DNA from: Promethearchaeota archaeon
GTDB taxonomy: Archaea > Asgardarchaeota > Lokiarchaeia > Sigyniarchaeales > SOKP01
Length of the DNA stretch: 42,639 nucleotides
Direction of reading: 5' to 3'
Assembly: GCA_016839585.1 (NCBI GenBank)
Contig: JAEOTZ010000047.1
Coordinates: forward strand, 1-42,639
The notes under the pieces were generated by a model. The model was not told the DNA's origin. It saw only the letters and a list, made by a program, of their open reading frames with translations, and ran no database searches. Positions 1 through 42,639 of the stretch are shown here, piece by piece; within the stretch, counting starts at the first letter, position 1; the number at the start of each line of letters is the position of its first letter. Both the position numbers and the translations under genes were made by a program.

Positions 1-2
1 AT

Positions 3-3000
3 GATGGCATTGAAACTTTACGGCAAGCAATTGGATTATATAGTCAAATTAATAGAGAAGAAGAAGTTAAGGCAATTAATGAAAAAATATCTGAAATTTA
101 TATCCTAAAAGAACGAGAATTTCGAGACATTGAAGCTAAACCTGAAGAAGAAATTGCTGAATTAGAAAAACCAAAATTTACAGAAGAATTTGCGGTTTCT
201 GATATATCCCAAGAAATTGAAAAAGAACAAGTTGAAGTGGATAGATCGGGTGAAGCGGAAAACATAATATCAGAAGCACAAGAGCTAGTAAAGACAGAAG
301 ATTTTGAAGGTGCTCTTGATAAATATGATGAAGCGATTAATATATTTGAAGAAATGAATATGCCTGATCAAGTTGAAGGCGTTTATAAATTAATTGAAGA
401 GTGTTATAATAAGAAGGCAGAATTTCTACGAAAAATTAAAAAGAAAGAGGTTGTAGAAGAGTCTATAACTGAATTAGAAGAAGAAATTCCTAAAGGGGAA
501 GAGATACAAAAAGAAGCAAGGCTTAAATCTTATCTCGAATCTAAAAGGCGCGAGGAGGAGTTTTCAACACGGGCTTATGATCTCCTAGGACAAGCTGCTG
601 AACTGGCTAAAAGTCGCCAATATGATGATGCTTTAGCATTATATGAAGAAGGGTTTAATTTATTTAATGAATTAAATTGGGAATATGAAGCAAAAAAAGT
701 TGATGGGACTATTACCCAGCTAGAAAAAGAAAAAGAATTATATATAAAAGAACTTGAACAGATTAAATCAGAAAGAGAGAAAGAATTTAAATTAAACGTA
801 AAACAAGAGGTACTTTTAGAAAAGCATGTCAAAGAAATAGAGAAGCAAAAAGAAATTGCGAAGATGGAAAAAGTAAAAGAACTTGAATTGCAAAAAATGG
901 AAGATGAATATTTTCAAGTCCAAATTGCTAATATGGTTAATGAAGCAGATAAGATGGCAAGAGAATATGAATTAGCCATGAAAAAAGCAATAAAGGAAGG
1001 ATCTATTATTGAAACTTCATCTTATCATGAAGTAATTCAAATATATGAGAAAGTTCGAAATTTGTTAATTGAAAAGGGTTGGAAAGATCAAGTACCAATT
1101 TACACTAATCAGATTAATATTTATTATGAAAAGTTAGAAAAATATAATAAATTAAAGCAAATTGAAGCACAAAAATTAGAAAAACAAAAAGCTATTGAAG
1201 AAATGCATAGAATCAAAGAAGAAGAAACCCAAGTAACTTATGATATTGAAAAAATGAAAATTGTTGAAGAAACAAAAAAGAAAGAAATGGAAGTTGAAAA
1301 TTTCATAAAACAAATTGATGATATGGTAAATAACGCTGAAAGAACAGCAAGAGAATATGAAGTAGCGTTAAGAAAAGGTCAGTTCGAAAGAACTTGTCCA
1401 TATCCTGAAATCATTACTACTTATGAAAAAGTTAGAAATATAATGTTTGAAAAAGGATTGAAAGACGATGCTGCTATTTACACCACTCAAATTCAAGCCT
1501 ACAAGGAAAAGTTAGAAAAAGATAAGAGATTACGCGATATAGAGGCTCAAAAAATTGAAAAACAAAAAGAAATCGCAGAAATCCATAAGATTGAAAGAGA
1601 AGTTAAACCGATAAAGATTGAAAAAGGTAAAAAGGATGAAGAACAGAAATTTGAAAATTTTATTACAGAAATGGTAAATAAGGCTGAAAAACTAGCCCGA
1701 GATTATGAAATCACATTAAAAAAAGCTAAAAATAAAGTAGAGATAATAGAAAAAACACCCTATTCTGAAGTTATTGATATCTATAAAGAGATCAGAGAAA
1801 AGCTATACGCTAGAGGTTGGAAGGATCAGGCAGAAATATACACAAATCAAATCAAAATATATCAAGAAAAGTTAGAAAAAGATAAAAAGTTGTTTGAGAT
1901 TGAACTCCAGAAATTGGAGAAGGAAAAAGAATTAGAGGAATTTTATAAAGTCCAAAAAATTGAGAAGGAAATCCCTCTCAAAGAAAAAGAGCTTAAGGTT
2001 ATTGATAAGAAAAAAGAAGAAGAGAGCTTTGAGAAATATATAGCTGAACGGGTCAATAAAGCAGAAAAATTAGTTAGAGATTATGAAATTGAATTAAAAA
2101 AAGCTAAAAATAAAGCGAAACTAATAGAACAGAATCCCTATCTTGTAGTTATTGATATATATAAACAGATTAGAGAAAAGCTATACGCTAGAGGTTGGAA
2201 AGACCAAGCAGAGGTCTATACTAATCAAATCAAAATATATCAAGAAAAGTTAGAAAAAGATAAAAAGTTGCTTGAGATTGAACTCCAGAAATTGGAGAAG
2301 GAAAAAGAATTAGAGGAATTTTATAAAGTTCAAAAAATTGAGAAGGAAATCCCTCTTGAAGAAAAAGAGCTAAAGGTTATTGAAAAGAAAAAAGAAGAAG
2401 AGAGCTTTGAGAACTATGTAGCTAATATGGTTAATAAAGCTGAAAAATTAGCTCGCGACTTTGAAATTTCAATGAAGAAAGCTATAAGGGAAGGAAAAGT
2501 AATTGAAGCAACTCCGTATCCTGAAGTTATTGATATCTATAAACAAATTAGAGAAAATGTTTATGCTAGAGGTTGGAGAGAACAAGCAGAGATATATGCC
2601 AATCAGATAAAAATATATCAAGAAAAATTAAACAAGATTTTAAAATTACGTGAGGTTGAAGCTAAAAAAATAAAAAAGCAAAAAGATATCGATGAAATGC
2701 ACAAAATCCAACCTGAAATTACACCAATTAAACCCAAAAAAGTAAAGGAAGAAGATCGAAAAGAAGATCTTCTTTTAGATAAAGCGATGAGACTAATTGA
2801 CGAAGCAGAAAAAATGGCAAGAGATTATGAAATAAAACTGAAAACAGATATTTTAAGTTATGAAAGTCCCTATGAAACTGTTATCTCTTATTATGATGAG
2901 GCAAGAAAAATATTCCATAAAATTGGTTGGAAGGATGAAGCCAGCCGATTAATAAATACAATTAAATTTTATAAAGATAAGAAGGAAAAGGATGAAAAGT

Positions 3001-4739
3001 TAAGAGTTTTTGAACAAAAGAAGTTAGAAGAAGCAGAGTTAGAAGTAGTAGCCGTTAAACCAGAAACTGAAAAAGAAATACTTGCTAGGCATAAAAAGAT
3101 AATAGATTATGAAGAAGGAAAAAAGGAAAAAGCGCAAACTGCTGATGAAATATTCAAATTGATTAATGATGCTGAAAGAATGGCACAAGAATATGAAGTA
3201 AATATAAAAGAAGGTATTCTTAAGCACGAATGCCCTTATAGTGAGATAATTGAAATCTACCGAGATGCGAAAAAAAACTTTGAACAAATCGGTTGGACAG
3301 AAGAAGCAAGTAAATTAATTAGTTCAATTAATTTTTACAAGGAAAAACTGGAAAAAGATATAAAATTACGGACTCTAGAAACTTCAAAAGTCAAAAAAAG
3401 AGAGGAAGATTTGTTACAACAACAAAAGTTAGTTGAAAAAGCTCGATTAGAACAACTTAAATTACAAAAACAAAGACATGAATCTTTATTATTACAAAGA
3501 GCTGAAGAATCCGAATTTGAAAATAAAAAGAATAAAGCTTTTGATTTAATGGATCGTGCGAAAGTAGAATTAAAACAAAATAATTTTGACAAAGCAATTG
3601 AATTATACAAGGAAAGCGAAAAGATTTTTTCTAATATAAAATGGAAAGAAGGCATTACAATGGTTCGAGGCACTATAACATTAATTAAAAGTAAGAAAGA
3701 AGGATTTGAAGCCAAATTAAAAACAACTAAACAAAGAGAAGTTAAGCAGTTGGAGTTAGAAAAAAAATTAGAAAAAAAATTAACCGAAGCTCACGAGATA
3801 AGGAAATTTCACCAAGAACAAAAGAAACAAGAATTTTTGAAAATCCAAAGACAAAAAGAATGGGAAAAAGAGATTTCAGAAGAAGCATATCAACTTTTAG
3901 AACAGGGAACAGCATTGTTAGAGCGTAAAAAGTTTGATGATGCTTATGAGAAATACATTAAAGCCAGAGAACTGTTTAATAAAATATCTTGGCAAAGGGA
4001 AGTTTCTCGTATTAACAACGAACTTTTATTCAAATTGCAGAGAGAGAGGAAGAAATCTGAGATTTTGATAGATATTGGTAAGAAAAGAGCTGAAGAAAAA
4101 GAGAAAATAGAAGAAATGATGATTGAAGCATTAAAAGAAAGGAAAAAAGCTGAAAAAAGAAAGAAAAAGGAGAAATCTGAAGAACAAGAAAAAGAGAGGA
4201 TTGAAGATATATTTAAAGAAATAACGAGAGCAAGAAAGCTTATTGAAGATTTCAATTACAATAAAGCTCTTCAAATACTTAAGAAAGAGATAAAAAGGAT
4301 GAAGAAGAGAAAAAAACTTGAAGAAGTTTCAGAAATCGAAGAATTAATCAATAGCCTAATACTTCAATCGCAGGTCCCTTTAATCACATTAGAAGAACTT
4401 GATGAAGATGAAAATTTAAAAAAATTCAACTTAGCATATGAAGCATTAGATCGAGCACAACTATCCATATCAAATAATCGGTATATGAAAACAGTATCCG
4501 AATTAAATGAAGCTCTCCATAATTTAAAAGAAACCAAAATTGGTGCGAAATATATTAACGACATACAAAATAAAGTAAAAGAATTTGAAGAAAAACTTGG
4601 AAAAAAACCTCCTGAAGTTAAACATGAACCTGAAAAGGAAGCAGTGCTTTTAGAGAATGAAACGGAAGAATTAAAAGCAAGAATTGCAGCAAGAAGAGAA
4701 GAAAGGAAGCAAAAGGTCTTAAAATTATTAAAAAAGTGA
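3..4739 (+). CDS. Giant (>1578 aa, 5'-truncated) alpha-helical repeat protein with TPR/MIT-like three-helix units separated by E/K-rich coiled coils
   Basis: The frame is open from base 3 (DGIETLRQAIGLYSQ...), so the GTG at 237 is not the true start. It has seven units of MVNxAEKxARDYE...PY..I.IY...GW......Y...I..Y.EKL and four TPR/MIT-like units (e.g. AYDLLGQAAELAKSRQYDDALALYEEGFNLF). Confidence 0.85.
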   Translation, partial: DGIETLRQAIGLYSQINREEEVKAINEKISEIYILKEREFRDIEAKPEEEIAELEKPKFTEEFAVSDISQEIEKEQVEVDRSGEAENIISEAQELVKTEDFEGALDKYDEAINIFEEMNMPDQVEGVYKLIEECYNKKAEFLRKIKKKEVVEESITELEEEIPKGEEIQKEARLKSYLESKRREEEFSTRAYDLLGQAAELAKSRQYDDALALYEEGFNLFNELNWEYEAKKVDGTITQLEKEKELYIKELEQIKSEREKEFKLNVKQEVLLEKHVKEIEKQKEIAKMEKVKELELQKMEDEYFQVQIANMVNEADKMAREYELAMKKAIKEGSIIETSSYHEVIQIYEKVRNLLIEKGWKDQVPIYTNQINIYYEKLEKYNKLKQIEAQKLEKQKAIEEMHRIKEEETQVTYDIEKMKIVEETKKKEMEVENFIKQIDDMVNNAERTAREYEVALRKGQFERTCPYPEIITTYEKVRNIMFEKGLKDDAAIYTTQIQAYKEKLEKDKRLRDIEAQKIEKQKEIAEIHKIEREVKPIKIEKGKKDEEQKFENFITEMVNKAEKLARDYEITLKKAKNKVEIIEKTPYSEVIDIYKEIREKLYARGWKDQAEIYTNQIKIYQEKLEKDKKLFEIELQKLEKEKELEEFYKVQKIEKEIPLKEKELKVIDKKKEEESFEKYIAERVNKAEKLVRDYEIELKKAKNKAKLIEQNPYLVVIDIYKQIREKLYARGWKDQAEVYTNQIKIYQEKLEKDKKLLEIELQKLEKEKELEEFYKVQKIEKEIPLEEKELKVIEKKKEEESFENYVANMVNKAEKLARDFEISMKKAIREGKVIEATPYPEVIDIYKQIRENVYARGWREQAEIYANQIKIYQEKLNKILKLREVEAKKIKKQKDIDEMHKIQPEITPIKPKKVKEEDRKEDLLLDKAMRLIDEAEKMARDYEIKLKTDILSYESPYETVISYYDEARKIFHKIGWKDEASRLINTIKFYKDKKEKDEKLRVFEQKKLEEAELEVVAVKPETEKEILARHKKIIDYEEGKKEKAQTADEIFKLINDAERMAQEYEVNIKEGILKHECPYSEIIEIYRDAKKNFEQIGWTEEASKLISSINFYKEKLEKDIKLRTLETSKVKKREEDLLQQQKLVEKARLEQLKLQKQRHESLLLQRAEESEFENKKNKAFDLMDRAKVELKQNNFDKAIELYKESEKIFSNIKWKEGITMVRGTITLIKSKKEGFEAKLKTTKQREVKQLELEKKLEKKLTEAHEIRKFHQEQKKQEFLKIQRQKEWEKEISEEAYQLLEQGTALLERKKFDDAYEKYIKARELFNKISWQREVSRINNELLFKLQRERKKSEILIDIGKKRAEEKEKIEEMMIEALKERKKAEKRKKKEKSEEQEKERIEDIFKEITRARKLIEDFNYNKALQILKKEIKRMKKRKKLEEVSEIEELINSLILQSQVPLITLEELDEDENLKKFNLAYEALDRAQLSISNNRYMKTVSELNEALHNLKETKIGAKYINDIQNKVKEFEEKLGKKPPEVKHEPEKEAVLLENETEELKARIAARREERKQKVLKLLKK
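1770..2413 (+). repeat. Recent intragenic duplication with a 378-nt (126-aa) period
   Basis: AGCTATACGCTAGAGGTTGG occurs at 1801 and 2179. About 265 nt are near-identical between ~1770-2035 and ~2148-2413. Confidence 0.9.
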
Positions 4740-4756
4740 AAAATAAAAAAATAAGT

Positions 4757-4978
4757 TTATATTACTAATTTTTCGTGAATCTCATTTTCAACTGATTCCT
4801 CAATCATCATTGTTGAAATATTTCTAGTAACAGACTCTTCAAGCAAATATTCTGTTTTTATTAAGTCTCTTATAGCCACGCGTATTGCTTCACTTCTGTT
4901 CGGAAATTTTTGTTCCGCTACTAAAATTTCTAATACTTTTAAATACGTTTCAGGTAAGTTTACTGATATTAGCTTCAT
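4757..4978 (-). CDS. Ribbon-helix-helix (CopG/Arc/MetJ) transcription regulator, CdrS-like
   Basis: N-terminal beta strand KLISVNLP followed by FPNRSEAIRVAIRDL, typical of archaeal RHH/CdrS proteins. Confidence 0.85.
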   Translation of the reverse strand: MKLISVNLPETYLKVLEILVAEQKFPNRSEAIRVAIRDLIKTEYLLEESVTRNISTMMIEESVENEIHEKLVI

Positions 4979-5301
4979 TAAAATAATCTCCTATTCTTTT
5001 ATTTATAAAATAATAATGAATTGTATATATACAGATATGACGGAGGTGATATTTAAAGCTATTGTGGAAATTGACCCCCAGAAACCCGACAGAATCCTGA
5101 AAATGATTTTATCCGGTTTTAAAGTTAAGATTGTGGGACCTAATAATATTATTGGAATATCAATTTTATAGGAAAAACTTCAGCTATTATTTATAATTGA
5201 AAAAATATTTATATAATGTATTATATGTAACATGTAACATAAAAAATACAATTGATATAAAAAAATTGTAAATACAAAAATAAAACGAGAATTGATTTAT
5301 T

Positions 5302-5622
5302 ATGTCTGATATTCAAAGTCAGTTGAAAGAACATTTAAAAAGTGGCAAAGATTGGGAAAAGATGAATACTCCTATTCAAGGAATTAGTGTTGTTAAAGTT
5401 CCTGCAACAAAAGCAAGACCTGCATTACTATTTTTAGAGATTAATCCTTTAAAAGAAGATGGTAGCCCTATGAAACGAAAAGGTTTATTTGTAGGAAACA
5501 AGGAAATGCTTATAAAATTTAGCGAAGCTTTAAATGATGATAAGACATTTCAATTAATCCAAGAACTTGAGCGAGTTAATCCAAAAGAAACCAAGAATAG
5601 CACTAAGAAATTAGAGATGTGA
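5302..5622 (+). CDS. Hypothetical protein (106 aa)
   Basis: Clean ORF with a TATA-like TTTATATA at ~5208 and a T-rich tract after the stop. Confidence 0.75.
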   Translation: MSDIQSQLKEHLKSGKDWEKMNTPIQGISVVKVPATKARPALLFLEINPLKEDGSPMKRKGLFVGNKEMLIKFSEALNDDKTFQLIQELERVNPKETKNSTKKLEM

Positions 5623-5814
5623 ATTTTCTATTGTTTTTTTAATTTTTTCCTATTTTTATATATAAATAGAGTTTATAGTAATTATAAATTTAAATTCAAA
5701 AAGGTTTAAATAAAAATTATATTGAAAAATAAATCAATTCAATGTAAGACAAAAAATCAAAAACGATTTTGTAATCTCTTTTTCTTTAAATATATCTGGT
5801 AAATAAAGGAATTA

Positions 5815-7869
5815 ATGATTGAAAAAAAACCTCAAAACAATTCCTTAAATCGCTGTAAATTCTGTGGGTGGAAATTTCCAAATGATTTGCTCGAAAAAAT
5901 TAACGAGAATAGTGATCCTCTATTTTGTGAACTCTGTGGTGCTGATATTAGATATGATAATGTAAGTAATCAAGAAAATGATGAAATAATTAAAAATAAA
6001 AGTGAAATTGATTTATGTGGTAGCACTGATAAATCAAAAATTTCCCTCTGGAAACGTATTTATGACACAATAAAAAAATTTGTAATTGAAACTGGAGGGA
6101 GAGAAATTCAAGAAGGATTAACTGAGAAACAAAAAGAAAGCATTACTAGAGTCTTTAATGACAATGATTTCCCAAAAATCTTTAAGGAAAACTTTATTAT
6201 TGTCTTTGCGCGAATTACCTATTTTGAGTTAAAAAAGCTAGAGAGTACGGCAAATCTAAAGAATAGTAAAAGGAATTTAACAAAAGCTGAACTTAAAACT
6301 TTGAATGAACGCCTTAAACCAATTACAGAGAAAGATATTAAAGGTGAATTCTTGAAAAACCTACATAAAATATCCCATAATTATTTTAGAAAATGGCTGA
6401 AAAAATTACAAGTTAAATTGAAGTCAAGTCCAACCTATTATAATGATTTCATCACCTACATCCAATGGCTTATTAAAATTATCGCTAAAATCGTTTCAGA
6501 ACTTTGGGAGAAGACTAATCTCCCCAAATTTGAACAAACAATACTTAAAGATTTAAAAAAATACTTTAACTCATTTTATTCTACTAAAAACAACATAAAA
6601 AATGAACCTGAAGATCAAAAATTAAGAAGACTTAAAGCAACAACTAATAATAAAATTAGTTTAGTTAAAAACACTTCTTTCAACTTGAATGGTGAGACTC
6701 CTGTAAGATCCCTTAATAATGAAGAATCGGAAGCTATAAATACTTTTACAATTTTAGAGCTATTTGAGAACTTAAAGGGAGAGTTAGAGAAAATAGATTC
6801 ACCTGAAATACTTGCTAGAGGAGGTTTAAGTGATAGTATGCTTAGTTCTTTATTAGGTAAATCAGAAAATCATATAAATTATATCAAATCTCAAATAAGG
6901 AAATATAAATTAAAGGGGGAAGTTTATCAGCTTGCTTTAGATTTATTTGATCATTATAAAGAGAGTTTGAAGTCTAAGTTTGGTGAAAAGGCTAAAAATG
7001 CTATTAATTTTATAGAAAAGTATAAGAATTTAAATTTCGTAAGAAAATCATTAAAAAGAATACATTCTCACCATCCAAATCTAATTCTAGATTATTTTAA
7101 GATAGTTAATAATAAAGAAAAAGCATATTGGCTTGGATTTATATTCGCTGATGGTTTTATAGAGGTAAATGGTAAGAGGTTTGCAATAGAACTTGGTAGA
7201 AAAGACAAGAGATTGCTTTATAAATTAGCAAAATGTTTGAAATTTAATGAAGATTATATATTTTATAATAAGGAACATAATTCGTATGTGCTCCGTTTTC
7301 AAAACGAAGAGTTTTGTAATTATTTAGTAAATCTTGGAATGATTCCAGGTGAAATAAAATCTAAAAAAATTAAACTTCCTAAGTTAGACAATCGGGAACT
7401 TTATTTGGCATTCTTATTAGGTTATTTTGATGGTGATGGTCATCAAGGCACATCTAGAATTACTTCAGGTTCAATAAAATTTCTTCGTCAGATTAAAAAT
7501 AGATACAATATCAAATATAGTATTGATTATAGAAGATCGACTTTAACTTTAGGAGCTAGTTTACTAAATGAAATGTTAGATAATTATAAAGATAGTTTAT
7601 TAAGAAAAAGAATTTATCTTAGAGTAAATGTAAAAGCAGAAGTGATAGATAATTTAGGAATTCAAATAGGTGAAATTTTTTACACTGTCGAAAGACTTAG
7701 TAAATTATTATGGGAGATTCCCCTATATAAATTAACAGAGATAATTTCTCAAGAATCAGGGGTGGAGATGTCTGATAGGACACTAGCAAAGTATTGTGAT
7801 AAATTAAATCTTCATAGACCAAATAGTGGTTATTGGCATCAGAAAAAGTTTTTAGGTAAATTCGGTTAA
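5815..7869 (+). CDS. Free-standing LAGLIDADG endonuclease-domain protein with an N-terminal Zn ribbon and a C-terminal HTH
   Basis: Two LAGLIDADG motifs (AYWLGFIFADG, AFLLGYFDGDG), N-terminal CKFC...CELC, and C-terminal LLWEIP...SDRTLAKYCDKLNLHRPNSGYW. No intein splicing motifs seen. Confidence 0.85.
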   Translation: MIEKKPQNNSLNRCKFCGWKFPNDLLEKINENSDPLFCELCGADIRYDNVSNQENDEIIKNKSEIDLCGSTDKSKISLWKRIYDTIKKFVIETGGREIQEGLTEKQKESITRVFNDNDFPKIFKENFIIVFARITYFELKKLESTANLKNSKRNLTKAELKTLNERLKPITEKDIKGEFLKNLHKISHNYFRKWLKKLQVKLKSSPTYYNDFITYIQWLIKIIAKIVSELWEKTNLPKFEQTILKDLKKYFNSFYSTKNNIKNEPEDQKLRRLKATTNNKISLVKNTSFNLNGETPVRSLNNEESEAINTFTILELFENLKGELEKIDSPEILARGGLSDSMLSSLLGKSENHINYIKSQIRKYKLKGEVYQLALDLFDHYKESLKSKFGEKAKNAINFIEKYKNLNFVRKSLKRIHSHHPNLILDYFKIVNNKEKAYWLGFIFADGFIEVNGKRFAIELGRKDKRLLYKLAKCLKFNEDYIFYNKEHNSYVLRFQNEEFCNYLVNLGMIPGEIKSKKIKLPKLDNRELYLAFLLGYFDGDGHQGTSRITSGSIKFLRQIKNRYNIKYSIDYRRSTLTLGASLLNEMLDNYKDSLLRKRIYLRVNVKAEVIDNLGIQIGEIFYTVERLSKLLWEIPLYKLTEIISQESGVEMSDRTLAKYCDKLNLHRPNSGYWHQKKFLGKFG

Positions 7870-8012
7870 TTTTATATTTAATATTTTTTTAAATAATTTG
7901 AATAATTAGTTGTTAGTATTTAATTAGAAATGCTTAATAGTAGGTAAGATGTTATATAATTATAAATCATTTTAAAAATATTTTAAAAAAAACTATAAGA
8001 AGGTGTATTTTT

Positions 8013-8318
8013 CTGGAAGATGATGGCAAACACTGTGTTGTGTGTGGAGGGGAAAGCTTTAGAATAGCTAATGATGAATGGATGAATTTTTAGGACTTTT
8101 CGACCTAAAACATCATACGTGCATTTAGATTTGTAGAAACAGGGCAATTAAAGATGTGCGACGGATGTGGAGCTAAATATTTATTATGCAAACAATGTGG
8201 TGGTTTATTCACACGGGTTCATCCAGCCCTAGAAGCATGGGAAGTTAATCAAAGATGCCCCGCTTGTGGAGCCGAGGATCCTGATGTTAAAGCATGGGAC
8301 GGAGTCTCAGCTCGTTAA
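8013..8318 (+). CDS. Intron-split double zinc-ribbon protein (~91 aa after splicing; exons 8013-8086 and 8117-8318)
   Basis: Spliced product: (M)EDDGKHCVVCGGESFRIANDEWMKRAFRFVETGQLKMCDGCGAKYLLCKQCGGLFTRVHPALEAWEVNQRCPACGAEDPDVKAWDGVSAR, with four CxxC motifs. SD-like AGGTG at 8001; probable CTG start. Absent from the ORF track. Confidence 0.8.
8087..8116 (+). other. 30-nt bulge-helix-bulge mRNA intron
   Basis: GATG(8081-84)/CATC(8111-14) 4-bp helix, 3-nt bulges AAT and ATA, inner stem TTTTAGG/CCTAAAA, exon stem ATGAATG/CGTGCAT. It carries in-frame TAG and TAA; removal gives ATG AAA CGT. Confidence 0.85.
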
Positions 8319-8516
8319 TCAACTCTATTATTTTTTTAGTCTCTTTTTTAATAAAAATGTGTTGATAATTTTTACATTAAATTTTGCACAATATTACAGA
8401 AATTAACTTTATAAAAAATCATTGTATAAAATTCATATCATTTGATTTTATTATTTATTACAAGTTAAGAAATTGTAAAAAAAGATTTATCGAAAAATAA
8501 AAAATGTATGATTAAC

Positions 8517-8975
8517 ATGGCTGATATTAAAGTTGAGATTGCTTCTCCTGAACAGATCGAGGATTTACGAGACTTAACAAAACATTTAGTTGAAGAGTTA
8601 GGGGAAAAATTTGATCCAAAACGTTTCGACTGGGGAATTCGAAGAAGATTGTATGATCCGTTACAAAGGCATGGAATCTTGATAGCCTTAGACGAGGAAG
8701 AGAATAAAGTTGCTGGTATGATTATTGCAGAACTTCGAATCGATCCTTTCGGAACTTCAGAGGGGTATATCAAACAATTTTTCCTAAAGGAAAATTATCG
8801 AGGGAAGGGATATGGTCGAATATTACTCGAAAAAGCCCTTGAACACCTTAAGAAAATAAAAGTAGAGAAGGTAAAAGTAAATCTCAGAGAGGAAGCAAAG
8901 AAAGCTTCTGATTTATATAAGAGTATGAATTTTAAGAAAGTATTCGAGGTTTTAGAATTAAATTTAGCTAAATAA
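8517..8975 (+). CDS. GNAT family N-acetyltransferase
   Basis: Acetyl-CoA motif A (YRGKGYGRILL) and C-terminal LYKSMNF. The start may be 8508 or 8517. Confidence 0.85.
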   Translation: MADIKVEIASPEQIEDLRDLTKHLVEELGEKFDPKRFDWGIRRRLYDPLQRHGILIALDEEENKVAGMIIAELRIDPFGTSEGYIKQFFLKENYRGKGYGRILLEKALEHLKKIKVEKVKVNLREEAKKASDLYKSMNFKKVFEVLELNLAK

Positions 8976-8982
8976 GATTCTT

Positions 8983-9948
8983 ATGAATATCCCTTGGGTT
9001 GAAAAGTACAGGCCACGGAGTTTTGATGAGATTGTAAGTCAGAATATCGCTATTAATAACATTAAAGAATTTACAAAAACCACCGATATGCCTCACATGA
9101 TCTTTGCTGGTCCTGCAGGAACTGGAAAAACAAGTACAGCATTAATAATAGCGAGAACATTCCTTAAAAAGGACGAAATTGCGACAAATCTTTTAGAATT
9201 GAATGCCTCTGACACCGTAAGAATGGATTTTGTACGAAATGTTCTTAAAGGTTTTGTAAATCAAAATATTATTAAGAATGGGTCTTTAAAATTTGTTATT
9301 TTGGATGAAGCAGATAATATCCCTTCCCAAGTTCAACAAGCTCTTAGAAGGATTATAGAAAAAACATCTAATAATATTAAATTCATATTATTATGTAATT
9401 ATATAAATAGAATAATAGATCCTATAATCTCTCGATGTGCTGTATTCAGATTTGTTAATTTACCCAAGGAGAAAATCATAGAGAGATTAAAGTATATCTC
9501 AAAGAAAGAAAAACTTCCATTACCTTCTAATAAAACACAAGAGTTTTTTGAAACGTTATTTTTTATTTCGGGTGGCGATTTAAGGAAAGCAATAAATACT
9601 CTTCAAATGTCAGTGGCTCTTGAATTATTAGATGATTTAGATATTAATGAAATTCTAAAAATTTCTGGATTTTTAGACGAAAAAACTCTGGAGCATCTAA
9701 TTGAAGCTATCAAAAATAAAGATTATAAGAAATCAAGGGAAATAATTGACTTAGTTGAAAATCTCGATAGTAGAAATTTTATACGACAATTATTAAACTC
9801 TCTACTTCCGCTTGATATCAATCCTCAAAACGCATCTATTTTAAGATCGTTTATTGGAGATATAGATTATCGTATAAGTCAAGGTGCAGATGAACATATA
9901 CAAATTGCAGCACTCCTGGCAAAAATTATAGAATTAGTAAATAAATAA
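8983..9948 (+). CDS. rfcS: Replication factor C small subunit
   Basis: PWVEKYRP, Walker A GPAGTGKT, LELNASD, Walker B ILDEAD, SRC motif, GDLRKAIN. Confidence 0.95.
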   Translation: MNIPWVEKYRPRSFDEIVSQNIAINNIKEFTKTTDMPHMIFAGPAGTGKTSTALIIARTFLKKDEIATNLLELNASDTVRMDFVRNVLKGFVNQNIIKNGSLKFVILDEADNIPSQVQQALRRIIEKTSNNIKFILLCNYINRIIDPIISRCAVFRFVNLPKEKIIERLKYISKKEKLPLPSNKTQEFFETLFFISGGDLRKAINTLQMSVALELLDDLDINEILKISGFLDEKTLEHLIEAIKNKDYKKSREIIDLVENLDSRNFIRQLLNSLLPLDINPQNASILRSFIGDIDYRISQGADEHIQIAALLAKIIELVNK

Positions 9949-10001
9949 AATTTTTAGATTTGGTATAAAAAAACGAAAAAAAATCATAAAGCGAAAAGAT
10001 A

Positions 10002-11048
10002 TTGAATACAGAAATTCCAATTTGGAGAATCAAATACTATCCGAGAAGTTTAAACGAATTTTGTGGAAGAGATAGTATAAAAGAAACATTACAACAAATT
10101 ATCAAACAAAAAAATTTCCCACATTTATTATTTATAGGTTCTGAAGGTATTGGAAAAACTACTCTTGCTCAATTATTTGCGAAAGAGTTTTTGGGCAATT
10201 ATTATGATACAAATTTTAAATTAGTTTATGCTAATGTTCCATTAAGTGATGATGAAAGGAACCAAGCCAAATCGGAGGCATATATCTCAACAAGTAAAAT
10301 CGGAAGTATTGCAGGTAAAAGAATAACAACTCCAGCATTTATTCAAATTAAAGTAAAACCTTTTGTACAATTAAAGGTAATTGGAGATGCCCCATTCAAA
10401 ATATTAATTGTAAAAAATTTTGAGTCTTTAGGGTCAGATCAGCAAGGATTTAGGAGATTAATGGAGATTTATGGTTCAAATTGTAGAATGATTTTAATCA
10501 CGACGAAAATTTCAAATATTATTGATCCTATCATAAGTAGATGTCAGATAATATTAATATCTCGCGTAAAAATTGATAGATTTAAAGATTTGATAATAGA
10601 GATTGCTAAAAATGAATCTTTAGTTATTGATGATACTGTTATTGAAGCTCTCTACAAGGTTTCTGAGGGTAAAATTTCAAAAGCAATCGATCTATTGCAG
10701 CTGTGTAGTATTTCAGGAAAAACTATTGATATGCAAAAATTATATGAACATTCACAAAGATTTCAAAATGATCTAATAAAAAATCTATTGTTACTAACCC
10801 TTCAAGGAGATTTTCCAAAATCGAGAGAATTGGCTCGAAAAATTATATCTAATTATAAATATGATTCACATGAAGTATTTACCCTTCTTCTTAAGGAATT
10901 AAATAAATTACCTTTAAATAAATTTACTCGTAATAAATTAATCAATTTAATAGCTGACTCTGATTTTAGGGCAATTGACGGAAGAGACATTGATATTCAA
11001 ATCTCTGCATTATTATCTAAAATATGTTTATTCTCAGAATATTTGTAG
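10002..11048 (+). CDS. Second, divergent RFC small subunit with a degenerate Walker B
   Basis: WRIKYYP, GSEGIGKT, IISRC retained; Walker B replaced by LIVKNFE; insertion after the NASD-equivalent position. Confidence 0.85.
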   Translation: MNTEIPIWRIKYYPRSLNEFCGRDSIKETLQQIIKQKNFPHLLFIGSEGIGKTTLAQLFAKEFLGNYYDTNFKLVYANVPLSDDERNQAKSEAYISTSKIGSIAGKRITTPAFIQIKVKPFVQLKVIGDAPFKILIVKNFESLGSDQQGFRRLMEIYGSNCRMILITTKISNIIDPIISRCQIILISRVKIDRFKDLIIEIAKNESLVIDDTVIEALYKVSEGKISKAIDLLQLCSISGKTIDMQKLYEHSQRFQNDLIKNLLLLTLQGDFPKSRELARKIISNYKYDSHEVFTLLLKELNKLPLNKFTRNKLINLIADSDFRAIDGRDIDIQISALLSKICLFSEYL

Positions 11049-11057
11049 GTGATTAAA

Positions 11058-12404
11058 ATGTCTAATAAAATTCCTTGGGTAGAAAAGTACAGACCACAAA
11101 GTCTTAAAGAAATGGCTTTATCTTCTGCAAAAGTTAGTGGCCATAGAATAAAATTGGATGAGGAATTAACCAATTTTATTAAAAACTTCTATATCGAAAT
11201 TAAAAAGATAAATGAAGAAAATAGAAAAATTAGAGCTTATAATAGAACTGCTATTGAAAAAGATCAAAAAGAGGAACTAAAAATATCTCCAGAAAAGGCA
11301 GCTATCTTATTAGAAGGTCCCCCTGGAATAGGGAAAACCTCAATTGTTTATGCACTTGCCAATGATTTAAACATGGAAGTTATTGAAACAAATGCATCTG
11401 ATACCAGAACAAGAAAGACTATAGAAAGGAGATTGAAAGAAACAACGAAAACACGAGGAATTATGGATTTTATCACACAATCAAAAGATAAATTGATTCT
11501 TATTGACGAAATCGATGGCCTTTATGGTGTACAGGATAGAGGAGCAGTTCCTACAATTCTAGAATTAATTGAAAATACTCAATTTCCAATAATTATGTGT
11601 TCAAATGAATATAAAACAAGCTTACAACCTATATATAACAAAATTCAAAGAGTTGAAGTGCATCCATTACCTGAAAATGAAATGCTTAAAATTACTGAAA
11701 AGATACTCGAAAAAGAGAAGATATCTAATCTTACCAATGAGGATTTGGAATTAATTATTGACAAGAATAATGGAGATTTGAGAGGAGTAATTAATGATCT
11801 TCAAGGAATTAGTCAAGGTATAATGGAAAAGGATAACAAAGAATTGATCCTTAGCTTACATCGTGATAGTATTGAAGAAATTTTTAGTTTAATAAGGGAA
11901 TTATTTCAAGTTACTACCCTAACAGAAGCCAGAAGCTTAACAGATAAATCAGATGTGGACTACAATTTTTTATATAAATGGATAAATGAAAATCTTCCAA
12001 CTTTCCTCAAAGCAAATAGAGATATTGCTAATGCTTATGAAAACCTCTCCCTCGCAGATGAAATTTTCGGCAGAATTCGCAAAACTCAATATTGGGGATT
12101 ATTGCCTTATTTTTATGACTTATTTGCTGGAGGGGTTGCATTATCCAGAAAAGAAACACCGCCTATTAAAGGATTTCGAAGAGTAATTTTCCCACGTTAT
12201 AGTACTGGTAGTTATTTTTCACTTACAACTGCAGAGAAAGAATTTGCTGAAAAAATTCAAAAAATATATGAAATTTCTCCTATTGAATTTTTACAAGATC
12301 TACTTCCATTCTTAAAAACCCTGAGTACATCATCAAGAAAACAACTTAAGATTATTAGCGATTGGCTGGAGTTAGATGCTAAAGAGAAGAAGTTACTGAA
12401 ATAA
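11058..12404 (+). CDS. rfcL: Replication factor C large subunit
   Basis: PWVEKYRP, GPPGIGKT, IETNASD, LIDEID, GDLRGVIND, WINEN. ATG 11058 follows SD AGGTGA at 11047. Confidence 0.92.
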   Translation: MSNKIPWVEKYRPQSLKEMALSSAKVSGHRIKLDEELTNFIKNFYIEIKKINEENRKIRAYNRTAIEKDQKEELKISPEKAAILLEGPPGIGKTSIVYALANDLNMEVIETNASDTRTRKTIERRLKETTKTRGIMDFITQSKDKLILIDEIDGLYGVQDRGAVPTILELIENTQFPIIMCSNEYKTSLQPIYNKIQRVEVHPLPENEMLKITEKILEKEKISNLTNEDLELIIDKNNGDLRGVINDLQGISQGIMEKDNKELILSLHRDSIEEIFSLIRELFQVTTLTEARSLTDKSDVDYNFLYKWINENLPTFLKANRDIANAYENLSLADEIFGRIRKTQYWGLLPYFYDLFAGGVALSRKETPPIKGFRRVIFPRYSTGSYFSLTTAEKEFAEKIQKIYEISPIEFLQDLLPFLKTLSTSSRKQLKIISDWLELDAKEKKLLK

Positions 12405-12765
12405 ACAAGGCTACTCTTATTTTCTCTTTAGAGGATATAGTAATACGAGATAAAAGCAATCTATATGTTGAAAGAAAATCTAATATTGAGTTTTTTCTTT
12501 CTATTTAATATCTCCAAAATTGAGTAGATTATTTATTAAAAATTATTTTAAAATCTGAACTTTTAAGTTAAAAAGGTTAAATAATTAGTTTAATTTTCCA
12601 AAGAGATGTTTGAAAGAGTATTAATCTTAACTAATAATATAATATCTTAATCTTTTGGGTTATGTGAGCTCTAATTTTTAATATAATTTTTTTACCAAAA
12701 ATGATTTAAATACTTTTTCAATATCTATCACAATAAATATTAAAATTATAAGTTAGAGGTTAAAA

Positions 12766-13446
12766 ATGTCTGAAATCAAAACATCTGATCTTGAACTTCC
12801 TGAAGAAAAAGAAGTTAAAATGTCAGGAAAAACATTGCATACATTAGAAATTGCTGGGGCTGGAATTTTTAGTGCGCTTTCAATAGTAATATCCGTTTAT
12901 ATTACACCGATTTTACCAAGAATTCCTGGTTGGCAAATTGCGATTGTTGATCCAATATCCATTATATGGATTACATGCTTGCTAATATTTGGTGTAAGAG
13001 CAGGATTGTTTTGTTTTGCTGTAGGCACTTTTGGATTGATGCCCTTTGATTCCACAGTATGGGTCGGACCTTTAATGAAATTTTCTGCGACTTTTTCATT
13101 AATGATTGTAGCTGTATTATTTCTAAAACTATATAAGAGAGAAGACGGAATACTTAAAAGCCAAAAACTCAAGAAGCCGAAAAATTATATTATCTATGGT
13201 TCTTTAGGCACAATTCTTAGAATTCTTGTTATGGTTGAATTGAATATAATTGTATTTTTAACAATTTGGGCAGAATGGCTTGATTATACAAACTTGAAAT
13301 TTTTAGGTTTACCTGACGTTTCAGGATGGGAGGCCCTTATTATTGGAGCTATTTTAATTAATGCGTGGCAAAGTGTATTAGATCTTTTAGTTCCTTACTT
13401 GCTTGTGTTTACTACTAAAATTGATGAAAAATTTGAAATTTGGTAA
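12766..13446 (+). CDS. Integral membrane protein, probably an ECF transporter S component
   Basis: About six hydrophobic helices, DP motif and GPLMKF pattern; size typical of S components. Confidence 0.65.
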   Translation: MSEIKTSDLELPEEKEVKMSGKTLHTLEIAGAGIFSALSIVISVYITPILPRIPGWQIAIVDPISIIWITCLLIFGVRAGLFCFAVGTFGLMPFDSTVWVGPLMKFSATFSLMIVAVLFLKLYKREDGILKSQKLKKPKNYIIYGSLGTILRILVMVELNIIVFLTIWAEWLDYTNLKFLGLPDVSGWEALIIGAILINAWQSVLDLLVPYLLVFTTKIDEKFEIW

Positions 13447-13597
13447 TAATATTTTTTAATTTTTTTTCAAACTACTTTTTTCTTTTTTAGCCTTATTTCA
13501 ATTAGCATCGGAATTTTTTTTAAATTTAAAGTAAAGAATATTTTTCTCAACTTCTATATATACTTATATTCAATAATTTAATGCAGAGAGGATTCAT

Positions 13598-14395
13598 ATC
13601 TTAAGTACTAATTTTAAGTATATAAAATATAATTTTGAAAATGGAATTGGAACGATTACTTTAAATCGTCCAGATAAATTAAATGCCCTACAATATCCCC
13701 TTTTAATGGAAATTATAGATGTTCTGGAGTCGATTATGAAGAAAAGAGCAGTACGTGCTCTTATTATTGAAGGAGAAGGTGATAATTTCTGTTCTGGTGA
13801 TGATATGGTAAATTTAGGGCCAGAAGGACCTAAATTTGCACCACTAGAAGATGGATCTCGGATGCCTCATCATAGAGTAGTCCGACTAATTCGGGAAATT
13901 CAAAAACCAGTTATTGCTTTGTTACATGGTTATTGCTTAGGAGCAGGATTTGATTTAGCACTTGCTTGTGATTTTCGATTAGCTGCAGATAATTTGAGAA
14001 TTGGCGATTATAGAAGTACAAGGGCTCAATGTGTGTTAAGCGGAACAAGCTGGTTTCTTCCAAGAATTGTTGGTTTAGCGAGAGCAACAGATATTATATT
14101 GAGTGGTAGACTTCTTGATGCAAAGGAAGCATTAGAAATTGGACTTGTTAATAAAGTATATCCTTTTTCAGAATTTAAGGAGAAATCTAAAGAGTATATA
14201 CAAAAGATAGCAGAACTTCCAACGATGTGTATAGGTTATGATAAAGCAATGTTAAATTACTCTCAGTATAATGAATTAATACACTCGTTACAAAACGAAT
14301 TTAGATTGTATTGCAAAAATATTAGAACCTCTGATTTCGGAGAGGGAATGAAATCATTTTCACAAAAACGTGATCCCAAATTTAAAGGAAGATAG
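13598..14395 (+). CDS. Enoyl-CoA hydratase/isomerase (crotonase) family protein
   Basis: FCSGDD, GYCLGAGFDLALACDFR, EALEIGLVN. The conserved N-terminal ITLNRPDKLNAL is in frame upstream of the called ATG at 13706. Start uncertain (~13598-13601). Confidence 0.88.
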   Translation: MLSTNFKYIKYNFENGIGTITLNRPDKLNALQYPLLMEIIDVLESIMKKRAVRALIIEGEGDNFCSGDDMVNLGPEGPKFAPLEDGSRMPHHRVVRLIREIQKPVIALLHGYCLGAGFDLALACDFRLAADNLRIGDYRSTRAQCVLSGTSWFLPRIVGLARATDIILSGRLLDAKEALEIGLVNKVYPFSEFKEKSKEYIQKIAELPTMCIGYDKAMLNYSQYNELIHSLQNEFRLYCKNIRTSDFGEGMKSFSQKRDPKFKGR

Positions 14396-14438
14396 AAATT
14401 TCTTAATAATAAAAATATAGAATAAAAAATTGATTAAG

Positions 14439-15701
14439 ATGGCAATATCAAAAGAAATTGAAGAATTTTTATTAAATAATGCAGTAGAACGATTTTTAAG
14501 ATATGTTAAAATTTGGACTACCTCAGATGAGAATGTAGAATCTGTTCCATCTACAAAAATCCAATTAGATCTAGGAAAAGTGTTGGTTGATGAATTAAAG
14601 AGCCTTAATCTAGAAGATATTGTTCAAGATGAATTTGGTTTTGTTTATGCATATTTACCACCGAGTAAAGGATTCGAAAAAGTAAAACCTATAGGTTTAT
14701 TAGCCCATTTGGATACTTCACCAGCTGCAAGTGGAAAAGACGTAAAACCTGTAATTCATAGGGACTATAATGGAAAAGAAATTGCATTTATACAAGATAA
14801 AGAATTAACATTAACGCCTTCCGATTCTCCTAATTTAGAAGAATATATAGGTCTTGATATTATTACATCACAGGGAGATACCCTATTAGGAGCTGATGAC
14901 AAGGCGGGGATTGCTGAAATTATGGCCGCATGTGCCGCATGGCAAAAATTTCCAGAATTAAAGCATGGTTCAATAGTAATTTGTTTTTCTCCTGACGAAG
15001 AAATAGGCATAGGTATTAAAAAAGTAAATGAAAAAAAGCTACCTAAAATATGTTATACAGTAGATGGAGGTGAAATGGGAGAATTAGAATTCGAATGCTT
15101 CGATGCATGGAGGGCTTCATTCAAATTTAAAGGGTTAAGCGTTCATCCTGGATACGCAAAAAATCTTATGATAAACGCAATACAAATTGCTACTAGATTT
15201 TTCAGTGAAATTCCCGAAGCAGAATCGCCTGAACATACTGAAGAAAGAGAAGGTTATTTTCATTTAGCTAAACTACAAGGAGAAGCTGAGGAAGCTATGG
15301 CAAGAATGATCATTAGAGATTATGAAGTTGAAAATAACCAGAGAAGAATGGATTATCTTAAAAATTTAAAGAATGCATATGAAATTCGATATCCTGGACT
15401 AAAAATTGAATTAAATTTTCTACATCAGTACCAAAACATGCTTAAATTTATCGAGAAAAAGCAAAAGATTGTTGATTTAGCTAAACAGGCAATTGAAAAA
15501 ACAGGAGTAGAATTAAGGGTTCATGCAATAAGGGGGGGAACAGATGGAGCTCAATTGAGTGTAAAAGGAATTTTAACTCCAAATATCTTTACTGGAGGAC
15601 AATTAGCTCACTCAAGAAAAGAATATACTCCAACTTTGGCTTTACAAAAAGCAGCTGAAGTTTTGATATATTTGGCTGAATTATGGACTCAAGAAAGATG
15701 A
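14439..15701 (+). CDS. pepT: Peptidase T (M20 tripeptidase)
   Basis: AHLDTS, LLGADDKAG, PDEEIG, HPGYAK, IRGGTDG motifs. Confidence 0.93.
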   Translation: MAISKEIEEFLLNNAVERFLRYVKIWTTSDENVESVPSTKIQLDLGKVLVDELKSLNLEDIVQDEFGFVYAYLPPSKGFEKVKPIGLLAHLDTSPAASGKDVKPVIHRDYNGKEIAFIQDKELTLTPSDSPNLEEYIGLDIITSQGDTLLGADDKAGIAEIMAACAAWQKFPELKHGSIVICFSPDEEIGIGIKKVNEKKLPKICYTVDGGEMGELEFECFDAWRASFKFKGLSVHPGYAKNLMINAIQIATRFFSEIPEAESPEHTEEREGYFHLAKLQGEAEEAMARMIIRDYEVENNQRRMDYLKNLKNAYEIRYPGLKIELNFLHQYQNMLKFIEKKQKIVDLAKQAIEKTGVELRVHAIRGGTDGAQLSVKGILTPNIFTGGQLAHSRKEYTPTLALQKAAEVLIYLAELWTQER

Positions 15702-15706
15702 AATTA

Positions 15707-16939
15707 TTAATTTTTTTCTTCCTTCCTGATAATTTTAGAGAAATCAGTAATAGCAAATATTATTATACATAGAAGTAATAGAATTGAAATGTATAAGAAC
15801 GCCCAGGTATAGGAAAATAGATCATAAATAAATCCAAAAATTATAGATTCTCCTAAAGAAATCAATCCCACAGAAAGATAGTAATAACCATAAGCTCGCC
15901 CACGTTTTTTCTTTCCAGCTAAATCTGCGATGTATGCTCTTGAAATGGGATCCACAGAGGCTAAATAATATCCATAAACGATAAATATGATGATTATTAC
16001 TAATATAGAATAAAGTGAAATCCTAATAGGAAAAGCTAGAAAAATACAAGTAACTAATAATAGTGATAAACCTATTATAATAATTGATTTTCGTCCAATC
16101 TTATCAGATAACGATCCTGTTATGGGAGAAAATACTGTATAAATAATATTACTAATTAAATATAAAATGGGTATTAGAAATTCAACAGGGACATAATCTA
16201 TAGCTCTAATAATAAGAAAGGCAATATCTAAACTCGCAAATTCAATAACTCCAAGAATTATGATTAGCTTTATAAAATTTCTATCAACTTTTTCCATTTT
16301 AGGTTCCATATCTTTCTGAATTCCTAAAGTTTTATCTATATCACTTGGATCAACATCTCTTACCATTAATATCAAAGCAATCGCTAAAATGCCTGGAAAA
16401 ATTGAGAAAAAAATGATCTGTGAATATGACCATGCTAATAGTAAGAATAGAAACGCTAACAATGAACCTACTACAGCACCTAATGTATCCATTGCTCTAT
16501 GTAACCCAAATGCTTTACCTTTCTCAACTGCATAATAGGATATCAAAGTATCCCTTGAAGAAGTCCTCAAACCTTTTCCAAAACGATCTGCTGTCTTTAA
16601 TCCTAATACAAATTCCCAAGATGGACTAAGACCAATAAAGGGTTTAGATAAATTTGACAATGAATACCCAGCAACAATAAAAGGTTTCCTCTTATTTATC
16701 CTATCACTTAACCAACCTGTAAATCCTTTTAAGATATTGGAAATTGCTGTTGTGACACCTGAGATTAAACCAAGAATCGTAGCTGTCCCACCAATAGAAA
16801 AAATAAATAGGGGTAATATACTCTGTATCATTTCACTTGAAACATCAGTGAAAAATGATACTAGTCCCATTATAAATACTTGAACTGAAATACCTAGGAT
16901 AAGTTTTTGACTATGAATAGAATTATTTTCTTCAACCAT
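15707..16939 (-). CDS. MFS transporter
   Basis: TDVSSEMI, GWLSDRINKRKP, GSLSDKIGRK and ~12 TM helices. True start probably MVEENN at 16939, because the longer call overlaps the divergent gene. Confidence 0.9.
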   Translation of the reverse strand: MVEENNSIHSQKLILGISVQVFIMGLVSFFTDVSSEMIQSILPLFIFSIGGTATILGLISGVTTAISNILKGFTGWLSDRINKRKPFIVAGYSLSNLSKPFIGLSPSWEFVLGLKTADRFGKGLRTSSRDTLISYYAVEKGKAFGLHRAMDTLGAVVGSLLAFLFLLLAWSYSQIIFFSIFPGILAIALILMVRDVDPSDIDKTLGIQKDMEPKMEKVDRNFIKLIIILGVIEFASLDIAFLIIRAIDYVPVEFLIPILYLISNIIYTVFSPITGSLSDKIGRKSIIIIGLSLLLVTCIFLAFPIRISLYSILVIIIIFIVYGYYLASVDPISRAYIADLAGKKKRGRAYGYYYLSVGLISLGESIIFGFIYDLFSYTWAFLYISILLLLCIIIFAITDFSKIIRKEEKN

Positions 16940-16997
16940 ATTCCAAAAAATTTTTTTATTGAATAAATATAATAAAAATAATTGAAAAAAATATATT

Positions 16998-17690
16998 ATG
17001 ATTCCAATGTCAGAAGAAAAAAGTACTTTAAATATTATTGATAAAACCCTTAGGGATGTAGAAACTAATTTTAAAGATTTTATAAATGTTCTACAAACTG
17101 CAAGAAAAGAATTAATAGAACTTGAAAATGATAAATTATCTTTAAGCAATGAGAAAGAAATCCTTGAAGCTGAAAAGATACAATTAGAAAATGAAAAATC
17201 TAAATTAGAAGTAGAGAAAAAACAATTAGAGCGGGATAAAATTACCTTAGAAGAAGAGACAAAAAAATTAGCTAAAGAAAAGCAAGAAAGGGATCAGAAA
17301 ATAGGTGCAATGACAGAAGAACAAATGAAATTACTTGATGAATATCAAAAGGTAAAAGTTGAATTACAAAAATTTATGCAAGCAGCTGCAGCAGCCGAGT
17401 CAGCAGAATTTAATTTTGAAAGAGTTCGTGCTTTGCTATCTATTTATGCCGCTTTAGTATCTGAAATTTGGCAAGGACAACCGCATTATAGGATTTTATA
17501 TACTTTACATGGAGATAAGGAAGAAATGACACGAGAGGAACTGAAAAACACAACAGGAATTGGAGGAGCATTTATACTACATTCAGTTCAAGAACTGGCA
17601 AAAGTAGGACTGCTTGAATATGATATGGATACAGGAACTGCAAAATTAAAAAAACGGTTGTTTCCAAAGAAAGCAATAGAAGAAAAATGA
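16998..17690 (+). CDS. Coiled-coil protein with a probable C-terminal winged helix
   Basis: Heptad LExEK repeats followed by MTREELKNTTG...VQELAKVGLLEYD. Confidence 0.7.
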   Translation: MIPMSEEKSTLNIIDKTLRDVETNFKDFINVLQTARKELIELENDKLSLSNEKEILEAEKIQLENEKSKLEVEKKQLERDKITLEEETKKLAKEKQERDQKIGAMTEEQMKLLDEYQKVKVELQKFMQAAAAAESAEFNFERVRALLSIYAALVSEIWQGQPHYRILYTLHGDKEEMTREELKNTTGIGGAFILHSVQELAKVGLLEYDMDTGTAKLKKRLFPKKAIEEK

Positions 17691-17694
17691 GATC

Positions 17695-18099
17695 TTAATC
17701 TTTTAAAAGATTGAATATTTTTAATAGAGTTAACATTTTAGTCAATCCCTTTATTTTTACTTTCCTTGTTAGCCATTTTATTCCAATATTTATTAAAGAA
17801 ATCTTATCCATTGCCAGTGCTAGAAAAATCTGAGAGTTCATGGAAATATAACCATCCCAACCTAATATCTTCTTCTTCAAATTGCTTTGTGGTTTATTTT
17901 TAACACTCTCAATAATTACCTTACCATTATCTATAGTAATTAAGGCAGCATAGGTTAAATTTGAAGCATTTATGAGAAATTTTCGTTTTTTATTCTTAAA
18001 TTGCTCTTTAAATTTAGGATTTTTATTTAGAGGGTCTACAACATTTTCAATAAGTCCAGCGAAACCCCTTGCTTTTTTTTCAATTATTTTAGTTTCCAT
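17695..18099 (-). CDS. SCP2 sterol-carrier-like domain protein
   Basis: ITIDNGKV...KWLTRKVKIKG pattern; last gene of the oxidoreductase operon. Confidence 0.55.
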   Translation of the reverse strand: METKIIEKKARGFAGLIENVVDPLNKNPKFKEQFKNKKRKFLINASNLTYAALITIDNGKVIIESVKNKPQSNLKKKILGWDGYISMNSQIFLALAMDKISLINIGIKWLTRKVKIKGLTKMLTLLKIFNLLKD

Positions 18100-18129
18100 T
18101 ATTATCCCTTTCTAATCTATTTTTCTAAT

Positions 18130-19701
18130 TTAATTCTCTGATTTTGCTGAAATATAAAATCCGGAATCAGCAATTTCATTAGGATCAAATGCTTTCTTTA
18201 TCTTTCTTAACCATTTATGATAATTCATCATATATGGACCAAACATATTATGCATACGGTCACCTTCTACGAAAAATGGAGCTCCTAAATGTTTAACCAA
18301 ATCAAATTGATAATTATCCTCCATGAATTCTCCCATTCCTTTCACACTTTCCTCATCTGTTTGATCAAATAATGTTATCGATTCTACATGAAAATAATGG
18401 CCTGATTCATATGAAGTCATCCATACTCCCTCTCCAAAATCATTTCCTATTACTCCTTTTTTAATATATTTCTTTTTTAGTGGTATGCTCTTTTTCGTAG
18501 TTCTAAGACATGTTTTAACAGTATCACATTGACCTTTCGCTGATTGAAAACCTCCTGTTACTATGAAGCCATGTAATCCTAAATTTGAACGCAGTGCTTC
18601 AGCATAAAAAATTGAATTTGGAGTGTATTTTGTACCAATAATATTTTTTAAATTTAATTCGTCCAAGAGGATCTCCATTACTTTTTGCTTATAATTAAAT
18701 TCATATTTAGTTCTAGCTGCGATAAGCACAACTAGAGGAGTTTTTAGGCTAGCAATTGGCATTTTATCCATCATAGATTCAACACTATGCGAAAAAATTG
18801 CTGTTAACCCATAACCTGACAGGTGGCTACACATAAAGGAAATTTCCTCTTCTTCAATTCGTAAAATAACTTTCTTAAGATATTTATAACTTCCACAATC
18901 CATTACATATAATCGCATGAAATCGGGAATATCAAAATTATAGTTAGGAGAATAACCCTGTAACTTAAATTCAGTGCTACATGGATATGGAAAAAGTTTG
19001 ACAGCTACTTTTGTAAAGACACCAATTCCAGATTTTGCGCCTGCCCACCCTCTCATTATTCCTCGTAAACTAGGACCTGGACCATCACCATTGTACCAAT
19101 CCGAGTGATTCTTTAAACCCGCTGAACCTAACTTTAAGACTTCTCCATTTGGTAATACCCATTCTACACCAAGTACATTTCGAGCACTATGCCCTGTATG
19201 AGGTGAAGTAAATCCTGGACCGTTCATAGATGTTGCGCTAGCAAGAGGGGAGACTTGTGGGCCTGCCCCTGGCATATGGACCGTTAAATCATATTTCATA
19301 GCTTCAACTTGCAGTTGTGCCCCACTAACATATGGTTCCACTACAGCATATAGATTTTTATCATCAATTTTAATGATTTTATTCATTCTTCTGAGATCCA
19401 AAATAATTGAGTTTTCTGTTGAAGGTTGATTCCAAGGGCCTAAACCAGTTGATTGAGCTTTAAATTGAATTCTATACTTATTACATAATTTCACAACTTC
19501 TTGAACTTCTTCTGTTGAGGAAGGTAATATTACTGCTTTAGGTATGGGGGAAAATGGTATTGGTTCTTTATCTTCCATGTAATTGACATATTCCATACAC
19601 CAATTATAGGAATACGCATTTGTAATTACTTCACCATCATTAACATTTTTTGAACCAACAATGTCTTGGAATTTTTTGAGAATTTCTTTTTCTAATACCA
19701 C
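18130..19701 (-). CDS. FAD-binding oxidoreductase (GlcD/VAO, FAD_binding_4 family)
   Basis: AVILPSSTEEVQEVVKLCN, LDLRRMNKI, VEPYV, VLPNGEV, KIKKAFDPN. Confidence 0.9.
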   Translation of the reverse strand: MVLEKEILKKFQDIVGSKNVNDGEVITNAYSYNWCMEYVNYMEDKEPIPFSPIPKAVILPSSTEEVQEVVKLCNKYRIQFKAQSTGLGPWNQPSTENSIILDLRRMNKIIKIDDKNLYAVVEPYVSGAQLQVEAMKYDLTVHMPGAGPQVSPLASATSMNGPGFTSPHTGHSARNVLGVEWVLPNGEVLKLGSAGLKNHSDWYNGDGPGPSLRGIMRGWAGAKSGIGVFTKVAVKLFPYPCSTEFKLQGYSPNYNFDIPDFMRLYVMDCGSYKYLKKVILRIEEEEISFMCSHLSGYGLTAIFSHSVESMMDKMPIASLKTPLVVLIAARTKYEFNYKQKVMEILLDELNLKNIIGTKYTPNSIFYAEALRSNLGLHGFIVTGGFQSAKGQCDTVKTCLRTTKKSIPLKKKYIKKGVIGNDFGEGVWMTSYESGHYFHVESITLFDQTDEESVKGMGEFMEDNYQFDLVKHLGAPFFVEGDRMHNMFGPYMMNYHKWLRKIKKAFDPNEIADSGFYISAKSEN

Positions 19702-21043
19702 TTATACTACCTCCTTAGTTATTTCTTTCAATTTTTCAGGTTCCAAACCTAAAGACATTAATATTAGTTCGCTAATATCATAATATTTCAGATTAGCGCC
19801 ACTTTCTTCAATTCCATCTTGTAAATTCGTTGAACAAAATGGACATGCCGATACAAGTGTATCTGCTCCAGTATCTTCAGCTTCCTCAATTCTAATTTTT
19901 GCAGTCTGTAGGGCAAATTCAGGAAAAGCGGATTTTACACCAGCTCCTGCACCACAACAATAAGCATATTCTTTTATACGCTCCATTTCTACAAATTTTA
20001 ACCCTGGAATTTTTTTTAATATATTTCTGGGAGGTTCATATATACCATTTGATCCAGTACGCTTAGGTTTTGGGGGTATGTTAATTGATACAAGAGGCAT
20101 CAAATTAACAATATCACCATCCCAATCTTTATATCTTTCAGCATTCCTTCCTAAATGACAGGGATCATGATAGGTTACGGTTATTGGTATTTCTTTTATT
20201 AGTTTTAATTTACCAGTATCGAGTAGCTCATCAAAAAATTCCACAGTATGTAATACTCTAAAAGTATATTCCCTATATAATGGATAATCTACTTTAAATG
20301 TATCATAGCATCCAGCACAGCTAAAAATGACCGTATCAATCCCCTTCGATTCAATGACATCTAAATTTTTATTAAGAAATTTTTTAAAAGTTTTCACATC
20401 TCCAGTTCGCAAAATAGGACTACCACAACAAAATTCCTCATCTTGTAATATATTAAATGGAATCCCTGCAGCCTTGAGGATACGAGCCGCTGCGATTGCC
20501 ATCTCTTGTCTTCGATAGGAAGAGGTGCAACCTACAAAATACAAGACTTTAGCATCTGGATCTAATCGAATATCTTTTGGTAACCAAGCCAACCTCTTCT
20601 CGTGAGGTTCATTGTAAGGATTATTGACTTTATTGGCAGCTTCTATATATTCTTGCTGTTTTGGCATTGGACCACCTCCTAATTCAACTAATTTTTCCCT
20701 AAGTTTCATTATAATTTCTAACGGTTCCAAAGTATTGAGAAATTTGCATGAAACAGCACAACTCCCACATTCAGTACATTTGTAAACAATTTCTCGTAAT
20801 TCTTCTGAAGGTTCAATTCTGCCTGTCTCTAATAACAAAGCTAAGATTATGCGACCTCCGCCGCTATATGGATGATAATTATAAATATCTATCGACGGAC
20901 ATGCAGTGGCGTATTTTTGACTTTTAATTTGAACTTGCGGTATCCATTTGCATTTCTCGGATAAGAGAGCCATTCTTTTTATCTATCGAGCATCTTAGAC
21001 ACCGTTTAATCATGTTATTATACTCATCTTCACTAAGTGAGAT
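19702..21043 (-). CDS. Intron-split Fe-S/CCG-domain oxidoreductase (GlpC/HdrD/GlcF-like); exons 21043 (or 21013)-20985 and 20953-19702
   Basis: CTECGSCAVSC, two CCG domains, YHDPCHLGR. After splicing the N-terminus reads MIKRCLRCSICKWIP...ACP, completing the first 4Fe-4S motif. Confidence 0.88.
20954..20984 (-). other. 31-nt bulge-helix-bulge (relaxed) mRNA intron
   Basis: Minus strand reads TG-CTCG-AT^A-GATAA...TTATC-CGAG-AA^A-TGC. Removal corrects a frameshift and gives TGC TCG ATA TGC. Confidence 0.85.
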
Positions 21044-21498
21044 TTAAATCACCTTAATTTATTCTTAATTTCTATGCTAAATCTTCATAACATATTTCAA
21101 GAATATTTTTGTTATACGGTTTTAATTTTTTTAATAAAATCAGATCTTGGTTTAATTTGGTTAAAAAATTATTTAAAACTTCCGCTTAAATGAAAAAAGA
21201 CTGAACATTAATGACCAACAATATTAAAAATAATTCGCATTAAGTGAATTGGTTCATTTAACCAATAACATCGCAACGAAATCGTAATGTGGCACAAATG
21301 TGGCATAAAACGGCATAACTCGAAGATATTATACTATTTTTGAATTATAAAAAAAATAGATACATAATGTCTAATTCTTATCTACTGGATTTATAACATA
21401 TCATCTCATTCCAAATCTTTTTTTATTTAAATATAAATGCCTATATTAATAGTTTAACAGTGGTAGTCTAATAAAATTAAAAAAATTGAAGACAAAAA

Positions 21499-22119
21499 AT
21501 GAATTTGCTTATATCTAATGATAATAAACTTAATTATTATGATGAGAATCTTGATCAAACTGAAAATAAAATAACTGTACTTTCTCGTCAGTTGAAAACT
21601 TATTTAAATTATAGGGAATCAACTATACTTGCGATATGTAGGGAATCTGAGAATTCTCTTGATATTTTAAAAAATCACTCAATTCAAAAATGGGAAACGG
21701 AACTAAACATACTTTACTTAGAATATTGTATATTTTTGGAGAAATATATTGGACCGAAAGAAAATCTTAAGATGAATGTCTTAATGTTGGCAAAAAAAGC
21801 GCTTTCTTTTCCAAATAGTCCAGAAGCAAGATCCTTTAAAAAATTTTTAAAAAATAAAATAAGATTGTGGGAATTATTACATATACTCTCAGCATTAGAA
21901 ATTCACACGAGACCTCAGTTATTAAAGCGGGTAATACAGATATTAACAAAATTATGTAATGATGAAAGCAAATTAAATGCAAATGTACCAGATTTTTTTC
22001 AACAACTTAAGCTAAATTATCAACAATTGGAGCGGGAGTATGATCAATTACTTTTAACAAAAGGAAAGGTGCAGATTAAGAGTAAAAATACAAATAAGAA
22101 AGTGATGGTTCGAGAATGA
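21499..22119 (+). CDS. Hypothetical helical protein, translationally coupled to the GIY-YIG gene
   Basis: 206-aa ORF with an ATGA overlap at 22116-22119. Confidence 0.7.
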   Translation: MNLLISNDNKLNYYDENLDQTENKITVLSRQLKTYLNYRESTILAICRESENSLDILKNHSIQKWETELNILYLEYCIFLEKYIGPKENLKMNVLMLAKKALSFPNSPEARSFKKFLKNKIRLWELLHILSALEIHTRPQLLKRVIQILTKLCNDESKLNANVPDFFQQLKLNYQQLEREYDQLLLTKGKVQIKSKNTNKKVMVRE

Positions 22120-25067
22120 TAGATACTAAGAATCAAGCTACTCGGAAAGGATTAAAAGGAGATCGCGTTGCAGTGTGTCCTAAATTTGGATGCAGTACGC
22201 TTGAAAAGTTAAAACCATTGAAACTTGGACTTTTTGGAATCCAGAAATATCCCAAATGCAAAGACCATAAAATTCATTTGGTTTTTGTGGATGAATTTAT
22301 TGGAGATTTCCTTCAATCTGTAAATGCATGTTTGTTTGATAATTCAATAGCGCCCCCTAAAGCCTTATTAGAATTGGTTAAAGAAGAGAGCCCTAAGAAT
22401 CTTCTATCCGTTTACCACAAATGGATGTATTGTTCTTCCCTAGGGAGAGGAGCCAAGATAGTGCCGGGATATTTGGACTCCTTATCAAGAGCCTATAAGA
22501 ATTCCTTAAACAAAAGACAGAAAAAGTCAATTGAAAATGATTCTTACATAAAAAAGAGGAATAAATTGATCACACTAGGATTTAGGAAAATAGAAATGGA
22601 GTACATTGAATTCTTAAAGAAGCTATATGATATGAATGAAAGGCTTTTTAATAAAGAAGAAATAAAACCTTTTCCCCGACTAGTTAAAAAGTTAATTCAA
22701 GATTGGTTAATCAAGTTTTTAAAAAATATAAATAAAGGATACTTACAAAACAAACAAATTAATAACTCAGATTCAATAAGTCTGAAAAAAACTAAATACG
22801 ATAAAATCCTACAAGCAAGAACTTGTATGCTAATATTGGGGAGATCTCCCTCAGAACTTCCAATAAAAATTTCTCCCTATGAGCTTTTCGCAACTTATCG
22901 TATATTTTTAGAAAACGATTTGTGCCACGAATTTGTTCCAGAAGAAAATAATTTGAAAATAGGAAGTAGAAAAGAGTATTTCTTACAAGAATTAAATAAT
23001 AATAACTCAAAAGTTGGAAATATCAAAGAGATTAATAGAAATACTTCTTTTATATTAAAAAACTGGGGAGAGTATTATGGAGTGATTTATATTTTAATAG
23101 ATAATAATAAAGATAATACTTTAAAATATAAAATGCTCTACATCGGGCAAACTATTCAAAAACTAAAAATAAGGTTCTACAGTCATATAAATTACTCACC
23201 CAATAAATATCTTAGAGAAGCTTTCGGAATGTATGGTAAAAAATTTTCCCTTCTCAAAATTGACAATAAGACTCTTCAGACTACAGGCGGAGAATTTACT
23301 ATGAAGGTTATTAAGAAGTGTAAAGACCTAGATAATTTGAACAAGTATGAAAAATTTTTTATTAAAAAATATAAATCATGTGTTTTGGATCATTATTTTA
23401 TTGGAAAAGATGGTAAAAGAAGACCGCTGTATGGATATAACATTAGTAGAGGCGGTGGTGGCTTTCCTGCAATAACTGGAGAGGAGCATGGTAGTTTCAT
23501 TCATATAGATCAAGATTCTCTTAAAGATTTATTAAAGAGAGGTTTTTCTGCTGAGGAAATTGCGAGAGAATTTGAGATTTCAATCCCAACACTGATTAGT
23601 AAAGTAGAATATTATTGGAAACACTTGGGAATAGAAAACCTACGTGATGCAAGGGCTAAATTTGGAGGAAACCAAGCTTTTCTCGATAGATTCGGAATTG
23701 TTGCTAAATCAGTTATAGGTGTTGAGTTAGATATCCCAAAGCTAATAGATCTTATTGAACAGGGATTATTTTTAAGTGAGTTAGAAGAAGAGTTAGGGAC
23801 TTCATTTTCAACAATTACAAAACATTTGCAAAAAATAGGTTTTAAAAATCTTACAGATGCAAGGATAAGATTAGGTGCTATGGAGACTTTTAGAAAAAGA
23901 TGGATTCAAAAAAAAGCATCAGCTACATTACGGGGGAGCGACCATCAAGATTATATTCAAATTAATAAAGAGGAAATCATAAAAATCATAAAACTGGATA
24001 TGTCCCCTAAAGAAATAGCAGATTATTTTGGTGTGTCAAGACCTACAATATTATCTCGTTTAAATGAATATTGGGGAGTAAATTTCTATGAAGCTAAACG
24101 ACTTTTTAAAATCTACCCTAAAGTAGATAAAATACTTGGAGAAAATATTATATCGAGCATTAGTGAATGTGCTATTAGTGATATTGATATAATATATTTA
24201 CAATCATTAATTTATGCCGGGTTTAATATGACACAAATTGCCTTAATTTATGAGAGAGGAGTAAAATGGATGCATGAATTTATGACAGAAATACTGGATA
24301 TTGATTTTACTCCCCATATGTATTTTCAGTCTGCGAAAGATTTATTTTATTGGAAACCACGTATAATCAATGCTATTATGGCAGATTATAAAATATCTGA
24401 TGTTGTGAGGGAGTTGCATGTCACTACATATTTTCGGGAATTAGGTAGAATTTGGAAAAAAGAGTATGATGAATTTAATCAAAACAATGATAATTTATAT
24501 AAATATCTGAAAAGATTTTATTTATTTTATCCATTTATGGACAAAAAATTATTAATAAACTTAATAGCTGAAAACAAAAGTTCCACTGAAATTGATGAGG
24601 AATATAAAAGAAAATGGGGAGTATATGGTTATACGGATTCAGAATATCATAAATTTCTAAGAAGATGTATATTTGTTTATAACAAAATAAACAATGACTA
24701 TCTTAATCAATTATTTATCAAATCTACATCAGCAAGAGATATCGACATTGCGTTTTTAAAAATTCTTCTTAGGAATACATCCACTATGCAAGAAATCGCC
24801 GAAAAATTACAAATAGGAATAGTTCAAACAAGGAAATTCTTAATAAATATTTTAGGAATTAATTATAAGGAAGCGGTTAGGGAATTCGTTTGGAAACCCG
24901 AATTATTTTCTTATATAGAAAAATATGATTCTATTTCAGATATCGCACATAATGAGGATTATAACCTCTCTACTCTTAGACATAGGTTCAGAGTAATATG
25001 GGCAGATGAATTAAAAAAATTAGGGTCTTTAAAGAAAGTGTATAGACATCTAAAAGAAAAATTTTAG
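22116..25067 (+). CDS. GIY-YIG endonuclease-domain protein with an N-terminal Cys/His domain and multiple C-terminal HTH repeats
   Basis: GVIYILID...LYIGQT...IRFYSH...YE...YNISRGG; CPKFGC...CKDH; repeats such as SAEEIAREFEISIPTL and SPKEIADYFGVSRPTI. Confidence 0.85.
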   Translation: MIDTKNQATRKGLKGDRVAVCPKFGCSTLEKLKPLKLGLFGIQKYPKCKDHKIHLVFVDEFIGDFLQSVNACLFDNSIAPPKALLELVKEESPKNLLSVYHKWMYCSSLGRGAKIVPGYLDSLSRAYKNSLNKRQKKSIENDSYIKKRNKLITLGFRKIEMEYIEFLKKLYDMNERLFNKEEIKPFPRLVKKLIQDWLIKFLKNINKGYLQNKQINNSDSISLKKTKYDKILQARTCMLILGRSPSELPIKISPYELFATYRIFLENDLCHEFVPEENNLKIGSRKEYFLQELNNNNSKVGNIKEINRNTSFILKNWGEYYGVIYILIDNNKDNTLKYKMLYIGQTIQKLKIRFYSHINYSPNKYLREAFGMYGKKFSLLKIDNKTLQTTGGEFTMKVIKKCKDLDNLNKYEKFFIKKYKSCVLDHYFIGKDGKRRPLYGYNISRGGGGFPAITGEEHGSFIHIDQDSLKDLLKRGFSAEEIAREFEISIPTLISKVEYYWKHLGIENLRDARAKFGGNQAFLDRFGIVAKSVIGVELDIPKLIDLIEQGLFLSELEEELGTSFSTITKHLQKIGFKNLTDARIRLGAMETFRKRWIQKKASATLRGSDHQDYIQINKEEIIKIIKLDMSPKEIADYFGVSRPTILSRLNEYWGVNFYEAKRLFKIYPKVDKILGENIISSISECAISDIDIIYLQSLIYAGFNMTQIALIYERGVKWMHEFMTEILDIDFTPHMYFQSAKDLFYWKPRIINAIMADYKISDVVRELHVTTYFRELGRIWKKEYDEFNQNNDNLYKYLKRFYLFYPFMDKKLLINLIAENKSSTEIDEEYKRKWGVYGYTDSEYHKFLRRCIFVYNKINNDYLNQLFIKSTSARDIDIAFLKILLRNTSTMQEIAEKLQIGIVQTRKFLINILGINYKEAVREFVWKPELFSYIEKYDSISDIAHNEDYNLSTLRHRFRVIWADELKKLGSLKKVYRHLKEKF

Positions 25068-25113
25068 TAGGATTAGAAATATCTTAAAAGTTTATATATT
25101 AGCTTATTAAAGA

Positions 25114-26598
25114 TTAATCCTTACTATTTTTTTCATCATCGTCAAAACATAACACCCCTGGATTTAATATGTTATTTGGGTCAAAAATCTTTTTTACTTT
25201 TTTTAAGGCAACTAGGGTTTGATCGCTGTGTCTTTCATACATTTCTTTTGCCCAAAAACTGTATGGGCGATTGAAAAAGGCACCATTATCCATAAGATTT
25301 CGACTAATTTCTAAGAATGTGTTTTTTAGATTAGTAGATAAATTGGTGTCATTAGGATCATAATAAAGATCAAATTCGCAATGATAGGCGGTTCCTTGAT
25401 TTATTGGTTGAATATAAATGCCTAGATCTTTCAACTTATTTGATTCTACTAATGAAGTATATTCAGGAATTTTTTCAAACTGACTGATAAAAAAAATATC
25501 TTGATAACCGCCTTTATAGTTGCATCTCCATGGATAAGAAGTTGCTTGAGATACACATTCGATAATTTTACTCTCATTTACGAAACTATTACTGTTTAAA
25601 TGTTCAAGCTTCATTTGTTTTAAAATATCACCAATATCACCCTCAAGGTATGCTAATTTATCTTCAGATAATTTCCCCCTACCACTAATAACATAAATTA
25701 AATTCCATTTTAATACAGAATTTGCTAAGTTTTCTATCTCTTGGGTAGTATTTTCTAATAGGGAAGCTAAACTTAAATTATTCAAAATGAATGTTTCATC
25801 ACATAATCTATATTTTATTAATTCATGTTGGAAATCCAGCAATTCTTGAATGTTATCTGATTGAAAATGAAAAACCCTTTGAATTGAAGGGAGTAACTCT
25901 AATTTTAGAGTAGCCCAAGTGACAACACCCAGACTTCCTTGAGCTCCTTGTATAACTCTAAAAGGGCTAAACTGAGTGGGTCCCATAGGATTCACATAAG
26001 CAATACCGACCTTTTGCTTTTCTTTAAAGGTTCCTGGACCTGCAGCAGTACCCGTTCGAAACAAATCTCCAGTACCAAATATTACTTCAGTGCATAATAA
26101 GGGATCAGAACTATCCCAATGATATCTAGGAATGGTAATAGGTTCTCGTTCAAGGGCGGATGTAACTATAGATTTAGTTCCTGTTGGAAAAAGTGGCATT
26201 AATAACCGTAATCCTTTTTCTTTTAACTTTGAAATGATATCATCAAAAGTGACTCCCGGTTCAACCATTAAAACGCGATTTTTCCTGTCTATGGAAAGAA
26301 TTTTTCTCATCTTGGAGAGATTTAATATAATACAATTTTCTTTTTGGGGTATAGTATCTCCATGATGTTTAAAAATTGAAATAGAACTGACTGGAATAAC
26401 AGAAAAATTTAATTTATTCGCTAATTTCAAAATTTTTTCTATTTCTTGAGTTTTTGATGGCCATACAACAAAATCTGGTAAATAACCCTCAGTAAAGCTC
26501 ATATCTTCAGAAAAAGCCTTAAGCGTCTTTGGATCATCAGAAATGTTCTTAGAACTGCATATTTTAGCTAGTTTATTACGAATAACTTCTTTTTTCAT
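25114..26598 (-). CDS. FAD-binding oxidoreductase (GlcD/VAO family)
   Basis: PDFVVWP, LNLSKMRKI, VEPGVTF, GAQGSLGVVT, KKIFDPNNILNPG. Start probably MKKEVIR. Confidence 0.9.
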   Translation of the reverse strand: MKKEVIRNKLAKICSSKNISDDPKTLKAFSEDMSFTEGYLPDFVVWPSKTQEIEKILKLANKLNFSVIPVSSISIFKHHGDTIPQKENCIILNLSKMRKILSIDRKNRVLMVEPGVTFDDIISKLKEKGLRLLMPLFPTGTKSIVTSALEREPITIPRYHWDSSDPLLCTEVIFGTGDLFRTGTAAGPGTFKEKQKVGIAYVNPMGPTQFSPFRVIQGAQGSLGVVTWATLKLELLPSIQRVFHFQSDNIQELLDFQHELIKYRLCDETFILNNLSLASLLENTTQEIENLANSVLKWNLIYVISGRGKLSEDKLAYLEGDIGDILKQMKLEHLNSNSFVNESKIIECVSQATSYPWRCNYKGGYQDIFFISQFEKIPEYTSLVESNKLKDLGIYIQPINQGTAYHCEFDLYYDPNDTNLSTNLKNTFLEISRNLMDNGAFFNRPYSFWAKEMYERHSDQTLVALKKVKKIFDPNNILNPGVLCFDDDEKNSKD

Positions 26599-26758
26599 AA
26601 TTTTAATATCTTTAAAACAAATAATTATTCCCAAAAATATGTAATACAATAAAGATGTTGTGATTAATATTTTGATATGAATTTTAAATAGATATTTATA
26701 TTATCTCCTTTTATCAAAATTTAAACTTTTTACTTTATTAAAATTTGAGGGAAAAAAA

Positions 26759-28165
26759 TTGAATACTTATGATATAATAATTGTTGGAGCTGGACCGGGA
26801 GGATCTATAGCTGCTAAAAATGCTGCTGAAATGGGTTTAAAGACGGTATTTTTTGAACGGGGACGTAAACCAGGTGAAAAAAATTCTTCTGGTTGTGGTT
26901 TAGGACCAAGAATGTGGAAAGATTTCGAAATAATGAAAGAACTTACTCCAGAAAAATGCCCTTCTATGAGAGCAGGAGCAGCATCGCGCAATTATTTTGT
27001 AAACAAAGAAGACATTGTTGCCGGATATATAATGGCACGACCTACTGAATCTGTCTCATATGAACCTGCTAAGAGTTGGATTACTATGAATGTTTACCGT
27101 AGTGAATTTGATCCTTGGCTTGCTGAATTTGCTACAGATGCGGGAGCAGAGTTAAAAACATCAACATTAATAGTAGATCTGATTAAAGAGAATGGAAAAG
27201 TTTGTGGAGTAATTGATGAAAAAGGTGAAAAGTACGAAGCTTCAATTGTAATCGGAGCGGATGGTGTTATTTCTACGGTAGCAATGAAATCCGGTCTAAG
27301 AACTAAATGGGCTCAAAATCAGGTTACCTTAGTTCCTCAATATGATTTTCAAGCACCACCAGAAAAAATAGATGATATTATGGGTGATGAGGCGCTAGGT
27401 GTTTGGTGGGGAGCTACTTTTCCAGCATCTTATCAAGTATTTTTCCGAGATGGGTTTCATCAAGGCTTAGGAAATTGGATGAGTTGGTGGGATAAAAATC
27501 CGTTATTTTACTTGAATAAAGTTGTGAATTTAAAATATTATCAAAGGTTATTAAAAATTTTGGAAGCAAAACCTCGAGAGCTTCAAGCACATCTGCTTCC
27601 ATGGCTAGATTATCCTTATAATACTTATACTGATGGTGTTATTTTGATTGGTGATGCAGGCGGTTTTCCATGCCCTCTTGAAGCAGAAGGTATATATCCT
27701 GCTATGATAACAGGAAAAATAAGTGCTCAAATAGCAGCAGAAGCAATAGCATCTGGAGATGTTTCTAAAGCAGTCCTACATAAATTTGATGAAGAGTGGC
27801 AAAAAACAAGTATTGGAGAAGAATTTGAAGCTGGATATGAGTTGTGGAATATCTGGAAAGCATTACCGTTTAGCCCAAAGGAAACAATGTCGTGGTTTGT
27901 TCCAATGATCATGGAAGTATTAGGTGGAATTTTTGATTGGTCCCAACCGCATGCTTTAAGGATACGACAAATAGCGAGCCACGTAAAATCATATATGCCA
28001 AAAGCAACGCCCTTTATTATGAAATATGTAATTCCTCTAGTTGCAAAGACTTTTGAAGATGATTTGGACAAATTAATGGATCCTAAGAAAATAATGACAA
28101 TATTACCAAAACTTCTTGAATTATTACCTCAAAAAAAGCGTAAAAGAGGTGGTAAAGAAAAATGA
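26759..28165 (+). CDS. FixC / geranylgeranyl reductase family flavoprotein
   Basis: IIVGAGPGG, VIGADG, LIGDAGG, EGIYPAM; coupled to a ferredoxin. Confidence 0.88.
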   Translation: MNTYDIIIVGAGPGGSIAAKNAAEMGLKTVFFERGRKPGEKNSSGCGLGPRMWKDFEIMKELTPEKCPSMRAGAASRNYFVNKEDIVAGYIMARPTESVSYEPAKSWITMNVYRSEFDPWLAEFATDAGAELKTSTLIVDLIKENGKVCGVIDEKGEKYEASIVIGADGVISTVAMKSGLRTKWAQNQVTLVPQYDFQAPPEKIDDIMGDEALGVWWGATFPASYQVFFRDGFHQGLGNWMSWWDKNPLFYLNKVVNLKYYQRLLKILEAKPRELQAHLLPWLDYPYNTYTDGVILIGDAGGFPCPLEAEGIYPAMITGKISAQIAAEAIASGDVSKAVLHKFDEEWQKTSIGEEFEAGYELWNIWKALPFSPKETMSWFVPMIMEVLGGIFDWSQPHALRIRQIASHVKSYMPKATPFIMKYVIPLVAKTFEDDLDKLMDPKKIMTILPKLLELLPQKKRKRGGKEK

Positions 28166-28431
28166 AAATTGAATTAGAAAATCTGACGAAAAGAATACTT
28201 GGTACAGGTAATTTTATTTCAGTAGATAGAAATAAATGTAATAGGTGCGGTCGCTGTTTAATCATCTGTATAATGAATTTATGGCGAAAAAAGGATGATA
28301 CAATATATATTGTTGATGACTATCAATCAAAATGTTTAGAATGTGCATCATGTTATCAAGTTTGCGAAGCTGGGGCTATTAACTTCCAATATCCAGTAGG
28401 TGGAACAGGTGTAGTTTATGAAAAGGGATAA
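28162..28431 (+). CDS. FixX-like 2x[4Fe-4S] ferredoxin
   Basis: CNRCGRCLIIC, CLECASCYQVC, C-terminal YPVGGTGVVYEKG. Confidence 0.9.
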   Translation: MKIELENLTKRILGTGNFISVDRNKCNRCGRCLIICIMNLWRKKDDTIYIVDDYQSKCLECASCYQVCEAGAINFQYPVGGTGVVYEKG

Positions 28432-28499
28432 TCTTACAAAACTTATTATGAAAATACATAATTGAACTCCAAAAGAAGTAGAATTGATTTAATCAATAC

Positions 28500-29480
28500 T
28501 TAAATATATCCTGCTTGGCCAGCTGATCCTAATACTTCCTTATTCTTCATTTTTATCATTTCAATTAATTCTTGACGAGCTGAGCCTAAATATTTTCTTG
28601 GATCAAATTGATCTATGTTTTCTTGAAAATACTTTCTTATCATAGCAGTAAAAACTAAGCGACTATCTGTTGCTATATTGATTTTACATACACCATATTG
28701 AGTTGCTTTCCTTAATTGAGTTTCTGGTACTCCAAAGCTCTTTTGTAAAGAACCTCCATACGCATTTACTATGTCAACATATTTTCTTGGGACGGATGAT
28801 GCCCCATGAAGCACGATTGGAAATTTTCCTAACCTTCTTCTTACGTCTTGGAGAATATCGAATTTTAGATCAGGAATATCTTCTGCTTTCTCAACCTTGA
28901 ATTTGTAAGCTCCATGGGAAGTGCCTATAGCAATGGCTAAGGAATCACAACCAGTTCGATTAACAAAATCTTCTACTTGTTCTGGATTAGTATAATAATG
29001 ATCGCTTGCCTTCATATGGTCTTCAATACCAGCAATTACTCCTAATTCTGCTTCTACGCTAACATCTCTTTCATGAGCATAAAGAACTATTTTTTTAGTA
29101 ATATTAATGTTTTCTTCATATTCTAAATGACTTCCATCAAACATTACACTAGAATATCCTAGATCAATACAAGATTTACATAATTCAAAAGAACCTCCAT
29201 GATCTAAATGAAGAGCAATCGGTATATTATACCCTAAATCATTCGCCATTTCAACACATCCCTTACCCATATATCGAACCATTGATTTATTTATATATTT
29301 TAACGACGTTTGGGTAATCTGAACAATAACAGGTGAATCTGATTCACCACAACCAATAATAATTCCTTGTAATTGTTCAAGATTGCTTGCATTATATCCC
29401 GGTACAGCGAATTTCCTCTCCAAGGCTACTTCAAACATTCCTTTAGTATTGGAAAACCCCAATTCTTTATATGAAACCAT
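28500..29480 (-). CDS. fba: Class II fructose-1,6-bisphosphate aldolase
   Basis: LHLDHG, SSVMFDGS, VEAELG, AIGTSHGAYK, IVLHGASS, KINIATD. Confidence 0.93.
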   Translation of the reverse strand: MVSYKELGFSNTKGMFEVALERKFAVPGYNASNLEQLQGIIIGCGESDSPVIVQITQTSLKYINKSMVRYMGKGCVEMANDLGYNIPIALHLDHGGSFELCKSCIDLGYSSVMFDGSHLEYEENINITKKIVLYAHERDVSVEAELGVIAGIEDHMKASDHYYTNPEQVEDFVNRTGCDSLAIAIGTSHGAYKFKVEKAEDIPDLKFDILQDVRRRLGKFPIVLHGASSVPRKYVDIVNAYGGSLQKSFGVPETQLRKATQYGVCKINIATDSRLVFTAMIRKYFQENIDQFDPRKYLGSARQELIEMIKMKNKEVLGSAGQAGYI

Positions 29481-29578
29481 AATTATCACTTTTTATAATG
29501 TTAAAAATAATTATAATATATCAGTACAGAAGAACTTAAAAATTGAAGAGTTAAATTTGGATTAAATATGATTTTATC

Positions 29579-30511
29579 ATGAAATTAAAACCACATCGAA
29601 TTGATATCCATCATCATATTCTCCCTCCGGAATATCTCTCATCATTAGCTAAAATTGGTATTACCACAGTTACCAATTTGTCTTTCCCTAAATGGGATCC
29701 AGAACATAGTCTTGAGGTAATGGATCGACAAGGTATAGCAATAGCAATAACCTCAATATCTTCTCCTGGAATTTATTTTGGAGATCCTGAATTTGCAAGA
29801 AATCTCGCACGCCAATGTAATGAATATTCAGCTAATTTAATAGATAAGTACCCAGAGCGTTTTGGGAGCTTTGCTATTTTACCTCTTCCTGATATTGATG
29901 CTTCCTTACTTGAATTAGAATATGCTTTAGATAAATTAGGATTAGATGGTGTAGGAATGCTTACAAATTATAATGGAATATATATTGGTGATCCTGAATT
30001 TACTGATCTATTTTCAGAACTGGACCGGCGAAATGCAGTCGTATTCATTCATCCAGACGCACCTCCTTCAAATAAACTGCCTAATCTTAATCTTCCATTA
30101 TCAGTTTTAGAATTTGTTTTTGACACGACACGAGCAATAGCAAATCTTATGCATCATGGCATTTTTAAAAAATATCCTAATATTAAATTTATTTTTGCCC
30201 ATGCTGGAGGGACTGCTCCTTATCTAGCATGGAGGATTTCCTTTGGTAATAAAAGATTAATGAAACAATTTAATGATCTCTATTATGGTACTGCCTTATC
30301 TGCCACTAGGAATATTGTTCATTCACTAATGGAAATAGTAGATCATTCGCATATACTCTTTGGTAGCGATTTTCCTTTTGTTCATGAGAGAGTTGTAAAA
30401 GAAATGATTCAAGAACTTATAAATAATGATAGATTCGACAAGCAAACACGCTTAGCTATTGAACAAGAAAATGCACTTTCCCTTTTCCCTAGATTTAGGG
30501 CTTATTTATAG
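29579..30511 (+). CDS. Amidohydrolase_2 family (ACMSD / 6-methylsalicylate decarboxylase-like)
   Basis: IDIHHH, VFIHP, FDTTRA, HAGG, LFGSDFPF. Confidence 0.9.
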   Translation: MKLKPHRIDIHHHILPPEYLSSLAKIGITTVTNLSFPKWDPEHSLEVMDRQGIAIAITSISSPGIYFGDPEFARNLARQCNEYSANLIDKYPERFGSFAILPLPDIDASLLELEYALDKLGLDGVGMLTNYNGIYIGDPEFTDLFSELDRRNAVVFIHPDAPPSNKLPNLNLPLSVLEFVFDTTRAIANLMHHGIFKKYPNIKFIFAHAGGTAPYLAWRISFGNKRLMKQFNDLYYGTALSATRNIVHSLMEIVDHSHILFGSDFPFVHERVVKEMIQELINNDRFDKQTRLAIEQENALSLFPRFRAYL

Positions 30512-30581
30512 TATAGTAAAAACTATAAAATTATATCAAAACTAAGAGATACTCTCTCAAAAAAAAAGAAAATTAATATTT

Positions 30582-31478
30582 TTATATTGTAATATTAAGC
30601 TTTTGCTTTAATTCTTTATACCTAGAACGAAGAGTTACCTCAGTTACCCCAATTGAATCTGAGATTTCTTTTTGTGTATAATTTTTATCCTTCATTTTAC
30701 AAGCTAGATAAATTGCTCCTGCACATAATCCTTTAGGATCTTTTCCGCTTGTAGAGAAGTTAGTAATATATTTTGTTAAAATGTTAATGGTTAATCTTTC
30801 TATTTCAGAATCTAGATTTAATTCTACTATGTATCTAGGAACTAAAGAAATTGGATCAGTAGTAGGTGTTTTTACATTTAATTCTCTTATTAGAGTATTA
30901 TAACATCTCCTTACATCCTTTGCATTTACCGAAGTCTCATCTAAAATCTCTTGAAGTGTTCTGGGAATCTCTTTTACTCGACAAGCTAAATAAATACAAG
31001 CTGCAACCATACCATTAATTGATCTCCCTCTAAGTAATTTTCTCCTGAAAGCTTCAATATAATAGCGCATTGCTTTTTTTTTAGCATGATCTGGTAAATT
31101 TAAATTGCTACTGATTCTTTTTAATTCAGTAGTAGCGATAAGAAGATTTCTTTTTTCCCAAGTGATTCGCGTATCCCATTTTGCTGCTCTCTTTAAATCC
31201 GGATTACTAATTTTAGCTTTATCTATAACTGTACTGAAACCTATGTCAGGTGTTAAGATAGATACAGGCGATCCTGTTTGCTCTCTAGCACTCTTTTCTT
31301 GATATGTAAAAGCCCTTTTCCCAGTATGAGAAAAATCTACTTGCTTCTCATTTATTATCAAACCACATTGTCCACATACAATATCTCCCCTCTCTTCAAT
31401 TGAGATAATCTGACCCCCACATTCAGGGCAAAAATTTGAAGTTTTACTAATATTTGAAATCATAATCTTAATTTCCAC
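30582..31478 (-). CDS. tfb: Transcription initiation factor IIB
   Basis: CPECGG...CGQCG Zn ribbon, RGRSI, PRTLQEI, GKDPKGLCAGAIY, GVTEVTLRSRYKEL. Confidence 0.95.
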   Translation of the reverse strand: MEIKIMISNISKTSNFCPECGGQIISIEERGDIVCGQCGLIINEKQVDFSHTGKRAFTYQEKSAREQTGSPVSILTPDIGFSTVIDKAKISNPDLKRAAKWDTRITWEKRNLLIATTELKRISSNLNLPDHAKKKAMRYYIEAFRRKLLRGRSINGMVAACIYLACRVKEIPRTLQEILDETSVNAKDVRRCYNTLIRELNVKTPTTDPISLVPRYIVELNLDSEIERLTINILTKYITNFSTSGKDPKGLCAGAIYLACKMKDKNYTQKEISDSIGVTEVTLRSRYKELKQKLNITI

Positions 31479-31538
31479 CTTTTGATATATCCTTTTAAAA
31501 TTAAATTTAAAAAGTATATGTTTTTTCTATTCACCCTC

Positions 31539-32549
31539 TCACAATCCTATATTCTTTAATTTTTCTAATAAATCTTTCTGAGTCTTGTTCAATTTTTTAG
31601 GAACTTTAATTTTAAGCTTAACTAACAAATTTCCTCTTTGATCTGAATTTATTTTATAAAAACCTTGATTTTTTAATCTTAATAAGGATGAATCATTAGT
31701 TCCTGGAGGAACAGATACATTTAATGTTTTCTCAATACCAGATACCTGAATTTTTCCTCCAAGTACCGTAGTTGTAAAGAGAACTTCTTGTTCCACATAA
31801 ATATCATCATCTCTTCTTTCAAATTTTGGATGACTTTTAATACGTATAGCAATATATAAATCTCCGGGAACACCTCCATTTTCCCCGGGCATCCCTTTAC
31901 CTTTTAACCGTAATTTCTGATCTTCTTTAATTCCCCTTGGAATATTTACATTAAAAGTTCTTAATTGACCTGTTACTGGATCTTTATATTGAACTTTTTT
32001 CTTTCCACCATGAAATGCATCCATAAAATCGATTTCCATATCATATCTTAAATCTTCTCCCTCTCGAGGGAAATTACTATAACTAGGGGATCTTGCTCTT
32101 GTGCTCCCACTACCCCCTCTTGAGAATACGTCAAAAATATCTCCTAAATCATTAAAAAAATCATACCCACCAAAATCACTCCTTGAATTATTACGATTTC
32201 CAAAAATTTCACTAAAATCGAACCCTCCAGGTGATCCTGATGTTGAATAATAATAGGTTGTACCATCTGGACTTCGATATACATTTGCACCTCCAGGAGC
32301 ACTTCCCTGTTGTTGATATGTTGATGTATCTCCTTCTACAACCCCAAACTTGTCATACATTTCTCTTTTTTTATCATCACTCAAAACACTATAGGCTTCA
32401 TTAATTTCCTTAAATTTCTCTCCCGATTTAGGTTCATCTGGATTAACATCAGGGTGATATTTTCGAGCCATCTTACGAAATGCTCTTTTGATTTCTTCCT
32501 TTGAAGCTCCTTTATTTATGCCCAATAATTTATAATAATCTTTTGCCAT
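31539..32549 (-). CDS. dnaJ: DnaJ-family chaperone, class B (no zinc finger)
   Basis: J-domain with HPD, G/F-rich region and C-terminal domain; no CxxCxGxG repeats. Confidence 0.9.
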
Positions 32550-32630
32550 ACTTTACAACCCCTTTTTAATTGTTAAAAAAACATTATAAACATAAATTAA
32601 ATAAAAAAAAAATTAAAAAAAATACTAATT

Positions 32631-34532
32631 TTAATCATAATCAGCATCTACTACATTATCATCTTGTCCAGTGGCTTTTCGGAATTGTTCTTGCTCAATC
32701 TCATCTTGTGTTTTTCCTTGGTGTTCATATGTAGCTCCAGGTGGTACATCACCCATTCCTCCTGGTGGAGTACCTTGATAAGGACCTTGCTGTTGACCGT
32801 ACATCCGTGATGAAACCTCATGTAGCGAATTTTGTAGAGCTTCAATAGCACCTTTTATCCGATTGACATCTTCTGATTCCATAGCACTTCTTAAATCAGA
32901 GATTTTTTCCAAAACTCCTGATTTCAAATCTCCAATAACTCCCTCGTTTTCTTTGATTAATTTTTCAGTTTGATAAATTAAAGCTTCTCCTTGATTTTTT
33001 GCTTCAGTCAGCTCTTTAAATTTCCTATCCTCTTCTGCATTTCTCTCAGCTTCTCGAATTTTCTGTTCAATATCATTATCAGACATTTTTGTAGACGCTG
33101 TTATTGTAATTGATTGACTTTTACCCGTACCCTTATCTTTCGCTGATACATTTAGAATACCGTTTTGATCAATATCAAATGATACCTCTATCTGTGGTAC
33201 TCCTCTAGGCGCTGGTGGAATTCCTGTTAAATGAAATCTTCCTAATGTTATATTGTCTCCTGCTCTTGGACGTTCACCTTGTAATACATGAATTTCAACT
33301 GCAGGTTGATTATCTGAAGCTGTTGAGAAAGTCTCTGTTTTCTTGGTTGGAATTGTTGTGTTTCGCTCAATTAATTTAGTAAAAACGCTACCTAATGTTT
33401 CTACACCTAATGATAATGGAGTAACATCTAGCAACAATAAATCTTCAACCTCACCAGTCAATACACCACCTTGAACTGAAGCACCCATCGCAACACATTC
33501 CATTGGATCGATACTACGTTCGGGAGTTTTGCCTAGTAAATTTTCGAATTTCTTTTGTATTATTGGCATTCTTGTAGGTCCACCAACTAAAATGATTTTA
33601 TCAACTTCACCCCTTGCCATCCCTGCATCTTGTAAGGCTTTTAAGATTGGAGCATCCAATCTCTTTAACACGGGGTCAATCAACTGTTCCAATTTAGCTC
33701 TTGTAAGGGTCATATTAAGATGTTTTGGACCATCATTTGTCGCCGTTATGTATGGTAAATTTATATCGGTTTTAACAGATGTCGAAAGTTCAATCTTTGC
33801 TTTCTCCCCTGTTTCCCTGACTCTCTGCGTTGCCATTGAATCTTTACTTAAATCTACACCTTCTTGTTTCTTAAATTCATCAACAAGATAATCAACAAGA
33901 ATCTTGTCCATATCTGTCCCTCCTAATTGGGTATCTCCAGCTGTTGAAATTACTTCAAATACTTGATTGTCCATCTCCATAATTGTGACATCAAAAGTAC
34001 CACCACCAAGATCTAATACTGCAATCTTTAATCTTGCTCCCTTCTTGTCTAATCCATAAGCTACGGCTGCGGCTGTGGGTTCGTTAATTAAACGCTTGAC
34101 ATTTAATCCCGCGATCCTTCCCGCATCCTTCGTAGCTTGTCTCTGGTTATCATTAAAGTATGCAGGAACTGTAATTATAGCATCGGTGACTTCCTCACCT
34201 AAATAGGCACTCGCATCTTCTTTTATTTTCCGTAAAATCATTGCAGAAATCTCTTGTGGAGAATAATCTTTACCATCAATCGTTATTTTGTATGATGTAC
34301 CCATCTTTCTCTTGATTGCTGTAATTGTTCTATCTGGATTTGATATTGCTTGCCTTCTCGCAGGTTCTCCGATTAAACGTTGACCATCCTTTGTAAATGC
34401 TACTACTGATGGAAATGCTTTGCCTCCTAATGTTAAACCCTCCGCACTCGGAATAATCGTTGGCTTGCCGCCTATCAATACAGCAGCAGCTGAGTTTGAT
34501 GTTCCTAAGTCGATTCCTATAATTTTTCCCAT
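32631..34532 (-). CDS. dnaK: Chaperone DnaK (Hsp70)
   Basis: [32 protein letters not shown]. Confidence 0.98.
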
Positions 34533-34558
34533 ATTTCTTCACTCCTTTTTTGTTATTT

Positions 34559-35284
34559 TTAATTCTTATTTTTAATTTCTATTTTAGCTTGATTTTTTTC
34601 TAAATTTTGTAATTTTGATCTTTTTGATATCTTGACCTTCGCAGGTCTTAATAACTTGTTATTAAAATAATAACCTTTCTCTAATTCTTCTATTATTGTA
34701 TTTTCAGGGAGATCATCTCTCTCTTCTTCAACCATAACTACTTCATGCTTGTATGGATCAAATTTCTCTCCTTCTGAATTCATTATCTCTACTCCCTCTT
34801 CAGAAAGCATTTTCTTAAAATTCTTCACGATAATTTCAAACCCTTTCTTGATACCCTCAGCATTTTCAAGAATCTCCAATAAATTTAACGCTCGCACTAA
34901 GTCATCATAATGACTGATTAGGTTCTTTAAAATACCTTCCATAGCATAAGCTCGATATCTCTCATTCTCACGCTCAGAACGCTTCTTGTAATTCTCAAAA
35001 TCTGCTCGAGTTCGTAATAATGAATTCAAGTACTTTTCATTCTCTTCCACTAACTCCTTCAATTTGCGTCCATCTTCCTTCATATCGTCAAGTTCCTTTA
35101 ACAACTCGTCATTCCTCGTTCGAACTTTTTTATGCTCCTCAGCAAGCAGCTCATAATTTTCCGCTTTAGCCCTGAGGGACTCATATTCATCTCGTGAAAT
35201 CGAAATCTGATTTGAGGAATTTCGAGGATTACCTCGCTCGTTAAGAAACCTGTCAAAATATTCTTCAAATACCATACTTCTCAT
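34559..35284 (-). CDS. grpE: Nucleotide exchange factor GrpE
   Basis: RADFENYKKR, FDPYKHE, KGY...LRPAKV. Confidence 0.95.
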   Translation of the reverse strand: MRSMVFEEYFDRFLNERGNPRNSSNQISISRDEYESLRAKAENYELLAEEHKKVRTRNDELLKELDDMKEDGRKLKELVEENEKYLNSLLRTRADFENYKKRSERENERYRAYAMEGILKNLISHYDDLVRALNLLEILENAEGIKKGFEIIVKNFKKMLSEEGVEIMNSEGEKFDPYKHEVVMVEEERDDLPENTIIEELEKGYYFNNKLLRPAKVKISKRSKLQNLEKNQAKIEIKNKN

Positions 35285-35362
35285 ATCTCCCTTTCTCTTT
35301 TATTTGATACTATACCTTTCTTTTAATTTTAAAGTGTTAAACCACATATTTTTTCAGTCGAC

Positions 35363-35387
35363 AATGGTTGATTGACAATCAACCATT
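35363..35387. promoter_or_regulatory. Perfect 12-bp inverted repeat in the grpE-dnaK-dnaJ leader (candidate operator)
   Basis: AATGGTTGATTG-A-CAATCAACCATT, just downstream of a minus-strand TATA box (TTTATATA, 35427-35420). Confidence 0.65.
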
Positions 35388-35652
35388 CACATGACTTAAT
35401 ATACTAATATTAACTTGCCTATATAAAGGTTGGGATTTTAGAAAATAAAGGGAAAAAGAGGGGAATGGGGTGTTTAAGAGGAAAAATAAAAATAGTTACT
35501 TTAAAAATAAACAATATAAAAAATCTTTTTTCTCAAAAAAGGAAGATAGTACAATCAGTTTGTTTATCTAATCACCCTATTTTCAGACTTGATGTTGGGG
35601 CTCTTTTTTGGATATAAATAGTATTTCAATTTTACAATGAAACTAATGAACA

Positions 35653-35880
35653 TCATGGACCAACCTCATTGACCAAACTACCCTTTTTATATTTAAAAGC
35701 GTCACGAATTTCAATTACTCCAATAATTAATGGTAGTATCATCGTAAAGGATCTTAAAATGTAATCATGTTTATAAGTCGGATTTAAAATAAGAAAAACT
35801 ACAAACAATAAGACAAAAGAGATAATTCCAATGAAAATTGAAAAGATACCCAAATAATAATGTTTTTTCCACTTTTCCAT
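35653..35880 (-). CDS. Small two-TM membrane protein
   Basis: Two hydrophobic segments; SD GAGGTG upstream. Confidence 0.65.
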   Translation of the reverse strand: MEKWKKHYYLGIFSIFIGIISFVLLFVVFLILNPTYKHDYILRSFTMILPLIIGVIEIRDAFKYKKGSLVNEVGP

Positions 35881-36097
35881 ATAATCTTCACCTCTTCATT
35901 AATATTTATTTTCTTTGTATTTAACCCTTGCAAGGGTAGTCATCTTGTCTTTATTATTTAAGCTTACCTTACCAATGATTTTTTAATTTTTATAAAAATC
36001 ATTTTGCTATAATATATTAATGGGATAAAAAATATAATTGAGCCAACAACATAAATGTTAAATGTTTCAATATTTTTTTTTAAAACTTTACCTAATA

Positions 36098-37003
36098 TTA
36101 CTGAAAAACAGGACTTCTATTCCGTTGTAAGACATCGCGAATTTTTAAGAAAAATTTTCGTTTATTATATTCCAATTCAGATTCAGAAAAGGGAAGAAGG
36201 GACCAATAATAAGCTATTATCTCTTCTGGGTGTAACCTGTGTTGATTATTGTAAGGATCTATTTCCTCACATAAATCATATAATTTTTGGGGGGCGTTAA
36301 TAAATTTCGGTCTCTTTTCTTCATATATTGGAAAGCATCTATTATTTTCCACTTCAGATACTAAGAATGTAAAACGAAAGTAATGAAAGAAATAGCCCCC
36401 TCTATAAGGTTTTGCAGAATAGAGAAAAGGAACAGCTTTTATCGGGGCCTCATTATCTTGAAATTCAATATAGCAATTCTTTCCAATGGTATCGGGATTT
36501 GTTACATAAAGATTTTCGTATTCCTTTGGAACTTCTAATTCAGGGCATGCAACAAATCCTAATTTAGCATACCAGCTATTTCTTAATTTGGGATTGTTAG
36601 TACTAATTATATGAAGAAGTTCATGAGCAATTAGTTCTTTAAATTCTTTATATGGCCAACGAATCATTGAAAGAGGAATATAAATACAATTTCTCCTAGT
36701 GTAAGCAGCATCACTCTCTTCTCGTCCAGTGGTTTTTATAAGCATTATATTATCCAACATACATTCTTTGTACGGACTATAAGCGTTCTCTAATTCCTCG
36801 AATACTCTCTCAACTTTTTCCCTCTCAGAATTTGTCCAGTTAAGTATTTGATGAGAGAGGAATTCTAAAAATTCTTCCATTGAAGCTTTTTCTGAGGTTC
36901 CTAGGCGAGATTGTAAATCAAATTCGCTAAATTTGCCGATATATTCATCTTTTTCTGCAATGATGGAGGTCGCTGTTTTAACATTAACAAATTCAGGTTT
37001 CAT
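36098..37003 (-). CDS. Hypothetical protein with a HExxH motif (putative zinc metallopeptidase)
   Basis: LIAHELLHII and a downstream HPEEIIA. Confidence 0.65.
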   Translation of the reverse strand: MKPEFVNVKTATSIIAEKDEYIGKFSEFDLQSRLGTSEKASMEEFLEFLSHQILNWTNSEREKVERVFEELENAYSPYKECMLDNIMLIKTTGREESDAAYTRRNCIYIPLSMIRWPYKEFKELIAHELLHIISTNNPKLRNSWYAKLGFVACPELEVPKEYENLYVTNPDTIGKNCYIEFQDNEAPIKAVPFLYSAKPYRGGYFFHYFRFTFLVSEVENNRCFPIYEEKRPKFINAPQKLYDLCEEIDPYNNQHRLHPEEIIAYYWSLLPFSESELEYNKRKFFLKIRDVLQRNRSPVFQ

Positions 37004-37227
37004 ATTACCCTCTACCTCATTAAAGGAGTAAATTTCTATTTTTTATCTTATTTGGATTAAATTTACATTAAAGAATTACAAATATATTTTTAAAAATTAA
37101 TATTTAAATTACTTGGATTTATAAGAGAGCAATAAAAATCATAAGTACTAAATTTAACCAAAGTTGGATAATTCTCAAAATTTTCTTAGTCTAAGCTCTT
37201 TAAATAAAGAAATAAAAATTATCATAA

Positions 37228-37470
37228 ATGACTTTACAAAAGATAAAAGAGAAAAATTGTGCTGATTGTAATCAATCACTAACATTTGAGGAATTTTGCC
37301 GAATTAATCCCTCAATGACACAAAAAAAGGCAAAAGAATTTTGGAACGACCCCATGATTTTGATTTATTGTCCCGATTGTTATTTTAATCGCCCTGAACG
37401 ACCATTTAAAAGGAGAAGAGGATACTACAACTATTTCAGTAGATTTCGAAATAAAACTATTAGATGCTAA
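37228..37470 (+). CDS. Small zinc-finger protein with a basic tail
   Basis: CADC...CPDC followed by RPFKRRRG. Confidence 0.65.
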   Translation: MTLQKIKEKNCADCNQSLTFEEFCRINPSMTQKKAKEFWNDPMILIYCPDCYFNRPERPFKRRRGYYNYFSRFRNKTIRC

Positions 37471-37546
37471 ACTAATTTGAAAAAATAATTAAGCTAAAGA
37501 CTATTCAAATAGGTAAAAATGTTTAAAATGATATAGTGATTATATA

Positions 37547-38056
37547 ATGGATTTTTATGATGTTGTTAGGAAGAGAAGAAGTTATCGTTTTTACAAACCA
37601 GATATGCCTGAGAAAGTAAAAATCGATAATATTTTAGAAGCTGCTCGATTAGCACCGACATGGGCAAACCTACAAGGTGTACATTATATTGTTGTTCAAG
37701 AACCGGAAAATGTAAAAGCTATATGGAGAGCAATAGATCAATCAGAAAAGTTTATTGAAGCACCTATGTTTATTGTAGGAACAATTTCTGAAGAATATTC
37801 TGGAGAAAGGGGCATTAAGTATTACCCTGTGGATTTCGGAATTTGTTTTGAGCATTTAATCTTAGCAGCAACCGCTGAAGGATTAGCAACTTGTTGGATT
37901 GGATATTTTAATGAGAAAGAAATAAAACAAATTCTAAAAATCCCAAAAAAATATAAAGTTTTAGGTATAACACCATTAGGATACCCCGTTAAACCTAAAG
38001 GTGAAGTTAGAAACCGTAAACCAATTGAAGAAATAGTGCATTATGAAAAATTTTAA
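37547..38056 (+). CDS. Nitroreductase family protein
   Basis: RRSYR, AARLAPTWANLQ, LAATAEGLATCWIG, LGYP, RKP. Confidence 0.93.
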   Translation: MDFYDVVRKRRSYRFYKPDMPEKVKIDNILEAARLAPTWANLQGVHYIVVQEPENVKAIWRAIDQSEKFIEAPMFIVGTISEEYSGERGIKYYPVDFGICFEHLILAATAEGLATCWIGYFNEKEIKQILKIPKKYKVLGITPLGYPVKPKGEVRNRKPIEEIVHYEKF

Positions 38057-38137
38057 AAAAAGAAAAATAAATCCTAATCTCTTTATTTTTGAATGAGTCT
38101 CCTCTTTTTTTATACCTTATACAAAAATAAAGAAAGA

Positions 38138-38422
38138 TTAAGTTTTTATTAATTTGTTAAGTTCTGTGAGTTTATCTAGAACTGTTTTACCTTTTTTAGT
38201 CAGTCCTATATATGTCTTACCGTTGTTTTTTTCAATGCTAATTAATTTTTTTTCTATTAGTTTATCTTTTACTCGGAGAAACGAATTATAATAGCTAATT
38301 CTATTTAACTTATCATAAAAAACGCGTTTTTCAGTTTTATTATTTTCGAATTGAGAGAGAATTTGAAAAGTGTCGTTAATTCCCCTTTTTTTTATGAAAT
38401 TTATCAATTCTTCTACCGTCAT
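38138..38422 (-). CDS. Small winged-helix protein
   Basis: C-terminal LIEKKLI...IGLTKKGK wing pattern. Confidence 0.65.
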   Translation of the reverse strand: MTVEELINFIKKRGINDTFQILSQFENNKTEKRVFYDKLNRISYYNSFLRVKDKLIEKKLISIEKNNGKTYIGLTKKGKTVLDKLTELNKLIKT

Positions 38423-38578
38423 AAGAAATAAGACCTAAGTATCATTATTTAATTATTGTTATTAAATTATGGACAGAATAAAAAGGTTTTAAAAATTTAA
38501 CATTTCTGTACCATTATAACGTAAATATTTTCGATTTTTATGGTTTTCCAATTATGTAAAAATATAATATTAACAATT

Positions 38579-39250
38579 ATGATTGACCCAATTAAACTAA
38601 CAAAAAGTATTCAGAGTGATGTATGTAGCAATAATTCGAGAAAGTTTTATAGATTTCGAAAAACTCATTTCTATGGGGGATGTGCCACTGCTGATTGCTT
38701 AGGTTGTAACCTAAGATGTGCTTATTGTTGGGCTCAGAAAAAAATTTGGAATCCAGAGAAATTTGGCAAATACTATTCACCAAGAGAAATTAGTGAAAAG
38801 CTGGTAAAAATGGATTTATCATTGATACGAATAAGTGGTGGAGAACCTACAATATGTAAGAGAAATTTGTTTGATTTAATAAATTTGATTCCAAAAAATA
38901 CTTTGTATATTCTTGAGACAAATGGAATATTGCTAGATGAAAACTATATAAAAGATTTAAGTAAACTCAAGAATATTTATGTAAGAGTTTCTTTAAAGGG
39001 AATTGATGAAAAAACCTTCGAAACTATCACAGGAGCAGAGGGAAAGTTTTTTAAAAATCAGTTAAATGCTTTAGAAATGCTTAAGAAATATGAAATAAAA
39101 CATAGAGCAGCGATCCTAATTGATTTGTTCACAGATGTTCAAATACAAAATTTAGGAATTCCTGATTTAGAATATGAAACTCTGATTAGATACCCCTTTG
39201 TGTTAAAAAATCTTAAAAAGAAAGGTATAGAAATTGTTAGGGAACATTAA
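38579..39250 (+). CDS. Radical SAM protein
   Basis: CNLRCAYC, RISGGEPT, LETNG. Start probably MIDPIK. Confidence 0.9.
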   Translation: MIDPIKLTKSIQSDVCSNNSRKFYRFRKTHFYGGCATADCLGCNLRCAYCWAQKKIWNPEKFGKYYSPREISEKLVKMDLSLIRISGGEPTICKRNLFDLINLIPKNTLYILETNGILLDENYIKDLSKLKNIYVRVSLKGIDEKTFETITGAEGKFFKNQLNALEMLKKYEIKHRAAILIDLFTDVQIQNLGIPDLEYETLIRYPFVLKNLKKKGIEIVREH

Positions 39251-39276
39251 ATTATTTTAAAAACTATTATTAATGT

Positions 39277-39492
39277 CTATTTCCGCTTTTTTTTATTCTT
39301 GTCATTTGGTAAAAAGGATTCGAAAAAGCCTTTCATCTCTTGAAGAGATACTCTGTTCTCATCTTCAATATCCTCATCAATTTCTTTATAAAATTCCAGA
39401 TTGCAATTAGCACATTCAAAAGTCTTACCATAATTTATTAAATTTGATGATCCACACCGAGGGCACTTAAATTCTTTGATAATTTTGCTCAC
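39277..39492 (-). CDS. Small Zn-ribbon protein
   Basis: CPRCGS...CANC. Confidence 0.7.
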   Translation of the reverse strand: MSKIIKEFKCPRCGSSNLINYGKTFECANCNLEFYKEIDEDIEDENRVSLQEMKGFFESFLPNDKNKKKRK

Positions 39493-39889
39493 AACATTTC
39501 TGTAGATAGAATTTAACTCCGCCTACACTCTGGATAGTTAAAGAAAAATAGGAGTTATCTTTTTAAATATTTTTATTGTTAAACTATTTTCAGTTTCTTA
39601 CATTGAATTTATAATTCCTATCAATTCCTAATTAAATATATATGATTTAATATACATTGTTCACTGACAATACTGTCTATTTAAAAATGATAATCATTAA
39701 AAAAAAATCATTTTTATTAGAACGGAATCTAAATCAATTATACCAATTTAAATTTGATTTTTTATTAAGGAATTGTCTAAGCTTAATTAGTTATGAGATT
39801 ATGATATATAATTAAGTTGGAAAAACCTTTCAGTCCATTTTATTTCAATTTAATTTATAAAATTTAAACCTTCAAATTTAGTTAATTCT

Positions 39890-40339
39890 TTAAAATGCCA
39901 TTGAGTCTTCTGGTAATAAATTTACTGGTCGCCAAGTGATTTCATTTCTGTAGGTATGGATTGTAATATTTGCCCGTTCTGGTTGAAATCTTCCTTTATA
40001 ATGAAAGTTTCCGGAGCTGGGGATATAACAACCTAAAATACAAGTTAAAATCAATTCAGTAGAATAAATTGCGTTAAAAAAAGGTTTATTCTTTTTTCGT
40101 GGAAGATATCCTAATTTTCTAGTATCGTACCAAACACTTACAGCGAATCTATCATAAACATTATTTGGTTCTGGTCTTAATTCAAGCTCGGTTTTTGATG
40201 GTAATTTAGATAAATATTCACCATTATTTGTGTAATAAATGCCAACAATTTGAAGATGATAATAGCTGTCTTCTTTTAAATCATCATTTTGAGAATCAAT
40301 CATGCCTAAATTCAAAAATTTCTGGGGATTTCCTATCAA
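39890..40339 (-). CDS. Stand-alone HIRAN domain protein
   Basis: LRPEPNNVYDRFAVSV...KLGYLPR. Confidence 0.8.
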   Translation of the reverse strand: MIGNPQKFLNLGMIDSQNDDLKEDSYYHLQIVGIYYTNNGEYLSKLPSKTELELRPEPNNVYDRFAVSVWYDTRKLGYLPRKKNKPFFNAIYSTELILTCILGCYIPSSGNFHYKGRFQPERANITIHTYRNEITWRPVNLLPEDSMAF

Positions 40340-40466
40340 AACTCAATGGTTAGTTACTTATAGTGATACAAAATGATTTTCATTAATATTAAATGCGAGA
40401 TTAAGAGATTTTTAATTTGTAAATATAGATAAGATGAAAAAAAATTAGAAAAAATAAATTTAATAT

Positions 40467-40757
40467 TTAAACATTATTTCTTATTCTTTTCAATTCTATT
40501 TTAACTACATTCGTTCTGTCTGGGCATTCTAACTCAACGACGTCAGGATCGCTGCCCCATTCATCAGGAAATGATCCTCCAAACTGTAGCATTATAATGT
40601 AAGGAAAAATATCATGATAAAAAAAACCACATAACCCTCCCGCATTATGACCATCGAGTTCTATTTTATCTCCTATCTTATGACCAGCATTACAATGCCC
40701 CTTTATATCCTTTATAGTGCCAATAATTTGATAACCTACTTTTGGTTTATCTTCCAT
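40467..40757 (-). CDS. TIGR04076-like Cys-containing protein
   Basis: KGHCNAGHKIGD...LCGFFYH...CPD...VKIELKR. Confidence 0.75.
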   Translation of the reverse strand: MEDKPKVGYQIIGTIKDIKGHCNAGHKIGDKIELDGHNAGGLCGFFYHDIFPYIIMLQFGGSFPDEWGSDPDVVELECPDRTNVVKIELKRIRNNV

Positions 40758-40915
40758 TAATACCCCTCTTAAAAATTATGTTTTATAATCCTATATAGAG
40801 ATCTATTGCATAAATAATTTATAATACTAAAATTCGACCAATTTTTATTTCATAAAAGATAATTTTTTATTCCCATCAGCTTGTTGAATTCATAGATAAT
40901 AAGGTTTTTTTAAAA

Positions 40916-41425
40916 ATGACAATTACAGTAAAATTATATGGAGATTTAAGAGTAAGAGTAAAACAAGAAGGATTTGAAAGAGGGCTTCCAAGTACATTAA
41001 GTATCAAAAATAACAAAATGGATACTGTATTTGACGTTCTTGAAAAATTGAAGATTAATCAATCTGAGATTAGTCATATATTTGTTAATGGAAAATATTG
41101 TGGTCCAGGAAAAACATTAGGAGAAGGAGATCGGATTGGATTATTCCCTAAAAGAATGGCGTTAATATTTGTAGAAATAGTCAAAAACAATACAATTTCA
41201 GTTAAGATTAAATTTTATGCTAATTTAAGAAATTATGGCCCGCCAGAAGCATTTTTAGAATTACCAGAGGGAAGTACAGTAAATACAATAATCCAAAAAG
41301 CTAAAATTCCTAAAGAAGAACAGAATTTAAAAATATTAATAAATGGAAGACCACATCAAGATAAGACTACAGTTCTTAATGAGGGAGATATTGTGGCTAT
41401 TTTTCCACCAATTGGTGGAGGTTAA
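40916..41425 (+). CDS. Tandem MoaD/ThiS (SAMP-like) beta-grasp protein
   Basis: Two repeats of (V/I)K(L/F)Y..LR...(V/I)NG...L.EGD.(I/V)..FP; ends in PPIGGG. Confidence 0.85.
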   Translation: MTITVKLYGDLRVRVKQEGFERGLPSTLSIKNNKMDTVFDVLEKLKINQSEISHIFVNGKYCGPGKTLGEGDRIGLFPKRMALIFVEIVKNNTISVKIKFYANLRNYGPPEAFLELPEGSTVNTIIQKAKIPKEEQNLKILINGRPHQDKTTVLNEGDIVAIFPPIGGG

Positions 41426-41451
41426 TTCTCTTTTTAAATTAATTTATACTT

Positions 41452-41859
41452 TTAATCTTCTGCTTTTAGTCTTCTAATAGCTTCTTCTAAAAAACTTATA
41501 ATACGTTGTTTATATGAAGTTTGTTCTGGATAATTATAACTGAAAGTTTTCCAATAGGGACGTTTATGACCAACCTTAAATTTGGCTCCTTGCATTAAGG
41601 TAGTATATGAATTCGCATCAACTTTAGTAGCAATTTGATCTGCTATAATATACCAATGGAATTTTGTATTAATACTAGCACCTGTATTAACAGGAGCAGA
41701 GTGTATACGTGTTTTTATACTATCAAATTGAAAACTCCATCTATCAGGAGCAATTTTAGTCTCATGCCATTTTCCATTAGTATAGTTCCAGTTATGGGAT
41801 TTCCCTACTTTCATACCAGTATAAACTTTATTATTAAAAGTTTTAAGATTATTATACAT
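41452..41859 (-). CDS. Conserved-looking hypothetical protein
   Basis: Aromatic-rich ORF (YTGMKVGKSHNWNY...WHETK...HWYIIADQ). Confidence 0.7.
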   Translation of the reverse strand: MYNNLKTFNNKVYTGMKVGKSHNWNYTNGKWHETKIAPDRWSFQFDSIKTRIHSAPVNTGASINTKFHWYIIADQIATKVDANSYTTLMQGAKFKVGHKRPYWKTFSYNYPEQTSYKQRIISFLEEAIRRLKAED

Positions 41860-41998
41860 CTTCTTTCACTTATTATGACAAAATTATGAATTAAAAAGAA
41901 AGATCATTTAAATAAAATAAAAGAGCTAAGATTTTCTAATAATTATGTAAATAAGAGTATGATGCTAAAATGTTAGTTAAATATTAAATCTTTCTCAT

Positions 41999-42118
41999 TT
42001 AGAACGACAGAATTATTCGTTTTTGCATCTTTCTTTGATATTCTTGCAGATCTTCGCTGGGAGCCTCAATCTCCATCTTTTTATTTCTATAAATTCTATA
42101 AATTTCATAGGGCGTCAT
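41999..42118 (-). CDS. Possible 39-aa small protein
   Basis: MTPYEIYRIYRNKKMEIEAPSEDLQEYQRKMQKRIILSF, below the ORF-track cutoff and co-oriented with its neighbours. Confidence 0.35.
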   Translation of the reverse strand: MTPYEIYRIYRNKKMEIEAPSEDLQEYQRKMQKRIILSF

Positions 42119-42198
42119 AGATTAGCTATTTAGTTTAATCATTCAGGTTTGAAGTTTGATTCTGATAAATAAAAAATTATTTTGCAAAATAGTAAAAA

Positions 42199-42639
42199 TT
42201 ACCTGAAATTAAACAAGTTTCTCGCTTTATCAACAGTACTGGAATCAAATTTCTTAAATAAGGCATAAGCAGCAATTGGCACGACACATCCACAATTGTC
42301 ACATAAAAGTGGTGAATTTCCCATGACACAAAACTTTTGTTTTCCATCAGGATAGAAACTTTTTATTTGACCAGTTTTAAATATGCAATGTGGCACAAAT
42401 TCTTTTGACAGGTATACTTCTAACATTTTTTTGGAATAAAAAATAAAATTTCCATATTCACGCATTACTTTTAAAATGTCTTTTATTGTCTTTTTTAATA
42501 TATTACCTTTTAATAAAAGTGGGCTGTCAGGATAATCGGTATATAATAGAAAGACTAATCCAGAAGCACCATTATCGTGAGCAATCTTAACAATATCTTC
42601 AATTTCCTTATAATTTAATGTCATGATGGTTGATGTAAC
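42199..42639 (-). CDS. C-terminal part of a probable radical SAM protein (5' end outside the window)
   Basis: TLNYKEIEDIV and Cys cluster C...CVMG...CDNCGC; the frame runs off the window edge. Confidence 0.6.
   Translation of the reverse strand, partial: VTSTIMTLNYKEIEDIVKIAHDNGASGLVFLLYTDYPDSPLLLKGNILKKTIKDILKVMREYGNFIFYSKKMLEVYLSKEFVPHCIFKTGQIKSFYPDGKQKFCVMGNSPLLCDNCGCVVPIAAYALFKKFDSSTVDKARNLFNFR

Follow-up and report, generated by a model that had tools for sequence, protein, structure and literature searches.

Free-standing nuclease genes adjoin putative bulge-helix-bulge mini-introns in coding genes of an Asgard archaeon and may be linked to them in the manner of collaborative homing

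The window, that is the whole stretch of 42,639 nucleotides analysed here, is part of a Promethearchaeota genome (G000 in the following) and contains two split protein-coding genes, a Zn-ribbon gene and a GlcF/HdrD-like gene (glcF). As the sequence-only reading had stated, each of them adjoins a homing-type nuclease gene, of the LAGLIDADG type in the first case and probably of the GIY-YIG type in the second, and the positions given there are correct. The features are listed below; G043 is a sister genome that was assembled independently.

5815 to 7869, plus strand: free-standing modular LAGLIDADG nuclease gene, 684 aa (P0001; PF14528, PHROG 4645, PDB 2dch)
8013 to 8086, plus strand: Zn-ribbon gene, exon 1; frame aligns with ortholog N-termini, M.(Q/K)EDGKHC.VCG; sequence identical in G043
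8087 to 8116, plus strand: putative Zn-ribbon mini-intron, 30 nt, canonical hBHBh'; match of the BHB scan; identical in G043
8117 to 8318, plus strand: Zn-ribbon gene, exon 2; 45 of the 54 genus genomes have an ortholog, with 59-96% identity
19702 to 20953, minus strand: GlcF/HdrD-like iron-sulfur subunit, exon 2; Pfam CCG (2e-36) and Fer4_8; orthologs in 41 of 41 genomes of the relatives sample
20954 to 20984, minus strand: putative glcF mini-intron, 31 nt BHB; G043 and metagenome contig L146 have the same sequence
20985 to 21013, minus strand: GlcF-like gene, exon 1; encodes MIKRCLRCS + AT
21014 to 21198, no strand: intergenic stretch, common to G043; missing in G012:C10 and G063, two alleles without the intron
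21199 to 25056, plus strand: GIY-YIG nuclease cassette; junctions mapped against G043, where it is absent
21499 to 22119, plus strand: partner ORF in the GIY-YIG cassette, 206 aa
22116 to 25067, plus strand: GIY-YIG gene, 983 aa

The LAGLIDADG protein combines an N-terminal Zn-ribbon and helical module with a double LAGLIDADG domain (FADG and FDGDG). It scores 38.6 bits against PF14528 (cut-off 22.5) and matches PHROG 4645 "endonuclease" with 2e-28 and the homing endonuclease of PDB 2dch with 5e-8. Against the GIY-YIG profile of Pfam, whose cut-off is 22.6 bits, the protein itself scores 19.2 bits, and the scan of the genome gave 24.3 bits; VIY, YIG, R, H, E and N of the motif are readable in the sequence, and PHROG 7168 "homing endonuclease" is matched with 2e-7. 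NCBIfam gave no match for P0001 or P0003, and an ESM Atlas feature search with the N-terminal module led to no usable match. Long HTH arrays were seen in the nucleases. Both belong to a patchily distributed, multi-copy modular family. Two unrelated nuclease families had been claimed to show the same layout; the layout is indeed found twice, but the two types are not fully independent, since they have exchangeable N-terminal modules in common. The LAGLIDADG gene ends 218 nt before the Zn-ribbon intron (7869 to 8087), as had been noted. The distance of 515 nt given for the GIY-YIG cassette holds if counted from 20984 to 21499, and becomes 215 nt if the cassette edge according to G043 (21199) is regarded as the border.

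Judged by their sequence, both inserts are bulge-helix-bulge (BHB), tRNA-type mini-introns in coding genes. The frame of the Zn-ribbon gene is interrupted by two stops in the window sequence, and its orthologs in relatives form an unbroken ORF of 92-100 aa containing ...DEWM(K/R)RAF.FVE.... If 8087-8116 is excised at the BHB cut sites the product reads DEWM-K-RAF, which equals the sequence of the intron-less orthologs. The fold, obtained by the scan and by a register set by hand, is fully canonical: helix H has four Watson-Crick pairs (GAUG/CAUC), the bulges are AA-U and AU-A, helix h' comprises 7 bp (UUUUAGG/CCUAAAA) and helix h 3 bp (AUG/CGU). In the glcF intron, H is CUCG/CGAG (four Watson-Crick pairs), the 3-nt bulges are AU-A and AA-A, and h' is GAUAA/UUAUC (5 bp); the inner h helix is weak, with two wobble pairs, and the intron is enclosed by a 9-bp exon-exon outer helix. 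This outer helix is built by synonymous changes. In the spliced product, MIKRCLRCSICKW, the motif CxxCxxC is complete again, and the sequence is that of the intron-less ortholog MIQRCLRCSICKW (93% identical).

Both genes might of course simply be broken or wrongly assembled, and the inserts might not be introns at all. The frame of Zn-ribbon exon 1 contains no ATG, GTG or TTG start codon, neither here nor in G043, and the fold energies are unremarkable. The likely start of exon 1, as read from its context, is CTG at 8013, which is preceded by the Shine-Dalgarno-like GAAGGTG. The introns are not assembly errors, since the sister genome, which was assembled independently, has both of them letter for letter; moreover, both exons are open and conserved, and cutting where the BHB geometry predicts gives back the exact ortholog sequence. 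We consider broken or misassembled genes extremely improbable.

The genome possesses two matches to the splicing endonuclease EndA (PF01974; contigs C2 and C39) and one to the RNA ligase RtcB (PF01139; C7). The two EndA paralogs together with RtcB would have to excise both introns from the mRNA. BHB-likeness by itself carries little weight: loose matches number about 184,000 over the genome, and a mirrored control yields equally many; the case for the introns is made by cut products that equal the ortholog sequences exactly. A genome-wide search for broken ORFs that a BHB would repair had been proposed by the sequence-only reading. Strict and relaxed scans of the whole genome that asked for a restored ORF found no more cases than a control of mirrored geometry, except if at least four G-C pairs were required (15 vs 6, and 10 vs 3). 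A scan of hairpin geometry showed no peak, and hairpins with an ATATC loop were not enriched. Strict scans overlook three of the four verified introns, and AT-rich hairpins swamp the signal. The number of coding mini-introns in the genome is for these reasons uncertain, and probably lies in the tens. Neither the introns nor their intergenic flanks are repeated elsewhere in the genome, in which ARAGORN detected only 18 tRNAs.

At the two loci of the window themselves the evidence for a relation between nuclease and intron is thin and mixed. The GIY-YIG cassette is mobile: in G043 the glcF intron is present, exactly 21199-25056 is missing, and TATA stands in its place. A pattern scan of metagenomes with the glcF intron returned one contig (L146), which carries the intron with the left part of the cassette adjacent. 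The pair of LAGLIDADG gene and Zn-ribbon intron co-occurs in two sister genomes only (G000 and G043) and thus counts as one event; the nuclease gene was not found at the Zn-ribbon locus of G012 or G017. In the Zn-ribbon gene of G005, G066, G041 and G042 a second, different BHB intron lies 9 nt upstream, so that across genomes one octamer, TGGATGAA, is flanked by two different introns. The upstream neighbour of the gene is a conserved 107-aa gene, and no nuclease, in G005, G066 and G041, and a 196-aa ORF lacking a Pfam match in G042.

Observations at these loci speak against a homing model. In G043 the glcF intron stands alone, its cassette missing, which under the model requires a later deletion, as an intron-bearing allele without nuclease should resist invasion. 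The other Zn-ribbon intron stands without a nuclease in three genomes. Finally, what is inserted upstream of the two host genes varies within the genus. This would fit a coincidence of ordinary host-spliced mini-introns and independent selfish nuclease insertions in intergenic hot spots, with no functional link between them. The spots upstream of glcF and the Zn-ribbon gene have received unrelated insertions: G017 has an integrase fragment and Mrr_N there, G024 a response regulator, and G012, G062 and G069 a 339-aa ORF of no assigned family. In addition, numerous introns have no nuclease nearby, and the first readers were primed to notice neighbouring genes.

The view changes if other loci are included. 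About nine genes of the nuclease family occur in G000, and four of them adjoin a gene with a mini-intron: besides the Zn-ribbon gene and glcF these are an E2 gene (intron at C5:68318-68349) and an acetyl-CoA-synthetase-like gene (ACS; intron at C53:4382-4411). This adjacency is not random, with a binomial p of 2e-4 if the genome holds 50 introns and of 3e-3 if it holds 100, although these values, like the Fisher value below, overstate the case since the genomes are related. Against a link, four or five nuclease-family loci showed no split neighbour, and most of the mini-introns listed for the genome (GAPDH, pfk, uS3, Rab and others) lie in genes that are not among the mapped neighbours of nuclease loci.

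For ACS and a GH38-like gene the comparison covered 54 genus genomes. Strict BHB scans around eight nuclease loci of relatives found nothing; the GH38 pair was detected by a later blastx comparison with the ORFs of G000. A homologous LAGLIDADG gene or its remnant lies beside five of eight intron-bearing ACS loci and none of the 12 intron-less ones (Fisher p 0.004). Beside the GH38-like gene a nuclease accompanies 2/6 intron-bearing loci, one copy being a pseudogene, and 0/13 intron-less loci. Reading 4-5 kb to each side, we found no nuclease gene beside an intron-less allele in at least 38 intron-less loci, while many introns at the host-gene loci of the genus have no adjoining nuclease. The picture of co-occurrence across orthologs is mixed: ACS and GH38 speak in its favour, and the Zn-ribbon pair is limited to two sisters.

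The comparison of G000 with its sister adds to this. At ACS as well as at E2, G000 has intron and nuclease gene, and G043 has neither; the E2 pair was seen in G000 only. In a 1.7-kb stretch of ACS the intron-bearing alleles cluster in the windows from -60 to 0 and from 0 to +60 only (p <= 0.001). The identity of G000 to G043 is 73-80% upstream of the ACS intron, on the nuclease side, and 92-97% downstream, and a recombination breakpoint can be read from the sequence at the intron. The arms of the ACS intron carry compensatory changes in G001 and G053. Flank similarity among intron alleles is partly forced by structure, as in the glcF outer helix and at GH38, where a CGU Arg codon is involved.

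The link between nucleases and mini-introns across loci looks real to us, on the grounds of the four adjacencies among about nine, the presence of nucleases beside these host genes in the genus only where there is an intron, and the allele sharing and breakpoint at ACS. It was the comparisons of ACS, E2 and GH38 that shifted our reading of the adjacency from chance to linkage. Four lines, namely the paired loci, the absence of a nuclease beside intron-less alleles, the joint difference between the two sisters at ACS and E2, and the position of the breakpoint, make a coincidence rather unlikely. Nuclease and intron had been proposed to spread together; their covariation at ACS, E2 and GH38 agrees with this, and the glcF intron without cassette in G043 does not.

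A link need not include immunity. The nuclease may cut elsewhere in the vicinity and drag along a pre-existing linked intron by co-conversion. The spacing between nuclease and intron, 0.2-1.2 kb, lies inside the ranges known for co-conversion, fragments duplicated from the ACS 3'-end adjoin LAGLIDADG genes and hint at an activity at the gene end, and the clean empty site in G043 could be the target of the GIY-YIG enzyme. This explanation, however, presupposes that nuclease and intron first came together by chance at each of five genes; the sharing of ACS alleles peaks at the intron and not toward the nuclease gene, and intron-bearing alleles without a nuclease still have a short common tract. 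We regard it as unlikely.

A further possibility arises from E2. Between the nuclease-side boundary and the intron, about 100 nt resemble G043 (97% identity), so that no continuous conversion tract joins the two, which counts against the homing model. The intron, 32 nt long, stands by itself in sequence that is otherwise native, and the newly arrived nuclease gene lies 340 nt away. Together with the two different introns around one octamer in the Zn-ribbon gene, this insertion could point to introns being born by the nuclease, in that repeated cutting selects or creates short insertions of which the spliceable ones alone survive. The ACS, GH38 and E2 introns are nevertheless homologous across distant species, which indicates one origin followed by spread and not repeated birth, and no known mechanism yields a BHB fold that pairs with the upstream exon. 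We find such a birth of introns decidedly unlikely.

The authors propose, at about even odds (probability roughly 0.5), a functional link between nuclease and intron that resembles collaborative, or trans, homing. According to this proposal the nuclease would cut intron-less alleles of the adjacent gene at or near the intron site, and the 30-nt insert would destroy the nuclease site in the DNA while the protein stays intact. On repair from an intron-bearing donor a short conversion tract would copy the intron alone, and a long one the intron plus the nuclease gene. Later decay or loss of the nuclease gene would leave an orphan intron.

Among the closest known counterparts are two from phages, namely F-CphI and the psbA group I intron in cyanophage S-PM2, and mobE and the nrdB intron in T4 (PMC6083498, PMC2790892). 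There too the intron of the host gene encodes no nuclease, and a free-standing nuclease gene lies alongside. In the phages the enzyme cuts alleles that lack the intron, at its insertion site or close by, and an inserted intron breaks up the target; intron and nuclease can move jointly or separately. Unlike these self-splicing ribozymes, the element considered here is a 30-nt BHB that would be spliced by the host, and it resides in an archaeal chromosome instead of a phage. The nucleases differ by their large additional N-terminal modules. Cleavage and immunity are known in the phages; here the target, the immunity and the route by which DNA might pass between cells are predictions from sequence. 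The free-standing endonucleases seg and mob of T4, which home without introns and cleave an adjacent gene some hundred bp off, resemble our case in that nuclease genes lie between conserved genes and are patchily distributed among relatives, but self-immunity there is due to point differences within the target, and no spliceable insert is involved (PMC2988022).

Among archaea, the rRNA and tRNA introns with LAGLIDADG enzymes (I-DmoI, I-PorI and I-Tsp061I, the last being PDB 2dch) likewise combine BHB splicing by EndA with DNA mobility by LAGLIDADG, and the 16S introns of Thermoproteales include BHB introns that encode LAGLIDADG proteins as well as ORF-less mini-introns (PMC4496867). Their nuclease ORF, however, lies inside the intron and their hosts are RNA genes, whereas it lies 0.2-1.2 kb outside and beside protein-coding hosts in our case. 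The pre-mRNA intron of cbf5 in Crenarchaeota (PMC2738675) is also a BHB intron in an archaeal coding sequence that is removed by the tRNA-splicing machinery and gained and lost by lineage; it concerns one gene in another phylum with no nuclease reported, as opposed to many genes with adjacent nucleases here. Asgard tRNA genes show many independent gains of introns with the same splicing motif, probably in the same lineage (bioRxiv 10.64898/2026.10.13.758758); that work deals with tRNA genes only, and the words "homing", "LAGLIDADG" and "mRNA" are absent from its text.

We tentatively suggest, at slightly less than even chances, that the nucleases and the 30-nt BHB mini-introns spliced by the host constitute composite selfish units in Asgard chromosomes, in which gene conversion set off by the nuclease would carry the intron into protein-coding genes, the intron would shield the carrier copy, and orphans would remain once the nuclease is gone. 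If true, this would explain the numerous orphan mini-introns of Asgard genomes and extend collaborative homing from the ribozyme introns of phages to protein-spliced introns in cellular chromosomes. The nucleases with their long HTH arrays may in addition serve as new site-specific enzymes. In the literature searched, archaeal mRNA splicing by the tRNA machinery is documented for cbf5 only (PMC2738675). A true link would show, in concrete and testable terms, how coding genes may gain introns in the lineage nearest to the eukaryotes.

The sequence-only reading had proposed that two genes of the window are split by mini-introns of the bulge-helix-bulge (BHB) type, a tRNA-type intron motif, and that each adjoins a gene with a homing-endonuclease domain. 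Both proposals were borne out: excision yields the ortholog sequence in either gene, both inserts are unchanged in the sister genome G043, and profile matches place a LAGLIDADG gene beside one and a GIY-YIG gene, scoring around the Pfam cut-off, beside the other. Features are given in window coordinates, followed by those on other contigs (C) of the source genome G000; ^ marks the bulge cut.

5815-7869: LAGLIDADG gene
8087-8116, + strand: 30-nt intron in a small Zn-ribbon gene; outer helix AUG/CGU, central helix GAUG/CAUC, bulges AA^U and AU^A, inner helix UUUUAGG/CCUAAAA
20954-20984, - strand: 31-nt intron in a GlcF/HdrD-like gene (glcF; CCG and Fer4 domains); central helix CUCG/CGAG, bulges AU^A and AA^A, inner helix GAUAA/UUAUC, 9-bp outer helix CGGUGUCUA/UGGAUACCG
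21013-20985, - strand: 29-nt first exon of glcF, MIKRCLRCS, in a different frame
21499-22119: 206-aa ORF preceding and overlapping the GIY-YIG gene
22116-25067: GIY-YIG gene
C5:68318-68349: 32-nt intron in an E2 gene; central helix CCAG/CUGG, both bulges AA^A
C53:4382-4411: 30-nt intron in an acetyl-CoA-synthetase-like (ACS) gene
C2:77426-77650 and C39:1832-2080: two separate genes with the catalytic domain of the splicing endonuclease EndA, ~200 aa each

The insert breaks the frame of the Zn-ribbon gene (window translation CVVCGGESFRIANDEWMNF-stop-DFST-stop-NIIRAFRFVETGQLKMCDGCG). Orthologs occur in 45 of the 54 genomes of the genus, and those read are uninterrupted (...DEWM(K/R)RAF.FVE.GQLKMC...). 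A geometry scan gave a single canonical helix-bulge-helix-bulge-helix register, and a cut after the second bulge base removes the 30 nt and leaves ATG AAA CGT, i.e. DEWM-K-RAF, matching the orthologs. Exon 1 has no in-frame ATG, GTG or TTG; in the stretch 8007-8022 a CTG at 8013 lies 7 nt after a Shine-Dalgarno-like GAAGGTG, and relatives have an ATG start (MAQEDGKHC). As the G043 locus (L044) has the identical sequence, the missing start codon is not a sequencing error.

Removal of the 31 nt from glcF in silico gives MIKRCLRCSICKW, restores CxxCxxC and equals a 93%-identical intron-less ortholog (MIQRCLRCSICKW). The allele used for comparison, without intron and without nuclease cassette, was L041 (contig G012:C10, 4383 nt), which is 92.5% identical to the window, compared with only ~72% for the syntenic region on G012:C17, and is probably a contig of a G000-like strain binned into G012. 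Within 20930-21030 (- strand), 11 synonymous differences from this allele cluster within ~25 nt of the intron, several of which build the 9-bp exon-exon helix enclosing the BHB.

One must keep in mind that BHB-likeness is cheap: loose matches number ~184,000 in this 29% G+C genome, a mirrored control gives equally many, and fold energies at the intron sites are unremarkable. The case for the introns rests on ortholog sequence being restored base-exact at cut sites predicted by geometry. Both inserts are identical in the independently assembled G043 (92-95% DNA identity), and the glcF insert was additionally seen in a metagenome contig. G000 encodes the two EndA paralogs and the RNA ligase RtcB; the separate EndA genes suggest a heteromeric splicing endonuclease, a type with a broad substrate range. 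ARAGORN reports only 18 tRNA genes, 11 intron-bearing, in this 99% complete genome; the bulk of its tRNA genes probably escape such a scan through multiple or non-canonical introns. The C5 nuclease gene has a tRNA-Tyr 961 nt away, whose intron measures 49 nt.

The protein of ORF 5815-7869 has a double LAGLIDADG domain with both acidic motifs (PF14528, 38.6 bits; PHROG 'endonuclease', 2e-28; PDB 2dch, 5e-8), preceded by a Zn-ribbon and helical region of ~400 aa that gave no family match. ORF 22116-25067 carries an internal GIY-YIG domain with its motif residues (PHROG 'homing endonuclease', 2e-7), followed by a run of HTH repeats. The overlapping ORF ahead of it has a counterpart at a paralog on C63 (C63:23242-23997); both ORFs (206-252 aa) were without family match and may be coupled partners of the GIY-YIG genes. 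Both nuclease types belong to one patchy, multi-copy modular family in which N-terminal modules and nuclease domains are swapped: in the C53 copy, for instance, a LAGLIDADG domain is combined with an N-terminus of the GIY-YIG protein type. Compared with other members of the genus, both window genes are inserted, and between G000 and G043 the GIY-YIG cassette differs as a precise indel (21199-25056 in the window, TATA in G043).

The pairing at first looked like coincidence. The insertion spots at both window host genes are variable across the genus, and in four genomes the Zn-ribbon gene has a second, distinct 30-nt BHB intron, positioned 9 nt further upstream at DE^WM (L047 ~4040-4070, from G005, with central helix GAUG/CAUU and first bulge AA^U; L050, L049, L048); in G005, G066 and G041 no nuclease is found there and a conserved 107-aa gene is next upstream. 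The octamer TGGATGAA is flanked by the two intron positions. The glcF intron occurs with the cassette in G000 and the metagenome contig L146 and without it in G043, the last being a further ground for that first impression; both are missing from G012:C10, G063, G067, G017 and G024. Against chance stands that four of ~9 family loci in G000 adjoin a mini-intron gene (Zn-ribbon, glcF, E2, ACS). In E2, a family nuclease gene of 1001 aa precedes the intron at a distance of 340 nt. Pfam on family-locus neighbours showed the ACS gene, which immediately follows a family LAGLIDADG gene, to be interrupted between positions 208 and 222 of the AMP-binding profile; excising the intron responsible restores WMMWNW. 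The binomial p is 2e-4 assuming 50 introns in the genome and 3e-3 assuming 100; this count is unreliable because AT-rich hairpins swamp sequence-only scans, and the data point to tens of mini-introns, not hundreds.

For ACS, 20 loci were compared with 4-5 kb on either side. In eight of them one 30-nt intron recurs at an identical codon position, with compensatory changes in its arms in G001 and G053, and five of these eight adjoin a LAGLIDADG homolog of 67-74% identity or its 31-aa remnant, compared with none of the 12 intron-less loci (Fisher p 0.004, ignoring relatedness). G043 has neither intron nor nuclease. A windowed permutation test showed excess similarity among intron-bearing alleles at -60..0 and 0..+60 (p <= 0.001) and none outside +/-60 nt within the 1.7-kb stretch tested. 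On the nuclease side, upstream of the intron, G000 and G043 share 73-80% identity, which rises to 92-97% just downstream; a recombination breakpoint therefore lies at the intron. Short duplicated ACS 3'-end fragments near mostly LAGLIDADG-bearing loci (L078 9343-10632, L080 1207-1707, L063 2453-2536, L087 3678-3896) could be traces of recurrent recombination at this end of the gene.

A fifth host gene, GH38-like, emerged from blastx of 35 nuclease loci from relatives against G000 ORFs. Its 30-nt canonical intron at codon 18 occurs in six genomes, two of them with the nuclease (a divergent LAGLIDADG gene 230 nt away in G002, a broken copy in G005), compared with 0/13 intron-less loci; flank clustering is weak and partly forced because the helix requires a CGU Arg codon. 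The E2 intron has a homologous counterpart at the same site in G041, without nuclease, and neither element is present in G043 or in 12 other genomes. The E2 flanks of G000 and G043 share 97-98% identity, and the segment itself is inverted, with identity down to 85% (L066 3959-4518 vs L095); ~100 nt of G043-like sequence separate the nuclease-side boundary from the intron. E2 (UQ_con) genes match 0/14 control prokaryotes, and their presence is consistent with the Asgard assignment. Within a few kb of E2, a gene encoding 533 aa contains a BHB-like insert of 30 nt with stop codons in G017, G060 and G024, not in G000 (L097 ~9352, L102 ~2211, L110 ~8162), with no nuclease match within these loci.

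All nuclease genes found beside the five host genes adjoin intron-bearing alleles, and many intron-bearing alleles lack a nuclease. We give a probability of roughly one half to nuclease and mini-intron forming a linked unit that spreads by collaborative (trans) homing. The nuclease would cut the intron-less host allele; the insert would disrupt the target and be spliced out by the host; repair would copy the intron alone or together with the nuclease gene, which could later decay. This reading predicts the one-way dependence, the local sharing at ACS and the joint differences between sister genomes seen here; broken copies (G005, G019) and the remnant (G002) fit the decay step, and G043 glcF fits only with an extra deletion. 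For 5'-proximal cases, the host gene start coincides with the cassette edge or follows it closely, and the 5' end of the host gene is remodelled (new N-terminus in E2; glcF 9 aa shorter than intron-less alleles; Zn-ribbon ATG lost). Alternatively, the pairing may be chance in variable regions, a linked intron may hitch-hike, or the nuclease may induce intron birth.

In the literature searched, cbf5 is the sole archaeal coding sequence with a documented BHB intron (PMC2738675), the account of Asgard tRNA introns does not mention homing, and a free-standing nuclease collaborating with an intron is reported for phage group I introns alone (PMC6083498, PMC2790892). In archaeal rRNA introns, BHB splicing goes together with a LAGLIDADG gene inside the intron (PMC4496867), whereas here the nuclease is external. 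Protein-coding hosts on a cellular chromosome, a 30-nt host-spliced intron and a nuclease outside it would together make up a novel variation on these known systems.

What the first reader, a model, noticed from the sequence alone, without database searches (positions are those of the whole stretch)
8081..8124. Canonical BHB intron hides a zinc-ribbon gene
The region folds as an exon stem (ATGAATG/CGTGCAT, one mismatch), a 4-bp helix GATG/CATC, two 3-nt bulges and a 7-bp inner stem. Cutting after the second base of each bulge removes exactly 30 nt containing two in-frame stops and joins W-M-K-R-A-F, giving a protein with four CxxC motifs. Archaeal mRNA introns are established mainly for crenarchaeal cbf5; I know of no described Asgard example.
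Basis: partly seen in the sequence, partly recalled or inferred. Interest (0 to 1): 0.92.

Follow-up and report, generated by a model that had tools for sequence, protein, structure and literature searches.

The report
tRNA-type mini-intron in Asgard zinc-ribbon gene
A 30-base insert that breaks a small zinc-binding protein gene of an Asgard (Loki-type) archaeon has the RNA shape cut by the tRNA-splicing enzyme. Relatives show it must be removed to make the normal protein, a kind of mRNA splicing published for only one archaeal gene (cbf5).

Summary

- **Structure.** Window 8074-8124 (+) forms a bulge-helix-bulge (BHB). Cutting after the second base of each bulge removes 8087-8116 (30 nt, with TAG and TAA in frame).
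- **Orthologs.** More than 100 uninterrupted 89-95-aa orthologs in Promethearchaeota lack exactly these 10 codons. They read DEWM-x-R[T/A]FRFVE, as the predicted junction does.
- **Other interrupted alleles.** The same cutting rule restores the full reading frame in 15 alleles at three sites of this 270-nt gene. Several of those inserts are 28-29 nt and shift the frame.
- **Pairing.** Across 11 distinct sequences 86% of cells pair, against 35-42% in slid controls. The central helix pairs in all of them.
- **Selection.** Both exons, and a 12-codon stretch with no start codon of its own, are under purifying selection in intron-bearing lineages (dN/dS 0.03-0.13).
- **Enzymes.** The genome encodes two EndA paralogs and RtcB.
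- **DNA.** Contigs from three studies carry the insert.
- **RNA.** The only RNA run does not cover the gene, so splicing itself is inferred.
- **Annotation.** The public gene call is only a 54-aa fragment.

This scan has noted similar mRNA introns before in this and other Asgard genomes. I found no publication describing them.

The parts
8002..8005 (+). Shine-Dalgarno-like GGTG, 7 nt before the start codon
   Evidence: Read from the sequence. The same arrangement is present in G182.
8013..8015 (+). CTG, the inferred non-canonical start codon. It aligns with the ATG of orthologs that begin MEDDGKHC.
   Evidence: There is no ATG, GTG or TTG in frame between the stop at 7941-7943 and the first CxxC. 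Alignments place it at the ortholog start. It is conserved in G182.
8013..8086 (+). Exon 1: 24 codons plus 2 nt, carrying the first CxxC and the DEWM motif
   Evidence: Selection on exon 1 in other intron-bearing pairs.
8074..8080 (+). Outer (exon-exon) helix, 5' strand: ATGAATG. Only TG 8079-8080 is conserved as paired.
8081..8084 (+). Central 4-bp helix, 5' strand: GATG, made of the last base of the Trp codon and the Met codon
   Evidence: It is paired in 100% of 11 distinct sequences.
8085..8087 (+). 5' three-nucleotide bulge AAT. The predicted cut is after 8086.
   Evidence: The cutting rule is quoted from PMC2738675.
8087..8116 (+). The 30-nt BHB mini-intron, with in-frame TAG 8091-8093 and TAA 8106-8108
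8088..8110 (+). Intron hairpin: arms 8088-8096 and 8102-8110 (7 bp, an A.A mismatch, 1 bp) around the loop TTTTC 8097-8101
8111..8114 (+). Central helix, 3' strand: CATC (intronic)
8115..8117 (+). 3' three-nucleotide bulge ATA. The predicted cut is after 8116.
8118..8124 (+). Outer helix, 3' strand: CGTGCAT. The CG of the Arg codon pairs with the TG of the Trp codon.
   Evidence: The Arg codon is CGN in 10 of 10 alleles with an intron at this site, against 27 of 104 intron-less alleles.
8117..8318 (+). Exon 2: 1 nt plus 66 codons plus the stop TAA 8316-8318, carrying three CxxC motifs
8154..8318 (+). The 54-aa fragment from an internal ATG, which is all that the public gene call reports
   Evidence: this exact 54-aa product is on record from NCBI for the 42,639-nt contig.

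Best explanation
Window 8087-8116 is a 30-nt bulge-helix-bulge (BHB) intron in the pre-mRNA of a conserved gene. The gene encodes a roughly 91-aa protein with four CxxC motifs (a double zinc ribbon) and is found mainly in Loki-type (Promethearchaeota) Asgard archaea.

Proposed mechanism:
1. The transcript folds so that the exon bases G-AUG (end of the Trp codon plus the Met codon) pair with the last part of the intron, CAUC.
2. This places two 3-nt bulges on opposite strands of a 4-bp helix.
3. The host's two-subunit tRNA-splicing endonuclease (EndA alpha and beta) cuts after the second base of each bulge.
4. RtcB joins the exons, creating the Lys codon AA|A and the reading ...DEWM-K-RAFRFVE....
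5. The 30-nt intron is probably released as a circle.

Translation of the spliced mRNA most likely starts at CTG 8013, behind a GGTG Shine-Dalgarno-like site.

Shown here: the structure, its exact fit to the gap in orthologs, covariation, selection on both exons, and the presence of the enzyme genes. Inferred: the cutting and joining, the circular product, and use of the CTG start.
For: 1. **Orthologs.** 54 proteins of 56-95 aa matched, most of them 89-95 aa and 58-78% identical. 102 further uninterrupted loci lack exactly the 10 inserted codons (alignment A1).
2. **One rule fits all alleles.** Cutting after the second base of each bulge gives full 91-94-aa frames in all 14 interrupted loci at two sites 8 nt apart. 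These include 28- and 29-nt inserts that shift the frame. The rule also repairs a third site in G269, where the MFE fold is itself the BHB.
3. **Covariation on alignment A3.**
   - 86% of cells are paired, against 35-42% when partners are slid by 1-3 columns.
   - The central helix is 100% paired.
   - All 7 inner-stem pairs show changes on both sides.
   - The covariation score is 0.575 against 0.20 for shuffles (0 of 500 shuffles reach it).
4. **The exon adapts to the intron.** The Arg codon after the junction is CGN in 10 of 10 alleles with an intron at this site, against 27 of 104 intron-less alleles. At the other site the His codon is CAC in 4 of 4.
5. **Selection.**
   - Window against G182: 19 synonymous and 3 non-synonymous differences, dN/dS 0.03.
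   - Exon 1 alone: 7 to 1 and 5 to 0 in two intron-bearing pairs.
   - The 12 codons between the intron and the first downstream ATG differ 3:0, 3:0, 4:0, 6:0 and 5:0, synonymous to non-synonymous.
6. **Enzymes.** Two EndA paralogs and RtcB are in the genome. ARAGORN finds introns in 11 of 18 tRNA genes. Asgard EndA is reported as the broad-specificity (alpha-beta)2 type (PMC5829648).
7. **DNA.** The insert is in contigs from three studies, with no 30-nt deletion variant.
8. **Protein model.** The read-through insert is modelled as disordered (pLDDT below 50 at residues 26-37; mean 69.7). An intron-less ortholog folds at pLDDT 86, with helices over residues 23-33 that span the junction.
Against: - There is no RNA evidence. 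The only RNA run found does not cover the gene, so splicing is inferred.
- The BHB is 3 kcal/mol above the MFE fold in the window, and 7-8 kcal/mol above it in two alleles of the other site.
- The exon-exon helix is weak: 2 conserved pairs at this site and 1 at the neighbouring site. A relaxed-specificity endonuclease is therefore required.
- The start codon is CTG, which is unusual. If it were not used, exon 1 could not be translated in this genome and G182.
- Between these two genomes exon 1 differs at only one base, and that change is non-synonymous. Selection on exon 1 in this particular lineage therefore rests on comparison with more distant relatives.
- I chose the register of structural alignment A3 using the BHB model, which biases pair counts somewhat towards that structure.
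Confidence: 0.85

Rival explanations
1. There is no splicing. The insert split the gene for good, and only the 54-aa C-terminal fragment from ATG 8154 is made, possibly with a separate 26-aa N-terminal peptide that associates without a covalent link.
For: Gene callers report exactly this 54-aa product. Exon 1 has no canonical start codon in this genome or in G182.
Against: - The 12 codons RAFRFVETGQLK lie between the insert and ATG 8154 and have no start codon of their own. They change only synonymously in intron-bearing pairs: 3:0, 3:0, 4:0, 6:0, 5:0.
- Exon 1 is under purifying selection in other intron-bearing pairs: 7 to 1 and 5 to 0.
- The fragment would have three CxxC motifs, leaving one zinc site incomplete.
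- This reading does not explain the covarying BHB or the CGN codon bias.
Confidence: 0.05
2. The insert is handled by the ribosome and not at the RNA level. The ribosome would hop over the 28-30 nt, as in phage T4 gene 60, or read through the stops.
For: A stop codon lies soon after the take-off point and a stable hairpin lies in the gap, which resembles known bypass elements.
Against: - There are no matching take-off and landing codons.
- Read-through cannot repair the 28- and 29-nt inserts.
- What is conserved is the 3-4-3 BHB geometry with the exon, including a compensatory change in the 4-bp helix (GACG/CGTT against GATG/CATT). A bypass model does not predict this.
- The genome is rich in EndA substrates.
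Confidence: 0.04
3. The gene is a decaying pseudogene that has lost its start codon and been disrupted by an insertion.
For: A CTG stands where orthologs have ATG, and there are two in-frame stops.
Against: - dN/dS is 0.03 against G182 and 0.03-0.13 among other interrupted alleles.
- All invariant residues of the family are kept.
- There are no other lesions.
- Nine distinct inserts in separate lineages all keep the same excisable geometry.
Confidence: 0.03
4. The insert is an assembly or sequencing artefact, or is removed at the DNA level in part of the population.
For: None found.
Against: - Contigs of an independent sample match the window with no differences across 6608-8249.
- Related strains in two other studies also carry the insert.
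- No contig lacks the 30 nt.
- The insert is also in independent assemblies: G182, L047, L048 and L051.
Confidence: 0.01

Closest known systems
BHB intron of the cbf5 (pseudouridine synthase) pre-mRNA in Crenarchaeota (Watanabe 2002; Yoshinari 2006; Yokobori 2009, PMC2738675)
   Same: - It is a short intron inside a protein-coding sequence.
- Its borders lie between the second and third bases of two bulges of a BHB that is often relaxed.
- It is cut by a hetero-oligomeric EndA.
- It is patchy among related species, implying gain and loss.
- Gene callers mis-annotate the host gene.
   Different: - The host gene differs: a small, uncharacterised double zinc ribbon.
- The phylum differs: Asgard/Promethearchaeota.
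- The inserts here are 28-30 nt.
- There are three intron sites within one 270-nt gene.
- An identical intron sits in orthologs whose exons are only 73% identical.
- No cDNA confirmation exists here.
BHB intron in the 5' UTR of Haloferax volcanii HVO_1309 (PMC7714728)
   Same: It is an mRNA substrate of the tRNA-splicing endonuclease. There it was shown by circRNA-seq and by cutting in vitro.
   Different: That intron is 46 nt long and lies in the untranslated leader, so it does not interrupt the reading frame. This one must be removed to make the protein.
Non-canonical tRNA introns of Asgard archaea (bioRxiv 10.64898/2026.10.13.758758; PMC5829648)
   Same: They share the motif, the presumed enzymes ((alpha-beta)2 EndA with the L1 loop, and RtcB), and the lineages. 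The introns are small and are gained repeatedly.
   Different: Those introns are in tRNA genes. The preprint does not mention mRNA or cbf5.
HAC1/XBP1 mRNA intron of eukaryotes (IRE1 cuts, a tRNA ligase or RtcB joins). This comparison rests on my own knowledge.
   Same: It is a non-spliceosomal intron inside a coding sequence. It is cut by a protein endonuclease at stem-loop sites and joined by the tRNA ligase.
   Different: The endonuclease and the RNA motif are different. That splicing is a regulated stress response, and nothing here shows regulation.

Membership tests
Archaeal BHB intron (substrate of the tRNA-splicing endonuclease EndA) | [quoted passage not shown] | tested here: met
   GATG 8081-84 pairs with CATC 8111-14, with bulges AAT and ATA. 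The 4-bp helix is paired in all 11 distinct sequences.
Archaeal BHB intron (substrate of the tRNA-splicing endonuclease EndA) | Flanking helices: an intron-intron helix (h') and an exon-exon helix (h) | tested here: met
   h' is 7-9 bp, 88% paired, and all of its pairs covary. h has 7 positions with one mismatch in the window, but only 2 pairs are conserved (1 at the neighbouring site). Most alleles are therefore of the relaxed type.
Archaeal BHB intron (substrate of the tRNA-splicing endonuclease EndA) | Cutting between the second and third bulge bases yields the functional product | tested here: met
   The rule restores 91-94-aa frames collinear with intron-less orthologs in 15 of 15 interrupted alleles. 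The rule is as stated in PMC2738675.
Archaeal BHB intron (substrate of the tRNA-splicing endonuclease EndA) | The host encodes the splicing endonuclease and an RNA ligase | tested here: met
   Two PF01974 (tRNA_int_endo) matches over the cut-off, on contigs C2 and C39. One RtcB match at E 2e-168 on C7.
Archaeal BHB intron (substrate of the tRNA-splicing endonuclease EndA) | Spliced RNA, and an excised (often circular) intron, are observed | not testable with these tools
   The only RNA run found has no contig on 7974-8375.
Archaeal BHB intron (substrate of the tRNA-splicing endonuclease EndA) | The cognate EndA cuts the transcript in vitro | not testable with these tools
   This is a bench experiment.
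cbf5 pre-mRNA intron family (as a homologous intron) | The intron sits at the catalytic Asp codon of cbf5 | tested here: not met
   The host is an unrelated zinc-ribbon gene. The likeness is in mechanism only.
Pseudogene | Relaxed selection (dN/dS near 1) and accumulating lesions | tested here: not met
   dN/dS is 0.03-0.13, and there is no lesion other than the excisable insert.
Named zinc-ribbon families (Pfam Zn_ribbon_8 PF09723; NCBIfam FmdB TIGR02605) | A score over the curated cut-off | tested here: not met
   The best scores are 23.4 bits against a cut-off of 34.4, and 26.5 against 31.3. No solved structure matched at E <= 0.001.

The most novel reading that the evidence does not exclude
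These BHB mini-introns are mobile elements of Asgard protein-coding genes, not inherited relics.

Evidence that does not exclude this reading:
- One 270-nt gene has acquired inserts at three sites.
- Inserts with unrelated stems sit at the same site.
- The distribution on the gene tree is patchy; well-supported branches force at least 6 changes.
- An identical 30-nt intron sits in orthologs whose exons are 27% diverged, with no shared flank beyond 11 and 3 nt.

This would point to precise spread at the RNA level, for example reverse ligation into an mRNA at a site able to form the exon half of the motif, followed by copying back into DNA. Mobile introns of mRNAs would then exist in the closest archaeal relatives of eukaryotes.
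Probability: 0.3. Interest if true: 0.9.

Novelty: new member of a known kind. Interest (0 to 1): 0.72.

Why it matters
Published archaeal splicing inside a coding sequence rests on one gene, cbf5 of Crenarchaeota. One further case lies in a 5' UTR in Haloferax.

This gene shows the tRNA-splicing machinery very probably working on ordinary mRNAs in Asgard archaea. Its comparative record is unusually clear: three sites, nine distinct intron sequences, and closely related alleles with and without the intron.

Three consequences follow.
- **Annotation.** Gene callers report a 54-aa fragment in place of the 91-aa protein. Similar errors probably affect other Asgard genes.
- **Experiment.** The gene is a compact test substrate (about 65 nt) for Asgard EndA and RtcB.
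- **Evolution.** The patchy distribution and the identical intron in diverged orthologs make it possible to test how such introns are gained and lost in the archaeal lineage nearest to eukaryotes.

Tried and rejected
- **RNA evidence.** The one RNA run offered (X20, a sediment metatranscriptome) gave 5 contigs on 6500-10500 and none on the gene. This says nothing either way.
- **Rfam and ARAGORN on the window.** No matches.
- **De novo genome scan for BHB motifs that join open frames.** The scan was not specific.
  - Raw motif counts equalled the reversed-sequence control: 44,244 against 44,308.
  - Frame-joining hits numbered 736 against 270.
  - The top hits looked like chance or adjacent genes.
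  - My thresholds would miss this intron, because exon 1 is too short.
  - I draw no count of introns from this scan.
- **MAFFT alignment A2.** It aligned the second-site introns by exon homology and not by structure. I replaced it with A3.
- **Link to the neighbouring LAGLIDADG gene (5815-7869), as a homing helper.** The gene is present only in this genome and G182. Ten of the other interrupted loci have the conserved 106-aa neighbour within 1.5 kb upstream, which leaves no room for the 2-kb gene. The link is not supported for this gene.
- **Exact search for the 23-nt hairpin.** It was found in one other species-representative genome (a Promethearchaeota MAG) and nowhere else in this genome. 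A copy on C58 with 4 mismatches shows no interrupted frame.
- **Function of the protein.** No Pfam or NCBIfam family reaches its cut-off and no solved structure matched. The Atlas gives only uncharacterised Promethearchaeota clusters.
- **Regional recombination between this genome and G182.** Identity runs 90-100% along the locus with no clear break.

Full report
**What is in the sequence**

On the + strand, one reading frame runs from 7944 to 8318. It is broken only by TAG 8091-8093 and TAA 8106-8108.

- Outer stem: ATGAATG 8074-8080 with CGTGCAT 8118-8124 (one A.G mismatch, one G.U pair).
- 4-bp helix: GATG 8081-8084 with CATC 8111-8114.
- 3-nt bulges: AAT 8085-8087 and ATA 8115-8117, on opposite strands.
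- Intron hairpin: 8088-8110.

Cutting after the second base of each bulge removes 8087-8116 (30 nt) and creates the codon AA|A, giving ...DEWM-K-RAFRFVE.... That cut position is the one reported for the cbf5 introns (PMC2738675).

The hairpin is more stable than shuffled sequence (z = -2.8). The BHB register is not the minimum-energy fold: -9.4 against -12.4 kcal/mol on the 60-nt segment. A motif of this kind, at a looser threshold, is as common in the genome as in reversed sequence, about 1e-4 per position and length. The structure alone therefore proves nothing. The comparison with orthologs does.

**Orthologs**

I translated 8013-8315 with the two stops read through and searched with that protein.
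- 54 proteins matched; most are 89-95 aa and 58-78% identical, and a few are shorter fragments. Where named, they come from Promethearchaeota, Lokiarchaeota or Hermodarchaeota MAGs.
- In the alignment, every full-length homolog lacks exactly the 10 inserted residues and reads DEWM-x-R[T/A]FRFVE.
- Of 400 genomes of the phylum, 151 hold the gene. In nearly all of them the match spans about 270 nt (258-276) with no stop inside.
- 102 uninterrupted loci were confirmed by script.
- The ATG of the orthologs aligns with CTG 8013, which lies 7 nt behind GGTG. No ATG, GTG or TTG lies in frame upstream of the first CxxC.

**Other interrupted alleles**

The table lists every interrupted allele found. 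All introns at sites A and B begin after GA[TC]GA[AG].

| Site | Position in the gene | Alleles | Insert |
|---|---|---|---|
| A (the window's) | within the codon after TGG ATG | Window, G182, contig L047 | the same 30 nt |
| A | same | L048, L051 | related 30 nt |
| A | same | L054/L055, L058 | 30 nt with unrelated stems |
| A | same | G273, G277 | 28 and 29 nt |
| B | 8 nt upstream, between the D-E codons and TGG | G180, G223, G224 | 30 nt |
| B | same | G177 | 29 nt |
| C | inside HPALE\|SW | G269 | 29 nt |

These come; site C.

The single cutting rule restores a complete 91-94-aa frame in all 14 alleles at sites A and B, including those whose length shifts the frame. At site C the minimum-energy fold is itself a clean BHB, and the same rule restores the frame.

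**Structure support**

I built an ungapped, structure-registered alignment of 12 alleles (11 distinct sequences; A3) and counted pairs on it.
- 86% of cells form standard pairs, against 35-42% when partners are slid by 1-3 columns.
- The central helix is paired in 100% of sequences, with one fully compensatory change (C-G to U-A).
- All 7 inner-stem pairs show changes on both sides.
- The covariation score is 0.575 against 0.20 for shuffles (0 of 500 reach it).
- Only the two outer-stem pairs next to the bulge are conserved.

The exon adapts to the intron. The Arg codon that supplies these two pairs is CGN in 10 of 10 site-A alleles, against 27 of 104 intron-less alleles. At site B the His codon that closes the helix is CAC in 4 of 4.

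Caveat: I set the register of A3 from the BHB model, so pair counts lean somewhat towards it. The intron borders themselves come from the ortholog gap.

**The gene is alive**

| Comparison | Region | Synonymous : non-synonymous | dN/dS or pN/pS |
|---|---|---|---|
| Window vs G182 | whole gene | 19 : 3 | 0.03 |
| Other intron-bearing pairs | whole gene | n/a | 0.03-0.13 |
| L048 vs L051 | exon 1 | 7 : 1 | 0.03 |
| G273 vs G277 (frame-shifting inserts) | exon 1 | 5 : 0 | 0.00 |
| Five intron-bearing pairs | 12 codons between the intron and the first downstream ATG | 3:0, 3:0, 4:0, 6:0, 5:0 | n/a |

The 12-codon stretch has no start codon of its own. It can be translated only from exon 1 across the junction.

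The protein models agree. The read-through model leaves the insert disordered (pLDDT below 50 at residues 26-37; mean 69.7). An intron-less ortholog folds at pLDDT 86 with helices over residues 23-33, spanning the junction.

**Machinery and DNA**

- The genome is 99% complete. It has two EndA-domain genes and RtcB.
- ARAGORN finds only 18 tRNA genes, 11 of them with introns.
- This fits reports that Asgard tRNA genes are heavily interrupted and that Asgard EndA is the broad-specificity (alpha-beta)2 type.
- DNA contigs of an independent sample match the window exactly across the insert. Related strains from two other studies carry it too. No contig lacks the 30 nt.
- The one RNA run does not cover the gene, so splicing is not observed directly.

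**Distribution**

On a tree of the spliced coding sequences the interrupted alleles are scattered. Well-supported branches force at least 6 changes. L047 sits next to an intron-less genome of another genus at 90% identity.

The intron of L047 is identical to the window's over 30 of 30 bases, while the exons are 73% identical and saturated at synonymous sites. By contrast, L048 and L051 differ in the intron about as much as in the exons; I counted these differences by eye from the sequences. The shared flank between the window and L047 is only 11 and 3 nt.

This suggests recent, precise transfer of the intron, but it does not prove it.

The LAGLIDADG gene just upstream (5815-7869) is present only in this genome and G182. 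It is not linked to the other interrupted alleles.

**Context**

- The same window holds a second 31-nt BHB insert in an Fe-S protein gene (20954-20984, minus strand).
- The RNase HII gene of this genome carries a 30-nt hairpin insert with a TAG inside DEAGRGP. Its 4-bp helix has one mismatch.
- Earlier notes of this scan list further cases in this genome and in other Asgard and DPANN genomes. I treated them as leads and checked only the two above.

**Literature**

In the library I could search, coding-sequence BHB introns are reported only for crenarchaeal cbf5, plus a 5' UTR intron in Haloferax. The 2026 preprint on Asgard tRNA introns does not mention mRNA.

**The protein**

It is an uncharacterised double zinc ribbon with four CxxC motifs.
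- No curated family reaches its cut-off, and no solved structure matched at E <= 0.001.
- Its gene order is conserved: a 106-aa ORF, the zinc-ribbon gene, a GNAT acetyltransferase, then RFC.
- The public gene call reports only the 54-aa fragment.

**Verdict**

This is very probably (about 0.85) a genuine BHB intron of an Asgard mRNA. It is a new member of the kind known from cbf5. Its comparative support is strong and there is an open question about mobility. Direct RNA evidence is missing.

Noticed in passing
window 20954-20984 (minus strand): A second BHB mini-intron candidate in the same window. It is a 31-nt insert with central helix CTCG/CGAG, bulges ATA and AAA, and inner stem GATAA/TTATC. 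Cutting by the same rule joins MIKRCLRCS to ICKW, forming a CxxCxxC iron-sulfur motif. I did not check it against orthologs.
   Followed up: partly
window 5815-7869 (+): A 684-aa ORF with an N-terminal Cys pair and a LAGLIDADG_3 domain. It sits between the conserved 106-aa neighbour (5302-5622) and the zinc-ribbon gene. It is present only in this genome and G182 among about 120 loci examined, so it looks like a recent insertion of a free-standing homing-endonuclease-like gene.
   Followed up: partly
window 8013-8015: The zinc-ribbon gene appears to start at CTG, where orthologs have ATG. It lies 7 nt behind GGTG and is conserved in G182. Whether CTG initiates translation in this organism is untested.
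   Followed up: partly
L038:348-376 (minus strand; G269:C13): A third intron site in the same gene. It is a 29-nt insert between HPALE and SW, and its minimum-energy fold is a textbook BHB: a 6-bp outer helix, CUAG/CUAG, and two AAA bulges. Splicing restores a 93-aa frame.
   Followed up: yes
G000:C52, about 9660-9689 (minus strand): The RNase HII gene of this genome has a 30-nt insert with an in-frame TAG inside the DEAGRGP motif. The insert has 9-nt arms around a 5-nt loop, the same 1+9+5+9+4+2 layout as the window's intron. Its 4-bp helix has one G.G mismatch.
   Followed up: partly
whole genome G000: ARAGORN calls only 18 tRNA genes in a 99%-complete genome, 11 of them with introns. One call is a tRNA-Gln with a 1,376-nt 'intron'. 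Many tRNA genes are probably too interrupted to be found.
   Followed up: no
window 8154-8318: The public gene call for this contig is the 54-aa C-terminal fragment. Other 54-aa members of the same protein cluster lie on other contigs and are probably further interrupted alleles called as truncated proteins.
   Followed up: partly
window 5302-9948 and about 100 related loci: The gene order is conserved: a 106-aa ORF of no known family, the zinc-ribbon gene, a GNAT acetyltransferase, then the RFC small subunit. GNAT is present in 105 loci and RFC in 90. This hints at a role near the clamp loader, but nothing tests that.
   Followed up: partly
L047 against window 8087-8116: A metagenome contig whose zinc-ribbon exons are only 73% identical to the window's carries the identical 30-nt intron. 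Its closest relative on the gene tree has no intron.
   Followed up: partly

What the first reader, a model, noticed from the sequence alone, without database searches (positions are those of the whole stretch)
20945..21013. Second BHB intron sits inside a 4Fe-4S CxxCxxC motif
The called ORF starts MALLSEKCKW and lacks two Fe-S ligands, which are encoded upstream in another frame (MIKRCLRCS). A 31-nt insert bounded by CTCG/CGAG, bulges ATA and AAA and inner stem GATAA/TTATC explains this. Canonical cleavage gives CLRCSICKW exactly. The exon stem is weak (two G-U pairs), so the motif is relaxed, implying a broad-specificity splicing endonuclease. Its sequence is unrelated to the first intron, which suggests an independent origin.
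Basis: partly seen in the sequence, partly recalled or inferred. Interest (0 to 1): 0.9.

Follow-up and report, generated by a model that had tools for sequence, protein, structure and literature searches.

The report
tRNA-type mini-intron in Asgard Fe-S gene
A 31-base hairpin with the shape cut by the archaeal tRNA-splicing enzyme interrupts the cysteine motif of an iron-sulfur enzyme gene in an Asgard (Loki-type) archaeon. [quoted passage not shown]

Summary
On the minus strand, 31 nt (window 20954-20984) separate codons for MIKRCLRCS-I from CKWIPQ. Orthologues up to 97% identical read CLRCSICKW without a break.

The insert forms a canonical bulge-helix-bulge (BHB) motif. Cutting after the 2nd base of each bulge restores the frame exactly.

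About 22 distinct variants (29 or 31 nt, two cutting registers) occupy the same codon site in other Promethearchaeota contigs. In nearly all, the same rule gives CSICKW. The inner helix covaries. Exon 1 stays coding (166 synonymous vs 22 non-synonymous codon differences). Exon 2 has dN/dS 0.05-0.09.

The genome encodes two EndA paralogues (two-subunit type) and RtcB.

The weak proximal exon stem is backed by a 9-bp distal exon-exon helix, built largely with the codons CGG and CCG that intronless alleles rarely use.

Intron presence is patchy on the gene tree (at least 11 changes). Sister alleles differ by a swapped 5' module that ends 15-50 nt past the intron. In some lineages this module includes a GIY-YIG-like gene cassette.

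No RNA run was available, so splicing itself is inferred.

This scan had already flagged similar mini-introns in other genes of the same genome.

The parts
20985..21013 (-). Exon 1 counted from ATG 21013: MIKRCLRCS plus the first 2 nt of the Ile codon. It carries the first two Cys of the CxxCxxC motif. It may start earlier, at ATC 21043, which lies 5 nt after the SD-like GGTGA 21053-21049.
   Evidence: Conserved as coding sequence in 12 distinct exon-1 versions (166 synonymous vs 22 non-synonymous codon differences).
20954..20984 (-). 31-nt BHB intron: A + GAUAA + a 14-nt loop with a small AGA/UCU stem + UUAUC + CGAG + AA.
   Evidence: Absent from orthologues. Canonical parse. Boundary from DNA contigs. 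No other copy in the genome.
19702..20953 (-). Exon 2: last base of the Ile codon, then CKWIPQ... to the stop. It holds the rest of the dicluster domain and two CCG domains (HdrD/GlcF/GlpC/TfrB-like Fe-S subunit).
   Evidence: Intact in all full-length intron-bearing relatives. dN/dS 0.05-0.09.
20987..20990 (-). Central helix H, exon strand (CUCG).
   Evidence: Pairs with 20956-20959.
20956..20959 (-). Central helix H, intron strand (CGAG).
   Evidence: Varies U-A to U-G in relatives.
20984..20986 (-). 5' bulge AUA. The predicted cut lies between 20985 and 20984.
   Evidence: The cleavage rule (between the 2nd and 3rd bulge residues) is from PMC2738675.
20953..20955 (-). 3' bulge AAA. The predicted cut lies between 20954 and 20953.
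20979..20983 (-). Inner helix h', 5' arm (GAUAA).
   Evidence: Covaries with 20960-20964: 4 of 5 pairs show changes on both sides in class B.
20960..20964 (-). Inner helix h', 3' arm (UUAUC).
20996..21004 (-). Distal exon-exon helix, exon 1 strand (CGGUGUCUA: codons Arg-Cys-Leu).
   Evidence: The codon before Cys1 ends in G in 18 of 20 intron-bearing alleles and in 1 of 33 intronless alleles.
20938..20946 (-). Distal exon-exon helix, exon 2 strand (UGGAUACCG: codons Trp-Ile-Pro).
   Evidence: The Pro codon is CCG in most intron-bearing alleles and mostly CCA or CCT in intronless ones.
21499..25067 (+). Context: a two-gene cassette (206-aa ORF plus a 983-aa protein with many HTH hits and a weak GIY-YIG hit), inserted in the spacer upstream of exon 1. 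It travels with exon 1 and the intron in some lineages.
   Evidence: Empty site in L104.

Best explanation
Window 20954-20984 (minus strand) is a genuine 31-nt bulge-helix-bulge intron in the pre-mRNA of an HdrD/GlcF-like Fe-S oxidoreductase subunit of a Promethearchaeota (Asgard) archaeon. The transcript folds so that exon CUCG pairs with intron CGAG, flanked by two 3-nt bulges, a 5-bp intron hairpin and a distal 9-bp exon-exon helix. The two-subunit EndA cuts after the 2nd base of each bulge and RtcB joins the exons. This recreates the Ile codon and the motif CLRCSICKW that supplies ligands of a 4Fe-4S cluster. Shown here: the insert, its exact boundaries, its structure and covariation, selection on both exons, and the presence of the enzymes. 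Inferred: cleavage and ligation in the cell. The intron is one member of a family of 29- and 31-nt introns at this one codon site, and it spreads or is lost by recombination of a 5' gene module.
For: (1) Close orthologues (90-97% identical: P0002-P0006; G012) and 29 loci from other species' genomes read C.RCS.CKW without a break. (2) About 22 distinct inserts lie at the same site in independent assemblies, in two registers: CUCG|AUA..CGAG|AAA, and UCGA|UAA..UCGR|AAU or AUU or UGU. In 18 of 21 parsed variants, plus L141, the strict rule gives CSICKW; the other three deviate by one inner bulge or one central mismatch. (3) Pairing is 92-94% in the proposed structure against 21-52% when the partners are slid. 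Three (A/C) and four (B) inner-helix pairs change on both sides. L103 has a wholly different hairpin of the same length. (4) All full-length intron-bearing genes are otherwise intact at 416 codons from CKW. dN/dS is 0.05-0.09 at dS 0.9-2.5, and exon 1 shows 166 synonymous vs 22 non-synonymous codon differences. (5) The downstream Met differs between variants or is 30 residues further on (the 394/396-aa database entries), so no consistent unspliced protein exists. (6) The genome has two EndA paralogues, one with best PDB matches to the catalytic subunits 3p1z_B and 2zyz_B and one lacking the His, plus RtcB. Asgard EndA is reported as the (alpha-beta)2 type with the L1 loop (PMC5829648). (7) Shuffled inserts rarely give an exact canonical BHB (163 of 200,000). 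The fold z-score is -2.53.
Against: There is no RNA evidence, because no RNA run holds the stretch. The proximal outer helix is only two G-U pairs. One variant (L100) has a U-U mismatch in the central helix, and L039 and L057 need a 1-nt bulge in the inner helix. The exon side of the central helix was fixed by my search pattern, so its invariance carries no information. Relatives are not independent, so the counts overstate the support. A genome-wide ORF-merging census could not separate true introns from gene boundaries.
Confidence: 0.85

Rival explanations
1. Complement on origin rather than a strict rival. The intron is the immunity half of a collaborative-homing pair. The adjacent free-standing GIY-YIG-like protein would cut intronless alleles at or near the CxxCxxC-coding site. 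Repair from an intron-bearing donor would then copy the cassette, exon 1, the intron and a short stretch of exon 2. The intron splits the target site and is tolerated because EndA removes it from the mRNA.
For: Window vs L100: the cassette, spacer, exon 1 and intron are about 89% identical in DNA, while the Fe-S and FAD gene bodies are about 74% identical. In three lineages an intron-bearing allele and its intronless sister are 93-98% identical in the gene body but unrelated upstream, and the excess mismatches stop at +14, about +50 and about +32 of exon 2. Where seen, the cassette or its 206-aa gene always sits next to an intron-bearing allele (window, L083, L098, L100, L057). It was never seen next to the intronless alleles examined, L119 and L121. 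Known analogues are in phages (PMC2790892, PMC6083498).
Against: Most intron-bearing alleles have no cassette: L104 is an exact empty site, and it is also absent in L039, L113 and all class A and C loci. The GIY-YIG hit is below the Pfam cut-off (19.2 vs 22.6 bits). The two paralogues of the 983-aa protein in this genome have no obvious BHB-split neighbour, though that test was weak. Short tracts can also arise from ordinary recombination plus selection to keep the exon-exon helix with the intron. Choosing sisters by gene-body identity biases towards 5' breakpoints.
Confidence: 0.25
2. The insert is not removed. The gene is a pseudogene, or it makes an N-terminally truncated protein from the internal Met (MALLSEKCKW) that lacks two cluster ligands.
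For: An ATG inside the insert opens the 423-aa ORF in the window. There is no RNA proof of splicing.
Against: Exon 1 is kept in frame with mostly synonymous change across 12 versions. The internal start is not conserved: class A variants have a stop in that frame and their next Met lies 30 residues downstream. BHB geometry and exact excisability are kept in two registers and two lengths. dN/dS is 0.05-0.09.
Confidence: 0.07
3. Translational recoding: ribosomes bypass the 29-31 nt (as in T4 gene 60) or shift frame.
For: There is a hairpin in the gap, and class A variants have a stop codon two codons after the Ile codon.
Against: No landing codon matches the take-off codon AUA: the codons before UGC are AAA, GAA, AAU or GUG. 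The conserved feature is the BHB with two symmetric 3-nt bulges, which bypassing does not require. A +1 or -1 shift cannot remove the intervening residues.
Confidence: 0.02
4. Assembly or sequencing artefact.
For: None found.
Against: The same or related inserts occur in more than 20 independent contigs from NCBI, JGI and ENA assemblies.
Confidence: 0.01

Closest known systems
cbf5 pre-mRNA introns of Crenarchaeota (Watanabe 2002; Yoshinari 2006; Yokobori 2009, PMC2738675)
   Same: A short BHB-type intron in an archaeal protein-coding gene. It sits in the codons of a functionally essential motif. The predicted cuts lie between the 2nd and 3rd bulge residues. The host has a hetero-oligomeric EndA. 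Presence is patchy, with gain and loss.
   Different: A different gene (Fe-S oxidoreductase subunit) and phylum (Asgard). The central BHB is fully canonical with a distal exon-exon clamp. Several length and register variants occupy one site. There is evidence of allele replacement by recombination rather than simple loss. Splicing here has not been shown experimentally.
Archaeal tRNA and rRNA BHB introns, including the intron-rich tRNA genes of Asgard archaea (bioRxiv 10.64898/2026.10.13.758758; Marck and Grosjean 2003, from my own knowledge)
   Same: The same hBHBh' geometry, the same presumed enzymes (EndA, RtcB) and a similar mini-intron size.
   Different: The host RNA is an mRNA. The exon half of the motif must be built from codons, here through synonymous codon choice (CGG, CCG).
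Collaborative or trans homing of introns with free-standing endonucleases in phages (mobE with I-TevIII, PMC2790892; F-CphI with the psbA intron, PMC6083498)
   Same: An endonuclease-like gene lies next to, not inside, an intron. The module is co-inherited, with short co-conversion tracts in the flanking exon.
   Different: Those introns are self-splicing group I introns. Here the intron would be a protein-spliced BHB intron, the nuclease assignment is weak, and cleavage is untested.
HAC1/XBP1 unconventional mRNA splicing (IRE1 plus RtcB or tRNA ligase; from my own knowledge)
   Same: Non-spliceosomal, protein-catalysed removal of a short mRNA intron that changes the reading frame, followed by ligation by a tRNA-type ligase.
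   Different: A different endonuclease and recognition motif, and a regulated stress response. No regulation is shown here.

Membership tests
Archaeal EndA-dependent BHB intron | A 4-bp central helix flanked by two 3-nt bulges on opposite strands | tested here: met
   CUCG/CGAG with bulges AUA and AAA. Kept in 18 of 21 parsed variants plus L141.
Archaeal EndA-dependent BHB intron | Flanking helices h (exon) and h' (intron) | tested here: met
   h' has 5 bp with compensatory changes. Proximal h is only 2 G-U pairs, but a 9-bp distal exon-exon helix is present. In classes A and C, h has 3-4 bp.
Archaeal EndA-dependent BHB intron | Cuts after the 2nd bulge nucleotide give a functional product | tested here: met
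   In silico the cuts give CLRCSICKW, identical to the orthologues. The rule is from PMC2738675.
Archaeal EndA-dependent BHB intron | The host encodes the splicing endonuclease and the RtcB ligase | tested here: met
   Two PF01974 genes (C2, C39) and one PF01139 gene (C7).
Archaeal EndA-dependent BHB intron | The intron is excised and the exons ligated in RNA | not testable with these tools
   No RNA run holds the stretch.
Broad-specificity (alpha-beta)2 EndA | Two distinct subunits, one catalytic and one structural | tested here: met
   The 201-aa paralogue keeps Tyr/His/Lys-type motifs and best matches 3p1z_B and 2zyz_B. The 200-aa paralogue lacks the His.
Broad-specificity (alpha-beta)2 EndA | L1 (CSL) loop insert in the catalytic subunit | not tested
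   Reported for Asgard in PMC5829648. Not aligned here.
cbf5-type archaeal pre-mRNA intron | The host gene is cbf5 | tested here: not met
   The host is a CCG/Fer4_8 Fe-S protein.
Homing-endonuclease-associated intron (collaborative homing) | An adjacent free-standing homing endonuclease gene | tested here: inconclusive
   The GIY-YIG hit is 19.2 bits, below the 22.6 cut-off. The cassette is present in 5 class B loci and absent from most intron-bearing loci.
Homing-endonuclease-associated intron (collaborative homing) | Co-conversion tracts centred on the intron site | tested here: met
   Excess divergence ends at +14, about +50 and about +32 of exon 2 in three lineages.
Homing-endonuclease-associated intron (collaborative homing) | The enzyme cleaves the intronless allele and the intron protects | not testable with these tools
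   Needs a biochemical assay.

The most novel reading that the evidence does not exclude
A protein-spliced BHB mini-intron acts as the immunity element of a mobile module in Asgard archaea. A free-standing GIY-YIG-like endonuclease next to the gene would cut intronless alleles in the CxxCxxC-coding site. Repair would copy the endonuclease cassette, exon 1, the intron and the first 15-50 nt of exon 2, including the codons that form the exon-exon helix. BHB introns would then invade protein-coding genes by homing, in the way group I introns do in phages. This would offer a route for intron gain in mRNAs of the closest archaeal relatives of eukaryotes.
Probability: 0.25. Interest if true: 0.9.

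Novelty: new member of a known kind. Interest (0 to 1): 0.75.

Why it matters
In the literature I could search, experimentally supported introns in archaeal protein-coding genes amount essentially to cbf5 in Crenarchaeota. Here an Asgard archaeon carries one in a metabolic enzyme gene, inside a metal-ligand motif. The comparative record is rich: several intron versions at one site, exon codons recruited to build the splice structure, and intron-bearing and intronless alleles coexisting in the same sediments. Other notes of this scan report similar inserts in other genes of the same genome. Together these point to routine mRNA splicing by the tRNA-splicing machinery in the archaeal lineage closest to eukaryotes. 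They also show how such introns move between alleles. Practically, public databases hold many wrongly truncated versions of this protein (394, 396, 417, 423 and 426 aa) because gene callers ignore the intron.

Tried and rejected
- **RNA evidence:** The look-up of sequencing runs listed no RNA holder. Read laying could therefore use only DNA contigs.
- **Short folds:** the 51- and 74-nt pieces were no better than shuffles. Only the 71-nt piece with the distal helix stands out.
- **Window scan for other split genes:** a permissive BHB plus ORF filter gave 514 mostly spurious hits.
- **Genome-wide census:** I compared canonical cuts with shifted cuts. There was no enrichment (1588 vs about 1570), because adjacent co-directional genes mimic exon pairs. 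Stricter filters recovered only a few known cases (E2, thioredoxin). I give no genome-wide count.
- **Other copies of the intron:** a blastn-short search of the genome found none.
- **Known RNA families:** no tRNA or Rfam family in the window.
- **Paralogues of the 983-aa protein (C63, C53):** no convincing BHB-split gene nearby. This was a weak test.
- **Translational bypass:** rejected for lack of matching take-off and landing codons.
- **P0097 (409 aa):** suspected to hold another insert, but it is intronless with a miscalled start.
- **L113 vs L138 and L005 vs L139:** these sister pairs were too divergent to place a breakpoint.

Full report
**What is there.**
The gene lies on the minus strand. 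ATG 21013 opens MIKRCLRCS and then leaves the frame. The called 423-aa ORF (20973..19702) starts MALLSEKCKW in another frame. It is a CCG-domain Fe-S protein whose Fer4_8 domain falls just under the cut-off. It resembles HdrD, GlcF, GlpC and TfrB. It sits between two GlcD-like FAD oxidase genes.

- Central helix: CUCG (20990-20987) pairs with CGAG (20959-20956).
- Bulges: AUA and AAA.
- Inner stem: GAUAA with UUAUC.

Cutting after the 2nd base of each bulge is the rule used for cbf5 introns (PMC2738675). It removes 20984..20954 (31 nt) and yields CLRCSICKW.

**Orthologues.**
The nearest database proteins (90-97% identical, 436 aa, Promethearchaeota) read ...MIQRCLRCSICKWIPQ... without a break. 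So do 29 loci from other species' genomes, 26 of them in the same genus. A DNA alignment with the 93%-identical G012 allele shows a clean 31-nt gap. Contigs of intronless relatives from the same sediment metagenomes match exon 2 up to exactly 20953 and then continue into C-S-I codons.

**A family of inserts at one site.**
Several hits had odd N-termini: MNRNPLFHSECKW, MDRIYVFHSECKW and the 394/396-aa forms. Their DNA carries an insert at the same codon. A pattern scan of metagenome and genome contigs raised this to about 21 distinct variants, and L141 adds one more. They fall into three classes:
- Class A: 31 nt, UCGA|UAA|AUGAA..UUCAU|UCGG|AAU.
- Class B, the window's class: 31 nt, CUCG|AUA|..|CGAG|AAA.
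- Class C: 29 nt, UCGA|UAA|..|UCGA|AUU or UGU.

The cutting register differs by one base between classes B and A/C, and the lengths differ. Even so, the strict BHB rule gives CSICKW in 18 of 21 parsed variants and in L141. The other three deviate by a single mismatch or a 1-nt bulge.

In the proposed structure, 92-94% of cells pair, against 21-52% when the partners are slid. Three (A/C) and four (B) inner-helix pairs change on both sides. L103 has an unrelated hairpin of the same total length. The classes share an AGA...UCU core in the loop, so they are probably one old intron that has diverged. Shuffled inserts meet the exact-excision BHB test in 163 of 200,000 trials.

**Selection.**
All full-length intron-bearing genes are otherwise intact. 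Between intron-bearing alleles, exon 2 has dN/dS 0.05-0.09 at dS of about 0.9-2.5. The 10 codons of exon 1 show 166 synonymous and 22 non-synonymous codon differences. No downstream start codon is shared by the variants. A truncated, unspliced product is therefore not what selection maintains.

**The exon stem.**
However, a 9-bp helix between CGGUGUCUA (Arg-Cys-Leu codons) and UGGAUACCG (Trp-Ile-Pro codons) closes the whole element. It appears in the minimum-energy fold of nearly every variant (z = -2.53). The codon before Cys1 ends in G in 18 of 20 intron-bearing alleles and in 1 of 33 intronless ones. The Pro codon is mostly CCG in the former and CCA or CCT in the latter. These positions were not part of my search pattern.

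**Machinery.**
The genome has two EndA paralogues. One is catalytic-like, with best PDB matches to the alpha subunits 3p1z_B and 2zyz_B. The other lacks the His. There is also one RtcB gene. This fits the (alpha-beta)2 type reported for Asgard archaea (PMC5829648).

**Distribution and movement.**
On a tree of 142 exon-2 sequences, intron presence needs at least 12 changes, 11 of them forced by well-supported branches. This is not simple loss:
- The window and G012 are 93-98% identical through the gene body, but only about 60-70% identical in exon 1 and unrelated upstream.
- L083 and L104 differ from G012 in exon 2 only at +2, +5, +11 and +14, and are then 97-98.5% identical.
- L100 against its intronless sister L121 shows the break at about +50. 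L039 against L137 shows it at about +32.
- Conversely, the window and L100 share about 89% DNA identity over a 3.5-kb cassette, the spacer, exon 1 and the intron, but only about 74% over the Fe-S and FAD genes.

The cassette encodes a 206-aa ORF and a 983-aa protein with HTH hits and a weak GIY-YIG hit. It lies next to intron-bearing alleles in five contigs and is absent from L104, which is an exact empty site. It is also absent from the class A and C loci and from the intronless loci L119 and L121, where the FAD and Fe-S genes abut or overlap.

So the intron travels in a 5' module that recombines between alleles. Whether the endonuclease-like protein drives this (collaborative homing, as in phages) is open. 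I put it at about 0.25.

**Literature.**
Searches found mRNA BHB introns only for cbf5 and related reports, and nothing on Asgard protein-coding genes. A 2026 preprint treats Asgard tRNA introns only. Earlier notes of this scan report similar inserts in other genes of the same genome. I did not verify those.

**Verdict.**
It is very probably (0.85) a true BHB intron in an mRNA, and therefore a new member of a known but very rare kind. It has added features: a distal exon clamp, register variants and modular recombination. Direct RNA proof is missing.

Noticed in passing
window 21054-25113; L104:3766-4002: The 206-aa ORF plus 983-aa HTH/GIY-YIG-like gene cassette is an insertion into a roughly 240-nt spacer. 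L104 has the same spacer uninterrupted (...taatcctact | ...ttttcatttaagcggaag...). L100 carries the cassette at about 89% DNA identity in a host operon that is only about 74% identical.
   Followed up: partly
window 8087-8116 (+): This is the other candidate BHB intron of the window: GAUG|AAU|UUUUAGG..CCUAAAA|CAUC|AUA, 30 nt. I read it by eye only. Its sequence is unrelated to the intron studied here.
   Followed up: partly
window 21041-21053 (-): The SD-like GGTGA lies 5 nt before an in-frame ATC, directly after a TAA, and 35 nt before ATG 21013. The residues between (SLSEDEYNN) resemble the N-terminus (EEEYQK) of orthologues. The gene may therefore start at a non-AUG codon. L140 has ATT at the equivalent place.
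   Followed up: partly
window 25114-25160 (-); L119:5985-6020; L140:500-560: In intronless alleles the upstream FAD gene overlaps or abuts the Fe-S start. In the window the FAD gene ends in a short extension (..CFDDDEKNSKD*), the start of which resembles the old junction sequence. L140 looks like the uninterrupted precursor of the class B arrangement.
   Followed up: partly
L106:2462-2518 and L106:5549-5603: One contig carries two paralogous FAD/Fe-S operons. Each Fe-S gene has an intron at the same codon, but of a different class (A, 31 nt; C, 29 nt).
   Followed up: partly
proteins P0028, P0029, P0039, P0086, P0094, P0099-P0105, P0108, P0110, P0111, P0113, P0114, P0117-P0120: Public protein entries of 394-426 aa for this family appear to be truncated or given false N-termini because gene callers read through or skip the intron. 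I checked the DNA for P0028, P0029, P0039, P0094, P0111 and P0120; the rest is inferred from their N-termini. P0097 (409 aa) is instead an intronless gene with a miscalled start.
   Followed up: partly
G000 C63:23946-26588 (+) and C53:5638-7455 (-): Two further large ORFs share the N-terminal 280-370 residues of the 983-aa protein (36-37% identity). Relatives occur in only 6 of 53 other genomes of the genus, which suggests a mobile gene family with a common N-terminal module.
   Followed up: partly
window 20953 (read laying, runs X1, X3, X5, X6): Intronless alleles and class A intron alleles of related populations coexist with the window's allele in the same marine sediment metagenomes.
   Followed up: partly
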